DNA of 64,000 bases from Nitrospirota bacterium (lineage in GTDB: Bacteria; Nitrospirota; UBA9217): assembly GCA_963751455.1 (NCBI GenBank), contig CAVVUN010000003.1:160001-224000 (forward strand), read 5' to 3'. A model generated the notes under the pieces. It searched no databases, was not told the origin of the DNA, and saw nothing but the letters and a program-made list of their open reading frames with translations. Positions 1 through 64,000 of the stretch are shown one piece after another; the stretch's first letter is position 1; the number at the start of each line of letters is the position of its first letter. The translations under genes were made by a program, and so were the position numbers.

Positions 1-1
1 T

Positions 2-175
2 GTTTCCGAAGTGATATCGGTCCCCGCTAACAACTTCCTTGCCATGCCGGCGAATGCGTCGGGTCAGGGCGAAAAAGGCCAAAGCCGTTTTATAAAGAGC
101 ATCATTCAACGGGAAGAAGGCGCGGCCGCCCTTCTCGATATTGAAAAAATTTTAGACGAGATAAGGCTGGAATGA
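2..175 (+). CDS. cheW: CheW-like coupling protein, C-terminal part (truncated by window start)
   Basis: Manual translation VSEVISVP...RFIKSIIQREEGAAALLDIEKILDEIRLE* matches a CheW C-terminus; lies directly upstream of an MCP. Confidence 0.75.
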   Translation, partial: VSEVISVPANNFLAMPANASGQGEKGQSRFIKSIIQREEGAAALLDIEKILDEIRLE

Positions 176-251
176 ACAGTTGACAACACGGGGGACCGCC
201 GCAGCGCGGCGTCTGCGCTGAAATAATATCGCTATAAAGGAGTAGAATCCT

Positions 252-2117
252 ATGAAGATCAGAAATCCATTTTACCGGCTGAGCATCAGGACAAAGATCG
301 TGATGACGATCATGAGTATGTCCGTGATTTTCGGTTCGGGCATCCTGGCATTCATATACTTCCAGATTCAGGCAACCCTCAGGGAAGAGGCGATCAACAA
401 GACGCTCATTCTGGCAGACGGTCTTAGCGTGAAAGCGGCGGAACCGGTTCAGGTCGAGGATCTTAATTCGCTCCAGTTCATCCAGGGCGAAGCAATCAGC
501 CAGCCGGACGTCGCTTATTGCTTCATCCGGGACGGCCGGGGCCGGGTCATGTCGTCCTCGTTCGAAGGAAACGCGGTACCTGTCGTGCTTCAGACGATCA
601 ACGCGCTCAAACCCGGAATGCCGTTCGCAACAGAGCACGCGACCATCAGGCTGAAGGATAATCCGATCGAGGTCATCGACATTGCTTCACCGATCGCAAG
701 CGGCACGCTCGGCAGCGTGCACGTCGGGCTCAATATGACCAAGATAAAGCAGGACATCAGACAGATGCTCTTCTTTATCATGGTCGTGGGAATCGTTGCG
801 CTGGTAATTCTATCCGGTGTTTCGCTCGTTCTCTCCGCTCTGACGATCAATCCCGTAAAGGACCTCATGAAAGTAGCCGAAGCGCTTGGCCGCGGCGATC
901 TTTCCATGAAGGCTCATGTGAAGACCGGAGATGAACTCGGCCAGCTCGGCGATACCCTGAACCGTACGATCGACCGCCTGCAGGGCCTTATCCAGACGGA
1001 AAGCGACCGGGACAAGATGCAGCATCAGGTCATGGATCTTCTCTCCGTGGTGAGCACCGCCGCCGAGGGAGACCTTACGATCAAAGCCGAAGTGACCGCC
1101 GATGCACTGGGCTCCGTGGCTGACGCCTTCAACCTCATGATCACCGGTCTTACCAGCCTTGTCGCACAGGCAGGAAACGTGGCGACTGAAATACAGAGAT
1201 CCACATCGGAAATTCTGCACTCCTCGGACCGCATGCGTATCGGCGCCGTGCAGCAGGCCGACCAGATCCGAACGGCTTCCGATGCCGTGAATACCATGTC
1301 CAGCACAAGTCAGCGGATGGCGCAAAACGCCGAAGCGGCCACCCAGACATCGCTAAAGGCCACCCAGGCGGCGGTCAAGGGCGGCGCGTCCGTGACCGAG
1401 ACGATCAAAGGCATGCAGCGCATCCGCGCTACAGTGCAGTCTACCGGTAAGAAGATCAAGGGTCTGGGTGAACGGTCGCTTGAAATCGGCGCCATCATCG
1501 AAGTGATCAACGAAATCGCCACGCAGACCAACCTGCTTGCGCTGAACGCCGCAATCGAGGCTGCGCGCGCCGGAGAGCAGGGCAAGGGTTTTGCCGTCGT
1601 CGCCGACGAAGTCCGGAAACTCGCTGAGCGCGCGGCCCGCGCAACCAAGGACATCACCGGCCTCATCAAGGGCATCCAGGTTGAAACAAGCGAGGCTGTG
1701 ACCGTAATGGAAGAAGGAACCCGTGAAGTGGAGGAAGGCACGAAGCTGGCCGACCAGGCTGGAGCCGCGCTTCGCGAGATCGAGCAGATCGTCAAGCAGA
1801 CAGCCGGTCTCGTGACCGACATTACCAGTGCTGCCGGCGACCAGGTTAAAATGACGGAGAGCGTGGCGAGTTCCATGGACAGCATCCTCAAGCAAACCCA
1901 GGAGACGTCACACGGGGTCCAGGAAACAGTGGCGACGATCGGCAAGCTGGCCGAGCTGTCGAAGCGGCTCACCGATGCCATCGGTAGATTCAAACTGGGC
2001 AAGGATTTCATCCAGCATCCGGTCGAAACCTCTCTTCCCGCCCTCGAAGCATTTCCCGCAATTGCGGATCACGTGACGACCAGCGATGAAGAGATCAAGC
2101 TCGGGTTCATCGAATAA
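252..2117 (+). CDS. Methyl-accepting chemotaxis protein, PilJ-like
   Basis: Two TM segments, HAMP domain, signalling hairpin [38 protein letters not shown]; [12 protein letters not shown] segment typical of PilJ-type MCPs. Confidence 0.93.
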
Positions 2118-2122
2118 ACGAT

Positions 2123-5029
2123 ATGGCAGCGCCATTCGATAAGTCAGGAATAATAGAGTTCTTCCTGGTTGAGGCTGGGGAGCACATTCAGAACCTCAAT
2201 AAAGGACTGTTGTCTCTGGAAAAGGACTCCTCCGACAGCTCCATGATAGATGAGCTGTTCCGGGCAGCGCACACCCTGAAAGGCTCAGCAGCCATGATGG
2301 GATTTCCGGGGATAAGCGATGTCGCGCACAAAGCCGAGGACATGCTTGGTCAATTCCGTTCCGGCACCCTGCCGATCCGGAAAGACACCCTCAATTTTCT
2401 TTTCGACAGCGTCGATGCGGTCAAGCTCATGGTCGACGGCGTCGGCGCGGGCAAGCCCGAAGACACCCTCGTTATTGAAAGCATCGCACAATCGTATAAA
2501 GACGTTGTGGAAAAGGTCAAAGTCTGCACCGCTGTCCGCCCGTGCAAAAACAGCCGCCCCCGCCTGCACCCAAGCCGCCGTCTCCCGAGGCCAAGGCTGT
2601 TCCGTCTCCGCCAAAGCCGTCTGTGCCCGTCAAGGGTCTTTCCGAACCTGCCGGTCAGAAGCAGGCCCCTCTCTCGCCGATGCCTTCGCCTGGGGCTATC
2701 CAGCCCGTTGTTGGCGTTCCCGCGACCGGGAAACCAGGCCATCGGGTACCCGGGTCCAAAGCCAAGGACGATCTGGACCTCGCGTGGGAAAAAACATTCG
2801 GTGTGGGTGAAGATGAGATTTTTGCCGTTGAACCTCTCACTGATAACCCGACAGACAGCAAGTCCAGACCGCCGGCTGCAGCGTCTTCACAATCTCCCGC
2901 CGTGAAGCCGGCTGTTGAAAAAGCGTCCCCTGCTCCAGCCGGAAATACCGCCCAAAAGACGCCTGCTACGCCGGGAAAAACGCCAGTCGAAAAAGCGGTT
3001 GCCTCTCCAATCAGCATAGCACCCGACAAGGCGACGGTAATGAAACCGCCAGATTCCATAGCAGCTCTCCCTGGAACGGAAACTACGCTCAAAAAGGAGA
3101 TCGATGACGCAAAGAAGATCGGTATTCAGGAAAAACGCGCCTTCGCCAGACGTGCAACGGATACCGCCGAAATAGAGAAGCAGTTTATCCGGGTCAATAT
3201 CGAGCGCCTCGACAACCTCATGAACCTTGGTGGGCGAAATGGTGGTCAACAGGAACCGCCTCGCGCGTCAGGTCGATTTCATCAAGACGCTGCGGGAGGA
3301 ACTCGCTTTCAGCCAAAACCGCCTGCTTCACGAAATCAAAAAGTTCGAGGAAAAATACGAGTATACGCTCAACTACGGCGTGGCGAACCCGGGTGTCGTG
3401 GAACATTCCAACGACTTTCTTGGAACTTGAATTCGACCGGTACGATGATTTCAATCTTTTATCCCGGAAGCTGACGGAGATCACGAACGATACAAACGAA
3501 ATCATGATGGAGCTCGCCGGCTTCTTCGACTCATTCGAGCTCGATACTGCCAGGATCTCAACGATCACCACGAACCTCCAGGACGAGATCACCATGGCGC
3601 GGATGGTCGAGGTGGATCGCCTCTACCAGTTGTTCCACAGGCCCGATCAGGGACATATCGCAGGAAGAAAACAAGCAGATCAACCTCGTGGTCTCGGGCG
3701 GCGAAACCAAAATAGACAAGACGATCTTCGAGATCATTTCCGACCCCTCATGCACATGATCAGGAACGCGATTTCCCACGGGATTGAACCGTCCGAGGAG
3801 CGCGTCAAACTGGGCAAGGAACCCGCCGGCGCTCTTATCCTGAATGCACGGCATGAGGGCAACAGCATAATTCTCACGATTGAAGACGACGGCCGGGGCA
3901 TGGATCCGGCGCTCCTCAAAAAGACCGCCGTTGAAAAAGGATTCATAGGGTCCGGCGAGGCGAACAGCCTGAGCGATGTTGAAGCCCTGAATCTCATCTT
4001 CCGGCCCGGCTTCTCGACAGCCAAAACCGTCGGTAAAATTTCCGGCAGGGGCGTCGGGATGGATGTGGTCTCGAACCAGCTTGCGAAAATCAACGGCAGG
4101 ATCGAGATCAAAACGGAAAAAGGCGTAGGCACGAAATTTCTCATCAGGCTTCCGCTCACGCTCGCAATTGCGCAGGCGCTGATCGTGAAGTTCAGGGACC
4201 AGGAGCTTGCCGTTCCGATGAACCTTGTCGAGGAAACTACGCGGTTTTCATTCAAGGAGATCCAGCGTGCCGCCGGAGAGGAAATGGTAAATCTTCGGGG
4301 CACGCTGATAAAGCTTCTGCGGCTGAACGACCTGCTCCGGTGCGGTAAATTCCCGAAAAAAGAAGATACGTTCCGGCATCCCACGTTGATCCTCGGGATG
4401 GCGGAAAAAAAGATCGCTCTTATGGTGGAAGACATCATCGGGCGTGAAGAAATCGTCGTTAAATCCCTTGGCGACTACCTGCGGGGAATCAAGATGTTTT
4501 CAGGGGCCACTATTTCGGGCGAGGGAAACGTCCGTCTTATCCTGAACATATCCTCACTGTTCGGGGAAGAGTCCGCGCATGCAACAAAGACAACCATCAT
4601 CGGCGGCCCGGGAACCGGCTGCGCCCGAGGCGGTCCGGCGCAAGCCGAAAGATTCTGGTCGTCGATGACTCCATCAGCATCAGAAAATATGTTCAGCGCT
4701 TCCTGGACCGGATGGGGTATGACGTTGAAGTGGCGCCGGACGGCATGGAAGCGCTCAATATCATGGGCCGGATAAAATTTGATGCCGTAATCAGCGACCT
4801 CGAAATGCCGGTCATGCACGGATACGACTTGATCGCCGAGATGAAGCGCAATCACGCCCTCATGAATATTCCGGTGATCGTTCTGACTTCAAGGGCGGGC
4901 GACAAGCACAAACAGAAGGCGATCGATATGGGGGCTCAGGACTATCTCGTAAAGCCCTTCGAGGAACAGGAGATGCTGAGCGCGCTCAAAAAACTGTTGA
5001 GCACGGCAGCCCTTGCGCATCGTATTTAA
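2123..5029 (+). CDS. cheA: CheA-like hybrid kinase (HPt, Pro-rich linker, dimerisation, HATPase, CheW, REC), broken by several frameshifts
   Basis: AAHTLKGSA HPt; IRVNIERLDNLMNL; HMIRNAISHGIE; DDGRG; FSTAKTVGKISGRGVGMDVV; C-terminal REC (ISDLEMPVMHG) spread over ORFs 2123-2905, 2542-3474, 3227-3430, 3393-4775, 4712-5029. Confidence 0.88.
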
Positions 5030-5196
5030 ACCCAAGCATCAATTCATTCAGCCAGGCTCCATCTTTTGAGTAGCGCGCGGGGATGCCGGGTTTTGCTGTT
5101 TACTGGTGTTGAACGTGTTGCCTTAGTGCCGCATGAAGCAGGCTCGTATCCGAGCGTGAGCGGCAGATACCCGGATTGTTCCACACTTATTACACT

Positions 5197-5607
5197 ATGG
5201 ACGAAGGCACACGATTTCTGATATTATTACTTGACGGCGAGAGCTACGCGATCTCGATTTCACGGCTGCTTGAGATTACGGCATTGCGAGGCCTGCAAAA
5301 GGACCCGAACCTGACCGAGATGTTCGAAGGCAAGTTCGAGTTCAGAGGCAAATATATCCCGGTGTTGAACGTTAAAAAAATTTTTAAGCTTGGCGGCAAA
5401 CCGGGAACGGCACTCCTTGTAATCAAAGGCGCGAAAGGGGTGGTCGGCCTCCTTGTAGACGAGGTAACGGAGATCATAGATTCCGGTCAGAAGCCCGTTG
5501 CTGTGCCGCGGGGCGTGCTGAACCCGTCCTTGCTCTACTATGGAGGCATCCTGCGGCATAAGAACAGTTTAATTTTATTGTTAAACGAGGACGGGCTGCT
5601 CCCATGA
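5197..5607 (+). CDS. cheW: CheW-like protein
   Basis: EGKFEFRGKYIPVLN and GLLVDEVTEII motifs; ATG at 5197. Confidence 0.85.
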   Translation: MDEGTRFLILLLDGESYAISISRLLEITALRGLQKDPNLTEMFEGKFEFRGKYIPVLNVKKIFKLGGKPGTALLVIKGAKGVVGLLVDEVTEIIDSGQKPVAVPRGVLNPSLLYYGGILRHKNSLILLLNEDGLLP

Positions 5608-6051
5608 CGAGCAGTTTTCTGCTGTTTCTGCTGCATAGACGCCTCTTCGGCGTCCGTCTTAAGGGGGCAATTGAAATTGTGCCCTGGCGCCCTTTGCGCC
5701 CCGTCCCGTTATCGTATTCGTACGTTGAAGGCCTGCTCGATTACCGGGGAACCATTTACCCGGTTCATAACCTGGGTAGGTTGCTCGGTCTTGCAAAGAC
5801 CGTAGCTGGGGATGGCGGCGATCAGAAGGGCGGCTCTCCCGCAGGACAGAGTATAATTCTGCTCGAGGAAAACGGCCTCCCATTCGGCATTGTCGTGGAC
5901 ACCGTCCTCAAAATGACAAAGCTCGAAGAGCCCTCTCCCGCGCCCGAAAAAGTGCGGGACATGGATCCCGAAATATGTTAAAGGTATTGTGAACGACGAG
6001 GACCAGGAAATAATGATTCTCGACATTGAAAGGTTGCTTCATGCCGGTTAA
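5604..6051 (+). CDS. cheW: CheW-like protein (frameshift near 5970)
   Basis: YVEGLLDYRGTIYPV, FGIVVDTV; alternative frame continues PKYVKGIVNDEDQEIMILDIERLLHAG*. Confidence 0.8.
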
Positions 6052-7189
6052 GATTTTATTAGCGGACAAAAGCATCACCATCCAGAAGGTGGTCGAGATG
6101 CTTTTTTCAGGAAAAGAATATGAAGTGGTTTCAGTGAGTGACGGAGAAGCGGCGCTCCGCGAAGCGGAGCGGATCGTACCGGACGTAGTGCTTGCCGATG
6201 TCGACCTGCCTCGTCTCGACGGATACAGCTTTGCCACCCGGCTGAAGCAGTTAGCGTCTACTGCCAAAACACCCGTGATTCTTATGATGAGCCGCGACGA
6301 TGTGCTTGATGCGGCCAAGGCGCAGCAGGCAGCGATCACCGATCACATTGCGAAACCCTTTGAATCCCAGGACCTCATCGGCAAAGTAAAAAAGGCGATC
6401 GGGTCCATGCCGGCGCGGCCTGCGGAACCTGAAAGCCAGCGAACCGCGGCGGCAAAAAATGCGCGTCTGCCCGAACCGGCTGTATCTGCGCCTTCAGCGC
6501 CTCCGAAACAGCCGGCCAGGCCGAAGCAGTCTCCGGCCGCCGATATCTTTGACATTATCAAGGAAGCTCCCTCGAGTGCGGATCTTGCGCGCGCAACGCC
6601 GTCCATGGCCACCGAAGAAAGCGTGTATGAGGTTGAACCAGTGGTTGAGGTCGAGGAGCCGGCGGCCCGCGAAATGGAGCGTGCGCTGCCGATCGGCAGG
6701 AAAGCAATGGAGGAAATGCGGGCAGGCCTGGGCCTCGCCGAGGATACGGAGACCCTGGAACCCGAAATCGTCAATTTTGAGTCCGTCGCCATGGCCTCAG
6801 GATCTTTTGCCGAGAAGATGAAAGCCAGACCGCAGGCGGCCCGACCGGAACAGGCGCCGCACATATCGAGCATGCCGGAGGCAAGAGAATATATTCCACC
6901 CCCGCCCGAGCCCGAAACGGCCCTCGGATCGCCCGTGTCTGAAGAGAGGCTGCAGCGCATTGCCGAAGAGGCTGCTTCCCGGGCCGCGCATCAATACTTC
7001 AACAAAATGGCCATCCAGCCGCCGAAGATTTCAGAAGAAACGATACGACGGGGTATTGAAGATGCGGTGTCCAAAATTGCGCGCGAAATTGCCCGCGAAG
7101 TGATCGAAAAAGTGGCCTGGGAAGTCATACCGGACCTTGCCGAGATGCTTATCAAGGCGGAAATCGAGAGGCTCAAGGCAGAGACGTAG
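6041..7189 (+). CDS. romR: RomR-like response regulator (REC, Pro/Ala-rich linker, conserved C-terminal helix)
   Basis: N-terminal REC (ILLADKSITIQKVV), low-complexity linker, C-terminal EVIEKVAWEVIPDLAEMLIKAEIERLK; sits between cheW and valS as romR does in Myxococcus. Confidence 0.72.
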   Translation: MPVKILLADKSITIQKVVEMLFSGKEYEVVSVSDGEAALREAERIVPDVVLADVDLPRLDGYSFATRLKQLASTAKTPVILMMSRDDVLDAAKAQQAAITDHIAKPFESQDLIGKVKKAIGSMPARPAEPESQRTAAAKNARLPEPAVSAPSAPPKQPARPKQSPAADIFDIIKEAPSSADLARATPSMATEESVYEVEPVVEVEEPAAREMERALPIGRKAMEEMRAGLGLAEDTETLEPEIVNFESVAMASGSFAEKMKARPQAARPEQAPHISSMPEAREYIPPPPEPETALGSPVSEERLQRIAEEAASRAAHQYFNKMAIQPPKISEETIRRGIEDAVSKIAREIAREVIEKVAWEVIPDLAEMLIKAEIERLKAET

Positions 7190-7275
7190 AACCAAATCCC
7201 AAGATCCAAGCACCGCCCTGCACTCGTTTATGGCCGTGTTTTGGCAACAGCAGGCTACGGCAAGCGCTCGTAACC

Positions 7276-7327
7276 GCACCCTGCATTCGCGCAATGCACT
7301 CATGAACGCTGGGCGCAGGCTGGGTGC
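7276..7327 (+). repeat. Dispersed ~50-bp GC-rich intergenic repeat, copy A (partial copy at 7211-7226)
   Basis: GCACCCTGCATTCGCGCAATGCACTCATGAACGCTGGGCGCAGGCTGGG aligns with copies at 23015, 60281 and 60464. Confidence 0.75.
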
Positions 7328-7330
7328 ATG

Positions 7331-7428
7331 CAAATCCCAAATAAGCTCCAAATGTCAAAATTCAAAAATGTTTTGAATTTTTGGAAATTGGAATTTATTT
7401 GGGATTTGTAATTTGATATTTGTAATTT
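7331..7428. repeat. AT-rich palindromic heptamer-repeat element
   Basis: 14-bp IR CAAATCCCAAATAA (7331-7344)/TTATTTGGGATTTG (7395-7408); inner IR AAAATTCAAAA/TTTTGAATTTT; GxxATTT heptamers. Confidence 0.75.
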
Positions 7429-7494
7429 CAAAGCAGGGGACTTGTTCCCCTCTTTTATTTAGACATCACGATGCCTTAAAGGAGACCCGTATTC

Positions 7495-10124
7495 ATGTCC
7501 TCGAAAGAATTGTCTAAAGCGTACGAACCAAAATCGGTAGAAGAGCGCTGGTATTCCTTCTGGCTCGACAAGAACTATTTCCATGCCGACGCACAGGACC
7601 CGGCAAGGCTTTTTCAATCGTTATTCCTCCGCCTAACGTGACCGGCTCGCTGCATATCGGCCATGCGCTGAATTCCACGCTTCAGGACATCCTGGTGCGG
7701 TGGATGCGGATGTCGGGCAGAAGCACGGTCTGGGTGCCCGGTACGGACCACGCCGGCATAGCAACCCAGAACGTTGTTGAGCGCCAGCTTGCCAAGGAGC
7801 ACGTCGACCGGCACGCACTGGGCAGAGAGAAATTCGTCGAACACGTGTGGGAATGGAAGAAGGAATACGGGGGACGTATCATCAACCAGCTCAAGCGCAT
7901 GGGAGCGTCTTGTGACTGGGAGCGCGAGCGCTTTACCATGGACGAAGGCTTGTCCCGGGCAGTGCGTGAAGTTTTTGTCACACTCTATGAAGAGGGCCTT
8001 ATCTACAGGGGTGAGCGTCTGATCAACTGGTGTCCCCGGTGCCATACTGCGCTTTCCGATATAGAAGTGGAGCACGAGGACGAGAAGGGCAAGCTCTATC
8101 ACCTCGCCTATCCGCTCAGTGATGACCATGCCGTACGCCTTACGGTCGCAACGACACGGCCCGAGACAATGCTGGGGGACACGGCAGTTGCCGTACATCC
8201 GCTCGACCCGCGCTACAAGCACCTGATCGGCAAAACCGTCGATCTTCCGCTGACCAGCAGAAAAATCCCGGTCATCGGCGACTCGGTCCTTGTTGATCTC
8301 GAATTCGGGACCGGTGCGGTTAAAGTCACTCCGGCCCACGACTTCAATGATTATGAAGCGGGCATGCGCCAGAAACCTGAGCTTGCCCGAATCAAAATGC
8401 TGGATGAAAAAGCGCAGATCCTGGCCGACATCCCCGATGTTCTTCCCGATGTTCTGAAACAGATAGCAGGAAAGCCGGCAAAGAAGGCACGCGGTATGGT
8501 CGTCGAGCTGCTCAGCGAACAGGGCTACCTCATCAAAACCGACGACCATGCTCATTCAATCGGCAAATGTTACCGCTGTAAATCCGTGGTCGAGCCGTAC
8601 CTGTCGCCTCAGTGGTTCGTCAAAACTCAGCCCCTTGCCGCGCCTGCCATTGAAGCTGTTATTTCGCGCCAGATCATGGTGGGGACACCGAATACCGGCC
8701 TGGTTTTGCGACGGCTGCGGAACGATCACCGTCAGCCGGACAGAGCCAAAGGCCTGTTCAAAATGCCGCAGCGTGAACATCAGGCAGGAGACGGACGTAC
8801 TTGATACCTGGTTCTCATCGGCGCTCTGGCCGTTTTCGACCCTCGGCTGGCCCGACCGGACCAAAGAGCTCGAGCGGTACTACCCGACGTCCGTGCTTGT
8901 CACCAGCTTCGATATCATTTTCTTCCGGGTCGCGCGCATGCTCATGATGGGGCTTCACTTTATGAAGGACGTGCCGTTCCGCGACGTGTACATTCATGCC
9001 CTGGTGCGCGATGCCGAAGGCCAGAAGATGAGCAAGTCCAAGGGCAACGTGATCGATCCGCTCGTCATGGCAGACCAGTACGGGACCGGCGCTTTCCGGT
9101 TCACGCTGACAGCCTTCGCCGCGCAGGGCAGGGACATAAAAATGTCCGCCGAGCGGATAGAAGGCTATCGCAATTTCGCAAACAAGATCTGGAACGCAAG
9201 CCGGTTCGTGCTCATGAACCTGGAAGACGATTTTTCACCGGGCTCAGAACTCATAACGCGCGACTCGACGCTTGCCGACCGCTGGATCCTCTCGCGTCTC
9301 AACAGGATCACGAAAGAGATTCAGGCGGCGCTCTCGGAATACCGGTTTAATGACGTTGCCTCGAGCCTCTATCAGTTTATCTGGCATGAATACTGTGACT
9401 GGTACATCGAGCTTTGCAAGCCGGCGCTCAGCGAGGAAAAAGGCTCGGCCAGGCGGAAAGCGGCACAGACGGTTCTTGCCCGGGTGCTGGAGAGTGCATT
9501 GCGGCTCCTGCATCCTGTCATGCCGTTTATAACCGAAGAAATATGGCAGGCACTGCCGGAAAAAGTGAGAAACGGACAAGTGACGAGGGACGAGAATCCA
9601 TAATGGTGTCTGCTTACCCTGCGGCGGATGAGAAGCTGATCGATGCGGGAATTGAGCGGGACATGCAGATGGTCATGGACCTTATCCTGGCGATCAGAAA
9701 TATACGGGGCGAGATGAACATATCCCCGGCAGTGAAGATACCCGTAATCGTGAAAACGGAAACAGGAGAGCTTGCGGAGCATCTCGAAAAAAGCTCCGGC
9801 TATGTAAACACGCTCGGGCGTTTAAGCGGTCTTCTTATAGGAACCGACGTGAAGAAACCTGAAGGAGCGGCCACAGCCGTGATCAGGGGAGCAGAGGTAT
9901 ATGTGCCGCTCGAGGGCGTAATCGACCTCAGCCAGGAGCGGGACAGGTTGCAGAAGGAGATCGCCAAAATTACGAAGGATATCGATATTTTTTCGAAAAA
10001 ACTTTCGAACAAGAACTTTGTCGACAAAGCCCCAAAGGAAGTTGTGGAAAAGGACACGGCAAAGCTTAAAGAATTCAGGATAAAACGCGGGAAGCTGGAA
10101 CAAAGCTTGAAGATGCTCGGTTAA
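7495..10124 (+). CDS. valS: Valine--tRNA ligase (frameshifts near 7610, 8675, 9590; apparent short internal gap near 8660)
   Basis: [13 protein letters not shown] start; [15 protein letters not shown]; [20 protein letters not shown]; KMSKSKGN; C-terminal coiled coil [14 protein letters not shown]. Confidence 0.95.
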
Positions 10125-10129
10125 TTTCT

Positions 10130-10954
10130 ATGGATAACGATGTAAAGCGTCTCATACAGCAGGCTATTCAGGAGGACCTCGGTCCGGGCGATGTTACTAC
10201 TGACGCGACAATCTCTGCCGATTCCCGGTCGACGGCAGTAATGCTGGCAAAACAGGACCTGGTTCTCGCCGGACTCGATGTCAGCAGGGAAGTATTTCAC
10301 CAGATGGACCCTGGTGTCCGGTTTGCCGGTTTTTTCAATGACGGAGACACAATAAAGGACGGAACGGAAATTGCCAAATTGTCCGGGAGCACGCATGCTT
10401 TGCTTAAAGGCGAACGAGTTGCGCTTAACTTTCTGCAGCACCTGTCCGGCATAGCCACCTTGACCGCCAAGTTTGTCGAGAAGCTTTCGGGCACAAAAGC
10501 GCAGGTGCTTGATACCAGGAAGACCATTCCGGGCCTGCGGCAGCTCGAAAAATACGCTGTACGCGCGGGCGGCGGCAGGAACCATCGCATGGGCCTCTAT
10601 GACCTGATCCTGATAAAAGACAATCATATAAAAGCGGCAGGCAGCATCACGAACGCGGTCGGTGCCGCTAGAAAAGGGGCGGCTCAGCTGAAGATCGAGG
10701 TCGAGGCCGGAAATCTCAACGAGGTGCGCGAGGCGCTCGCCGTAAAGGCGGATATAATCATGCTCGACAATATGTCGCTGGAGCTGATGCGCCAGGCCGT
10801 GAAGTTGATTGCCGGTAAAACGCAGGTCGAGGCATCAGGCAACGTGACGCTGGACACGATTCGCGCGATTGCCGAGACCGGCGTTGACTTCATTTCATCC
10901 GGAACCCTGACCCATTCTGCGCCGGCGGCGGACATCAGCATGAAGATAAAGTAA
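10130..10954 (+). CDS. nadC: Nicotinate-nucleotide diphosphorylase (carboxylating)
   Basis: EDLGPGDVTT, ERVALNFLQHLSGIAT, DTRKTIPGLR, NHRMGLYD, LIKDNH, IMLDN motifs. Confidence 0.96.
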   Translation: MDNDVKRLIQQAIQEDLGPGDVTTDATISADSRSTAVMLAKQDLVLAGLDVSREVFHQMDPGVRFAGFFNDGDTIKDGTEIAKLSGSTHALLKGERVALNFLQHLSGIATLTAKFVEKLSGTKAQVLDTRKTIPGLRQLEKYAVRAGGGRNHRMGLYDLILIKDNHIKAAGSITNAVGAARKGAAQLKIEVEAGNLNEVREALAVKADIIMLDNMSLELMRQAVKLIAGKTQVEASGNVTLDTIRAIAETGVDFISSGTLTHSAPAADISMKIK

Positions 10955-10956
10955 CA

Positions 10957-11040
10957 GGTGTCAGGGTCCAGCAGTCAGGGTTCAGGAAAAGCCAAAGCAC
11001 CAATTTTCCCCGGACCCTGTACGCCGCACCCTTGCCCCGG
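10957..11040. repeat. Short imperfect inverted heptamer-repeat element
   Basis: AGGTGTC-AGGGTCC-AGCAGTC-AGGGTTC followed by complementary GGACCCTG...GCACCCT arm. Confidence 0.5.
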
Positions 11041-11047
11041 TATTATT

Positions 11048-12022
11048 ATGTACAAAGACAGAATACTAAAACTTCTCCGCTCGTCGAACACGGGCTTTCT
11101 TTCCGGTGAGGACCTGGCCGCGAAACTCGGCATTTCACGCACCATGGTATGGAAGCATGTAAAAACACTCGAGCGGGAGGGGTTCGGAATCGAGGCGGTG
11201 CCCTCCCGCGGTTACCGGATCGTATCAACGCCGGATATTCTCAGGGTGGACGACATCAGACAGGGTCTGAAGACAAAAATTATCGGCAGAGACATCCACG
11301 TGTATCCTGAAGTCGTCTCCACGAACACCCTTGCGATGGAAATGGCGGCCACAGGCGCCCGCGAAGGCACGGTTGTTGCGGCGGATTCGCAGTCAGGCGG
11401 CAAGGGCAGGCTCGGGCGAAGATGGATATCCCCGAAGGGAAACCTTTACGTCAGCGTGGTTCTGCGGCCGGATATCCCGTCCTATAAGGCGCCGCTTATA
11501 ACGATTATGGGCGCGGTGGCAACGGCATCGGCAATCAGGACCGCATGCGCATTAACACCGGGCATCAAGTGGCCCAATGATATTCTCATAGACGGAAGAA
11601 AGGTCGGCGGCCTGCTTACCGAGATGAGCGCGGAACCGGACCGCATTAAACATATTGTTCTGGGCATCGGCGTAAACGTGAACAGCGACCCGGCTCAACT
11701 TCCTGCGGATATCCGGCCATTCACGTCTACAATTGCGGCTGAGGCGGGAAGGCCGATAAACAGAACATTTCTTCTCCGGCAGATCCTGCAAGACCTGGAG
11801 CATTGGTACCGTATCTTCCTACATGATGCCGCGGATGTGCTCACAGAATGGCGGGCGCTCAACACCACGATCGGCAAACGTGTTGCAATAGCGGGAGCCG
11901 GCGCTCCCCTTGAAGGTCTAGCAGAGAATATCGACAATGATGCCAGACTTATCGTAAGGCTGGACGACGGCAATGCATACACCGTTGCCGCAGGGGACGT
12001 AACTATACTGAAAAAACCGTAA
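11048..12022 (+). CDS. birA: Bifunctional biotin--[acetyl-CoA-carboxylase] ligase/repressor
   Basis: N-terminal HTH (SGEDLAAKLGISRTMVWKHV); QSGGKGRLGRRW; IKWPNDI; KVGGLL. Confidence 0.95.
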   Translation: MYKDRILKLLRSSNTGFLSGEDLAAKLGISRTMVWKHVKTLEREGFGIEAVPSRGYRIVSTPDILRVDDIRQGLKTKIIGRDIHVYPEVVSTNTLAMEMAATGAREGTVVAADSQSGGKGRLGRRWISPKGNLYVSVVLRPDIPSYKAPLITIMGAVATASAIRTACALTPGIKWPNDILIDGRKVGGLLTEMSAEPDRIKHIVLGIGVNVNSDPAQLPADIRPFTSTIAAEAGRPINRTFLLRQILQDLEHWYRIFLHDAADVLTEWRALNTTIGKRVAIAGAGAPLEGLAENIDNDARLIVRLDDGNAYTVAAGDVTILKKP

Positions 12023-12125
12023 GGATCATTGCCGTTGAGAACAGCCGGGAATACGGAATACTTTTTGTGTTAATACAGCTTTTCTCCGGGTTCTGCGTTA
12101 TCCTTTGACTATTAAGGAGTCAGAA

Positions 12126-12890
12126 ATGCTTTTGGCAATCGATATTGGAAATACAAACGTGGTCGTCGGCGTATTCGACGAAGAGAAGCTCGTGGAGAAC
12201 TGGCGGGTCGGAACGAACACCCGGATCACGCCTGACGAGTATGGAATGATCTTCAAGGACCTCTTCGGCTTTGCCCGCCTGGAATTCGGGCAGATCAAGG
12301 GAATCATAATCTCGACCGTTGTGCCCCCTCTCCTCCGGTTGATGGTGGAGATGTCCAGAAAGTATTTTCGCATGGAACCGATGGTGGTGACCGACCAGAT
12401 AAAGACGGGCATAACCATACGCTACGAAAATCCGAAGGAAGTGGGAGCTGACAGGATCGTGAACGCAGCAGCCGGCTACAACCTTTACGGCGGTCCCATC
12501 ATCATTGTCGATTTCGGAACGGCAACTACCTTCTGCGCAGTAACCGGCCGTGGAGAATATCTCGGAGGGGCGATCGCGCCCGGCATAATAATTTCCGCGG
12601 AAGCGCTTTTTCAAAGGGCATCCAAACTTCCGAGGGTCGAGCTGGCAAAACCGGTCAAAGTGATCGGCGCCGATACGGTCAGCGCCATGCAGGCAGGCAT
12701 CATCTATGGTTATTCCGGGCTCGTGGACGGCATTGTTGAGCGGATGAAGCAAGAGCTTTCGATGGAGGCAAAAGTAATCGCCACCGGAGGTCTGGCTGAA
12801 CTGGTATCACCGGAGACCAGAACCATACGGGAAGTAAGACCGCATTTAACGCTTGAAGGATTGCGGCTTTTACACAAGCTAAACCACTGA
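12126..12890 (+). CDS. coaX: Type III pantothenate kinase
   Basis: LLAIDIGNTN, VGADR, IIVDFGTATT, GGAIAPG motifs; AAGGAG RBS. Confidence 0.95.
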   Translation: MLLAIDIGNTNVVVGVFDEEKLVENWRVGTNTRITPDEYGMIFKDLFGFARLEFGQIKGIIISTVVPPLLRLMVEMSRKYFRMEPMVVTDQIKTGITIRYENPKEVGADRIVNAAAGYNLYGGPIIIVDFGTATTFCAVTGRGEYLGGAIAPGIIISAEALFQRASKLPRVELAKPVKVIGADTVSAMQAGIIYGYSGLVDGIVERMKQELSMEAKVIATGGLAELVSPETRTIREVRPHLTLEGLRLLHKLNH

Positions 12891-13030
12891 AAATGGGGGT
12901 GGAAAACAACCAGTTTCTCATTTTATCATGTAGTAGAGCAAAAAAGTTACGAAAAGTAACCGGTCATTACCTTGACGATTACACTATTTTATGTTATTTT
13001 TGCTCTACCAGTGTTTTATGGGAGAAACGG

Positions 13031-13408
13031 ATGAAGATTCTGGTTGTTGATGACGAAGAAGGCGCACGCGAACTCTTTCACACGATTTTGACGGATGAAG
13101 GCTATGAAGTGGCTCTTGCGAGCGGCGGCTCGGATGCACTGGCCCTTTTCAAGGTGAGTTCGTTTAACCTTATCATAACGGATATAAAGATGCCCGAGAT
13201 GGATGGCCTCCAGCTGCTTCAAGAGATCAGAAAGACCGGATCTAAGACCGATGTTATCATGGTGACCGCGTACGGTGAAGTAGAAAGCTATCTTAAGGCG
13301 ATGAGTCTCGGCGCTGCCGAATACATCAACAAACCCATTCGCATAAAAGAACTGAAGCGGATCGTACATAAAGTACTGACGGAACAAAAGGCGAGGCTCG
13401 GCGGCTGA
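13031..13408 (+). CDS. Single-domain response regulator
   Basis: ILVVDDE, ITDIKMPEMDG, MVTAYG, YINKP. Confidence 0.9.
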   Translation: MKILVVDDEEGARELFHTILTDEGYEVALASGGSDALALFKVSSFNLIITDIKMPEMDGLQLLQEIRKTGSKTDVIMVTAYGEVESYLKAMSLGAAEYINKPIRIKELKRIVHKVLTEQKARLGG

Positions 13409-14433
13409 TGTCACGTCTGCGCAAGGACCCTATCGTAGGTCGCTGGATCATCGTATCAACAGAGCGGTCCAAGAAGCCCGAAGACTACGTCTTCGAAGAG
13501 CCGATAGAAGACATTACCCCGTCTGAATGCCCTTTTTGCGGCGGCAATGAAGCAAAGACACCTCCCGAAATAGCGTCATTCCGCGCCGAAAAGACCCTCC
13601 CCAACAAGCAGGGCTGGTGGGTCCGTGTAATTCCCAGCAAATTCCCGGTCCTCCACATCGAAGGCAGCCTTGAGCGCGAGGGAACCGGCATATACGACTG
13701 GATGAACGGCATTGGGGCCCATGAGATCATCATAGAGGGACCCGAGCATTCATTCAGACTCGAAGACCTTCCTGAAAGCCAGGTCGAAAAAGTATTGTGG
13801 GCCTACCGCGACCGCATTCTTGATCTTGAACGCGACAGCCGTCTTCGGTACGTGCTGATTTTTAAAAACCAGGGCTGGACAGCGGGCTCCGTTCTGAACC
13901 ATCCTCATTCCCAGATCATCGCCACACCGGTCATTCCGAAATCCGTAAAGGAAAAGCTGGATGGCGCCAAGTCCTACTACGATTACAAGGAGCGCTGCAT
14001 TTTTTGCGATATCATCCGGCAGGAGCTCTCGGTGCCCGAACGGGTAGTCGAAGAAACCCGGCACTTTCTCGTGATAGAACCCTTTGCCCCGCGTTTTCCC
14101 TTTGAGACCTGGATCTATCCCAAAAAGCACCTCTGCTCGTATGTAGATATATCGAAGGAAGAGATCATGGATTTTTCCCGGACGCTTCGCACCACGCTCC
14201 GGCGACTCGGCAAAGTACTCAATAACCCGCCGTATAACTACATGCTCTATACTGCGCCGAACCGTGTTCCCAGGCGCGGCCATTGGCATACCCTGAACGA
14301 CGATTTTCACTGGCATCTGGAGATCATGCCGCGGCTTCTCCGGGTAGCCGGTTTCGAACGCGGTTCCGGATTTTACATCAACCCCACGCCGCCTGAAGAA
14401 GCGGCCAAGTATTTGAGGGAGGTAAAGCTGTAA
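13408..14433 (+). CDS. galT: Galactose-1-phosphate uridylyltransferase family protein
   Basis: RLRKDPIVGRW, CPFCGGNE, HPHSQ catalytic motif, CIFCD, HWHLEIMPR. Confidence 0.92.
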   Translation: MSRLRKDPIVGRWIIVSTERSKKPEDYVFEEPIEDITPSECPFCGGNEAKTPPEIASFRAEKTLPNKQGWWVRVIPSKFPVLHIEGSLEREGTGIYDWMNGIGAHEIIIEGPEHSFRLEDLPESQVEKVLWAYRDRILDLERDSRLRYVLIFKNQGWTAGSVLNHPHSQIIATPVIPKSVKEKLDGAKSYYDYKERCIFCDIIRQELSVPERVVEETRHFLVIEPFAPRFPFETWIYPKKHLCSYVDISKEEIMDFSRTLRTTLRRLGKVLNNPPYNYMLYTAPNRVPRRGHWHTLNDDFHWHLEIMPRLLRVAGFERGSGFYINPTPPEEAAKYLREVKL

Positions 14434-14584
14434 ACAGCCTCGCTCTTATTCTGGGTCTCTCAATCGAGGGTGCATCGAAAAAACACTACTTCCTGAAAGG
14501 TTCGAGTTTCAAATCCTAGCAACCCTCAACAGTTCTCATAGTAATCGTCAGATAATTACTCTTTTATCAAGTTGTATTTATCGC

Positions 14585-14695
14585 TCAGAGACTAATATTC
14601 AAAAACTGCATGGTCACCTTTATAAGGTCGTTGATATACAATTCGCGCTCGATCTTAGTTGATGGCCTTCGTTCCGCTAATATCTTTTTAACCAT
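14585..14695 (-). pseudogene. Possible PilZ-domain N-terminal remnant
   Basis: Manual translation MVKKILAERRPSTKIERELYINDLIKVTMQFLNISL* resembles the PilZ ERR...(D/N)IS start. Confidence 0.3.
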
Positions 14696-14784
14696 TTAAA
14701 TGGAATTTGCAGAATTTAATGAAAGGAGGGGCTGCAACCAGGCAGGTGAAATAATTTCCGGTCTTCATCCGTTTCTTTTAGACC

Positions 14785-14989
14785 TCAATAGAACTTTCTG
14801 AACTTCTCTCGCTCATCGGTAATCCTGCATTTCGGGATCGACTGCAGAAACGTACTGCCGTAGTTTTTGGTCATGATCCGGGAATCGAGGACCGCGAGTG
14901 CAGCCCCTGTCCGGCCGGCTCCTGATGAGCCGGCCGAGGCCCTGACGGAAGAGGGGCACGGCCTAGGGCATCTGGTACTCGAAGAACGG
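14785..14989 (-). pseudogene. DinG/YoaA-family helicase C-terminal remnant
   Basis: Manual translation PFFEYQMP*AVPLFRQGLGRLIRSRPDRG/(frameshift)LAVLDSRIMTKNYGSTFLQSIP; QGxGRLIR is helicase motif VI. Confidence 0.8.
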
Positions 14990-15314
14990 ACAACATTATC
15001 CGGACCGGAAGAAAGACGTTAGATTGTTCCGGCCGTCAAAGAAATCAATTGAATTGCAATGCCGCTTGCCCCTGGTCCGAATCCAGAATTGCAGCAACAG
15101 CAAACTTACCTGCAGTGCCCAAATAAACCGGAATGGCACTAACATCGGTAAAGCTCAATGTGCCCATGCCGGTCGAAACGATCTGTTGACCTGCAATGTG
15201 ATAAACAGTTCGGGTATTCGTCATTAAAAAGCGACATTGACCTTTTCTTGGGTACCGCAGCTCGCTATAAATGCGTAATTTCATTTTGTCGGTTCTTCCA
15301 GCTTTTTTTCTGAC

Positions 15315-16787
15315 TCAAAAAGAGGACGGTGGCGTGGACAGGACCTTATATTTGATCATCAGGTCCGTATATTCCGTAAACAGCGGCGAAGAATAGCTGC
15401 TGTAGTAGCTCTGTATGACGGCGTCGATGCTGCTCCATGTCCGGCGTCCTCCAACGAGTTCGGTAAAGAGGAAGATTATCTCTGCGTCACGAATATTGTT
15501 TTCCTGGAGGCCGGTCAATGCCTCGACGGTCTTGGTAACGGTCTTTGTCACCTGCGTGTCCGTGGCCGGATCAATGTAGGTAATCGTCAGCGTGAAGTCC
15601 CGTGTCTGCGTGGTATCGGACGGACCCGTGAAGACTTCGTAGAAGTACTGGGTGGTATTGTAGGAAAAGTTCGTCGGTTGGACGTCCTTGGACACGGTTG
15701 AAGTTTCCTCAGCCGCGCTGGTTACATGCGTAAAGGTCTCGGGGAAGTCGAGCCGGAATTGTACATGGCGTGCAGCCACGGAAACCAGCGCGATGAACCT
15801 GTCCTGAAACGCCCTTTTGGCATCACTGTTGGTAATGACCGAGAAGTATGAACCCTTGCCGGCCTCGGTAAGATCGTTCATGAATGGCTCGTTAAAATCT
15901 GATCCCACCCCGATGCCTGAAAAATATATCCCTTCAAGCTCGTTTATCCTGGTGTTTTGCGAGATGACCGTGCTGTCCACCTCGCCGATGTTCGCATAGG
16001 CGTCCGTGATCATCACGACCCTGTTCATCTTTGTCGGGTCGAAGGTACTAAGCGCCGCCTCGTACCCTTTTTGAAGGCCGTCGGCCAGGTTGGTTCCTCC
16101 TATGACATCGAGCGCATTGACCGCCGGAAGGAAGGAAGTCGATATCTGCGAAAAAAGAACGTTCGAGAGAATTATCTGCGCGTCGTTCGAGAAGGTTACC
16201 AGGTTGATAACATCTCCCTCTTTGAGCATCGCGGCCATTTGGGTCAGGCCGTATTTCACAATGTCGAGTTTCCGCGCCCCGAGCTCGGTCTCGTTCGTCG
16301 ACATCCAGTCCATCGACCCGGAAACGTCCACGACGAGGGTAAGCACCACGTTCTGCCTTTGCGCTACGGTGATTTCAGGCGAGGCGATGTACACGCCCAG
16401 GTAATAATCCGAATCGCCGGGCTCCTGTGCCGGACGCTTCATCACGCCTATGGAGACGCTGAAGGTTCCGAGGCTCTCGGGACCGGACGGGTCGAATGAC
16501 TCGTAATTAAGGAACTCCCAGGCGCGTGCCAGAGACGATGAGGGCAGTTGATTATTGTTCAGCTTGTACTTCACCAGCTCGACAGGCGCCGTACTGGCGG
16601 AATCATCATAGGAGAAGTAAAAGAATTTACTTGCGGAATCAACTCCTTCCTCGTGGTTGTTGTCAACCCCGCTCGGCAAGCCCGATCCTCCGGTGTTATA
16701 CCCGGCGCTGTTCTCGTTGCCTTTGCAAGCGGCAAGAACGCACAGCATCAACAGGATGACCAGCAGTGATTGTTTTCGTACGATCAC
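15315..16787 (-). CDS. vWA-domain lipoprotein
   Basis: Lipobox VLAAC; MIDAS DVSGS, GGTN, ITD; YFSGIGVG. Confidence 0.85.
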   Translation of the reverse strand: MIVRKQSLLVILLMLCVLAACKGNENSAGYNTGGSGLPSGVDNNHEEGVDSASKFFYFSYDDSASTAPVELVKYKLNNNQLPSSSLARAWEFLNYESFDPSGPESLGTFSVSIGVMKRPAQEPGDSDYYLGVYIASPEITVAQRQNVVLTLVVDVSGSMDWMSTNETELGARKLDIVKYGLTQMAAMLKEGDVINLVTFSNDAQIILSNVLFSQISTSFLPAVNALDVIGGTNLADGLQKGYEAALSTFDPTKMNRVVMITDAYANIGEVDSTVISQNTRINELEGIYFSGIGVGSDFNEPFMNDLTEAGKGSYFSVITNSDAKRAFQDRFIALVSVAARHVQFRLDFPETFTHVTSAAEETSTVSKDVQPTNFSYNTTQYFYEVFTGPSDTTQTRDFTLTITYIDPATDTQVTKTVTKTVEALTGLQENNIRDAEIIFLFTELVGGRRTWSSIDAVIQSYYSSYSSPLFTEYTDLMIKYKVLSTPPSSF

Positions 16788-16810
16788 TTTAAACCTCCTT
16801 CTCAGGAAAA

Positions 16811-17569
16811 TTAGAACGCATACATAACGCCGGCGCTGAAGCCTGTAAATATATTTCTGTCATCGTCTCCCGTCGACAGTGTTCCCAAAAATTGTTGAAC
16901 TTTAAGTCCGAGATTTGCGGTGAATTTTTCTGAAAAGGCCTGTTTCGCACCAATTTCGAAAACAAAACCATCTGCATCGAATGAGCCGGAATTCCCTCCA
17001 TTCGTAAAAGCGAATTCCTGACGCATTGCAAGAAAAGCCAGACTGCCGTAGATCCCCGTCCCTTGGCGAAACGATTTTGTTGCCGATATGCCGACGCCTC
17101 CGCCGCTCATTTTCCAGGTTCCCATATCGATATTTAGTAATCCAGCTGATGGATTCGTATAGGAAGTGGGTGCATCGATTCTTTTATACTCAAGAAAAGG
17201 CGCCCACGTTACGCTGTGAAGTCGAAAGAAGAAGAATTCCCGGCCAGCTCGGATATCAAATTCGCTCTGGCCGAACTCCATTGTATCACCAGGCGTGAGC
17301 CAGTCGGACGATTCATATTTATTCAGGGGAAAAAGATAATAGGTGTCGACAAACCACCGGTTTTGGGTTCGGACTGCCAGTTCAGGACCGGCAAGAGTTG
17401 CGCTGCCGTTGTGAAAATCATCCGAGCCGCCTCCTGGATGCGAGACTGTTTCATACCACGTGTTGCCCCATATTTTAAGGCCGAGCGAAGGACTGGTTTC
17501 TCCAGAAGCAGTTGCAGAGATGCAAAGAATAAAAAAAACTGAGAATAACTGTAGTGTCGTCTTCATCAT
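16811..17569 (-). CDS. Outer-membrane beta-barrel protein
   Basis: Signal peptide, amphipathic beta strands, C-terminal AGVMYAF Bam signature. Confidence 0.75.
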   Translation of the reverse strand: MMKTTLQLFSVFFILCISATASGETSPSLGLKIWGNTWYETVSHPGGGSDDFHNGSATLAGPELAVRTQNRWFVDTYYLFPLNKYESSDWLTPGDTMEFGQSEFDIRAGREFFFFRLHSVTWAPFLEYKRIDAPTSYTNPSAGLLNIDMGTWKMSGGGVGISATKSFRQGTGIYGSLAFLAMRQEFAFTNGGNSGSFDADGFVFEIGAKQAFSEKFTANLGLKVQQFLGTLSTGDDDRNIFTGFSAGVMYAF

Positions 17570-17597
17570 TCCTCCCTTGCTCTTAGATCTCGATCAC

Positions 17598-17631
17598 ATC
17601 ATATCGATCCGGAGCGTAAGTAAAGCTTAAG
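17598..17631 (-). promoter_or_regulatory. Candidate wHTH-activator promoter: 11-bp-phased direct repeat plus -10
   Basis: Minus strand CTTAAG-N5-CTTACG-N11-TATGAT upstream of the barrel gene. Confidence 0.4.
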
Positions 17632-17649
17632 GCACGGCGGGCGTACTTT

Positions 17650-19284
17650 TCAGGGTAAACACTGCCAGACAGCCATATCAAAATTGCTGTTGCTGTTTTG
17701 ACTGCTTCCCGCGACGACTATTCTGCCGTCCGGATTAAGAACAATAGCGCTTCCCGTATCGTCGCCGTTGCCGCCTGCTGCGCTATTGTGAACAAAAATT
17801 CCGTAATTGCTGAAATCTTCTACCGGCGTTCCATCCGAATTAAATGCCCAGATTACCATGTCTTTGCTGCCGGCAAAGTTTACGCTGCCGCCCGTTATAT
17901 AAATGCTGCCATCCCCCGACAGAGCAATGCCATTGCCCGTATCGTTCCCGTTGCTTCCGGCCGCGCCGTTGCTGATGACAACACCGTTGCCGTTAAAGTC
18001 AGGATCAAGCGAACCGTCTGCTTTGACCCGCCATGCGAGCATATCGATGTTGCCGACGCTGTTTCCGCTTGAGCCGGTAACAACGATCCTTCCTTGAGGG
18101 TCGATCGCGACCCCATTTGCGACGGCGTTGGAATTGGAACCCGAAAGGGCAGGGAGATCAACGATTCCCGAAGTATTGAAGGTTGTATCGAGCGCCCCAT
18201 CAGATTTGAAGCGCAAAACGACCATATCGGTAAAACCCGACGTGTTGACGCTGCTGCCGGCAACGACGATCCTGTCGTTCGCATCTATTGTAAGGGCTTT
18301 TCCGATATCGTCGCCATTACCTCTTGCCGCGCTGTTTTGAACGATAATTCCGCTGCCGTTTAGTCCCGTATCCACGGTCCCATTCGGGTTATACCGCCAG
18401 GCCGCGAGATCGAAATTGCCTGAGCTGTTTTTGCTGTATCCTGCAACGACAATTCGTTCCTGACCATCAATAACGACGGCATTCCCGCTATCATCGCCCT
18501 CGCCGCCTGCTGCGTTGTCGTGCCTGACATAACCGCTCGCGTTAAAGCTCGTATCGACGGTTCCGTCCTCGTTGAACCGCCATATCACCATGTCGGTATT
18601 CCCACCGCTCAGTCGGCTGCTGCCGGCAACAACGATCTTGCCGTACAAATCAAGGGCAACCGATTTGCCGTAGTCGGCTGCATTGTCAGTCGATGAGCTG
18701 TTACGGGTGACAAGACCGCTCCCGTTGAAAGTGCCATCCAGGGTTCCGTCAGCATTAAACCTCCAGACTGCCAGATCCACACCTCCCGAATTGTTTACGC
18801 TGCTTCCTGCAACAATTATTCGACCCTTGGGATCAATCGCAACCGCATTCCCGAAGTCATCCGAATTTTCTCCTGCAGCGTTGCTCTGTATGAGATACCC
18901 TTTCGGGTTGTTGAATGTCGGGTCTAACATTCCTCTGTTCATGCAGGACACTGACACATTCGTAATATTTGCAGAGAAAATTGTTCCGGAGCCGTTTGAA
19001 ACAAGGCACAGTTGTCCGATAGGATTGCTAAGGACAGTGACCGCATAGGAATTTCCGGCATTCACCCTGGCAGGAAATGTGAAAGAGCCGTTCGCGGTGA
19101 TCGTTACGTCGTCAGCCTTGTTGTTCTGCAGTACGAGCGTTCCTTGTAAACCGCTTACCGTGCCGCTGACTGAATATGGCATGGCTGCGGTCAAACTGCC
19201 GCCCCGCCCGTTGCCGCTGCCGGCACAGGCAGTTAAAGCGGCAACAGCGATAAACAGGCCCAGTACTCCGTGGTATTTTTTCAT
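17650..19284 (-). CDS. Lipoprotein with Ig-like module and Delta-60 repeat beta-propeller
   Basis: Lipobox LTAC; VSGTVSGLQGTLVLQNN module; about 7 repeats of DxGxAVAIDxxGRIVVAG...D(M/L)xVWRFNxDGxLDxxFN. Confidence 0.85.
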   Translation of the reverse strand: MKKYHGVLGLFIAVAALTACAGSGNGRGGSLTAAMPYSVSGTVSGLQGTLVLQNNKADDVTITANGSFTFPARVNAGNSYAVTVLSNPIGQLCLVSNGSGTIFSANITNVSVSCMNRGMLDPTFNNPKGYLIQSNAAGENSDDFGNAVAIDPKGRIIVAGSSVNNSGGVDLAVWRFNADGTLDGTFNGSGLVTRNSSSTDNAADYGKSVALDLYGKIVVAGSSRLSGGNTDMVIWRFNEDGTVDTSFNASGYVRHDNAAGGEGDDSGNAVVIDGQERIVVAGYSKNSSGNFDLAAWRYNPNGTVDTGLNGSGIIVQNSAARGNGDDIGKALTIDANDRIVVAGSSVNTSGFTDMVVLRFKSDGALDTTFNTSGIVDLPALSGSNSNAVANGVAIDPQGRIVVTGSSGNSVGNIDMLAWRVKADGSLDPDFNGNGVVISNGAAGSNGNDTGNGIALSGDGSIYITGGSVNFAGSKDMVIWAFNSDGTPVEDFSNYGIFVHNSAAGGNGDDTGSAIVLNPDGRIVVAGSSQNSNSNFDMAVWQCLP

Positions 19285-19358
19285 CTTCCGCTCCTTTCTA
19301 TTACACTACCGGTGGTCTTTCGCCTCTCAGAAAAAATTGTGCAAACCTAAGTAGTATA

Positions 19359-19392
19359 TATCTATCATGGGCGAGCATACAAATTGCTTACA
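19359..19392 (-). promoter_or_regulatory. Candidate wHTH-activator promoter: 11-bp-phased direct repeat
   Basis: Minus strand TGTAAG-N5-TGTATG-N11-TAGATA upstream of the Delta-60 gene; -10 match imperfect. Confidence 0.35.
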
Positions 19393-19502
19393 GGATCAGT
19401 TCTCAGTAAATTTTTCATTACGGATTCCATTCTGCCCTATCCCTTTGTTTTTGAATGTTTAACGAGGCGAGCCTCAGACCGATAAAAAGACAAAAACCTT
19501 GG

Positions 19503-19590
19503 AACCGCGAAGGAGCGACGGACGCGAAAATAAGATTAAAATTTAAGATGTTGCCTTAGATTTCCTTCGCGCTCTTAGCGCCTTGTCGGT
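19503..19590. repeat. Imperfect inverted nonamer-repeat element
   Basis: ACCGCGAAGGAGCGACGGACGCGAAA ... TTCGCGCTCTTAGCGCCTTGTCGGT with AT-rich spacer. Confidence 0.45.
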
Positions 19591-19696
19591 AAATGGTTTT
19601 ATTGGTTTTTTTGGCGGGTCGGAATTCAGAAGATTGGGATTACAGCGGATATTTCGAATGAACAGGTGGCTCTTGGTATTGGTTGAGGACTGGCAA

Positions 19697-22600
19697 CTAC
19701 GTTTCGGGCTGGGATGCTATCCGGGAATATACCTCTTCGGTTCTGGGGGAAGGATCAACGCCAAACCCGGCGGAGAGGACCTTTTTGCAGCGGCGGTACG
19801 TTTCTCTGGCCGCTGAAATTTGGCCGAGCTTACCATAGCAAGACATGAGTTCCTGATAGAGTTCTTCGTACTGATTGTCCCGCTCCAGACCTTTCTCAAG
19901 ATATTCTACCGCTTTTTCCTCATGCCCGGCCTTTTCAAGGCATTGCCCGCAGCGGACGATCGAATCCAGAAATTTCGTCCGCAGGCGCTCTCGAAGGGAG
20001 ATGGTCCATGGCTGCTCAATTTCGAGTTCGAGGAAGTGCCCTGCATACAAGCTCAAAATTTTGTCCGCGAAATGAATGGCCTGTTTCACGGATTCCTTCC
20101 TGGGTGCGCCCTGGAACACGTCTTTAGCCTGGCCGATAATATGTTCAAAAGCGAAAACGTCGACCCAGCAGCGCCGGGGATCAAGTGTGACCAGTCCTTC
20201 GTTCAGCAGAACTGCCTTATCGTCGCCTATCAGCCGGCGGAGCCGGTGGAGCGTGATTTCAAATGACTGGTGCGCCTGAGCGCCGTCGGAGTCCGGCCAG
20301 AGAGCGTCGATCAATCGTTGCCTGCTTACATCCGTGCCGCCGTATGCAATTATCGCCTTGAACAGCGACAGCAGCTTCTGTTGGCCTTTGCCTGAAAATT
20401 TCACCGGCACATCATCTTTAACAATTTGGAATTTTCCGAGTGTATAGATTTTCAGGGGCCAGGGCCAGTTTTCCAATTGCTGATTGCGGATTTCGGATTG
20501 CGGATTTAATTGCATTACGTCAGGAGGCGTTAAATTGCGTTTTTTGATAAGTTCGCGCACATAGTCTGTTTCGATCCCTGCCTCCAAAGCCTTTGTACAG
20601 AGGAAGGACACACGGTCGGGAAGCCATGACGCATTGCTCGCAAAGCCCTGTTTTCTGCCGATCGTCATCGCCCTGGTGAGGGCTTTCAGTCCTGCCGCTA
20701 TTTCACGCTTTCTCAGAAAATACCAGGCCTCGGTCATCAGGCTGCAGTATTCCGCTGTCTTGCAGTTTATCGAGACGGCGATAGCTTTTGCCTTTGCAAG
20801 ACAGGCCAGCCCCTCCTTCCTTTCTTTGCGTTCGAGCAGAATCAGGCCGAGCGCAAAAAAAGACTGCGCCATGTAAAAAGGCGCTCCGGATTTTGATGCA
20901 AAGGTAAAAGCATTTTGAGAATGCTCATAGGCCGCAGCGGTATCTCCCCGGAAAAGCGCCGCGAGGCCTGAAAAATGGTGATAATAGCCGATCAAGTTCA
21001 TTGAATCGGAGCGATTAATGGCGGATTTCATTCCTTCAAGAAACACCAGCGCCTCTTCTGATTTTCCCGTTATGACGCTTATAGCCGCTCCGGCGCCGAA
21101 TAACATGAAATCCCAGATATGAATCCCGTTTTCATCCGCGGTCCTCAGCCCCTCATTGACCGCAAGCATGCAATTTTCGTGATCGGCCTTCATCCAGTGA
21201 TACGTGGCCTCGATGGCGCGCCAAACAATGAAAGACAGAGGGTCAACTTCCCGGTTCCGGATCGACGACTTCAGTCCGTCGATAAGCAATTTGGCTTTTA
21301 CAAGATCTCCGGTCCACCACGTAAAATAGAGGATGAGTTGGCTGCTCAACTTCGATTGCAAACGAATGTCGCAGCTGCCGAGCACCGCATCTTCTACCCG
21401 GCGCGCCCACTGCGGAAGGTCCGGGTGATGGGGCTGGCGATACATAAGAGCGCAGAATATGCCTTCGATGCCCCGGGCGGCAATCTCCGGAGAGGGATAT
21501 TCCGGATATTCACGTTGAAGCGCCTCGAACTCCGCAATCCATGCATCAAGCGGAGCGAAGCTTCCTCCGCTATAAACAAACGTATCGACAATCCCGGACC
21601 AGGATAGATACAGCCCCGAAGCTTCTTTTTGGCGCTTGAACATCTGGAAAGCCCGGTCGAGATAATCTCTGCTTTCAACAAGACTGAACGGCATTCTCGA
21701 AAGGCCCGTCCAGTAAAGGAGCCAGGGATTGTTATTGACAATCTCTTTCGGAAGACCAGCCAGCCATTCCTGGAGCGTCTTCCCCCTGCCTTCCCTAATA
21801 AGCGACTGAGCATGACCGAGTATCAATCGGACGAGCCCTTCCCAATCCCGGGCATCCCGGAGAAAAAGGTACGCCTGTTCGATCTGTCCCGATTGCTCCA
21901 GGAGAATGGCGGCATTCCCCAGAATCACGGCGCGCTCCTCTGAACTCAGAAGACTTTTCATCTTCATCAGGAGGAACTCTCTGAACAGGGAATGATAGTG
22001 GTAAACAGGATTTTCTTCGGTTCGCTTTTCAATGAAGTAGTGGCTTCTGTGGAGCTGGGACAGGATCTCCCCAGATGTGCGGACCCCCGTCAGCCTTTCG
22101 GCTGTCTGCGGAGTCATCGACGGCAGGACCGAGCTCTTCAGCAGAAATTCCCGCGTTACGGCATCCGTCTTCTCGAAAATCTCGGTTGCAAAATAATCAA
22201 AAACGGTTTCCGGCACCAGCCTGGTCAGCGTGGCTGGATCGATGCCTGCTCGTTTCGTGCCCTCCACAAAGAGTACGAGGCCTGCCATCCATCCTTCGGT
22301 CTTCCGGTATACCTCCGCAAGCGTCTCGTCAGTCAGATTTGCCTGTCCACATGTTCGAACAACTTCACGGGATTCCTCCGGTGTGAAGCGTATCTCGCTC
22401 CATCCGACGGACCCGATCTTGTTATTCGCGCGCAAACGGGCAAACTGCCGCGGCGGCTCATTCCTGCTCAGTATAATCACATTGATCCCCGGAGGGATCA
22501 CTTCAATGCCGGAGACAACCATTTCGTGGAAATTCGGGCCATCCGAGACGTCCTGGTAATTGTCAAATACGATAGTGAAGGGAGTGTTGAATCGCTCGCA

Positions 22601-22954
22601 GAGATTTTCAAAGTAACGTTTGGTAAAAGTGGGGATCCCCTGTAGATATTCAGTGGTCAAGAGCGGGAGAGGCGTTCGATTATGGGAAGACACTTTCGCG
22701 GCGGCGCGGCCCGCATAACTGAAAAAGGTTGCGATGTCCGCGTCTCCCTGGTCCACAACATACCAGATGCAGGCCAGATTTCGGGCGTCGAGATAGCTGG
22801 AGACGAGAGTTGTTTTCCCCGATCCCGCAGGCCCGGACACCCAGACGACGGTCCGCTTTCGACCGTCGTCAAGCAGACGAAAGAGTCTTTCCCGTTGGAA
22901 AACTCCGGAAACTGTCGGTCTCGTAATCTTGGTTGTCGGCGGGCGTTCCTGCAT
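19697..22954 (-). CDS. MalT-like STAND NTPase-TPR regulator with C-terminal SARP (wHTH+BTAD) module, copy 1
   Basis: Start MQERPPTTKITRP with GAGG RBS (ORF-track N-extension is repeat DNA); Walker A GPAGSGKT, Walker B IVFDNYQ, TEGWMAGL, YHYHSLF; WPWPLKIYTLGKF, LWPDSDG, EELYQELMSCY. Confidence 0.88.
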   Translation of the reverse strand: MQERPPTTKITRPTVSGVFQRERLFRLLDDGRKRTVVWVSGPAGSGKTTLVSSYLDARNLACIWYVVDQGDADIATFFSYAGRAAAKVSSHNRTPLPLLTTEYLQGIPTFTKRYFENLCERFNTPFTIVFDNYQDVSDGPNFHEMVVSGIEVIPPGINVIILSRNEPPRQFARLRANNKIGSVGWSEIRFTPEESREVVRTCGQANLTDETLAEVYRKTEGWMAGLVLFVEGTKRAGIDPATLTRLVPETVFDYFATEIFEKTDAVTREFLLKSSVLPSMTPQTAERLTGVRTSGEILSQLHRSHYFIEKRTEENPVYHYHSLFREFLLMKMKSLLSSEERAVILGNAAILLEQSGQIEQAYLFLRDARDWEGLVRLILGHAQSLIREGRGKTLQEWLAGLPKEIVNNNPWLLYWTGLSRMPFSLVESRDYLDRAFQMFKRQKEASGLYLSWSGIVDTFVYSGGSFAPLDAWIAEFEALQREYPEYPSPEIAARGIEGIFCALMYRQPHHPDLPQWARRVEDAVLGSCDIRLQSKLSSQLILYFTWWTGDLVKAKLLIDGLKSSIRNREVDPLSFIVWRAIEATYHWMKADHENCMLAVNEGLRTADENGIHIWDFMLFGAGAAISVITGKSEEALVFLEGMKSAINRSDSMNLIGYYHHFSGLAALFRGDTAAAYEHSQNAFTFASKSGAPFYMAQSFFALGLILLERKERKEGLACLAKAKAIAVSINCKTAEYCSLMTEAWYFLRKREIAAGLKALTRAMTIGRKQGFASNASWLPDRVSFLCTKALEAGIETDYVRELIKKRNLTPPDVMQLNPQSEIRNQQLENWPWPLKIYTLGKFQIVKDDVPVKFSGKGQQKLLSLFKAIIAYGGTDVSRQRLIDALWPDSDGAQAHQSFEITLHRLRRLIGDDKAVLLNEGLVTLDPRRCWVDVFAFEHIIGQAKDVFQGAPRKESVKQAIHFADKILSLYAGHFLELEIEQPWTISLRERLRTKFLDSIVRCGQCLEKAGHEEKAVEYLEKGLERDNQYEELYQELMSCYGKLGQISAARETYRRCKKVLSAGFGVDPSPRTEEVYSRIASQPET

Positions 22955-23014
22955 GACCTCATTTCCAACAACTGGAGCTCCTCCTGCAAGGAGCCGCGGT
23001 TTTCTGAAATTAAC

Positions 23015-23069
23015 GCAGCCTCCCGCTTGCACCCAGCGTTTGCGCCTGCGCAGCGGGAGAGCAGGGTGC
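23015..23069 (-). repeat. Dispersed ~50-bp GC-rich repeat, copy B
   Basis: Minus strand GCACCCTGCTCTCCCGCTGCGCAGGCGCAAACGCTGGGTGCAAGCGGG. Confidence 0.7.
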
Positions 23070-23281
23070 TGTCGCGTCTCACCCCATTGTGGGCCAGAAT
23101 CGCCAATTTTACAAGAACGAATATCGGAAATCAGGCTGAGAATTCTGTCATCAACTTTACCTTGACACACCCATTCGCATAATAACATCTCAAAGCGGCG
23201 CGTGACCTGTGTGTTCAAACTTCTACCGGGAGTTGCCAATATTATCTTTTGATCGCCTTAACACTTCGTAGGTGAAACAAA

Positions 23282-23310
23282 TAAAGGCTGCTGTTGTCCA
23301 GCAACCTTTA
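23282..23310 (-). terminator. Probable intrinsic terminator of the aconitase gene
   Basis: Minus strand AAAGGTTGCTG-gacaa-CAGCAGCCTTT followed by ATTTGTTT. Confidence 0.55.
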
Positions 23311-23346
23311 ATTATTGAGTGATACTATGCCGGAGCTTGATTTAAC

Positions 23347-25284
23347 TTACGTGCTCTGCGCTCTTGTGTAATTTAGCATCCCGCCCGCAAGAAGAATGTC
23401 CCTCTGTCTTGCGCTTAAGGAATATTTGAGCGTGATGGTTTTCCCGCCTGATGTTTTCAAGACAAGGTCCGTGCCCTTCGCGAGGGCGGCCTTTATGTCG
23501 CTGATCTCAACTTTATCATTCGCTGCTACTACGTCATAATCCGCTTCACTCGCAAAGGTGAGCGGCAGAATGCCGAAATTGATCAGGTTTGCGGCATGGA
23601 TCCGCTCGAACGACTTCGCGACGACCGCCCTCACGCCTAGGTACATCGGGCAGATCGCGGCATGCTCGCGGCTTGAACCCTGTCCGTAGCTTGCCCCGGC
23701 AATAACAATATTATGTGTTCCTGCCTTCTTGTTCTCGAGCGCATGCTTGGAGAAGGTCGCATCCACTCCCTCGAACACGAACTCTGCGTATTTCGGAATG
23801 TTCGACCGGTACTTCAATCTCGATCCTGCGGGCATGATATGGTCCGTCGTTATTTTGTCACCGACCTTGATAGTGACGATTCCTTTAATAGCATCCGGAA
23901 GAGCTTCCGCTGCGGGCGGATCTCCGATATTCGGTCCCCGCGAGATCGTGATTGACAACGGATCCTTCGAGGGAGGGAGAATCATCGAATCATCGATCCA
24001 GAATTCCGATGGAATTTCGATTGCCGGATATGGTATGCCGAGCTCGCGCGGGTCAGTGATCGCGCCGGTAAGGGCGGCAGCAACCGCTGCTTCCGAGCTT
24101 GCAAGAAATACTTTCGCGCTCTTCGTTCCAGAGCGCCCTTCGAAATTACGGTTGCTTGTCCGGATCGATACTGCGTCTGTTTTGGGCGCCTGGCCCGCGC
24201 CTATGCAGAAACCGCACGTCGATTCCAGCACCCGGGCGCCGGCCGAGACGATGTCGGCAAGCGCGCCGTTTTTTGCAATCATCTCCATCACCTGCCGGGA
24301 CCCCGGTGCAACCCCGAAACTTACGTCCGAGAACACCCGCCTGCCTTTGAGCATCGAAGCCACGATCATAAGATCACGATACGAAGAATTGGTGCATGAG
24401 CCCACCATTACCTGATCCACCTTGGTTCCCGCAAGCTCCTTCACGGTCCCGATGTTATCCGGCGAATGCGGCTTTGCCACCAACGGTTCCACTGTCCTGA
24501 GGTCAAGATCGATAACCTTGTGGTACTCTGCGTCAGTATCGGCCGCAAGCGCAACCCATTCGTTCTCCCTGCGCTGTGCCTTCAAAAACGCTTTGGTGAG
24601 CTCGTCGCTCGGAAAAACAGAGGTTGTCACACCGAGTTCCGCGCCCATGTTCGTAATGGTCGCGCGTTCCGGCACGGTCAGGGTTTTTACACCATCCCCG
24701 CCGTATTCGATGACGGTCCCCACATTGCCTTTGGTGGTCAGCATTCTCAGAATAGTGAGAATAACATCCTTTGACGATACCCACGGCTGCAGCCTGCCGG
24801 TGAGGTTGACTTTTACCACTTTGGGGCAGGTCAGATAGAATGCTCCGCCGCCCATCGCGACCGCGACATCAAGACCGCCCGCGCCGATCGCGATCATGCC
24901 GATGCCGCCGCCGGTCGGCGTGTGAGAATCGGAACCCAGAAGCGTCTTGCCGGGCCTTCCGAAACGCTCGAGATGAACCTGGTGACAGATGCCGTTTCCC
25001 GCCTTTGAGTAGTAAACACCGTATCGTGATGCCACGGTTTGAAGGTACCTGTGGTCGTCGGCGTTTTCGAACCCGTCCTGGAGCGTGTTGTGATCAACGT
25101 AGCTTACCGAAAGTTCCGTCATTGCCCTCGGCACGCCCATCGCCTCGAATTGAAGGTACGTCATGGTGCCGGTAGCATCCTGCGTAAGGGTCTGGTCGAT
25201 TTTTATCGCGATCTCCGAACCCGCCTCAAGGTTGCCCTCTACCAGATGCGATTCGAGTATTTTATAAACGAGATTTTTCCCCAT
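23347..25284 (-). CDS. Aconitate hydratase (short ~645-aa type)
   Basis: TQDATG, DHN, GICHQ, GSDSHT, GSCTNS, CGFCIG, TSNRNFEGR, ITTDHI, YGQGSSREHAA. Confidence 0.93.
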   Translation of the reverse strand: MGKNLVYKILESHLVEGNLEAGSEIAIKIDQTLTQDATGTMTYLQFEAMGVPRAMTELSVSYVDHNTLQDGFENADDHRYLQTVASRYGVYYSKAGNGICHQVHLERFGRPGKTLLGSDSHTPTGGGIGMIAIGAGGLDVAVAMGGGAFYLTCPKVVKVNLTGRLQPWVSSKDVILTILRMLTTKGNVGTVIEYGGDGVKTLTVPERATITNMGAELGVTTSVFPSDELTKAFLKAQRRENEWVALAADTDAEYHKVIDLDLRTVEPLVAKPHSPDNIGTVKELAGTKVDQVMVGSCTNSSYRDLMIVASMLKGRRVFSDVSFGVAPGSRQVMEMIAKNGALADIVSAGARVLESTCGFCIGAGQAPKTDAVSIRTSNRNFEGRSGTKSAKVFLASSEAAVAAALTGAITDPRELGIPYPAIEIPSEFWIDDSMILPPSKDPLSITISRGPNIGDPPAAEALPDAIKGIVTIKVGDKITTDHIMPAGSRLKYRSNIPKYAEFVFEGVDATFSKHALENKKAGTHNIVIAGASYGQGSSREHAAICPMYLGVRAVVAKSFERIHAANLINFGILPLTFASEADYDVVAANDKVEISDIKAALAKGTDLVLKTSGGKTITLKYSLSARQRDILLAGGMLNYTRAQST

Positions 25285-25580
25285 GCCTGCTCCTCGATTC
25301 CTTTTAACAATGATGCTGCATTATGATTTTCCGCGACATTATAGGGCAAGAGAGCTTGCAAGGCAAATCAAATTTAAGGCGGTCCCCTGACCAAATGGAA
25401 AGACTCGGACGAAGCCCAGGCTGCGTGCACGAATCGACGCAAAGGCTCATCATTCTTTATGAATATGTGATTTTTACCTTGATCGAAAATGAATCTTACG
25501 TTATCCTTGCGCTGTTTCCGCTGTCACCTATAATTTTTTAGGATTTTGCCGTCGAGCGCGGTCCTCTTCTGGAGTCACAG

Positions 25581-28500
25581 TTGGTAAAACAAATTCCCAT
25601 AGCCAAAATAAGCCGTCCCAATGCAAGCGGCGTTATTCCCCGCAAAAGACTTTTCCGGCTTCTCGACGGTGCGCGGAAGCAGCCGATTCTCTGGGTATCG
25701 GGGCCCGCAGGTTCCGGCAAGACCTCCCTCATCGCCGGCTATCTCGACGCGCGCAAGCTTCCGTGCCTGTGGTACCAGGCGGACGACCGCGACTCGGATA
25801 TCGCCTCGTTTTTCTATTACCTGGGTTTGGCAGCGAAAAAAGCCGCGCCCCGCTATCGCAAGCCCCTTCCTCTTTTGACCCCGGAATATCTCGGCGGGAT
25901 CGCAACGTTTACCCGGCGGTTCTTTGAAAATCTTTACACCAGATTAAAGCCTCCCTTTGCGGTTGTTTTCGATAATTACCAGGACGTGCCTGAAGAGGCC
26001 TTGTTTCACGGCGTCATGCAAAACGCATTGTCGCTTGTTCCCGAAGGCATCCATGTGTTTATCATAAGCAGGAACGAGCCGCCCGCCGCTTTTTCGCGCC
26101 TTCGTGCAAACGAAGCGATTCGGCTGGTCGGCTGGGATGAGCTCCGCTTTACGCTTGATGAAACGAAGCAATTCGTCAGGCGGAAAGTGAAGCTGACGGA
26201 AAACGCCGTCGCGGAACTGCATACGAAAACCGAGGGATGGGCCGCGGGCCTTGTGCTCCTCATGGAAGGCACAGCGGCGGAGAAGTCCGAATGTCCATCC
26301 GCGGGCGATCGCCTGCAGCCCGAAGTCTTCGATTATTTCGCAGGAGAAGTATTCAATAAACTTGACGACAAGACCAGGGATCTTCTGCTCGAAACCGCGT
26401 TCCTTCCGGCAATAACAGCCCGGCTTGCCGAAAACATGACCGGTCTCCACGATGCCGGAGCTATCCTGGCCGAACTGAACCGGAATAATTTCTTCACCGG
26501 AAAAATTTCGGGGCCCTTGCCGGCATACCGCTACCATCCGCTCTTCAAAACGTTCCTGCAAACGCGCGCTGCCGGGACGATGACCAGGGAGAGCATTGCG
26601 CGTCTCAGAATAAAAGCTGCTCACCTGCTGCTGAATGAAGGCCAGTTGGAGGACGCAATAGAGCTTCTTTGCGCCGCGCAGGATTGGAACGGCTTCATAG
26701 GGCTCATTCTCGGAAACGCGCAGCAACTTATGGCTCAGGGCAGAAACAGGACCCTCCAGGAATGGATCGAGCGGGTCCCCCGGGAAATGATCGCTTCGGT
26801 TCCCTGGCTCTTATTCTGGCAGGCGGTCTGCCGGGGGCCTTTCAACCCAATAGAAAGCCGGAGTGGTTTAGAAGCGGCGTTCGACCTATTCAAGAAGGAG
26901 GGCAATCGTCAAGGAGAGATTCTCGTCTGCCTGGGCATTCTGGATACCTATGCGGTCGCCTTCAGCGACTTCACCGGGGTGGACCGATGGATAAACGAAC
27001 TTGAAGAGATTGTCAAAGAGTGCGGCGGATTTCCCTCTTCGGAGCTTGAAATCCGCGCGACCTTTGCCTTGTTCACCATCCTGTATATGAGCCGTCCCGA
27101 TCATCCCCGGTTCCCGTTCTGGTTCGAGAGAGCCCGGTCTCTCATGCACTCTTGTCGCGATAACAGCCAGCGGGTGATCAATGCGACCTTTCTGCTGCAT
27201 TATTATTCATGGATCGGTTTTTCCGAGGACATGCCTGCCCTGATGCAGGACCTGCATCAGGCCATGAAGGCGCCCGATGTCCCGCCCGTAATCAGAATCA
27301 TGGGGCTCGTGATGAAGGCAATTCACGGGTGGTCCACAGCCTCGTATGAGGCGGGCCGGAAAGCGGTTGCCGAGGCGCTGGAGACAGCCCGCTACCACGG
27401 CATCCATCATTACGAAAGCAAACTCTACGCCCAGGACGTGTATCTTACGACCATAACAGGCGATTGCGCGGCATCATCACAGGCTTTGCAGAAGCTGGCC
27501 GCGACAACGAACTTCGACAATCCTCTTGATGCGAGCCACTATCATCTGCTCGCTTCCTTCGATGCTCGCTGCCGCGACGACTTCGCAGCGTCCCTGGAAC
27601 ACGCGCGCATTTCTCAAAAAACGGTGATTGAGGGCGGCGCACCATTTCCCCTTGCCTGGGGACTCTACAATCTGAGCCAGGCCCTCTTCCACACCGGCGA
27701 TATTTCCGGGGCTCGTGAATGCCTGGAAAAAGCGCTTCAGATCGGCCGCATGATGAAGAGCGTTATGCTCGAATTCTCCTGTTTGCTTTTGAAAGCCATG
27801 TTCGCGTTTTCCGAAAAAAGCGGCGAGTCCGACGCCGAGGCCCTGACGATGCTCCGCCGCGCCCTCTCACTGGGCAAGAAGCATACGATCATGAATATAG
27901 GCGGGTGGCGGCGTAAGACTCTGTCCGGGCTCTGTGCAAGAGCGCTTGACGCCGGCATTGAACGGGAATTTACATTGCAGCTCATCAAGGCTCACAATCT
28001 CGAGCCTGACGATCCGGTGAACACGGGCGAAAGCTGGCCCTGGCCGCTCAGGATCGTCACGCTGGGCAGGTTCGAGGTGCTGAAGGATGGCAAACGCGCG
28101 GACTCCGGTCGCAAAGTGCAGCACAAGCCGCTCATGCTGTTCAAGGCCCTCATTGCGTTCGGAGGCAGCGAAGTCCCGGAAGAAAAGATCACGGACCTCC
28201 TCTGGCCGGACTCGGAGGGCGACGCGGCGCACAGCGCCTTCTCAACCACGCTTCAGAGACTGCGTGCCCTCGTCGGTTACGACAAAGCGCTGTTCCTGAA
28301 CGAGAGACGGCTGTCCCTTGATCCTCGCTTCTGCCATGTGGACGCCTGGTCCTTTGAGCGGATGCATGAACGGGCCGAGTCCCTGTGGAGGAGTGTTCCC
28401 GACGAGAGCGGCGGAAAACGGCCGGGAACCACGGCGGAAGCATACCGACACGGAGAAAAAGCACTCGAGCTTTACCAGGGTTCCTTTTTGCCCGGTGACG

Positions 28501-28811
28501 GCAGCGAGGCCTGGACCGCGGCATACCGGGAGCGGCTGAGAAGCAAATTTCTACGGCTTGTTCTTCAGCAGGGCCTGTACCTGGAAGAGTCCGCACAGTG
28601 GCGGAAAGCTGTCGAGACGTTTCAGCGCGGGCTGGAAACGGACGAACTCGCCGAAGAGTTCTATCAGCATCTTATGATGTGTTACCGTAAACTCGGCCAG
28701 AAAGCCGAGGCGATCCGGGTTTATGAAAATTGCCGGGACATTTTTTCTTCCGCACTTGGAATTTCACCCTCGAAACAGACAGAAGCGCTCTATTCTTCTA
28801 TCCTGAAATAA
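25581..28811 (+). CDS. MalT-like STAND-TPR-SARP(BTAD) regulator, copy 2
   Basis: GPAGSGKT, VVFDNYQ, TEGWAAGL, YRYHPLF, WPWPLRIVTLGRF, AEEFYQHLMMCY. Confidence 0.9.
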   Translation: MVKQIPIAKISRPNASGVIPRKRLFRLLDGARKQPILWVSGPAGSGKTSLIAGYLDARKLPCLWYQADDRDSDIASFFYYLGLAAKKAAPRYRKPLPLLTPEYLGGIATFTRRFFENLYTRLKPPFAVVFDNYQDVPEEALFHGVMQNALSLVPEGIHVFIISRNEPPAAFSRLRANEAIRLVGWDELRFTLDETKQFVRRKVKLTENAVAELHTKTEGWAAGLVLLMEGTAAEKSECPSAGDRLQPEVFDYFAGEVFNKLDDKTRDLLLETAFLPAITARLAENMTGLHDAGAILAELNRNNFFTGKISGPLPAYRYHPLFKTFLQTRAAGTMTRESIARLRIKAAHLLLNEGQLEDAIELLCAAQDWNGFIGLILGNAQQLMAQGRNRTLQEWIERVPREMIASVPWLLFWQAVCRGPFNPIESRSGLEAAFDLFKKEGNRQGEILVCLGILDTYAVAFSDFTGVDRWINELEEIVKECGGFPSSELEIRATFALFTILYMSRPDHPRFPFWFERARSLMHSCRDNSQRVINATFLLHYYSWIGFSEDMPALMQDLHQAMKAPDVPPVIRIMGLVMKAIHGWSTASYEAGRKAVAEALETARYHGIHHYESKLYAQDVYLTTITGDCAASSQALQKLAATTNFDNPLDASHYHLLASFDARCRDDFAASLEHARISQKTVIEGGAPFPLAWGLYNLSQALFHTGDISGARECLEKALQIGRMMKSVMLEFSCLLLKAMFAFSEKSGESDAEALTMLRRALSLGKKHTIMNIGGWRRKTLSGLCARALDAGIEREFTLQLIKAHNLEPDDPVNTGESWPWPLRIVTLGRFEVLKDGKRADSGRKVQHKPLMLFKALIAFGGSEVPEEKITDLLWPDSEGDAAHSAFSTTLQRLRALVGYDKALFLNERRLSLDPRFCHVDAWSFERMHERAESLWRSVPDESGGKRPGTTAEAYRHGEKALELYQGSFLPGDGSEAWTAAYRERLRSKFLRLVLQQGLYLEESAQWRKAVETFQRGLETDELAEEFYQHLMMCYRKLGQKAEAIRVYENCRDIFSSALGISPSKQTEALYSSILK

Positions 28812-29105
28812 GCCCGGCCGCCCCCTCTCCTTCCGAGGTCACGTGAAAAGTTATAAACCATTTAGACTCGGAAAAGGCGGGATTGCACACCCTCGGTCGG
28901 GGTCCTCGTCAATTTCCGGGAACGTCAAAGAGGAACAGTATAAAACATCCCGCACCTCGGGGGCGCTCGTATCCCATTGGTCAGCATCCGGCCCGGGGAA
29001 TTATACCTTGATTTTAAGCGGACGCTGAGGTATCCTCCGGCATCAGCGTCCGATAGTTTGAAATAGCGCACAGATGTACGACCTGCAGAGGTGAAATCAC
29101 CGTCG

Positions 29106-32100
29106 ATGAAAGAGCTCGGGATAGCCAAAATCAGCCGTCCGAACGCACAGGAAATCACTCCTCGCAAAAGACTTTTCCGGCTTCTCGACGGTGCGCGAAA
29201 ACAGCCGATTCTCTGGGTGACGGGGCCGGTAGGTTCCGGCAAGACCTCCCTCATCGCCGGCTATCTCGATGCGCGCAAGCTTCCGAGCCTGTGGTACCAG
29301 GCGGATGAGCGCGACTCGGATATCGCCTCGTTTTTCTATTACCTGGGCCTGGCAACGAAAAAAGCCGCGCCCCGCTATCGCAAGCCCCTCCCTCTTTTGA
29401 CCCCGGAATATCTCGGGGGCATTCCGACCTTTACTCAGCGGTTCTTTGAAAATCTTTACAGTAGATTAAAGCCTCCCTTTGCCGTTGTGTTTGATAATTA
29501 CCAGGACGTGCCGGAAGAGTCGTTGTTTCATGGCGTCATGCAAAATGCATTGTCCCTTGTTCCCGAAGGCATCCAGGTGTTTATCCTGAGCAGGAACGAA
29601 CCGCCTGCCCCGTTTTCGCGCCTTCGGGCCAACAACGCGATCCGGATCGTAGGGTGGGAAGAACTCCGCTTCACGCTCGATGAAACGAAGCAGTTCGTCA
29701 GCCGCAATGTGAAGCTGACGGAAAACGCGATCGGGCATCTGCTTGCCAAAACCGAGGGATGGGCTGCGGGGCTTGTGCTGCTGTTGCAGGGCGCGGAGAC
29801 GGAGAAATCCGGGACTTTACCCGAAGAGCACCTGCGGCCCGGGGTCTTCGAATATTTCGCCGGGGAAGTTTTCAATAAGCTGGACGATAAGACGAGGGAA
29901 ATCCTGCTCGCCACAGCTTTCCTCCCAACAATTACCGCAGGGGCCGCTGAACAGATGAGCGGCCTGAGCGATGCGGGGCATATTCTGTCCGAACTGAACC
30001 GTCATAATTTCTTTACCGGAAGAATTTCCGGTTCCTCCCCCGCATTCCGTTACCATCCGCTCTTCAGGGCCTTCCTGCAAACCCGCGCCGCCGCCGTCAT
30101 GACTGCGGAGAACATGGCCAAGCTCAGAATGAAAGCGGCCGCCCTGCTGCTGAATGAAGGCCAGATGGAGGACGCGATCGAGCTTTTGAGCGCCGCGCAG
30201 GACTGGAGCGGCCTCATCAGCATCATTCTCGGAAACGCGCAGCAACTGATCAGCCAGGGCAGAAACAGGACGCTCCAGGAGTGGATCGAACGGCTTCCCC
30301 GGGAAACGGTCGATTCCGCGCCCTGGCTCGTTTACTGGCATGCCGTCTGCCTGGGGCCTTTCAACCCGGCAGAAAGCCGGAAGCGCTTCGAATCTGCCTT
30401 CGAACTGTTCAAGAAAGAGGGCATTCGCGAAGGGTTGATCCTGGCCTGCCTGGGGATACTGGACACCTATGTGATCGTCTTCAGCGACTTCACCCGGGTG
30501 GACCGATGGCTAAACGAGCTTGAGGACATTGTTAAACAGTCAAACGGATTTCCCTCTTCTGAGCTTGAAATCCGCGCGACCTTTGCCATTTTCACCATCT
30601 TGTATCAGAGTCGTCCCGATCATCCCCGGTTCTCCTTCTGGTTCGAGCGAGCGCGGTCGCTTATGCCTTCCTGTCGCGATAACAGCCAGCGGGTGATCAA
30701 TGCGGCCTTTCTGCTGCATTATTACATATGGATCGGTTTTTCCGCTGACACGCCTTCGCTGATGCAGGACCTGCATCAGGCCATGAAAGCGCCGGAGGTC
30801 CCGCCTGTGGTCAGGATCACGGGGCACACGATGAAGGCAATTCACGGGTGGGCCACGGCCTCGTTCGAGGCCTGCCGGAAAGCAGTTGCCGAAGGACTGG
30901 AAACAGCACGCTTCCACGGTATTCATCATAACGATTGGAAACTGTACACACAGGAAGCTTATTGCGCCACCATCACCGGCGATTGCGCGGCTTCATCGGA
31001 ACTTGTACAAAGACTGGCCGCGGCAACGAACTTCGATAATCCCCTTGAAGCGGGCAATTATCATATTCTCGCATCCTGTGATGCCCGCTGCCGTGATGAC
31101 TTCGCGGCGTCCCTGGAACAGGCCCGTCTTTCGGAAAAACTGGTGGCCGCGGGCAGCGCCCCCTTTTTCCTCTTGCCTGGAGTCTGTACAATCTCAGCCA
31201 GGCCCTTTTTCACGCAGGCAATATTGGCGAGGCGCGCGAGCGCGCGGAAAAAGCGCTCGGGATCGCCCGCATGATGAAGAGCTGCCTCATTGAATTTTCC
31301 TGTCTTCTCTTGAATGCATTGTTCGAGTTTTCCGAAAAAAGCGCTTCCTCCGATGCAAAAGGCCTGACAATGCTCCGCCGCGCCCTGTCGCTGGGCAAGG
31401 AGCATACCATAATGAACATAGCAGGATGGCGGCGTAAAACGCTGGCAAGGCTGTGCGCCAGGGCGCTTGAAGCCGGGATCGAGCGGGAATTTACCTTGCA
31501 GCTCATCAAGGCTCACAGTCTCGAGCCGGACGATCCGGCGGCAGTGAGCGAAGCCTGGCCCTGGCCGCTCAGGATCGTCACCCTTGGCGGATTCAGCCTG
31601 CTGAAGGACGGCAAACGCGGCAGGATCCGGCCGCAAAGTGCAGCACAAGCCGCTCATGCTGCTCAAGGCCCTCATCACATTCGGAGGCAGCGAAGTCCCT
31701 GAAGAAAAGATCAGCGATCTCCTCTGGACGGATTCGGAAGGCGACGCCGCGCACAGCGCGTTCTCAACCACTCTTCAGAGGCTGCGCTCTCTGGTCGGGA
31801 ACGAAAAAGCGCCTGCTTCTGAACGAGAGACGGCTGTCGCTCGATCATCGCTTCTGCTCGGTCGATGCGTGGTCCTTCGAGCGGATGCATGAGCGGGCGG
31901 AGTCCCTGTGGCGCGCGGCCAATGATGAGAGCGGTCAGCAAACGAGAGAGCGATGCGGCAGACGCTTACCGTTACGGGGAAAAAGCAATCGAGCTTTACC
32001 AGGGTCCATTCCTGCCCGGTGACGCCGGCCAGGCCTGGACCGCGCCATACCGGGAACGGCTGAGAAGTAAATATCTGAGGCTCGTTCTTCAGCAGGGTCT

Positions 32101-32332
32101 GTACCTGGAAGAGTCCGCACAGTGGAGAAAAGCAGTGGAAATCTTTCAGCGCGGGCTTGAAACGGACGAATTCGCCGAGGAGTTCTATCAGCATCTTATG
32201 ATGTGCTACCAAAGACTAGGCCAAAAGGCCGAGGCAATCAGGGTCTTTGATCATTGCAGGACGGTCTTATTTTCCGCGCTTGGAATTTCCCCCTCGAAGC
32301 AAACAGAAGCGCTCTACTCTTCACTCCTGTAA
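29106..32332 (+). CDS. MalT-like STAND-TPR-SARP(BTAD) regulator, copy 3 (frameshifted)
   Basis: Close tandem paralogue of copy 2, split over ORFs 29091-31274, 31271-31702, 31638-31892, 31865-32332; shifts probably sequencing errors. Confidence 0.85.
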
Positions 32333-32449
32333 TAAACGCGGCATGCTCCCCTCCCGTCGTTCGGCTCCAGACAAAAAACTTTTTTTAACAGTTTTCCCTC
32401 TTATCATGTTGCCAATATTCCCAGAATTAACTTTTCTCAAATTTTATTC

Positions 32450-32477
32450 TTGACAACATAATGCACAAATATATAAT
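32450..32477 (+). promoter_or_regulatory. Consensus sigma70 promoter
   Basis: TTGACA-N16-TATAAT upstream of the FadL-like gene. Confidence 0.6.
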
Positions 32478-32726
32478 CACATAACGCGGCAGAGAATTGC
32501 AATATGTTCGGTTATGAAACTATTTTCCGCTTGCGTGTTTCAATAGTATATTTTGCAATTTGCAATGTAGATCAGTTCTATCCGTCGGGACAACACCCTT
32601 CCCTTTCCTCCTCCGCCCGGGATACATCCGACGCAGATTAATGCAGCAAGCCGCGCTGTGGACCCATTCAGCAGAAGCAGAGGCTGTTTTTTATAAAACC
32701 AGGGGAAAATAAACAGAGGAGTCGAC

Positions 32727-33962
32727 GTGACATTCAGATATATTTTGATGTTTTTCTGTGTATGGATGGCATCTGCAGGGAATGCCTTTGCCGGCGGACC
32801 CGTGCACGGCTCCAGGGCTGCCGGCATGGGCACCGTTTTCGTGGGGGTGGCTGACGATCCCTCGGCGATTCTCTTCAATCCCGGGGGGCTGACCCAAACA
32901 AAAGGGACGGTTCTGTACAGCGGCATTACCGCTGTCGCTCCCTCTACCGAGTATACGGATTCTTCGGGCTCGAACTCCGCTCGGACGGAATCGCAGGTCT
33001 TCTTTCCTCCCCATTTGTATGCCGCGACCGATCTTGACACCAACGATCTCGTCTTCGGTCTCGGGCTGTACTCTCCTTTCGGAATCGGCGGCAGAAAATG
33101 GGACCCCTCCGGTCCGACCCGGTATGTATCGGTAGAAAGCAGCATTGCAACCTTTTCCCTAAATCCCACAATTGCCTGGCGGCAATCAGAAACCCTATCA
33201 CTTGCGTTCGGGGTCGATTACCTGCGCTCTGTCATGGAAATGAAGCGTATGATCGACCAGTCCCTGGCAGGCGCCGGCGATGCTTCATCGGCAGTTGAAG
33301 CGGACGGAGGCGGATGGGGGTATAACCTGGGCGTGCTCGCAAGAATGGGGGAGGCGGTAAGGATCGGTTTTGCATACCGGAGCGCCATCAGCGTCAACAA
33401 CCAGGGAGAAATGACCATTGAGCGCATCGCCCCCGCGTTCCAGCCCCTGTTCGGAGGGGAGTCTTACAAAACCGGTGTTTCGACCAGGACTCGATTCCCT
33501 GAAATATACAGCGCAGGAATCTCCTTCACGCGGGACCGGGAGTATGTTGTCGGTGCGGACGTGGAACTTGTCCGCTGGTCCAGCTTTAAACGTATGCAAC
33601 TCAACATCGACCGGGAAGTTCCTGCAGCAGGTCTGGTTGATACCGAAACCGCCCTGGACTGGAAAGACTCCTGGCAGCTGAAGTTCGGCGCGGAGTTTTG
33701 GATGAGCGATGCCGTTGCGTTGCGGGCCGGTTACGCGTTCCTTAATTCGCCGGTTCCGGATCATACACTCGAACCGGGAAACCCGGATGCCGACCAGCAT
33801 AACATCAGCATCGGAGCGGGATACCGCGCGGCGAGTTGGTGGATCGACGGCTTTTACGATATCGCCCTCTTCCGTGACCGTTCAGTCCAGAACGGGATTC
33901 TGAACGGAACATATGAAAACCTCACCCACTACGCGGGAATAAGCGTGGGGACCACTTTCTAA
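32727..33962 (+). CDS. FadL/OmpP1/TodX-family outer-membrane transporter
   Basis: Signal peptide; GMG...GVADDPSAILFNPGGL hatch motif; YSPFG; GGWGYNLG; C-terminal Phe. Confidence 0.9.
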   Translation: MTFRYILMFFCVWMASAGNAFAGGPVHGSRAAGMGTVFVGVADDPSAILFNPGGLTQTKGTVLYSGITAVAPSTEYTDSSGSNSARTESQVFFPPHLYAATDLDTNDLVFGLGLYSPFGIGGRKWDPSGPTRYVSVESSIATFSLNPTIAWRQSETLSLAFGVDYLRSVMEMKRMIDQSLAGAGDASSAVEADGGGWGYNLGVLARMGEAVRIGFAYRSAISVNNQGEMTIERIAPAFQPLFGGESYKTGVSTRTRFPEIYSAGISFTRDREYVVGADVELVRWSSFKRMQLNIDREVPAAGLVDTETALDWKDSWQLKFGAEFWMSDAVALRAGYAFLNSPVPDHTLEPGNPDADQHNISIGAGYRAASWWIDGFYDIALFRDRSVQNGILNGTYENLTHYAGISVGTTF

Positions 33963-34066
33963 AGCCTGTCGCTCCGAGATCTCTATTGCCCCCTTTTTGC
34001 GACAACAAGTCAAATTCGACCCAAAATAGCTCGAAATGTAACTATCAGGTGTCGCTTCCAGCTCCG

Positions 34067-34111
34067 TTTCACATATACCCGTCCGCTACGCGCGGACGGG
34101 TATATGTGAAA
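34067..34111. repeat. Perfect 20-bp stem-loop
   Basis: TTTCACATATACCCGTCCGC-tacgc-GCGGACGGGTATATGTGAAA. Confidence 0.9.
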
Positions 34112-34152
34112 AGCGCTAGAATCTATCCTTTGCGATAGAGGCACATACCTGA

Positions 34153-34187
34153 AAACAGAAACGCTCTACTCTTCACTCCTGAAATAA
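34153..34187 (+). pseudogene. 3'-terminal remnant of a further STAND-SARP regulator copy
   Basis: AAACAGAAACGCTCTACTCTTCACTCCTGAAATAA (TETLYSSLLK*) matches the end of copy 3 at 28/29 nt and shares the CTGAAATAA stop of copy 2. Confidence 0.8.
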
Positions 34188-34317
34188 GATCAGAACGCTC
34201 CCCCCCGGCTGTACCGGCCGAATACAATATCTTTTCTCCCCGCGGTTTAGCAGGAATACCGGAAAATCTTGTATTTCCCTTCATGGGCAGGCCAATTCCC
34301 AAAAAAAATGTGCAATC

Positions 34318-34351
34318 TGTGACCCTGTCGTGACTTTCTCTTTAGTATGCT
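34318..34351 (+). promoter_or_regulatory. Candidate SARP-type promoter
   Basis: TGTGAC-N5-CGTGAC followed by N8-TAGTAT or N11-TATGCT. Confidence 0.45.
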
Positions 34352-34455
34352 GCGCAACGAAAAGAAACCATCACTGTGCGCATATCTGAGTGTAGCATTG
34401 ATTTCGTCACAGCGGTGAAATGCCTGTGTCGGGCCGCACTCCGGAGATCGTTACT

Positions 34456-34674
34456 ATGAACAGCTATATCCTGCGCATTTACCGGGAAGAAGAAAACAAT
34501 CCGAGGAATTTCGTCGGAACCGTGGAAGAAGCGGGTGCCGGCGAGAAAAGAGCCTTCACCAGCCTCGATGAACTTTGGGCGATCCTGAATCCCGCCGCCA
34601 GAAGAAAAGCGGAAGAATTAGACGAAGCAGAGCATAACGTAAAAAGCGGGGTCCGGGTAAAACAGGGGCGCTAA
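34456..34674 (+). CDS. Small conserved hypothetical protein (YILRIYR...GTVEE...FTSLDEL)
   Basis: 72-aa ORF, duplicated at 36259. Confidence 0.7.
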   Translation: MNSYILRIYREEENNPRNFVGTVEEAGAGEKRAFTSLDELWAILNPAARRKAEELDEAEHNVKSGVRVKQGR

Positions 34675-34696
34675 TAAAAGAAAGAGGAGGAAGACA

Positions 34697-36228
34697 ATGA
34701 ACAGGTCATTCTTGTTATGCACCATGGTTTTAGCATTCGGGTTTCTGCTCGGGGCCTGCGGCAGTGACGGCGCAAACGGCAGTGACGGAATAAATGGCAA
34801 TGATGGGTTTTCCACGCTCACCATCATTACCGATGAACCAACAGGGGCCAACTGCGCCAACGGAGGCAAAAAAGTTGATGTAGGAGCGGACTCCGACAGA
34901 GACGGGGCCCTCGCCAGCGCCGAAACAACGACAACGTATTACCTTTGCAACGGCGCGACCGGCACAACGGGCTCAACCGGCGCTACCGGCCAGACAGGTT
35001 CAACCGGCTCGACAGGCTCAACCGGTGCAACCGGCCCGGCAGGACCAGGCGTTGCGTGGGTGAATGTCACGGGCACATCAGTACAGGCCGTGTCAAACAC
35101 CGGGTATATGGCAAACAATGTGTCCCAGGTCACGATCACAGTCCCGGCCTCGCCGGCGGTTGGCGATATTGTCCGGGTGTCTGGCGTCGGCGCAGGCGGC
35201 TGGAAGATCGCGCAGAATGTATGGCAGTCCATAATAGCAAGCGCTATCGAAATGATCGGCGCGGTCTGGACTTCGAGTGAATCAAACAGAAGCTGGTACT
35301 CCGTTGCCTCATCTTCTGACGGGACAAAGCTGGTGGCCGTGGATTACGGCAGCCAGATTTACACTTCGACGGATTCGGGCGCTACCTGGACGGTGCGCGA
35401 ATCAAACAGAAACTGGATGTCGGTTGCCTCATCTTCTGACGGGACAAAGCTGGTGGCCGCGGTTTGGAACGGTCAGCTTTACACTTCGACAGATTCGGGC
35501 GCTACCTGGACGGCGCGTGAATCAAGCAGAAACTGGTACTCCGTTGCCTCATCTTCTGATGGGACAAAGCTGGTGGCCGCGGTTTACGGCGGCCAGATTT
35601 ACACTTCGACGGATTCGGGCGCTACCTGGACGGCGCGCGAATCAAGCAGAAGCTGGAAGTTGGTTGCCTCATCTTCTGACGGGACAAAGCTGGTGGCTGT
35701 GGTTGACGGCGGCCAGATTTACACTTCGACGGATTCGGGCGCTACCTGGACGGCGCGCGAATCAAGCAGAAACTGGAGGACGGTTGCCTCATCCTCTGAC
35801 GGGACAAAGCTGGTGGCTGTGGTTTACGACGGCCAGATTTACACTTCGACAAATTCGGGCGCTACCTGGACGGCGCGCGAATCAAACAGATACTGGTTCT
35901 TCGTTGCCTCATCCTCCGACGGGACAAAGCTGGTGGCCGTGGTTTGGGGCGGCAAGATATACACTTCGACGGATTCGGGCGCTACCTGGACGCCACGCGA
36001 ATCAACCAGAAGCTGGAGGTCGGTTGCCTCATCCTCTGACGGGACAAAGCTGGCGGCTGTGGTTTACGGCGGCCAAATCTATACATCGATTCCGTCAGCT
36101 ATCCCAAACACAACGTAGGAACCGCAGGCTCAATCAGCGGCGGTCAGTATGATGCCATCGAACTGCAGTATGTAGGCAACGATACCTTCAATATCCTGAG
36201 CCATGAAGGCAGCCTCAATGTGCAGTAA
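34697..36228 (+). CDS. Lipoprotein: collagen-like stalk plus 7 x 40-aa repeat beta-propeller (frameshift near 36113)
   Basis: Lipobox LGAC; GxT triplets 34952-35049; repeats WTARESxRxWxSVASSSDGTKLVAxVxxGQIYTSTDSGAT; other frame ends GSISGGQYDAIELQYVGNDTFNILSHEGSLNVQ*. Confidence 0.85.
35266..36090 (+). repeat. Coding tandem array, about 7 x 120 bp
   Basis: Units recur exactly every 120 nt (atcaa at 35281, 35401, 35521, 35641, 35761, 35881, 36001). Confidence 0.95.
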
Positions 36229-36258
36229 GTCGCCGGCAACGAAGTCGCGGACAAGAGT

Positions 36259-36456
36259 GTGAACACTTGCATCGCGCGAATCTACCGGGAGGAAGAAAAT
36301 AATCCGCGGAATTTCGTCGGGACCGTGGAGGAGGCCGGCACCGGCGAGAAAAGAGTCTTCACCAGTCTGGATGGGGGAAACATACACCAAGAAAGCAAAC
36401 ACAAGAAGCGTCATCCGCTCGAACCGGAGACGCTAATCCAAGGAGGTTCTTTATGA
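36259..36456 (+). CDS. Second, divergent or truncated copy of the small conserved protein
   Basis: IARIYREEENNPRNFVGTVEEAGTGEKRVFTSLD nearly identical to the 34456 ORF, then diverges. Confidence 0.55.
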   Translation: MNTCIARIYREEENNPRNFVGTVEEAGTGEKRVFTSLDGGNIHQESKHKKRHPLEPETLIQGGSL

Positions 36457-37319
36457 AGAAATTGACGAAGTTGAAGAAATTGGCTATTTGGTCAACGGCA
36501 TTCATTTTGCTGGCGGTATTCGCCGGGTGCGGCGGGGGGAGCAATGGCGGGACCAATGCCGCGGACACGGGCGGTGACACCTCTAACGATGCGGTAGATC
36601 AGGAAACGACCGCGACTCTTACCGGCATTGTGAATTCCCAGTCGGTAATGGGCCCCACTATACAGACACAAGTCCTTTCCTTCTTTACGTATACAATGCC
36701 GGAAGGTGTTCCTGGTGGTCCGGGCTCGGGCGCGTCAGCATCGCCCAGACTTTCCTCATCGCAAGTAAAGCAAAACGCGGGCATATGCGGCTCAGGCAGC
36801 TGGTTCGGTCCTGACGGGCAGGGGTGGTATTGGCGTTCCTGTCAGTGGGGTTATGGTGACGACCAAATAACTGAGTATGCCAGGAACCTGCCCTCCCCGG
36901 AAACAGGAAGTGAATATAAAACAAAATATGTCATGGGCACTGATATAGAGGGCAAGACGACGGTAGAGACCCATACGAAAACGGCCAAAAAAGAAAATAA
37001 CTTGTACAGCGGGTTCTACGATTTGAAAACCACTTCGAGTGGTTATTCCGATACAGGATGGGCGCGTTCCACATTTACCTTCGATAATTATGATTTCGCA
37101 ACCTCAGCCGGCACATTTGAATGGTGGTCGGGAGGCGATGTGAACGACTATTTCCCGTATCAGCGTTTCTTGACAATACTGGCGATTGACAAAGGCAATA
37201 ATACCCTTCACGTTAAAGTTACCTGGCATATTAACGATTCGGCGAGCAATTCTTTCAGCTGGGAATACGATTGCCCTTATCGGTCGTCCCCAATTCCGGC
37301 CTTTGCTCCTGCAAAGTGA
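36453..37319 (+). CDS. Hypothetical lipoprotein
   Basis: AGGAGG RBS, lipobox FAGC followed by a Gly linker; no family recognised. Confidence 0.75.
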   Translation: MKKLTKLKKLAIWSTAFILLAVFAGCGGGSNGGTNAADTGGDTSNDAVDQETTATLTGIVNSQSVMGPTIQTQVLSFFTYTMPEGVPGGPGSGASASPRLSSSQVKQNAGICGSGSWFGPDGQGWYWRSCQWGYGDDQITEYARNLPSPETGSEYKTKYVMGTDIEGKTTVETHTKTAKKENNLYSGFYDLKTTSSGYSDTGWARSTFTFDNYDFATSAGTFEWWSGGDVNDYFPYQRFLTILAIDKGNNTLHVKVTWHINDSASNSFSWEYDCPYRSSPIPAFAPAK

Positions 37320-37536
37320 TATGCCTGCTGCGACGTGAAGACTGGAGCGAAGCAGGCGGAGGGGACTAAAACAAATCAGGCGCGGAGTTCGGGGAGAAAG
37401 ACAAAAAAACAGCAGTGAGAATAATCGGAGTAAACAATAAAGCAGATATCGTCAGGACTGCAGGATTGTTGTCTCGATTATTCCAAGATAGTAACGGAGC
37501 CCTTTATAAGGCCCGAAAAAACAGGAGGGAAATATC

Positions 37537-38988
37537 ATGAAGAAGCAGCGCGTTGCAGCATGGTACGGAGTGGTTCTGGTTCTTATTGCGTCCTTGGCTT
37601 TATTCGGATGCGGCGGTGGAGGAGGTGGAGGCACGCCGGGCGCCGCAACGTACACGGTCGGCGGCACGGTGAGCGGGCTGACGGGCGCGGGGCTCGTCCT
37701 CCAGAATAACAGCGGGGACGATAAGAGCATCGCCGCGAACGGCGCGTTCACATTTGCGACCGCACTCACCGGCAGTACGAGCTACACGGTCACGGTAAAG
37801 ACCCAGCCCGCAAACCAGACCTGCGTAGTCAGCAATGGTACGGGGAGCGTGTCGGCCGCGAACGTGACGAATGTGGCAATCTCATGCACGACGAACAGCG
37901 GAGTAACCACCTACACAATCGGCGGCACGGTGAGCGGACTGACGGGCGCGGGGCTCGTCCTCCGGAATAACAGCGGGGATGACAAGAGTATCGCCGCGAG
38001 CGGCGCGTTCACGTTTGCAACGGGAGTCGCAAACAGCGGGACATACAACGTCACGGTCAAGACCCAGCCCTCGAGCCAGACCTGCACGGTCGCGAGCGGC
38101 AGCGGCGCCGTGGCCGGCGCCAATGTGACGAACGTGGCAATAACCTGTGCGGCGGGTGGTGGGACCAGTAGCGGCACACATATCTATGCAACAGGCTACC
38201 ATGAGATCGTGGGGATAAATGACATGACCGGCGCAGGCTGGACCACCTTCGGAACAACCGGCACCGGTGTTAACCAGTTTGGCAGCAGTCCGCGAGGTAT
38301 TTACGCGGATGCAAACGGAAAGATCTACGTCGTGGACAAAGATAACAATCGTATCATTCGGATAGACGACATGACCGGCGCGGGCTGGGTCTCCCTGGGC
38401 AGTACGGGCGCCGGAACCAATCAGTTTAAAGGGCCGACCGGCATTACTATGGACACGGCCGGGAAAATTTATGTGGCCGACTCGGGCAACTACCGGATCG
38501 TGCGCATGGACGATATGACCGGCGCGGGCTGGACAACGCTGAGCATAAACTATCTCAGCGGCGGCATCTTCGTGGATGCGACAGGAAAAATATACGCGAC
38601 GACAGCGAGCTCGATCCTTCGGGTCGACGACATGACCGGCGCGAACCGCGTTAATTATACCGGTGCGACCAACACGTTTTCATTTCCACAAGGCATCACC
38701 GTGAATGCCGGGAAGATTTACGTGGCTGACTCATGCAATAACCGGATCGTGCGCATGGATGATATGGCCGGCACAGGCTGGACGACGCTGGCCACGAACA
38801 GCTACACCGGCTTTGGCGCTTGCGGGACGCAAAGCATCTTTGTGGATTCAGCGGGAAAGATTTATGTAGGGGACACACAAAAGGGGCTTGTACGTTTTGA
38901 TGGCATGACCGGTGCGGGCGAGACCTTAATAGTCGACTCGGTCGGCACTAAGGGATACAACTTAACGTATGGCGTCTTTGTTCGATAG
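37537..38988 (+). CDS. Lipoprotein with two Ig-like modules and an NHL-repeat propeller
   Basis: Lipobox LFGC; duplicated YTxGGTVSGLTGAGLVLxNNSGDD (37651, 37912); GKIYVADSGNYRIVRMDDMTGAGW repeats. Confidence 0.85.
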   Translation: MKKQRVAAWYGVVLVLIASLALFGCGGGGGGGTPGAATYTVGGTVSGLTGAGLVLQNNSGDDKSIAANGAFTFATALTGSTSYTVTVKTQPANQTCVVSNGTGSVSAANVTNVAISCTTNSGVTTYTIGGTVSGLTGAGLVLRNNSGDDKSIAASGAFTFATGVANSGTYNVTVKTQPSSQTCTVASGSGAVAGANVTNVAITCAAGGGTSSGTHIYATGYHEIVGINDMTGAGWTTFGTTGTGVNQFGSSPRGIYADANGKIYVVDKDNNRIIRIDDMTGAGWVSLGSTGAGTNQFKGPTGITMDTAGKIYVADSGNYRIVRMDDMTGAGWTTLSINYLSGGIFVDATGKIYATTASSILRVDDMTGANRVNYTGATNTFSFPQGITVNAGKIYVADSCNNRIVRMDDMAGTGWTTLATNSYTGFGACGTQSIFVDSAGKIYVGDTQKGLVRFDGMTGAGETLIVDSVGTKGYNLTYGVFVR

Positions 38989-39026
38989 CAACCGGACCGT
39001 GGCAACGAAGATGAAAACGCTTTTGA

Positions 39027-39057
39027 GGGAGCAGGACAGGGTCCTGCTCCCGTTTTT
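39027..39057 (+). terminator. Intrinsic terminator
   Basis: GGGAGCAGGAC-agg-GTCCTGCTCCC-GTTTTT. Confidence 0.8.
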
Positions 39058-39151
39058 CAGTCTGCTTGATGAAGTGGAGCAGGCGTGAGCCAAGGTAGGC
39101 AGCACCGTGCAGGTGAGCGGCACGACGCCGAATAGCATCTTAGCACCGGCT

Positions 39152-39800
39152 GATACGCACCCTCAACTTGACGCATGGCGAGGACTTTTTTCCTGATCCT
39201 TTGTGGCCCTGGCCGGTCAGGATCATTACGCTCGGAAAATTTGATATTCTAAAAGACGGCAAGCCGCTCGGTTTTACCCGCAAGGTCCAGCACAAGCCGC
39301 TCATGCTTCTCAAGGCCCTCATCACATTCGGAGGCAGCGAAGTCCCTGAAGAAAAGGGCTCTGATCTCCTCTGGCCGGATTCGGAAGGCGATGCGGCGCA
39401 CAGCGCGTTCTCAACCACGCAGCAGCGGCTGCGCTCGCTGGTCGGCAACGACAAAGCGCTGCTCCTGAACGAGAGGCGGCTGTCGCTTGACCATCGTTTC
39501 TGCTCAATCGATGCCTGGTTCTTTGAGCGGATGCATGAGCGGGCGGATGCACTGTGGCGCAGTGTTCATGATAAGAGCGGCCGCAAACAGGCGCGCGCCG
39601 CGGCGAAACGCATACCGTTACGGGGAAAAAGCACTCGAGCTTTACCACGGTTCCTTCCTGCCCGGTGACGCCGGCCAGGCCTGGACCGCGCCATACCGGG
39701 AACGGCTGAGAAGTAAATATCTGAGGCTCGTTCTTCAGCAAGGCCTGTACCTGGAAGGGTCTTCGCAGTGGCAAAAAGCGGTCGAGACCTTTCAGCGCGG
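39152..39800 (+). pseudogene. STAND-SARP regulator fragment (wHTH plus part of BTAD only)
   Basis: WPWPVRIITLGKF...LWPDSEGDAAHSAFSTT...RERLRSKYLRL; lacks NTPase/TPR and the last BTAD helices. Confidence 0.8.
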
Positions 39801-39905
39801 GCGGGAAGGAAAGAGAGACTTCCGACACAATCTCATTATTGCTCACCAAATGTGCAAGAGCCAGGTAGGCGTGTTTTAGGATAATTGTAACGGAAAAAAC
39901 AAAAT

Positions 39906-39944
39906 AAAAAGGACAGGCATATTGACATTGCCTGTCCTTTTTTT
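39906..39944. terminator. Bidirectional intrinsic terminator
   Basis: AAAAAGGACAGGCA-N9-TGCCTGTCCTTTTTTT. Confidence 0.8.
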
Positions 39945-39968
39945 CTTCCATTAATTTATGTAAAGATG

Positions 39969-40430
39969 TCACGGCATTTTAAATTCCTTGCCTGCTATTC
40001 TCGCAGTCAGAACGGGACAATGCGCCTTGCGCACGACCTTTTCCGCTGTGCTCCCGAACAGCATGTGATCGATACCGGTCCTGCCGTGCGTGCCGATTAC
40101 AATCAAATCCACGTTCTTTTCTTTCGCGGTCCTGATAATCTCGACAAACGGGACGCCGCGGACTACCATCTTTTCCACGTCCTTAACCTGGCCCGAAACC
40201 TCGGCAGCCCATTTATCAATTTCCTTCCAGGCGCTCTTCTCCATATCTTCGATCAGATCGGCCACCGACAGCGATGAAGGAATGTACCATTCGGCGATGC
40301 TGATGTCCTGGATAACGTAGAGCAGGATCAAACGGGCATTGTAGTCACGGGCCAGGGAAAGGGCATGGTCCATTGCAGCGCGGGCTCCTTGCGAAAAGTC
40401 AGTGGGAAAAAGGATATTCTTTATCTGCAT
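39969..40430 (-). CDS. Universal stress protein (UspA family)
   Basis: KNILFPTDFS; DLIVIGTHGRTG...FGSTAEKVVRKAHCPVL. Confidence 0.93.
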   Translation of the reverse strand: MQIKNILFPTDFSQGARAAMDHALSLARDYNARLILLYVIQDISIAEWYIPSSLSVADLIEDMEKSAWKEIDKWAAEVSGQVKDVEKMVVRGVPFVEIIRTAKEKNVDLIVIGTHGRTGIDHMLFGSTAEKVVRKAHCPVLTARIAGKEFKMP

Positions 40431-40872
40431 GGGCGCCCCCTTAGCGTGTTTTTGTGATGCTTAAATTGTATCTCCGGTTCGGCACCCTGTCAAACTGAAT
40501 CGTCATAAACCACCATGAGGGGACACAAGCTCTTTGCAAAAACAGCTGTTCGCAGTGACAAACCGGTTTTAAACGGGTCCTCGAAGGAATATTTCTTGAC
40601 TGTCAGCCTCACCTCCCATACAATACTAACTACCGAGGTCGGGAAATACTATAGCGCGCAAGAGATCAGATGTGCCTCAATTGGTAATGCCCGTAGCCGG
40701 ATTTCCTTTATCGACGCAAGGCTACATGAGGCCATGAATCCTGTCAGACCCTCGTTAGAGAACTTGTTCTGTACACTCCGCAGCTTGTTGATTTTACAGA
40801 ACAATCATTCCACTGGAAACACAGCCCGGACGTGGCGGATCTCTAATGGGTAAACGTTGAGGGGGCGGCGCA

Positions 40873-43800
40873 GTGAGTCTTTTCCACATAATCGCTTATC
40901 CGCTTTTTGTAATCTCCGCGCTCGAAATTGCTCTTGGCATCGTTCTTCTCAGGAATAATCCCCGGAAAAGCAATCTTCAAAAGGCAGTTGCTGCTGTCTC
41001 GTTCTTCTCGGCAGCGTTCTCCTTTATCTCCGCAGCCATGTATATGCGCGCTTCGTTCGGCCTGCCAATCGACCTTGCAGCCCGTCTCAACTGGATCGGC
41101 TGGTTCACGGTTCCTGCAGGCTTGCAGATCCTCTTTTACATGAAAGACGATAGGGCTCCCGTAGGCCGCCGTATCGGCCTTGTTCTCTACCCTGCATGGC
41201 TTCTTATTCTCGGCCTCTGCCTGTTCACGGATCTGATAGTGACTTCGGGTTATTCCGTCATTCCCTTCATTAATCATCCGGGACCCCTTGAAAATGTATT
41301 CCGGCTCTTCGGGTCGCTCCTGGCAGTCTGGCTGTTGATCGGTTTAGTCAGACTGAAAAAACAGCTCCACGGAATCAAGAAAGCGCAGCTTAATTACTTT
41401 TTTCAGGGTGTGTTGATATTCGGGGGCGGCGCTGCGTTCACTGCCGGATTTATGCAGCTGCTGGGAGGATTCGGGTTTGAACCGGGGCTCGCGTCCTTTT
41501 TCAGTTTCCCCTGGGTCGCCATGACCTATTATGCGATCACCCGGAACCGGCTCTTCGATATCCGGCTTATTTTTTCACGGGTGCTTTCCATTATTCTGCT
41601 GGTGGCCCTGTTCGCTGTTGCCCAGATCTGGGTGTTCAAACTGCTTACCCCGGCGCTCGGGGAATCGTTCTCGATCCTGATCTCCCTGTCTATAATCGGC
41701 ATCATTTATTACGGGACCCGGATCAACAGAAAAATGCAGCACATTGTCCAGCAGCTCGTCGTGCAGGACAAATACGATTATCAGGGCGTGCTCAGGGAAT
41801 CCATCAAGGCGATCATCACGATTCTTGACCTGGATGAACTTCTGGATTACATCATAGCCAGCATGAAAAAAAGTCTCGGCGTGGACAGCGCTTATCTCGT
41901 TCTCAAGGAAAAGAGCGGCTCCTTTACGCGCAGCCGCGGCAGGACGGCGGGCCTTGACGAAACCAAAACCGGCCTGGATAATACCATGGTCGACACGCTG
42001 CTGCGGCTTGGCCCCGGAGTTGTTCGGGAAGAGTTGGCCGAAGTCACTTCGGAAGAAGCGGGCATGGTCTGCAGGATGATGGAGAAGATGGCGGCGGAAC
42101 TCATCATCCCGCTCTCGTACAAAGGAGATGTAAAGGGATTTATGGTTCTCGGGCGAAAGGGCAACCAGGACCCCTACCTTCAAAGCGATATCGATCTTTT
42201 GGAATCGCTTGCCGGTCATGCGGCTGTAGCCATCGAAAATGCCCAGCTGTATGAAGAGTCGCGGCGTGTCAGGCAGTCGCTCCAGGAAAGCGAGGAAAAG
42301 TTCAGGACCCTGGCGGAAACAGCTGCTATGGCGATATTCATCCATCAAGGCGGCAACTTCCTGTATGCCAACCGGGCCGCTGAAGTAATCGGAGGGTATA
42401 CGGTCGAGGAATACCTCACAAAGGATTTTATGAGCCTCGTGCATCCCGACTATATCGAGCTCGTAAAGACCCGGGCGCGCGAACGGCTGATCGGCAGCAA
42501 TGATGTGCCCAGGCAGTATGAATTCAAGATCGTCAGAAAGAACGGGGAACACCGATGGGTCCTCATGACGGCAGGCATGGCCGAATTTAAAGGCAAACCC
42601 GCCGTGATGGGAACCCTTATCGATATTACCATTCGCAAACAGGCCGAGGAGGAGCGGGACCAAATGGCGCTCCTGATCGAAAACAGTTCGGACTTTATCG
42701 GCATGGCGAGTCTCGACGGGAAGATCATGTTTGTCAACAGCGCAGGCCGCAGGCTGGTCGGCCTCGAGGACAAGGACGACCTCAAAACAATGACGATGTT
42801 CGATTTTATTATGAAGGAAGACCTCACCCTGTTCGCCGAGCAGCTCCTGCCCAGCGACGTCTGGCGCGGAGAGTTCCGGCTGAAACATTTTAAAACAGGC
42901 TTGCCGATTCCTGTCGACATGTACGGCTTCAGCGTCACCGACGAGAAAACAGGACACGCAATAGCCCGTGCGGCGGTTATCCGCGATATCACCGATCTTA
43001 AACGGGCGCGTGAAGAGCGGGAACGATATTTCCAGCAGCTGAAGGAGGCAACGCATTCCCTTCAGGAAAGCGAGGAAAAATTCCGAACGCTTGCCGAGAC
43101 AACAACCGCCGCAATATTCATCCACCAGGGACAGAAACTGGTATATGCAAATACGGCCGGGGAAACGATGTCCGGATACAGCCGCGAAGAACTCCTGCAG
43201 GAGGATTTCTGGGCGCTTATCCATCCTGACTATCAGGAGCTTACAAAAGAGAGGGGCCAGGCCCGTTTGCGTGGAGAGCAGAAACCGCGGGAGTACGAGT
43301 TTAAATTCATCCGCAAAGACGGGAGCGATCGGTGGGCCGCAACAACCGCGGGTGTCATCGAATTCGGAGGAAAACCGGCCATCATCGCGACCCTGTTCGA
43401 TATAACCGAGTGGAAGCGGGCCGAGGAGGCAAAGGTAAAATTTTACGAGGAGAGCGTGCGGCAGTACCAGGAGCGCATCGAAGAGGAAAAAAGGCACCGG
43501 ATGGAGAAGGAAAAGATCGTGATGGACCTGCATGACGGCATCGGCGGCATTACGACGAACATCAGCATTCTGTCAGAGATCGCTCAGAAAGCGGAAGACA
43601 TGGAAACGGTCAAAACGACGCTTTCAACTATATCAAAGCTTTCCCGGGAAGGGATCGCGGAGATTCGCAGCTTCATGCACAGCCTTGACAGTAAGGAATT
43701 GAACTGGAGGACCCTGGCTGCCGAATTAAGAAACCAGGGAACGAACATGGTCGAGCCTCACAAGATCCGGTTCCTTATCAACTCGACATTGGACGACATC

Positions 43801-44121
43801 TATGAACAGCCGGGAAGTCTCATTTGGGTGAATATGTTCAAAATTTACAAGGAAGCCTTGACGAACGTCATCAAGCATGCGAAAGCCTCTGAAGTAAAAG
43901 TTTCATTTGAAATCGACGGGCAGTCGGTCCGCCTGTCGATAGCAGACAACGGGGTCGGCCTCGCAGGCAGCGGCAGTGAAGGAAGAGGACTGCCGAATAT
44001 GAAAACACGGGCTGCTGAAATAGGCGGTAACCTGACAATCTTTCTGAAGCGGGGAACGATCGTAAACTTCGATCTTCCCTTACCCTTAAAATACCCTGCG
44101 CAGGGTATGGTAAGGCATTGA
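40873..44121 (+). CDS. Multi-TM, GAF, 3xPAS sensor histidine kinase (HisKA_3 type)
   Basis: Hydrophobic N-terminus; AVAIENAQLY GAF end; two QESEEKFRTLAE PAS repeats; DLHDGIG H-box; EALTNVIKHA, DNGVG, GRGLPNM. Confidence 0.9.
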   Translation: MSLFHIIAYPLFVISALEIALGIVLLRNNPRKSNLQKAVAAVSFFSAAFSFISAAMYMRASFGLPIDLAARLNWIGWFTVPAGLQILFYMKDDRAPVGRRIGLVLYPAWLLILGLCLFTDLIVTSGYSVIPFINHPGPLENVFRLFGSLLAVWLLIGLVRLKKQLHGIKKAQLNYFFQGVLIFGGGAAFTAGFMQLLGGFGFEPGLASFFSFPWVAMTYYAITRNRLFDIRLIFSRVLSIILLVALFAVAQIWVFKLLTPALGESFSILISLSIIGIIYYGTRINRKMQHIVQQLVVQDKYDYQGVLRESIKAIITILDLDELLDYIIASMKKSLGVDSAYLVLKEKSGSFTRSRGRTAGLDETKTGLDNTMVDTLLRLGPGVVREELAEVTSEEAGMVCRMMEKMAAELIIPLSYKGDVKGFMVLGRKGNQDPYLQSDIDLLESLAGHAAVAIENAQLYEESRRVRQSLQESEEKFRTLAETAAMAIFIHQGGNFLYANRAAEVIGGYTVEEYLTKDFMSLVHPDYIELVKTRARERLIGSNDVPRQYEFKIVRKNGEHRWVLMTAGMAEFKGKPAVMGTLIDITIRKQAEEERDQMALLIENSSDFIGMASLDGKIMFVNSAGRRLVGLEDKDDLKTMTMFDFIMKEDLTLFAEQLLPSDVWRGEFRLKHFKTGLPIPVDMYGFSVTDEKTGHAIARAAVIRDITDLKRAREERERYFQQLKEATHSLQESEEKFRTLAETTTAAIFIHQGQKLVYANTAGETMSGYSREELLQEDFWALIHPDYQELTKERGQARLRGEQKPREYEFKFIRKDGSDRWAATTAGVIEFGGKPAIIATLFDITEWKRAEEAKVKFYEESVRQYQERIEEEKRHRMEKEKIVMDLHDGIGGITTNISILSEIAQKAEDMETVKTTLSTISKLSREGIAEIRSFMHSLDSKELNWRTLAAELRNQGTNMVEPHKIRFLINSTLDDIYEQPGSLIWVNMFKIYKEALTNVIKHAKASEVKVSFEIDGQSVRLSIADNGVGLAGSGSEGRGLPNMKTRAAEIGGNLTIFLKRGTIVNFDLPLPLKYPAQGMVRH
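44081..44108. promoter_or_regulatory. Candidate operator: perfect 18-bp palindrome plus upstream half-site
   Basis: TACCCTTAAA-ATACCCTGCGCAGGGTAT in the kinase 3' end, 35 bp before the regulator ATG. Confidence 0.55.
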
Positions 44122-44143
44122 TTGCTGTGATAGGAGTTATACT

Positions 44144-44767
44144 ATGCGACTTGTAATTGTGGAAGACGACCCTATTTTACGTGAAAGCCTCAAGCTCCTT
44201 CTCGGCGGCGAGTCAGGCATTACCGTTGCAGGCGCATACCGGACTGCGGAAGATGCCTTGCGTTCTTTAAAAAAGGCAGCGCCGCAAGTCATGCTTGCCG
44301 ACCTCGGATTGCCGGGGATGTCGGGGATAGAGATGATCAAGGAAGCAAAGGAAAGCATGCCGTCTCTCGAGATCATGGCGCACACGGTATTCGAAGACCG
44401 GGAAAACGTATTTTCCGCGATCAAAGCGGGTGCATCCGGATACATACTCAAAGGCAGCAGTCCGCGGGAAATCGTCGAGGCCATATACGAGATCAATAAA
44501 GGCGGGGCCCCTATGAGTCCGAAAATAGCAAGGAAAGTGATTCACGAGTTTCGGGATGAGGGCGTCGGCGAGCAGTATGATCTCAGCCAGCGGGAAAAGG
44601 ATATCGTCAAGTGCATTGAACAGGGCCTGACCTATAAGGAGATATCGATAAAGTTGAATATCAGTTCCCATACCGTGCACACCCATATAAAAAATATCTA
44701 TGAAAAACTCCAGGCCAAGGACCGGAATGAAGCGCTTGTAAAGGCAAGAAAAACCGGCATTATCTGA
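44144..44767 (+). CDS. NarL/LuxR-family response regulator
   Basis: REC (IVEDD, DLGLPGMSG, GASGYILK) plus HTH LSQREKDI...TVHTHIKNIYEKL. Confidence 0.93.
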   Translation: MRLVIVEDDPILRESLKLLLGGESGITVAGAYRTAEDALRSLKKAAPQVMLADLGLPGMSGIEMIKEAKESMPSLEIMAHTVFEDRENVFSAIKAGASGYILKGSSPREIVEAIYEINKGGAPMSPKIARKVIHEFRDEGVGEQYDLSQREKDIVKCIEQGLTYKEISIKLNISSHTVHTHIKNIYEKLQAKDRNEALVKARKTGII

Positions 44768-44805
44768 TGTATCGCCACTTCATGTCCACTGCTACCCCTT
44801 CTCAA

Positions 44806-44833
44806 TACCCTAAAAATACCCCGACCGGGCGAT
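44806..44833. promoter_or_regulatory. Second copy of the candidate operator
   Basis: TACCCTAAAAATACCCCGACCGGGCGAT resembles 44081-44108. Confidence 0.5.
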
Positions 44834-44906
44834 TTACACTGATGGTGTAATCAGGTACAGTGAGATTACTGGAAAATCTGAAACCGTTTCTAGCGGAGTT
44901 TAAGCT

Positions 44907-45110
44907 GTGAGCGACCCCGGTGAAGAAAAAAAACTGAAATACAGCGCGCCAACTCTTGAAAAATACCTCCTGATGGATGAAAAGGAGAAGGATCACGAAA
45001 TCCAGAAAGCGGTTGCCCGCCTGCAGAATCGTATTCAGGAAATTTTGTATTTGCTCGATACGGACAAGCCATCCATTGCAGGCAGCGAAGCGGAAGCTAA
45101 TAAGAAATAG
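44907..45110 (+). CDS. Small hypothetical protein (67 aa)
   Basis: GGAG RBS, GTG start, followed by a terminator. Confidence 0.55.
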   Translation: MSDPGEEKKLKYSAPTLEKYLLMDEKEKDHEIQKAVARLQNRIQEILYLLDTDKPSIAGSEAEANKK

Positions 45111-45174
45111 CTTCGGAACCAATCCGCAAGCGACAGCCTGCGGAACTCCCCAAGTTCATCCTCCTTTACCTATA

Positions 45175-45203
45175 CCCCCTTCCTTTCGGAAGGGGGATTT
45201 TTT
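45175..45203 (+). terminator. Intrinsic terminator
   Basis: CCCCCTTCC-tttc-GGAAGGGGG-ATTTTTT. Confidence 0.7.
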
Positions 45204-45334
45204 ATCTATTATAGATTATAAAACCTGCTTTCTCTGCCTTTCCGCAATCGCCCTGTCTACCTGCGTCATTCGCCGTCAAAACAGCATCAAACGGGGAAAA
45301 AAGTAATTGACAATTAAACTGCAGGCTGTTATAA

Positions 45335-46285
45335 ATGACGTCTATGCTCCAGGCAACGGAAAAGATATGGTTTAACGGCACGTTGGTGAACTGGGATGAT
45401 GCGAAGCTTCACATTCTGAGCCATTCACTTCACTATGGAACCGGCGTATTCGAAGGGATCCGCTGCTATAAAACGGACATCGGTTCGGCGGTATTCAGGT
45501 TGCCGGAGCACGTCGATCGTTTCTTCGACTCGGCCCATATCTGTTTCCTGGACATCCCCTTCACGCGCGAGGCCATAAGCGAGGCCATACTCGATACCAT
45601 CCGTGCGAACAGGATCGAGGCTTGCTATATCAGGCCGCTGGCCCATATCGGCTACGGAGCAATGGGTATTTATCCCAAGGAAAACCCGATTCAGGTCTCC
45701 ATCGCTGTCTGGCCGTGGGGAAGCTATCTCGGGGAAGAAGGGCTCAAAAACGGAATCCGGGTCAAAATCTCTTCTTTCACGCGGCCGCATGTAAATGCTA
45801 CCATGGTGCGGTCTAAAACGACTGCAAATTATGCGAATTCTCTCCTCGCCAAGCGCGAGGCGCTTAAAGACGGGTATGATGAAGCGCTGCTCCTCGATAC
45901 CGACGGGTACGTTGCTGAAGGAAGCGGGGAGAACGTGTTTATCGTCCGCAAGGGGGTAATAAAAACGCCGCCCTTGACGTCGATCCTGGAAGGCATAACC
46001 AGAGAAACGATAATGCAGCTTGCGTCCGAACGCGGAATGCGCGTTGTCGAAGAGCGGTTTACCAGGGACGAACTGTATATCGCGGACGAGAGCTTCTTTA
46101 CGGGCACAGCCGCCGAGATCACGCCGATCCGGGAAGTGGATAATCGAGCAATTGGAACCGGGCGCCCCGGTCCGGTTACCAACGAATTGCAGTCCGCCTT
46201 CTTCGAGATCGTCCACGGCCGGGACAGCCGTCACACTGAATGGCTTACCTCTGTTCACAAAAAGCAGCCCGTCACGAATAAGTAA
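45335..46285 (+). CDS. ilvE: Branched-chain amino acid aminotransferase (true start may be 45344)
   Basis: HSLHYGTGVFEGIR, YIRP, EGSGEN, LEGITR, FFTGTAAEITP. Confidence 0.95.
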   Translation: MTSMLQATEKIWFNGTLVNWDDAKLHILSHSLHYGTGVFEGIRCYKTDIGSAVFRLPEHVDRFFDSAHICFLDIPFTREAISEAILDTIRANRIEACYIRPLAHIGYGAMGIYPKENPIQVSIAVWPWGSYLGEEGLKNGIRVKISSFTRPHVNATMVRSKTTANYANSLLAKREALKDGYDEALLLDTDGYVAEGSGENVFIVRKGVIKTPPLTSILEGITRETIMQLASERGMRVVEERFTRDELYIADESFFTGTAAEITPIREVDNRAIGTGRPGPVTNELQSAFFEIVHGRDSRHTEWLTSVHKKQPVTNK

Positions 46286-46353
46286 ACATAGCCCCGGATA
46301 GAAAGTCAACGACGCAGAAAACTCTGCGACCATGGTTCTTTTGTTTTGCAAGT

Positions 46354-46438
46354 GCCGAAGTGGTGGAATTGGTAGACACGCACGTTTGAGGGGCGTGTGG
46401 GGCAACCCATGGGGGTTCGAGTCCCCCCTTCGGCACCA
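46354..46438 (+). tRNA. tRNA-Leu(GAG)
   Basis: GCCGAAG acceptor stem/CTTCGGC-A-CCA; D loop GGAATTGGTAGAC; anticodon loop TT-GAG-GG; long variable arm; GGTTCGAGTCC. Confidence 0.96.
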
Positions 46439-46495
46439 TTTTTTCCCGCCTGGAGCGGCGCATTACTTCATCTCGTTTTTCCTGATTGTGTCATC

Positions 46496-48115
46496 ATGAA
46501 AAAATTCCTTACCCTAAGACTAACCGTCTTCATCCTCTGTACGGCTTTCCTCTTTCCCGCAGCTTCGCTTTCGCAGGATCAGGAGAAAAATAATACATTA
46601 GGTATCATATCGGTGCCCCTGGCCAATGTGCACCATCAGGCAGTGCCGAAGTCGGGTCTGGTAACGCAGGTGCTGATGGCCGATGAAGTACGGATCATCG
46701 AAAAGCAGGATTACCGCTATCATATCACGATCCCCGGACAGCATAACCGGGAAGGATGGATCCAGCAGGAGGCCGTTTACATACCGAAGGACAAGAACCG
46801 TAACTATCTCAATTCTGAGCGGCCCTGGATCGTAATCGCCGTGCCCAAGACCGAGGCGCTCATCCTCGATAAGACCGGAGACCACAAGGTGCCCCTTTAT
46901 GCGGGTACACATCTTCCCATCCTGGAAAAAAGACAGGACGGCTTCAAAGTCCAGTTTCCAGACCGGTCCGTCGCGATCATTAATCCGGCCGATGTAATAC
47001 CGGTAAAGTTGTCGGACCCGCTCTCCAATGACACCGCCCCAGACGATATTGCAAAAACAGCCCGGAAATTCCAGGGCGTCCATTCGCTGGACGGCGGCAT
47101 CACCGCTCAAGGCATGGATACGCGCGGCCTTATTTATATCGTATACAGAATTCACGGTATCTCCCTCGGAACCGATCGGGCGTCCCTCAACGCAAAGGCC
47201 GACCGCATACCAAAAAAAGAAATCCAGCCGGGCGATGTTGTGGTGTTTCACGGAGACCGTGAGGGGCTCTATGTCGGCAACGGCCTGTTTCTCGAGTCGA
47301 TCAAAAAACGCTCCATAGTGCTCGCCGGCATCAACGATAAACGCTATGCCCAGGCCGTCCAATATGGGATGAGGATAATCGGCGCCGATCCGGACGATAA
47401 CAAGCGGCCGGCTGAAATGACGGCAGACGAAATACTGCTTGCGCAGGCAAGAACAGCGCGGCTTCCTCTCGGGAAACGCATCTCGTTCTGGGCGGAACGT
47501 TTCATCGGCACGCCCTATGACCCGGACCCGCTCGGCACGTATGTCCGCAGCAATCGTATCGTGGCGGACGAGAGGGTAGACTGCATGTACCACACGTTCC
47601 GGTCCGTGGAACTCGCTTTCAGCGGCACGCCGTCGGAAGCGATCGACACGGCGCTCACGCTGAGGTTCCAGACGAAGGGCGCGGTCACAGACGGACTCGT
47701 GACGAACTACGACGAGCGTTTCCAGTACGGCGAAGACATGGTGTACAGCGGCAAATGGGGCAGCAACATCACTGCCCGGCTTGGCGCAATTAAAACGATC
47801 CCCGGCAGCCGCGGAAGGGAAGCGGTCCAGATCCTTGGCAAAAACACCCTTGCGCTCTCCGGCTTTCAGAAAAAGCTCCAGGATGGAGACATCATCTTCT
47901 GGGTCAAAGACCCGAAAAAGCGCGTGATCGACGAGATTGTTGCCCACCTCTCGATTGTCGTAATGAAATCCGGCAAACCATATCTTGTCCATGCTTCCGG
48001 GAACAAGGACTATAAGGGTTCGCCCGGCAGCGGCGTCGTGAAGGAAGTAACCCTTGCCGAATACGTGCACAACATGCGTTTCATCGGCGCATTTGTCACA
48101 CGGTTCGAGCAGTAA
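46496..48115 (+). CDS. Secreted SH3 + NlpC/P60-like + DUF1460-like peptidoglycan hydrolase
   Basis: Signal peptide; EGWI SH3 region; IQPGDVVVF NlpC-like; FIGTPY...VDCM...LQDGDIIF...AHLSI...VHAS. Confidence 0.72.
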
Positions 48116-48196
48116 CATTTTGGTTTGACAACGCTTCCTTTACTTTGCTATTCTCTCCGGTAAAGTCATGCAGCATTCTTGTATATCTGTTTTTTT

Positions 48197-48265
48197 AAGT
48201 TTGTCTGGTTTGTTTAGTTCTAACCAAACAAACTAAATCAACTAAACAAACCGCAATCCGCAATC
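48197..48265. repeat. Inverted nonamer-repeat element plus AATCCGC heptamers
   Basis: 13-bp IR GGTTTGTTTAGTT (48207)/AACTAAACAAACC (48240), then GCAATCCGCAATC. Confidence 0.65.
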
Positions 48266-48275
48266 AAGGAGGCCT

Positions 48276-49808
48276 ATGCTCTCCAAGGTCATCAGCTCGG
48301 CGGTACTCGGCATTGACGCCTACCCGGTCGAAGTTGAAGTCGATATCGCGAGCAGGGGCCTTCCGTTCTTCTCCACTGTGGGCCTGCCCGACGCTGCCGT
48401 CAAGGAGAGCAAGGAGCGCGTCCGCGCCGCCCTCAAGAACACCGGCTTCGACTTTCCCCTGAAGCAGGTCGTGGTCAACCTCGCACCCGCCGACATCAAG
48501 AAAGAAGGCTCCGCCTTCGATTTGCCCATCGCAATCGGCATGCTCATCGCAGAAGGAATTCTCACGCAGGACATGGTCGACGGTTACGTTATCGTTGGCG
48601 AGCTCTCGCTCGACGGCAGGCTGAAGCCCGTGCGCGGGGCGCTCTCCATGGCCGTTCTTGCGAAGAAGGCCGGTTACCGGGGCATGGTGGTCCCCGCGGA
48701 CAATGCGCAGGAAGCAGCGGTCGTCGAGGACGTCCGTATCTACAGCATGCACACGCTTCCGGAGGTCGTCGAATTTCTGAGCGGCAGAAGCGGTGCCGGC
48801 CCGGTGGCAATCGACGTAAAAACCGCATTCGAAGCGTATTCCGCGTATCAGGAAGACTTCTCGGAAGTAAAAGGGCAGGAACATGCAAAGCGCGCCATCG
48901 AGGTTGCGGCTGCAGGAGGCCATAATATCATCATGATCGGTCCTCCCGGCTCGGGCAAAACGATGCTGGCCCGCCGTCTTCCCACGGTGCTTCCGCAGAT
49001 GAGTTTCGATGAGTCCATCGAAACAACCAAGATCCACAGCATCATGGGCCTGCTCAGGAAGGGCCAGCCGCTCATCGCCACCCGGCCGTACCGCTCGCCG
49101 CATCATACAATATCGGACGCCGGGCTTATCGGCGGCGGACAGGTCCCGAAACCGGGTGAAGCCAGTCTGTCGCACAACGGCGTCCTGTTCCTGGATGAGC
49201 TTCCCGAATTCAAGCGCAACGTCCTGGAAGCCCTCCGGCAGCCGCTCGAAGACGGGCAGGTTACCATATCACGGGCCATTACATCGCTCACCTACCCGGC
49301 TTCCATGATGCTTGTCGCTGCCATGAATCCCTGCAAATGCGGTTTTCATGGCGATCCTTTTCATCAATGCCTCTGCACACCGCACCAGATCCAGACCTAC
49401 CGCTCGAAAGTTTCCGGACCGCTCATGGACCGGATCGATATCCATATAGAAGTGCCGGCTATAAAGTTTAACGAGATTGCATCAGAGATCCCGGCTGAAC
49501 CATCGTCGTCCATCCGCGAGCGCGTGACCCGGGCGCGCGAGATGCAGCAGGAACGGTTCAGCAACGACGGCATCTATTCGAATTCCCAGATGAAGCCCCG
49601 CCATATCCGCAAATACTGTAAAATCGATGAGGATTGCCAGTCACTGATGGAATCGGCGATGAACAGGCTCGGGCTGTCTGCCCGTGCTTACAACCGCGTG
49701 CTCAAGGTGGCCCGAACCATAGCCGATATCGATGGAAGCGTTCACATAGCGTCCGAACATATTGCAGAGGCGATCCAGTACCGGAGTTTGGATAGAAGGG
49801 TAAGCTAA
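48276..49808 (+). CDS. comM: YifB/ComM Mg-chelatase-like AAA+ ATPase
   Basis: VGLPDAAVKES, NLAPADIKKEGSAFDLPIA, GPPGSGKTM, PHHTIS, LFLDELPEF, SARAY. Confidence 0.92.
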   Translation: MLSKVISSAVLGIDAYPVEVEVDIASRGLPFFSTVGLPDAAVKESKERVRAALKNTGFDFPLKQVVVNLAPADIKKEGSAFDLPIAIGMLIAEGILTQDMVDGYVIVGELSLDGRLKPVRGALSMAVLAKKAGYRGMVVPADNAQEAAVVEDVRIYSMHTLPEVVEFLSGRSGAGPVAIDVKTAFEAYSAYQEDFSEVKGQEHAKRAIEVAAAGGHNIIMIGPPGSGKTMLARRLPTVLPQMSFDESIETTKIHSIMGLLRKGQPLIATRPYRSPHHTISDAGLIGGGQVPKPGEASLSHNGVLFLDELPEFKRNVLEALRQPLEDGQVTISRAITSLTYPASMMLVAAMNPCKCGFHGDPFHQCLCTPHQIQTYRSKVSGPLMDRIDIHIEVPAIKFNEIASEIPAEPSSSIRERVTRAREMQQERFSNDGIYSNSQMKPRHIRKYCKIDEDCQSLMESAMNRLGLSARAYNRVLKVARTIADIDGSVHIASEHIAEAIQYRSLDRRVS

Positions 49809-49938
49809 GTATTCTGATCTTTTTACAGCGATAACAATTAAACCAAAGAGAAATGTCGTGAGTGATTGTTTTGAGCGTGAATGGCCATTGTAAATTTATT
49901 TGCAAAATGATAAAATTATAATAATCAAGAGGCAATGC

Positions 49939-50160
49939 ATGCGCGTTAAAGACCTACCTGAAATATCCAAACTAAGCACACCAGAAAAGATATTGTTAGT
50001 AGAGGATCTCTGGGATAGCATTTCCGCGGATGAAGCATCCATTCCTGTACCGGAAAGCCACAAGGCAGAACTCGATGCACGGCTCAAGCGGTATGAATCT
50101 GCTCCAGGTTCCCTCCTGTCTCTTGATGATCTTCGAACGAGAATCGAAAAGAGAAAATGA
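49939..50160 (+). CDS. Addiction-module antitoxin (TIGR02574-like)
   Basis: LSTPEKILLVEDLWDSI...HKAELDARL; ATGA overlap with the toxin. Confidence 0.85.
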   Translation: MRVKDLPEISKLSTPEKILLVEDLWDSISADEASIPVPESHKAELDARLKRYESAPGSLLSLDDLRTRIEKRK

Positions 50161-50467
50161 CTTATACCCTTCGTTTTCTGCCTGAAGTCGCAGATGATGC
50201 CATCAGTGGCTTTTCATGGTATGAAACGAAATCGTCGGGACTAGGCGATGAATTTCTTCGTATGTTCTATGCCTGCGCCGGTGATATTCCCCGAAATCCC
50301 CTCCTTTATCAAAAGTGCACAAAGAATTCAGGCGTTGTTTGATCAGAAGATTCCCTTACGCTATCTACTTCACTTTAAAGAATGAACAGATCATCGTAAC
50401 CGGTTTGTTTCATTGTGCGCGTGATCCGCGCCGCGTTGAGTCAATGCTATTAGATCGAAAAGACTGA
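50157..50467 (+). CDS. RelE/ParE-family toxin (frameshift near 50315)
   Basis: WYETKSSGLGDEFL...NPLLY, continuing in another frame RRCLIRRFPYAIYF...FHCARDP. Confidence 0.8.
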
Positions 50468-50621
50468 TTTTAACCAGTTGTTCAAGAACGACTCGCTGAG
50501 AACACACCCCTCGCGCGCGTTCCGGCTCACTTTTCTCGCTGACTACCTAGAGAGATTATGAAACCGACTGCCGCTTTTTTCTGGCGAAAGCTCGATCACC
50601 ATGGGTACGATAGGTGCCGCC

Positions 50622-51689
50622 TTATAATCTTTTTCCGGAAGATGCATCGAACAGCAAGACTTTCTCAGGAGACAATATTAAATGCGCGGCACTCCCGGGC
50701 TGGAGCTTTTTCTCCGGCTTCGACAGCGCTCTCAACTTCGATTCCTTCCACTGAACTTCAATCCAGTTGATTGAGCCGGCCGGCTCAATGACCAAAACCG
50801 TCACTTCAATGCTGTTGTCCTTTCTTTTCGTCTCAACTCTCAGATCTTCAGGTCTGATCCCAAGCACAGCCGTATTATTGGATGGCATGGTCCTGATCCG
50901 CGGAGAAAGAACATGACCGTTGCAATCCACTTCCAGGGGCTCGCTCTTCCGGACAGCGCATTCCAGGAAGTTCATGGGCGGACTGCCGATAAAGCCCGCA
51001 ACAAACATATTAGCCGGATTCCGGTAGACTTCAGCCGGCGCATCGCACTGCTGGATTACTCCTTTGTCCAGAACCGCGATCCTGTCCGAAAGCCCCATTG
51101 CCTCCCCCTGGTCATGGGTAACATAGATCGTTGTGATACCCAGCTGCCTGTGGAGAAGCTTCAATTCGGCCCGCATGTCTATCCTGAGCCTTGCGTCGAG
51201 GTTCGAAAGGGGTTCGTCCAGCGCGAAGATCTTCGGTTTCCTGACGATCGCCCTGCCGAGCGCGACCCGCTGCCGCTGACCGCCCGACAGCTCCTTTGGT
51301 TTTCGCCCAAGAAGGTTCTCGAGTCCAAGAAGCGCTGCCACTCGCGTGACCTCTGTTGAAATAAATTCTTTACGCTCCTTCTTCATTGTGAGAGGAAAGG
51401 CGATATTATCGTAAACCGTCATATGCGGATAAAGTGCGTAGCTCTGAAAGACCATGGCAATGTCGCGGTCTCTCGGAGACATATCGTTCACCCGGATGGC
51501 ATCGAAGAACAGGGACCCCGAGGTAACCGGCTCCAGGCCTGCGATCATATTCAGGAGCGTGGATTTCCCGCATCCGCTCGGCCCGACGAAGGTAAAGAAT
51601 TCCCCGTCCCGGATCTCCAGGTCGAGCGCCTTGATGATCGTAGTCGGGCCGAATTGTTTTGTCACGTGTTCAAAGCGAATCGAGGCCAT
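50622..51689 (-). CDS. Sugar ABC transporter ATPase (MalK/MsmX-like)
   Basis: GPSGCGKS, VFQSYALYPH, LSGGQRQRVALGR, DEPLSNLD, FIGSPPMN. Confidence 0.95.
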   Translation of the reverse strand: MASIRFEHVTKQFGPTTIIKALDLEIRDGEFFTFVGPSGCGKSTLLNMIAGLEPVTSGSLFFDAIRVNDMSPRDRDIAMVFQSYALYPHMTVYDNIAFPLTMKKERKEFISTEVTRVAALLGLENLLGRKPKELSGGQRQRVALGRAIVRKPKIFALDEPLSNLDARLRIDMRAELKLLHRQLGITTIYVTHDQGEAMGLSDRIAVLDKGVIQQCDAPAEVYRNPANMFVAGFIGSPPMNFLECAVRKSEPLEVDCNGHVLSPRIRTMPSNNTAVLGIRPEDLRVETKRKDNSIEVTVLVIEPAGSINWIEVQWKESKLRALSKPEKKLQPGSAAHLILSPEKVLLFDASSGKRL

Positions 51690-51700
51690 AGTCTAATACC

Positions 51701-51805
51701 GCATAGCGCAAAGCGCATAGAGCATAGCGTCATAAGAATCCCGAGAAGCATTAAACTGCAGATTCGTGCTCTGCGCGCTATGCGCTTTGCGCCATGCACC
51801 ATGCG
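51701..51805. repeat. Inverted heptamer-repeat element
   Basis: GCATAGCGCAAAGCGCATAG (51701-51720) pairs with CTATGCGCTTTGCGCCATGC (51778-51797), 1 mismatch. Confidence 0.8.
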
Positions 51806-51807
51806 GT

Positions 51808-52620
51808 CTATCCTTTCACCGCCCCCGCTGTCAAACCTTCGACAATCCTTCGCTGAAATGCAAATACGAACAGAATCACCGGAATCGTTACCACGATCGA
51901 TGCGGCCGCGATGTCTCCCCACGGCACTTCATGCAGTCCCGGGAAAAGCGCGATGGCAACCGGTACAGTCCGGGAAGCGGATGTGACCGTGAACGTGAGC
52001 GCGAAGAGAAACTCGTTCCAGGCAAATATGAAGACAAGGATGCCCGAGGTAACAATTCCGGGCGCAGCCAGAGGAAGCATTATCTTCGTGAACGCCTGGA
52101 GCGGGCTGCAGCCGTCCACGCGGGCGGCACGATAGATCTCGTCCGGGATCTGTTGAAAAAAATTTGTGAGAATCCAGATCGAGAGCGGCAGCGAAAAACC
52201 GGTATAGGTAAGAATGAGCGCCCACCAGGTATCGCGCAGGCCGAGCGCCCGGATGATAAGGTAGAGCGGGCTTACCGTTGCTATCGGCGGGAACATGGAC
52301 GCTGAAAGGACAAAGAGCAGGATCAGGCCCTTGAAGCGCATTGGCAGTTTTGCCAGACCGAAAGCGGCAAACGACCCGATTGCGAGAGAGAAAACAGTAG
52401 TAAGCAGAGCGACAACAACGCTGTTCGCAATGAATCGCCAAAAAGGAGCACCCGTAAATATGGATACGTAGTGATCGAATAGCGGCGTGGACGGCAGAAT
52501 CGGCGGCAGCCGGGTTATCTCCGTGTCCGGCTTTACGCTCGTGATCAACTGCCAAAGGAACGGCCCCATGCAGTAGAGCAGGACAAGGAGCATTGCTATG
52601 GAAAAGAAAATGCGTTTCAT
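51808..52620 (-). CDS. Carbohydrate ABC permease (MalG-like)
   Basis: EAA-like AARVDGCS, FIFAWNEF, GLTAGAVKG. Confidence 0.93.
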   Translation of the reverse strand: MKRIFFSIAMLLVLLYCMGPFLWQLITSVKPDTEITRLPPILPSTPLFDHYVSIFTGAPFWRFIANSVVVALLTTVFSLAIGSFAAFGLAKLPMRFKGLILLFVLSASMFPPIATVSPLYLIIRALGLRDTWWALILTYTGFSLPLSIWILTNFFQQIPDEIYRAARVDGCSPLQAFTKIMLPLAAPGIVTSGILVFIFAWNEFLFALTFTVTSASRTVPVAIALFPGLHEVPWGDIAAASIVVTIPVILFVFAFQRRIVEGLTAGAVKG

Positions 52621-52811
52621 GAGCCTATCTCAAATTATAGAAGCAAGTTTTGACTATCTTATAAAAATCAAAATTTGACCGCCGAGGCACTGAGTCGCCA
52701 TACAAACCCATGCCTGACTTTCGCTTCTCTTTGCGGCTTTGCGCGAGACGCCTTTAGCTTTTCATGCCTTTTCAACTGGCGACCTGCTTCATTAAATTTG
52801 ATTCTTCGTTA

Positions 52812-53660
52812 TCACCTTTCAAATCCCCGGCTCAGCATTTTCACGTAGAGAAGACTTATCCCTCCCACGCACAGGAACACCACCATCGAGAGAGCCGACC
52901 CGTAGCCGAATTGAAGCGTCTGGAACAGCACTTTGTACGCGTAGATGGACAGCGTTTCGGTTGTGTTTGCCGGTCCTCCGCCGGTCAGCACATACACCGC
53001 ATCGAAGACGCGGAATGCATCCAGGGTCCTGAAGATAAGGACCACGAGTACCACGGGTTTGAGGAGCGGAAGCGATATCCTCCGGAAAATCGTCCAGGCG
53101 CCGGCGCCGTCAATGCGGGCAGCCTGGTAGAGCTCGAGAGGGATCGTCCTGAGTCCGGCCAGAAGCAGTATGACCACAAAGGGCGTTGTCTTCCAGACAT
53201 CCATGAATATCGCCGCGTTCAAAGCCCAGGCCGGGCTCCCGAGCCAGTTGATAGTCACGCCGAACAGATGATTCAGAATGCCGAAATCGGTGTTATACAT
53301 CCATTCCCACATACGCGCGGACACGACTGTCGGAATCGCCCACGGGACAAGAACAATTGCAGTGACAACCCCCTTTGACCTGAAACTCCTGTTCAGCAGC
53401 ACTGCAATCGAAAGACCAAGCAGCAGTTCGAGCGAAACCGAGAGCGCCGTGAAGTAGACCGTATTGCCGAGAGCGTTCCAGAAGCGGTCGTCGCGGATCA
53501 GAAACGCATAGTTGTCCAGGCCCGTGAACCTGGATATTTTGAAGATGAGCAGGTTTCTGCGGAGGCTGAGGTAAATCACGTACAGGACCGGGTAGACAGT
53601 GACCAGGGCCAACAGCATGAGCGCGGGCGCAACAAATCTATTTCCCTTGTATCGCTCCAT
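52812..53660 (-). CDS. Carbohydrate ABC permease (MalF-like)
   Basis: PWAIPTVVS, DVWKTTPF, ELYQAARIDGA, LTGGGP. Confidence 0.93.
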   Translation of the reverse strand: MERYKGNRFVAPALMLLALVTVYPVLYVIYLSLRRNLLIFKISRFTGLDNYAFLIRDDRFWNALGNTVYFTALSVSLELLLGLSIAVLLNRSFRSKGVVTAIVLVPWAIPTVVSARMWEWMYNTDFGILNHLFGVTINWLGSPAWALNAAIFMDVWKTTPFVVILLLAGLRTIPLELYQAARIDGAGAWTIFRRISLPLLKPVVLVVLIFRTLDAFRVFDAVYVLTGGGPANTTETLSIYAYKVLFQTLQFGYGSALSMVVFLCVGGISLLYVKMLSRGFER

Positions 53661-54934
53661 CACTGCTCCACCGCCAGAATATGCTCTATTTGCTTCTGCG
53701 CCGAGCCGAGGGCCTGAGCGGGTGTTTTGATTCCCGTGATGGCCGCGCTGAATTCCGGCTGCAGCACCTGGGTGATCATCATGTAGTACGGGGTGACCGG
53801 CCGCGGCCGGGCGGTCATGAAGACCGTGTAAAGGTCCCTCATGAGAGGCTGCTTCCGCAGCAGGTCGGGGTCCCGGTACAGGGACTTCCTGGTCGGCTTG
53901 TACCCCACATCGAGAGCGAGCTGCTTCTGTATCTCGGCTGAAGTCAGGAAGCGGATGAGCCGTTCAGCTGCCTCCGGATGGCGGGAAAAGCGGCTTACCC
54001 CGAGCTGCCATCCGCCGAGGGTGGCGGCGGGCTGATGGCCGGGAAATGCGGGAAGGTTTGTTACGCCGACAAGACCGCGGACAACTGAACCCTCCTGTTC
54101 GAACACGTTCCAGGCATACGGCCAGTTCCTCATAAAGACCGCCCTGCCGTTCCCGAAGATATGGCGCGTGGGTTCCTCAATTGCGGTAGTGACGAGCGGC
54201 GGCGTAACCCTGTACTTCACAATAAGGTCGTGCATGAAGGACAGCGCGGTTTCGTTCTCTGCGGTGTCGATTACCAGGGTGTCCTCCCGGAGCACGTCAC
54301 CCCCATTGCTCCAGATGTACTCTAGCACGTTGCAGACCAGCCCCTCGTACTGCTTTCCCTGCCATACGAACCCGTAAACGCCCTGTTCCTTCGCGGTTAT
54401 TGCCCGGGCCGTGTCCGCAAGTTCATACCATGTTTTCGGCGGGTCATATCCGTATTTTCGGAGAAGATCCTTACGATAATACAGCATACCGGCGTCGATG
54501 TACCAGGGTATCGCGTATACGGAATCGTCCAGGGTGACTGCCTCCATCGGTCCAGGGAAGAACTGCCCGCGCTCGTCCCTCCCGAGCACGGCGCTTAGAT
54601 CCCTGAGCCAGCCTGCGCGCGCAAACTCCGGAACCCAGATAACGTCCATGCTGAACACGTCTATGTCGGCGCTTCCGCCCTCCAGATTGATGATGTAGAA
54701 CTGGTGCTGCTCGTCGGTGGATGAAGGCAGGATTTCATCCTTCACGAAGACGCCTGGATGCTCGCGCTCGAACCTTCTGAGGATTTCAGCAAACTTCCGG
54801 GGATCGCCTGCGATTTTGCCGTGCTTGAACACTAACGTACGCGGCCCGGCGTCTGTGACCGCCCTGTCTCCCTGATTGCAGGAAAAGACGGCGAGCAATG
54901 CCAGAAAAAGGAGTGTGTTCATTGCGCGCAGCAT
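53660..54934 (-). CDS. Sugar ABC substrate-binding lipoprotein (trehalose/maltose-binding type)
   Basis: Lipobox VFSC; MDVIWVPEFA, YYRKDLL, QYEGL, FMRNWPY, LGGWQL; ORF-track N-extension is MITE DNA. Confidence 0.88.
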   Translation of the reverse strand: MLRAMNTLLFLALLAVFSCNQGDRAVTDAGPRTLVFKHGKIAGDPRKFAEILRRFEREHPGVFVKDEILPSSTDEQHQFYIINLEGGSADIDVFSMDVIWVPEFARAGWLRDLSAVLGRDERGQFFPGPMEAVTLDDSVYAIPWYIDAGMLYYRKDLLRKYGYDPPKTWYELADTARAITAKEQGVYGFVWQGKQYEGLVCNVLEYIWSNGGDVLREDTLVIDTAENETALSFMHDLIVKYRVTPPLVTTAIEEPTRHIFGNGRAVFMRNWPYAWNVFEQEGSVVRGLVGVTNLPAFPGHQPAATLGGWQLGVSRFSRHPEAAERLIRFLTSAEIQKQLALDVGYKPTRKSLYRDPDLLRKQPLMRDLYTVFMTARPRPVTPYYMMITQVLQPEFSAAITGIKTPAQALGSAQKQIEHILAVEQ

Positions 54935-54988
54935 AACGGCTTTCGATTGAAATTTTAGATGGACTGCTCCTAAAACCCTGATCTTTAG

Positions 54989-55188
54989 AGGCTGTTGAAA
55001 ATAATTCTCGCCGTCATTGCGAGGAGCGATTTTCGCGACGTGGCAATCTCGATTTTTCAAGGCGTTGTGAACGGCGAGATTGCGGAGTTTATCCCGAGAG
55101 TCAAAGCGAGATTGCTTCGCCTTCGGCTCGCAATGACAAATGAGAGACCACGCTCGCAAAGACGGCTTTAAAGACTTTTCAACAGCCT
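54989..55188. mobile_element. Nested MITE-like element
   Basis: Outer 13-bp TIR AGGCTGTTGAAAA/TTTTCAACAGCCT enclosing GTCATTGCGAG (55013)...CTCGCAATGAC (55137), plus an extra CTCGCAAAGAC end. Confidence 0.75.
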
Positions 55189-55244
55189 GCTGGTTTTTGA
55201 CCTGCCTGAAGCGGCTCGGCCGTCGAAGAAAATGGCTGCAAAGA

Positions 55245-56456
55245 CTACGCCGCCTTTTTCAGTCTCTCCACCGGGTGGACGCCTTTCAACTCGTAACGAT
55301 AATCCACCCCGTTTTTCTTCACATGCTCTTCTATTACCTGTTCGCTGGAAACACCGCCCTCGTTTACCGCGTGCTGGTACCTGGTATACCTGCCGTCTTT
55401 TTCGAGCTCGGCTTTGGGTATGAACTCCGTCTCGAATGCGGTAAGCTCTACCTGGTTTTCAAGGACATCGCGCACATAATCGATATTCGGCTGGAAAACG
55501 ATCGGCTTGGGGAATGCCGAAGGCAAAAGTTCCTCCGCGTCCTTCTTGCCGTATTGTTTCAGCAGATCGGAAGCAATCTTCAGGTGCTCGAGCTCCATTG
55601 CGAGATGCAGCTCCCAGACTTTTTTGGCTGCGGGATCGACTTCCTGTTCCATGAACGCGTGGTAGAGATAGCATTCGTTATATTCATGCATGACCATCAT
55701 TTCATACCAGGATGCGGCCGGGTCGAGCAGCGATTCATACTGCGTGACATGCTGCTCCTCGATCTGAGCGATCTCGAGATATAAGCCGCGACCGATCGAA
55801 TCTTCCAGCGTGTTTCCGACATTCATGTAGAAATTCATGGTCTGTTGCTCGCCGGCAACAAGCGTGAGCACGTTCATAACGGTCTGAGGGTCCGCCTTTT
55901 TCCGGTTAAACGGTTTTCTCACATCGTCAAAGGGGTGCCGGTGCTCTTCAACCGTGGGACGTCCCGGCATGATCTCGGTATATTCGCCGACCAGCTTCTC
56001 TGCCTTTATCCCCTGGCGCATTTCCAGAAGGTTCGCATACCGGTAGAGATGATCGAAGTCCTCCAGGAGGCCGAAATCGAAGACCTGCTTTACATAGGGA
56101 TCCGGCTCATTCTGACAAAGCCAGGCGGTAAGATCCACGGCAACCTGCTCATAGCCTATGGTGGTTTCGATTACTGACTGGTCCCCGGGGATCATCCAGT
56201 TGATCGCCTTTTGCTGCTGTTGCTCGAGCCGCCGGGACAGGGCAAGGCTGCGCTTGAGCTCGATGTCCTTGGTATGTCGGGCAAACTGATGCAGAAACAT
56301 GGCAGCCTCAACCTCGATTCCGTTCATGAGTATGCCGCGGGCCTTCGTGTAGGGATGGGCCTCGTTCTTATCGAACGGCTTGCTATTGAGCTCGGACCAG
56401 TTGCGAAGCTGTTTTTCAATTGGGATACCTTTTTCCTTGAAGGGATTAAAAGCCAT
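55245..56456 (-). CDS. Ferritin-like (di-metal carboxylate) hypothetical protein
   Basis: Helical, repeated ExxH motifs (EDFDH, EEQH, ELEH). Confidence 0.6.
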   Translation of the reverse strand: MAFNPFKEKGIPIEKQLRNWSELNSKPFDKNEAHPYTKARGILMNGIEVEAAMFLHQFARHTKDIELKRSLALSRRLEQQQQKAINWMIPGDQSVIETTIGYEQVAVDLTAWLCQNEPDPYVKQVFDFGLLEDFDHLYRYANLLEMRQGIKAEKLVGEYTEIMPGRPTVEEHRHPFDDVRKPFNRKKADPQTVMNVLTLVAGEQQTMNFYMNVGNTLEDSIGRGLYLEIAQIEEQHVTQYESLLDPAASWYEMMVMHEYNECYLYHAFMEQEVDPAAKKVWELHLAMELEHLKIASDLLKQYGKKDAEELLPSAFPKPIVFQPNIDYVRDVLENQVELTAFETEFIPKAELEKDGRYTRYQHAVNEGGVSSEQVIEEHVKKNGVDYRYELKGVHPVERLKKAA

Positions 56457-56764
56457 AGTGCGCTCCTTTCCTCGTTGGTGATCCGCGACTAAAGCATCGG
56501 GAGATGCTCAGTGCTTCGAATAAACCTGGTTTAAGTTTATTACGCCGGCACACATTGTCAATTGACGGGCTATGCGGGCGCGGGTCTTCGGGCATTGTTA
56601 TACCAAAGGTTTCGAGCGGCACACGTATAAGCGCTTGATTCATTGACAATGAATTGCGTTGGTGATAACAACTGAATAGAGATGTTTTTTCAGACCGGTG
56701 ATAGCCTTTGGTCTTATTAATTCATTATGGCGCTGCTTCAAGAAAAAAATATCAAGGACTTGCC

Positions 56765-57934
56765 ATGCGAATAGCGCAGATTTCACCTCTCTATGAAAGC
56801 GTCCCGCCCCGCCTGTACGGCGGCACGGAGAGGGTCGTATCGTATCTTACCGAAGAGCTTGTTAAAGAGGGGCACGAAGTCACTTTGTTCGCTTCAGGGG
56901 ATTCAGTCACCTCAGCTGAGCTTGTTTCTATCTGCGAATCCTCGCTGAGACTTGAGCCCCGGTGCATGGACCCCATCGCTTTTCATGTCATCATGATCGA
57001 GGAAATCCTGCGGCGCCGGCACTTGTTCGACATCATTCATTCGCATATCGATTATCTCGGTTTCGTACTGGCGCGACGAACAGACGCGCCGGTGATCAAT
57101 ACGCTCCACGGGAGGTGCGATCTCTGGGAGCAATCTTTCCTGTTTCCGGAATTCAGTGAATCCGGGCTCGTTTCCATATCGAACGCTCAGCGCCGCCCAT
57201 TTCCCCACGCAAACTGGGTGGCTACCGTATACCACGGCCTGCCCCCGGATTTATATACGGCCAATTACGGTAAAGGCGATTATCTCCTTTATGTAGGAAG
57301 GATATCCCCCGAAAAGAAAGTGGAGGCAGCAATCGAGATTGCGCTGAAATCGGGCCTTTCCCTCAAGATAGCGGCAAAAGTCGATAAAATGGATGCTCCG
57401 TATTTCGAGGCCTCAATCAAACCGCTTCTTGACAATTCGCTGATTGAATTCCTGGGCGAGGTCGGAGACACGGAAAAGAACCGGCTGATCGGGTCCGCAC
57501 TGGCGTTCCTTCACCCGGTTGACTGGCCTGAACCATTCGGTCTCAGCCTTATCGAGTCGATGGCGTGCGGGACTCCGGTAATCGCCCGAAAGCGGGGATC
57601 CATACCGGAGGTCGTGGACCACGGCATCACGGGCTTCATCTTCGAGCACAATGACGAGGCCGTGCACTTCATCAGGAACAGATTGCCTTCTTTTTCGCGA
57701 AAAGGCTGCCGCAGGCATTTTGAGAAGCGTTTCCTTGCGGAAAGAATGGCGCAGGATTATGTATCGGTGTATCAAGCAGTGCTTGATCGGGTGAGCGCCG
57801 GAGAAGTAAGCGCTCTCCCGATCGAAAGAAACAGGGACACGGTGCTGCAGCCGGCGGATGAATCCCCTCCGGTTGAAATGACAGCAGGGCGCTATCGCCG
57901 CAAAAGCGCAAAAGGCTCAAAGCGGATTGTTTGA
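56765..57934 (+). CDS. Glycosyltransferase family 4
   Basis: MRIAQISPLYESVPPRLYGGTERVV; GRISPEK; EPFGLSLIESMACGTPV. Confidence 0.92.
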   Translation: MRIAQISPLYESVPPRLYGGTERVVSYLTEELVKEGHEVTLFASGDSVTSAELVSICESSLRLEPRCMDPIAFHVIMIEEILRRRHLFDIIHSHIDYLGFVLARRTDAPVINTLHGRCDLWEQSFLFPEFSESGLVSISNAQRRPFPHANWVATVYHGLPPDLYTANYGKGDYLLYVGRISPEKKVEAAIEIALKSGLSLKIAAKVDKMDAPYFEASIKPLLDNSLIEFLGEVGDTEKNRLIGSALAFLHPVDWPEPFGLSLIESMACGTPVIARKRGSIPEVVDHGITGFIFEHNDEAVHFIRNRLPSFSRKGCRRHFEKRFLAERMAQDYVSVYQAVLDRVSAGEVSALPIERNRDTVLQPADESPPVEMTAGRYRRKSAKGSKRIV

Positions 57935-57963
57935 TTTATCCGCTTTACTTTGAAAGATACGCA

Positions 57964-60135
57964 ATGCAGACAACGACCACTGAAACCCCCAAGGACAAAT
58001 TCTATATATCGGCTTCTGCCGTGATGATAGACCCGAGGAGGCTTATTCTGAAGGACAACGACCTGTTCGGGGTATTCGACCGGTACGGCGATATTGTCCC
58101 GTTCGGGAACAACGATACCGGGCTCTATTACGGCGGGATCAGGTTTCTCTCCTCATATGAATTGCGCATGGATGGCCGGAGACTTCTTTTCCTGAGCTCG
58201 AATGTCGACGAAGACAACGTGGTGATGAACGTCGATCTCACGAACCCGGACATAACCTTGAAGGAAAATATTCTGCTCAAAAAGGACCTGATCCATATCA
58301 TGCGTTCAAGGGTCCTGCTGAAGGACGCCTGCTATGAGTCGATCGGCATAAGAAACTTCAGCAAGAACGAGACGCAGTTCCAAATTGAGATCGCTGTTGA
58401 TTCGGACTTCAAGGATATTTTTGAAATACGCGGAATAAAACGGAAGCTGCGCGGCAGCTTCTTTGCGCCCAGAATGCGGGAAGGCGGCCTGGAGCTGTCG
58501 TACCAGGGCCTGGATAACGTCCGGAGGACCACGGTAATAACGGCAGAGAGGCCTCCTGATCATATTCAGGAAAATTCGTTTTTTTTCAAAATCGATTTGA
58601 AGGCAGGGGGGTGGGAGGAAATCTTCGTGCGAATTCAGTGCTCGTCGGAGCGAGAGGCCGGCGCGTTGACAAGGTTTCACGAGGCGGTGACGGAGAGACG
58701 GGAAAAGGTCGAAGCCCTGAACAAAGACAGCGCCGAGGTTTCTACCTCCAACGATCGCTTCAATGAATCGATGCGAAGATCGCTGTCCGACATCAACATG
58801 ATGCTTACCCGGACGGAGAGCGGCAGCTACCCCTACGGCGGCATACCCTGGTTCTGCACGCCGTTCGGAAGGGATGCCCTGATAACCGCTCTTGAATGCC
58901 TCTGGATCAAGCCGGACATGGCACGGGGGGTTCTGACGTACCTCGCTAAAACGCAGGCATCGGAATTCGATCCGAAGAAGGCAGCTGAACCCGGAAAGAT
59001 ACTTCATGAATCAAGGCAGGGAGAGATGGCCGCGCTGAACGAGATCCCGTTCGGGCTCTATTACGGAAGCGTGGATTCCACGCCCCTTTTTCTGATGCTC
59101 GCCGGCGCCTACTGGAGAAGGACCGGGGACGGCGACCTGGTGCGGAAAATCTGGCCGTCCATTCAAAAGGCCATCGGATGGCTCGAACAGTACGGGGACC
59201 CGGACAGGGACGGCTTTCTCGAATATACTCCGCACAAGGAAGGCCTCAGGAACCAGGGGTGGAAGGATTCGCAGGACTCGGTCTTTCATACCGACGGTTC
59301 ACTCGCGGAAGGGGCGATCGCGTTGTGCGAAGTACAGGCCTACAGCTTCGCGGCAAAAAGAGAGGCTGCTGTGCTTTCCCGGTTTATGGGTGAGTTGGCC
59401 TTGTCCGATCAGCTCGTGCAGGAAGCTCTTGCGCTCAAAGCCGCCTTCAACAAGCAGTTCTGGGATGAAGAGCTTGGCTGCTTCGTAATCGCGCTCGACG
59501 GGCAGAAGAAGCCGTGCAGAATTCTCTCTTCGAACGCCGGGCACGCTTTGCTTACCGGTATTGCCGAACCCGGGCCCGCCTCAAGAGTCGCGCAGATAAT
59601 GAGCTCGGACAGAATGTTTTCCGGCTGGGGCATCAGGACCGTGGCCGAGGGTGAGGCGCGCTATAACCCCATGTCGTACCACAACGGTTCGGTCTGGCCT
59701 CACGATACGGCAATGATCGCTTCAGGTCTTTCCCAGTACGGCTTCAAGGAACATTTTTTAAAGATATTCACCGGCATATTCGAAGCATCGCTGTATATGG
59801 AGGCAAACCGCCTGCCCGAACTTTTCTGCGGATTCCCGAGACGACGAAGGGCGGCGCCGACGCTCTACCCCGTTGCCTGTTCGCCCCAGACCTGGGCCGC
59901 AGGTTCTCTCCTCTTCATGCTGCAGGCCTCTCTCGGGATGTCGTTCGAAGCGGAATATGATATGGTCGTTTTCAGAAACCCGGTCCTGCCCCGTTTTTTA
60001 ACGGCTGTGCATATCAAGAACCTCATGGTTTCGAGGGACAAGACCGTTGATATCCACGTGAACCGCTATGGGGAGGGAGTAACTGTCGAAATCCTGCGGA
60101 AGTCAAAAGGCGTGAGCATATTGACGTATAAGTGA
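57964..60135 (+). CDS. Amylo-alpha-1,6-glucosidase/GDE-family glycoside hydrolase
   Basis: GIPWFCTPFGRD, EPGKILHE, YYGSVDSTPLF, NQGWKDS, YHNGSVWPHD, LPELFCG, ACSPQTW. Confidence 0.9.
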   Translation: MQTTTTETPKDKFYISASAVMIDPRRLILKDNDLFGVFDRYGDIVPFGNNDTGLYYGGIRFLSSYELRMDGRRLLFLSSNVDEDNVVMNVDLTNPDITLKENILLKKDLIHIMRSRVLLKDACYESIGIRNFSKNETQFQIEIAVDSDFKDIFEIRGIKRKLRGSFFAPRMREGGLELSYQGLDNVRRTTVITAERPPDHIQENSFFFKIDLKAGGWEEIFVRIQCSSEREAGALTRFHEAVTERREKVEALNKDSAEVSTSNDRFNESMRRSLSDINMMLTRTESGSYPYGGIPWFCTPFGRDALITALECLWIKPDMARGVLTYLAKTQASEFDPKKAAEPGKILHESRQGEMAALNEIPFGLYYGSVDSTPLFLMLAGAYWRRTGDGDLVRKIWPSIQKAIGWLEQYGDPDRDGFLEYTPHKEGLRNQGWKDSQDSVFHTDGSLAEGAIALCEVQAYSFAAKREAAVLSRFMGELALSDQLVQEALALKAAFNKQFWDEELGCFVIALDGQKKPCRILSSNAGHALLTGIAEPGPASRVAQIMSSDRMFSGWGIRTVAEGEARYNPMSYHNGSVWPHDTAMIASGLSQYGFKEHFLKIFTGIFEASLYMEANRLPELFCGFPRRRRAAPTLYPVACSPQTWAAGSLLFMLQASLGMSFEAEYDMVVFRNPVLPRFLTAVHIKNLMVSRDKTVDIHVNRYGEGVTVEILRKSKGVSILTYK

Positions 60136-60280
60136 ACCGAATGCGGATTTCGGATTGCGGATTTAGCAAAGCTATCGCATCCCGAAGATAGAAGAACCGC
60201 AAATTGCATATTGTAAATTGCAAAGTTCAAAATGTGAAGAGTCAGTTTATTTTCTTTAATTTGCTTTTCCAGACACCCCT

Positions 60281-60517
60281 GCATCCCGCCTGCACCCAAC
60301 GACTTCGAGTGCGCGCGAGAGTAGGGCGTGAGCAGCGTCCGCGCTTTACATGACCGGTAGTAGTATCGGCAAACCACAAATCGTGTATGCGGTCCTTGAT
60401 TCCCCTCGCATGTTCTCAGTGCGAGGGTACGACGATGAGTCTAAGTATTGTGCGAAGCTCAGCGCACACGCTGCACTCGCGCATCGCACTCGTAGACGCT
60501 GGGTGCAGGCTGGGCGC
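60281..60517. repeat. Inverted pair of the dispersed ~50-bp repeat (copies C and D) around a central hairpin
   Basis: C (minus, 60281-60330) and D (plus, 60464-60517) share CG(C/T)TGGGTGCAGGC; CCCTCGCA-N9-TGCGAGGG between them. Confidence 0.7.
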
Positions 60518-60638
60518 TGTATCAACAGGTCTAATTGAAGACATTCTGTCATGTCTGCGCGGTGCTGCAAACGGCGGTGCAGAAAAAAACACGGATCCCG
60601 AACATCCTGATAGCCTTTCGGCTTTACTGCTCTCCCGC

Positions 60639-62126
60639 CTATTTCTTATGCAATCGATGAAGCGCCGGACCTTCCAAAACCTCGCCGTCCCTGCTGAAGC
60701 GGCTCCCGTGACAGGGACAGTCCCATGTTCCCTCCATCCGGTTCCAGTGAACAATGCATCCCAGGTGCGTGCATACCGCGGAATGCTCGATCAGCCGCCC
60801 CTGGTCGTCGCGGTACGCCGCAATTCTCTGGTCATTGCTCTTCAGGAGGCCGCCTTCATTCGGTTTGATGTCCTCTGCTTTTGAGATTCCCGCCTTTGTC
60901 AGGTAATCTTTGGCATATTGCGCCGCGACGTTCAGGTTCTCTTTGAGAAAATCAGAAGCCGACTTGGCCGGAGCGAACCGCCTGGCATTATAGAGGCCGG
61001 CCCATTGATTTTCGCGCCCCAGTATGTCGTCGGTAATGATCCTCGCGGCCAGGGAACCGTACGTCAGGCCGTCGGTTCCGAACCCGGTCGCGATATAAAG
61101 ATCGCCGGACGACGCTGCTTGGCCGATATACGGCAGTTGGTCCGCCGGACGGTAATGCTGAGCAGACCACCGGTATTCGATCTTGTCCACGGAAAAGCGG
61201 CGCTTCGCGTAGTCCTCCACGTTCATGAAATAGTCCACGCTGTCGTCATGCTGGCCGGTTTTGTGCTTTTCCCCGATGACAATCAGATATTTTGTCCCCT
61301 TCATATCGAACGAGCGGATCGAGACGCCCGGTTCTTCGATGCCCCAGAAAATCCCTTCCGGATATTGATTGTCCTTCAGGACGGCCGCGATGCCGTATTC
61401 ACGGTAAGGGCCAAGCTCCGTCTGCAGGATATTGAACCCCTTCGGAGTATGGGTCGCCATGATGATCTTTTCTGCAGCGACACTTCCGGCTGGAGTGGAT
61501 ACAATTATTTTGTCGATGTCTATCTCGACGACTCTCGAATCCTCGAAGATGCGGCACTCTTTTGAGGCGATGGCTTTTGCCAGCATGCGTACATACGTCA
61601 GCGGCTGGAATTGCGCCTGATTGTCGACGCTGATAGCGAGCTTCACCGGGAAGGAAAGCGGTGTTTCGTACACCATGGCGGCTTTCATGCCTGCTTCGGT
61701 CAGTGCGTTATATTCCCTGCTCATGTTTTTATCGTGTGAGGTGTCCGTGGAGAAGAGATAGAGGGGCCTTCGCGAGAAACTGCAGGGGATGCCGTATTCG
61801 GCGATAATCTGCTCTATGAAATCAACGGTTTCGCTGCGCGACCGTACCACTGCCTGGGCTGTCTTCCCGTCCCATCTGTCTTTAATGTTGCAGAGCAGGC
61901 TGTCCACGGTTCCATAGAGATTTCCCGTCGAATACCCGGTAGTACCATGCCCGGCTTTGTGCGCTTCCAGGACCACCACGCTCTTACCGGCCTGTTTAAG
62001 CAGCATGGCTGCTGTAATACCGGTTATTCCAGCGCCGATTATGACTACATCGGCCTCAATGTGGCCGCTGAGCGCCGGGAAGCCTGTTTTTTCGGAAGTT
62101 GCCTGCCAGATGGATGTCGTAAGCAT
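60639..62126 (-). CDS. FAD-dependent oxidoreductase with C-terminal Rieske domain (YhfW-like)
   Basis: GAGITG FAD motif; WSAQH...DQLPYIG; CTHLGC...WDCPCHGSRF; GGAG RBS before MLTTSIW. Confidence 0.92.
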   Translation of the reverse strand: MLTTSIWQATSEKTGFPALSGHIEADVVIIGAGITGITAAMLLKQAGKSVVVLEAHKAGHGTTGYSTGNLYGTVDSLLCNIKDRWDGKTAQAVVRSRSETVDFIEQIIAEYGIPCSFSRRPLYLFSTDTSHDKNMSREYNALTEAGMKAAMVYETPLSFPVKLAISVDNQAQFQPLTYVRMLAKAIASKECRIFEDSRVVEIDIDKIIVSTPAGSVAAEKIIMATHTPKGFNILQTELGPYREYGIAAVLKDNQYPEGIFWGIEEPGVSIRSFDMKGTKYLIVIGEKHKTGQHDDSVDYFMNVEDYAKRRFSVDKIEYRWSAQHYRPADQLPYIGQAASSGDLYIATGFGTDGLTYGSLAARIITDDILGRENQWAGLYNARRFAPAKSASDFLKENLNVAAQYAKDYLTKAGISKAEDIKPNEGGLLKSNDQRIAAYRDDQGRLIEHSAVCTHLGCIVHWNRMEGTWDCPCHGSRFSRDGEVLEGPALHRLHKK

Positions 62127-62412
62127 TCCTGCTCCTTTGGTCGCTGCATAAGGTAGTGTCTTATTAAAGAATAGCAAACGGCGGGATTTTTTCAGCGCCA
62201 AAAAGTTTCTTGAAAACCGGACCAAAATGCGGTACGCTTGAACATCTTTATCACATCCGAAGACGCAATGACAAATATTCAAGCTCAAGCACCCAAAGAC
62301 TGTTTCTCTGATCGAAGCTTTCAATTTGGATGTATTTGCGATTTACTGTTTGACAATTGAGATTTGCCGCTCTTCCAAACAAGGAGACTACCCGACAGTG
62401 CAGGATATTCCG

Positions 62413-64000
62413 ATGGAAGCGCCATTTTCCGCCCCCCGTGCCCCTCTCAATGAAAAGTCCCTCTCGATCGTCCCCCTGGGCGGTGTGGGTGAAATCGGAC
62501 TGAACATGACCGTCCTGGAATACGGCGGCGACATCATGGTCATAGACGCGGGCCTGATGTTTCCCGACGCCGAAATGCTCGGCGTCGACATAGTTATTCC
62601 CGATTTTTCCTATTTACTCGAAAACAGGGACCGTATCCGCGGAATCGTCATCACGCACGCGCATGAAGACCACATAGGCGCGCTGCCTTTTTTGCTTAAG
62701 GAGATCAACGTCCCGATCTACGGCACCCGCCTTACTCTCGGCTTCGTGAAAGAGAAGCTCAAGGAGCATGAGCTTGACGACCAGGCGCAGCTCATTGTCG
62801 TGAAACCACGCGATGTGGTCCAGCTCGGAAGCTTCAGGGTCGAGTTCATCCGCGTCACGCACAGCATCGTGGACGGCGTCGGCCTCGGCATTACCACGCC
62901 TGTCGGCCGGATCGTCCATACCGGTGACTTCAAAATCGACCCCACGCCCGTAGACGGCGAGGTCATGGACCTGCGGACGTTTTCGGAATACGGGGACAAG
63001 GGCACCCTCGTCCTCCTTTCCGACAGCACAAATGCCGGGCAGGGCGGGTATACGTTCTCGGAGAAAGAGGTGCGCCGCGGGCTTGAGCACATCTTCAGCC
63101 ATGCAAAGGGCAGGATCGTGGTCGCGACCTTCGCCTCGAACATCCACCGCGTACAGCAGATCATTGACGTGGCCGTGATGTACAACCGCAAAGTGATCCT
63201 GAACGGCAAAAGCATGATCGCGAACGCGCAGATCGCGCTCGACCTGGGCTACCTCAAGATGCCGTCCGACACCTGGCTGAAGATCGACGCGCTCAAGACC
63301 CTGCCGGACGACCAGATGGTCATGATCACCACCGGGAGCCAGGGTGAGCCCATGAGCGCCCTTTCCCGCATGGCCGCGAACGAGCACAAGCACTTCCAGA
63401 TCAAAAAAGGCGACACCATCGTTCTCTCGTCCAAGATGATCCCGGGAAACGAGCGCGGCATAACGCGCATCATCAACCATCTGTTCAAGCGCGGTGCGGA
63501 GGTCTTCTACGAAAAGGTGTCGGAAATCCACGTCTCCGGCCATGCGTCCAAGGAAGAGCTCAAGCTGATGCTCAGCCTGATCAAGCCGAAATATTTCATA
63601 CCGGTGCACGGCGAGTATCGCCACCTGGTCTACCACGCCCAGCTTGCCACGAAGGTGAATATCCCCGAGGAGAACATCTTCATTATCGAGGACGGCGTGG
63701 TGATGGAGTTTACGGAGAACAGCGCGCGCAGGGCAGGCGTCGTGACCGCGGGCAGGGTCTACATCGACGGCAAAACCGCGGGCTCCACGGCCGACGCCGG
63801 CGTGGACACGGTTGTGCTCCGGGACAGGATGAAACTCGCGCACGACGGTGTGGTGATCGTGATCCTCGGGATCGAAAAAATTACCGGCAAGGTGGTCTCC
63901 GGGCCTGACATCGTGTCGCGCGGGTTCGTGTTCGAGGACGCGTCGCAGGAGCTCCTGGCCGAGGTGAAAGACGTTGTCATGGACACCCTCACGCTCATGA
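62413..64000 (+). CDS. rnj: Ribonuclease J (runs off window end)
   Basis: Manual translation PLGGVGEIGLNM, DAGLMFP, THAHEDHIGA, HTGDFKID, TGSQGEP, HVSGH, PVHGEYRH. Confidence 0.95.
   Translation, partial: MEAPFSAPRAPLNEKSLSIVPLGGVGEIGLNMTVLEYGGDIMVIDAGLMFPDAEMLGVDIVIPDFSYLLENRDRIRGIVITHAHEDHIGALPFLLKEINVPIYGTRLTLGFVKEKLKEHELDDQAQLIVVKPRDVVQLGSFRVEFIRVTHSIVDGVGLGITTPVGRIVHTGDFKIDPTPVDGEVMDLRTFSEYGDKGTLVLLSDSTNAGQGGYTFSEKEVRRGLEHIFSHAKGRIVVATFASNIHRVQQIIDVAVMYNRKVILNGKSMIANAQIALDLGYLKMPSDTWLKIDALKTLPDDQMVMITTGSQGEPMSALSRMAANEHKHFQIKKGDTIVLSSKMIPGNERGITRIINHLFKRGAEVFYEKVSEIHVSGHASKEELKLMLSLIKPKYFIPVHGEYRHLVYHAQLATKVNIPEENIFIIEDGVVMEFTENSARRAGVVTAGRVYIDGKTAGSTADAGVDTVVLRDRMKLAHDGVVIVILGIEKITGKVVSGPDIVSRGFVFEDASQELLAEVKDVVMDTLTLM

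Follow-up and report, generated by a model that had tools for sequence, protein, structure and literature searches.

What do regulators that recur several times within a short stretch of bacterial DNA act on, and do they form a single system with the genes around them? This question is raised by the window, i.e., the whole stretch of 64,000 nucleotides of Nitrospirota DNA analysed here, in which one regulator family is found next to genes for putative envelope proteins. The original prediction was that five traces of STAND-TPR-SARP regulators are paired with surface beta-propeller lipoproteins and serve cell recognition or conflict. All five traces were recovered at the positions given; two of them are intact regulators, one is a copy with frameshifts, and two are remnants. 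The features of the region are as follows:

15315-16787, minus strand: vWA-domain lipoprotein (PF13519, E 1e-9).
16811-17569, minus strand: predicted outer-membrane beta-barrel (PF13505, E 5e-4, below cut-off).
17650-19284, minus strand: Delta-60/DUF5122 beta-propeller lipoprotein (TIGR02608, 7 repeats), first gene after box 1.
19359-19396, minus strand: box 1, TGTAAGC-N4-TGTATGC at 19396-19375, 10-bp spacer, TG-extended -10-like element.
19697-22954, minus strand: R1, intact regulator (start ATG at 22954, 1085 aa) with a MalT-type NOD, a TPR sensor and, at the C-terminus, winged helix plus BTAD; key recognition-helix residues Q, E, I, H.
23347-25284, minus strand: aconitase, between the two cassettes.
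25581-28811, plus strand: R2, intact regulator of 1076 aa; key helix residues S, S, T, Q.
29106-32332, plus strand: R3, duplicated from R2 in tandem; its 3' third carries four frame changes.
32727-33962, plus strand: FadL/OmpP1 channel (PF03349), upstream of box 2.
34153-34206, plus strand: regulator 3'-end remnant, ~110 bp upstream of box 2.
34314-34351, plus strand: box 2, TGTGACC-N4-CGTGACT at 34314-34335, 10-bp spacer, -10 TATGCT at 34346-34351.
34456-34674, plus strand: small ORF of 72 aa with a beta-beta-beta-alpha core.
34697-36228, plus strand: DUF7151-collagen-BNR 40-aa-repeat lipoprotein, ORF stop at 36118.
36256-36375, plus strand: small ORF again, as a truncated second copy (82% over 39 aa).
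36453-37319, plus strand: orphan lipoprotein without a Pfam family.
37537-38988, plus strand: NHL lipoprotein with two Ig-like repeats.
39027-39051, plus strand: terminator-like hairpin after the NHL lipoprotein.
39159-39870, plus strand: R5, C-terminal part of an R2/R3-type regulator, frameshifted; no box was found behind it.

R1 and R2 share 40% protein identity. R3 is 82% identical to R2 at the DNA level and its frame changes lie near 31163, 31619, 31812 and 31935; the 54 bp of the remnant are 83% identical to the 3' end of R3, and 34 bp are 88% identical to that of R2. The source genome (G000) contains five further copies outside the window: C15 carries a tandem pair and a divergent copy (23-26%), and C12 carries the other two. 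A stop or frameshift is present in two of these. It should be noted that single indels may be assembly errors, because a rough background count gave four frame changes in 61 other loci of this genome; this explanation is less likely for the four in R3. The proposed duplication with decay is borne out by R3, the remnant, R5 and the broken copies elsewhere in the genome.

The proposed architecture is also confirmed. The MalT chain 8bob matches regulator positions 6-409 (E 4.5e-60), and the AfsR chain 8k60 matches positions 820-1071 (E 1.9e-17), where an EmbR chain matches as well. BTAD (PF03704) was found above cut-off, with E-values of 1e-22 and 3e-20, and so were TPR Pfam matches in R2, PF17874 reaching only E 0.007. 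The domain order is therefore NOD-TPR-SARP, with the SARP module (winged helix plus BTAD) at the C-terminus. No Pfam match to a LuxR HTH was found in the regulators, which score 186-200 bits on the MalT NCBIfam model (cut-off 537) and 31-42 bits on the AfsR model (cut-off 1430). PH0952 matches the regulator at E 3e-9. The Walker A motif is intact (G44, G46, K47 and T48 are invariant in A1). The Walker B motif reads DN in 123 of 139 family proteins, including R1 and R2, and DD in 14, as it does in all six divergent paralogues lacking the box described below. Loss of D129 in MalT reportedly blocks hydrolysis. Since MalT has DD where this family has DN, the nucleotide switch may work unlike that of MalT. 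Variation within the protein is highest in the TPR region, with a mean identity of 0.29 versus 0.54 for the NBD. The family is distributed patchily and in multiple copies (88 of 401 genomes, up to six matches each) and, counting the records with a name, spans six phyla or more. A plasmid search returned three records, none covering 80%, and thus gave no sign of plasmid carriage there.

What these regulators may bind is suggested by an 11-bp direct repeat, (ATCYGTnnnY)x2, which was found downstream in 92 of the 138 held-out relatives, compared with 1/138 in antisense, 2/690 in shuffled and 2/75 in distal control windows. An extended -10 element, on which the search was not trained, appears at a fixed spacing from the box, with TG at 0.71 and 0.79 and TA at 0.80 and 0.95. 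Its distance from the box equals that of the afs box: in the second repeat, the invariant T lies 15 nt before the -10, matching the spacing from T-27 to position -12 of AfsR (PMC10936776). No box lies within 900 nt of the other 46 held-out regulators, and tandem copies plus FadL account for only 13 of 60 box-less loci. In the source genome, each of the top four among 44 matches is found no more than 1.2 kb downstream of a family regulator; a matrix blind to the core separates these sites less well (ranks 1, 3, 8 and 9 of 33). We rejected a dispersed genome-wide regulon in this case, as strong boxes occur only beside regulators in this genome. Box 1 scores 21.0 bits on a matrix trained without this genome, ranking third of 11.4 million positions, and is likely to be the R1 site. 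Box 2 reaches no more than 12.2 bits when the general matrix is used, which is genome background and not significant alone; its support comes from position, the helix code and locus L196.

Mutual information between box and recognition helix peaks at columns 85, 88, 89 and 92, which align with A84, R87, T88 and S91 of AfsR. D or E at column 88 pairs with G in 53/53 cases, K or R at 88 with C in 22/22, and K85 with G in 16/19; helices of the type S..[ST]T go with a GAC core in 27 of 30 half-sites, and the same core is found in L196 and in both halves of box 2, where it is the one expected from the R2 helix. When kin with at least 55% identity were left out, the helix predicted the core at 0.72, versus 0.55 for the rest of the domain and 0.43 at random. 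Tests on independent pairs were small: two rules gave 5.2/7 and 5.8/7 concordant pairs, none opposite (median p 0.06 and 0.03), and the remaining four rules had at most four pairs. Single-residue rules learnt on 32 loci predicted held-out half-sites modestly (124 vs 85, 145 vs 125 and 156 vs 152 of 216). Both boxes of the window (19375-19396 and 34314-34335) fit the helix of the neighbouring regulator, and genome G001 has the same regulator-FadL-GAC-box order and the same helix as the window. Because a change in the helix goes with a change in the box, each paralogue would in most cases address its own cassette. Taken together, the co-variation argues strongly that the SARP module binds the box directly.

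The envelope genes of the region were annotated largely as had been proposed (vWA, barrel, Delta-60, FadL, BNR, orphan and NHL), the barrel assignment being below the Pfam cut-off. The barrel and vWA genes probably belong to the Delta-60 operon, judging from gaps of 80 bp and 23 bp, respectively. The BNR gene is frameshifted near 36110, and the tail typical of its family continues in another frame to 36228. Atlas searches returned unnamed clusters only; for the orphan lipoprotein the similar entries, at 0.90, are lipoproteins without a name, which is a weak lead. Five of the envelope proteins in the window begin with a lipoprotein-like N-terminus. Envelope cargo near homologues, on which the original prediction had been set beforehand to stand or fall, is indeed enriched: according to a home-made signal-peptide heuristic, the first cargo is exported at 72 of 126 box loci, versus 76 of 596 controls. 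At about one third of the box loci the next gene is antisense or not called exported. Other parts of the prediction did not hold. Beta-propeller lectins are local to the window and not a family rule, since only four clear and two possible propellers occur among 104 first cargo genes, 48 of which have no Pfam match. FadL as a regulator output is not supported; it lies upstream of the box and has its own promoter (12/12 sigma-70 consensus, 32450-32477). Nor is the idea of one system supported, because the aconitase gene splits the region into two divergent cassettes. We rejected aconitase as a member: orthologues with 80-87% identity in 12 of 15 same-family genomes mark it as a housekeeping bystander. 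We also observed that the galT and USP genes lie ~1.1-1.3 kb apart in G188 and G086 versus 25 kb here, which might point to a single inserted island, but the interval contains this core aconitase.

The predicted link between regulator and small ORF stands: a small ORF comes first behind 76 of 126 boxes, versus 13 of 60 box-less loci with the ORF. Its family, of ~2,600 members, has no Pfam or NCBIfam match, and neither has the window copy. These ORFs are conserved in a coding style (third codon position 0.65 vs 0.34 and 0.29, n=69), and in eight of 16 longer relatives tested they are fused to PilZ-like domains. The model has a pLDDT of 89, and fold searches gave it no clear match (best Z 3.9; nothing from Foldseek at E 0.001). 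A resemblance to AP2/MBD DNA-binding domains is a tentative lead, and the comparison with AtMBD6 (Z 3.5, rmsd 3.6, 42 aligned) is tied with unrelated folds.

Based on these data, we consider it probable that the regulators are local one-component switches, in which a MalT-type STAND-SARP protein acts on the box downstream of its own gene and drives exported cargo plus the small protein. A signal would open the TPR-NOD lock, a step for which MalT and AfsR are the models; the C-terminal SARP module would then bind the direct repeat just 3' of its own gene and, as the promoter geometry and the analogy with AfsR suggest, activate the promoter by sigma adaptation at the -35 position, turning on the small protein and a variable exported set. 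R1 would thus control the Delta-60, barrel and vWA genes, and R2 the small ORF and the BNR, orphan and NHL genes. The inducer might be a small molecule, perhaps hydrophobic where FadL adjoins the regulator, and the small protein might have a feedback role. Neither a conserved ligand synthase nor a partner operon was found in 160 loci. A bolder version seems doubtful to us, namely that these are three-part cassettes combining an activator with a four-residue address, a small-protein off switch that replaces ATP hydrolysis (coupled to c-di-GMP if PilZ-fused) and swappable exported cargo, which together would provide every cell with several orthogonal channels to alter its surface in response to FadL-imported signals, and which would be widespread among Gram-negatives and unpublished.

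The promoter logic could be the same with a degenerate nucleotide switch: with Asn replacing the second Walker B Asp of MalT, ATP would be hydrolysed poorly, and the small protein, as a MalY-like anti-activator or a PilZ-fused reader of c-di-GMP, would do the switching instead of a ligand. The prevalence of DN, its replacement by DD in the box-less paralogues, the frequent first position of the small ORF and the PilZ-like fusions are consistent with this view, and we also count in its favour that MalT is held off by partner proteins (PMC10427625). However, a small ORF is missing within 1.5 kb at 50 of the 126 box loci, the proteins retain Walker A and the complete NOD-arm-TPR, and the TPR region varies as expected for a diversifying sensor, so that we regard this explanation as unlikely.

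Antiviral STAND and NLR-like defence proteins also combine a STAND NTPase with a repeat sensor. The regulators might likewise sense a protein of an invader, predator or neighbour and in response switch on surface lectins or adhesins that serve recognition or conflict, the roles originally proposed. The variable TPR sensor, the rapid decay and the patchy multi-copy spread would fit, as would the Ig, Lcl_C, YadA and propeller proteins and the many orphans among the cargo. However, the effector is a transcription module, in contrast to those defence proteins, and the PADLOC models match neither R1, R2 and the small ORF nor four of five cargo proteins, the fifth giving one weak NHL-repeat match. 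Solute-binding proteins, hydrolases, cytochromes and PEP-CTERM proteins are found among the cargo as well, and no neighbour family exceeds nine of 160 loci, that one being FadL. We therefore consider a role in conflict quite unlikely, and this part of the prediction was not borne out. That the window is mostly debris of a recombination-prone cassette that multiplied and now decays, leaving cargo without useful control in this genome, is highly improbable: three of the five copies, the BNR gene, the second small ORF and two further regulator copies in the genome are damaged and box 2 is weak, but R1 and R2 are intact, each with the box type predicted by its own helix, the arrangement recurs in G001, and the small ORF is conserved as coding sequence.

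The local switch that we favour can be compared with known systems. The nearest SARP comparison is AfsR and the afs box of afsS in Streptomyces coelicolor (PDB 8K60, 8JKE and 8HVR; PMC10936776). Common to both are an OmpR-type winged helix plus BTAD with NOD and TPR in one chain, a pair of 11-bp direct repeats covering the -35 region, co-varying residues that fall on recognition helix alpha3, and a conserved helix Arg (R92 in AfsR). AfsR differs in that its SARP module is N-terminal and that it controls antibiotics, whereas the window family has a C-terminal SARP module and a MalT-type NOD, occurs in Gram-negative phyla, has its target promoter directly behind its own gene with paralogue-specific box letters, and has exported proteins and the small ORF as cargo. 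MalT of Escherichia coli (PDB 8BOB; PMC10427625) shares the N-terminal NBD-HD-WHD-arm, the TPR-type sensor, a C-terminal DNA-binding effector and, at some loci of the family, an adjacent outer-membrane channel. However, its effector is a LuxR HTH, its Walker B motif is DD, and sugar transport is not as a rule the cargo here. PH0952-type TPR-STAND proteins (PDB 6MFV; PMC6468293) share the STAND core and the TPR arm and sensor, but are archaeal with an N-terminal ArsR-like effector.

In our search of the literature (mostly open-access), no paper on the architecture, the box or the small ORF was found. Activation by SARPs is known mainly from antibiotic clusters of actinomycetes. The family described here has SARP promoter geometry with an inverted MalT-like protein, tied to exported proteins. 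It also gives some 2,600 small proteins a place in a defined circuit, and it poses a question, open to experiment, about STAND proteins in which the second Walker B acid is missing. For uncultured bacteria, the co-variation of helix and box may permit target prediction from sequence, and the helix-box pairs would be natural orthogonal activator-promoter pairs for reporter work.

Translated and nucleotide self-searches recovered the five traces of one regulator family that the original prediction had recognized in the window, and its descriptions of the neighbouring genes also proved accurate. The copies R1, R2, R3 and R5, a regulator remnant and the small ORF discussed below are as follows.

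Regulator copies and small ORF in the window
19697-22954, minus strand: R1, intact regulator
25581-28811, plus strand: R2, intact regulator
29106-32332, plus strand: R3, regulator with 82% DNA identity to R2 and four frame changes
34153-34206, plus strand: 54-bp remnant of a regulator 3' end
39159-39870, plus strand: R5, broken C-terminal regulator piece
34456 (start), plus strand: small ORF of 72 aa, with a truncated twin at 36256

Five additional copies are present on contigs C12 and C15 of the same genome (G000). The genes assigned to a single system spanning 15315..39800 are thus present, but they do not form one unit, because an aconitase, which is a housekeeping gene, separates two divergent cassettes. 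At 36118 the gene for the BNR lipoprotein has a stop, and its family-typical tail goes on in another frame; 43/120 homologues match the pattern of this tail. Elsewhere in the window, an imperfect inverted repeat of 78 bp is located at 7331-7408, and the cluster is followed at 40873-44767 by a membrane sensor kinase (GAF and three PAS domains) and then a LuxR response regulator; in genomes G086 and G188, the response regulator comes after a USP gene, without a large kinase ORF in between.

A profile built from 13 regulators matched MalT (8bob) over positions 6-409 (E 4.5e-60) and the SARP module of AfsR over positions 820-1071 (E 1.9e-17), and the stretch separating these parts is a TPR region; the NCBIfam cut-offs for MalT and for AfsR were not reached. 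Walker A is invariant in the family, whereas Walker B, which is DD in MalT, is DN in 123/139 members. Mean pairwise identity is 0.54 for the NBD, 0.51 for the winged helix and 0.29 for the TPR sensor. According to a C-terminal profile search, 88/401 genomes of the phylum carry the family, which is also found in named records of Thermodesulfobacteriota, Pseudomonadota, Planctomycetota and Myxococcota, among others.

On reading the DNA 3' of the regulator stop codons, an 11-bp direct repeat, here called the box, was noticed. A matrix of the 22-bp repeat, constructed with G000 left out, detected the box after 39/72 regulators of a first set (leave-one-out), and in none of the controls (antisense, 0/72; shuffles, 0/720; low-scoring C-termini, 0/9). 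In a held-out set of 138 non-redundant loci, each with at least 400 nt downstream, the box was present in 92, versus 1/138 antisense, 2/690 shuffles and 2/75 distal windows. An extended -10 (TG, then TA...T), which is absent from the matrix, lies exactly 10 bp 3' of the repeat. The distance from the invariant T of the second repeat to the -10 hexamer, which starts at -12, is 15 nt. In the AfsR study (PMC10936776), AfsR binds a pair of 11-bp repeats that overlie the -35 region, with R92 reading T-38 and T-27. The spacing from -27 to -12 equals that of the family box. A divergent paralogue clade (G000 C15:545558-548794 and loci L016-L018, L020 and L021), having ~25% identity and DD at Walker B in 6/6 cases, has no box downstream; its G000 copy is oriented divergently from two lipoprotein-like genes.

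The variable letters at positions 1-3 of each box half (the core) were masked in a core-blind matrix, which detected the box in 143/217 loci versus 1/217 shuffles; the two halves agree at these positions in 127, 113 and 120 of the 143 (expected 63, 68 and 57). Within the C-terminal module, columns 85, 88, 89 and 92 best account for the core letters. Their counterparts in recognition helix alpha3 of AfsR are A84, R87, T88 and S91, of which the last three are reported to contact DNA (PMC10936776). In loci with agreeing halves, D/E at column 88 coincides with G in 53/53, K/R at 88 with C in 22/22, and K at 85 with G in 16/19, these residue-letter rules having been picked after inspection of the data. 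As a control for kinship, a tree was built with the helix left out; on it, column 88 shows 15-17 state changes, and independent pairs on supported branches are concordant in 5.2/7 and 5.8/7 with none opposite (median p 0.06 and 0.03); the four remaining rules offer too few independent pairs. With kin of at least 55% identity excluded, the core is predicted at 0.72 by the nearest helix, 0.55 by the nearest rest-of-domain and 0.43 by a random locus. When 32 training and 108 test loci were used, column 88 independently came out best for core position 3, and column 85 for core position 2. Judged at the sequence level, the helix-box code is real but combinatorial, the latter because single-residue rules gain modestly on the 216 half-sites (124 vs 85, 145 vs 125, and only 156 vs 152).

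Scanning G000 gave 44 matches of at least 12 bits, the four best of which, including box 1 beside R1 (19375-19396), each lie no more than 1.2 kb downstream of a family regulator. Column 88 is E in R1, and both halves of box 1 carry G at the corresponding position. Box 2 (34314), in the R2 cassette, ranks 39, within the shuffle background (64-80 such matches per shuffled genome), and has the second-best -10 score. Its core is GAC/GAC, and the helix class of R2 (S,S,T,Q) is associated with GAC in 27/30 half-sites; in genome G001, a regulator with an R2-identical helix is followed by FadL and then a GAC/GAC box. Position and code thus support box 2 as a candidate site. At C12:137963 (minus strand), a site resembling the box scores 23.9 bits core-blind and has a good -10; no family regulator adjoins it, and it is possibly a distant target or a chance match.

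The predicted enrichment of envelope cargo, originally put forward as a test, was borne out: using a home-made signal-peptide rule, and skipping the small ORF, the first gene after the box was called exported in 72/126 loci (19 of them lipoproteins), versus 76/596 genes after random long G000 ORFs and 13/60 for box-less regulators. Pfam, run on the first 440 aa of 104 of the 106 cargo genes (two were dropped as small-ORF overlaps), identified Ig, fn3, Lcl_C, PEP-CTERM, YadA, solute-binding proteins, barrels, hydrolases and cytochromes, with no match in that segment for 48/104; propellers account for four clear and two possible cases among the 104. A second array, at C15:382177-388730, consists of a box, a small ORF, a lipoprotein, a second small ORF and three further lipoprotein-like genes, and the recurrence of small ORFs suggests that "small ORF + cargo" is the unit by which arrays expand. 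A gene pair, presumably nucleotidyltransferase/HEPN-like, stands between this array and two tandem regulators.

The small ORF is likewise enriched near the regulators, as had been expected, following 76/126 boxes, in most cases no more than 100 nt from the -10, versus 13/60 box-less loci. It is present in 56 of the 401 genomes screened for the regulator, and 51 of these 56 are among the 88 carrying it. Of 90 matches, 67 are co-oriented with a regulator located up to 16 kb upstream, counted with most, not all, regulator rows; 20 of the other 23 were inspected, of which six have a regulator C-terminus upstream, seven have a box, and five, lacking a box, are of a divergent type that follows a LuxR response regulator. 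At these last loci (L294, L295, L297, L298 and L300), which have no STAND regulator either, the gene on the other side is one that we take to be branched-chain aminotransferase-like. The small ORF shows coding-type conservation and its relatives at the 50% level number 2,596; the fold predicted for it (pLDDT 89) has three strands plus one helix, and structure searches with this model gave no clear match. A PilZ-like domain was detected in 8/16 longer relatives tested (P0001, P0003, P0006, P0025, P0032, P0076, P0086 and P0122), in four of them above the cut-off, so that a link to c-di-GMP is possible. We infer a regulatory role for the small protein.

FadL is the commonest recurrent neighbour (9 of 160 loci). 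It directly follows 8/217 regulators, is never behind a box, and is itself followed by a box in 5/7 cases with sequence, which, by gene order, puts it on the same side of the promoter as the regulator, including in the window, where it has its own sigma-70 promoter (12/12 match). One guess is that FadL imports an inducer in a minority of loci. A near-perfect palindrome of 45 bp (34067-34111) between FadL and the regulator remnant may be a terminator, a mobile-element scar or a recombination site. At L286, an ORF (515-1271, oriented coordinates) that separates the box from the STAND regulator presumably resembles a LuxR autoinducer-binding regulator.

A role in defence or conflict, also proposed originally, found no specific support, PADLOC matching included. 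The AfsR study describes a SARP module damped by NOD and TPR and relieved by ATP binding (PMC10936776). By analogy with AfsR and with MalT (PMC10427625, PMC6468293 and PMC4381067), the regulator would likely be autoinhibited at rest; a signal received by its TPR sensor would open it, whereupon two SARP modules would be placed on the repeat and recruit RNA polymerase to a promoter that appears to have no usable -35. Given the altered Walker B and a linked small protein, it is conceivable that the off switch differs from that of MalT. AfsR and MalT already provide precedents for the parts and for the activation geometry. Literature searches of limited depth turned up no description of the inverted order, of the self-addressed promoter downstream, of the helix code or of the small partner. 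The cassettes duplicate and decay, and for 7/186 regulators a further one lies no more than 2.5 kb away; with addresses that co-vary, cross-talk between cassettes would be limited.
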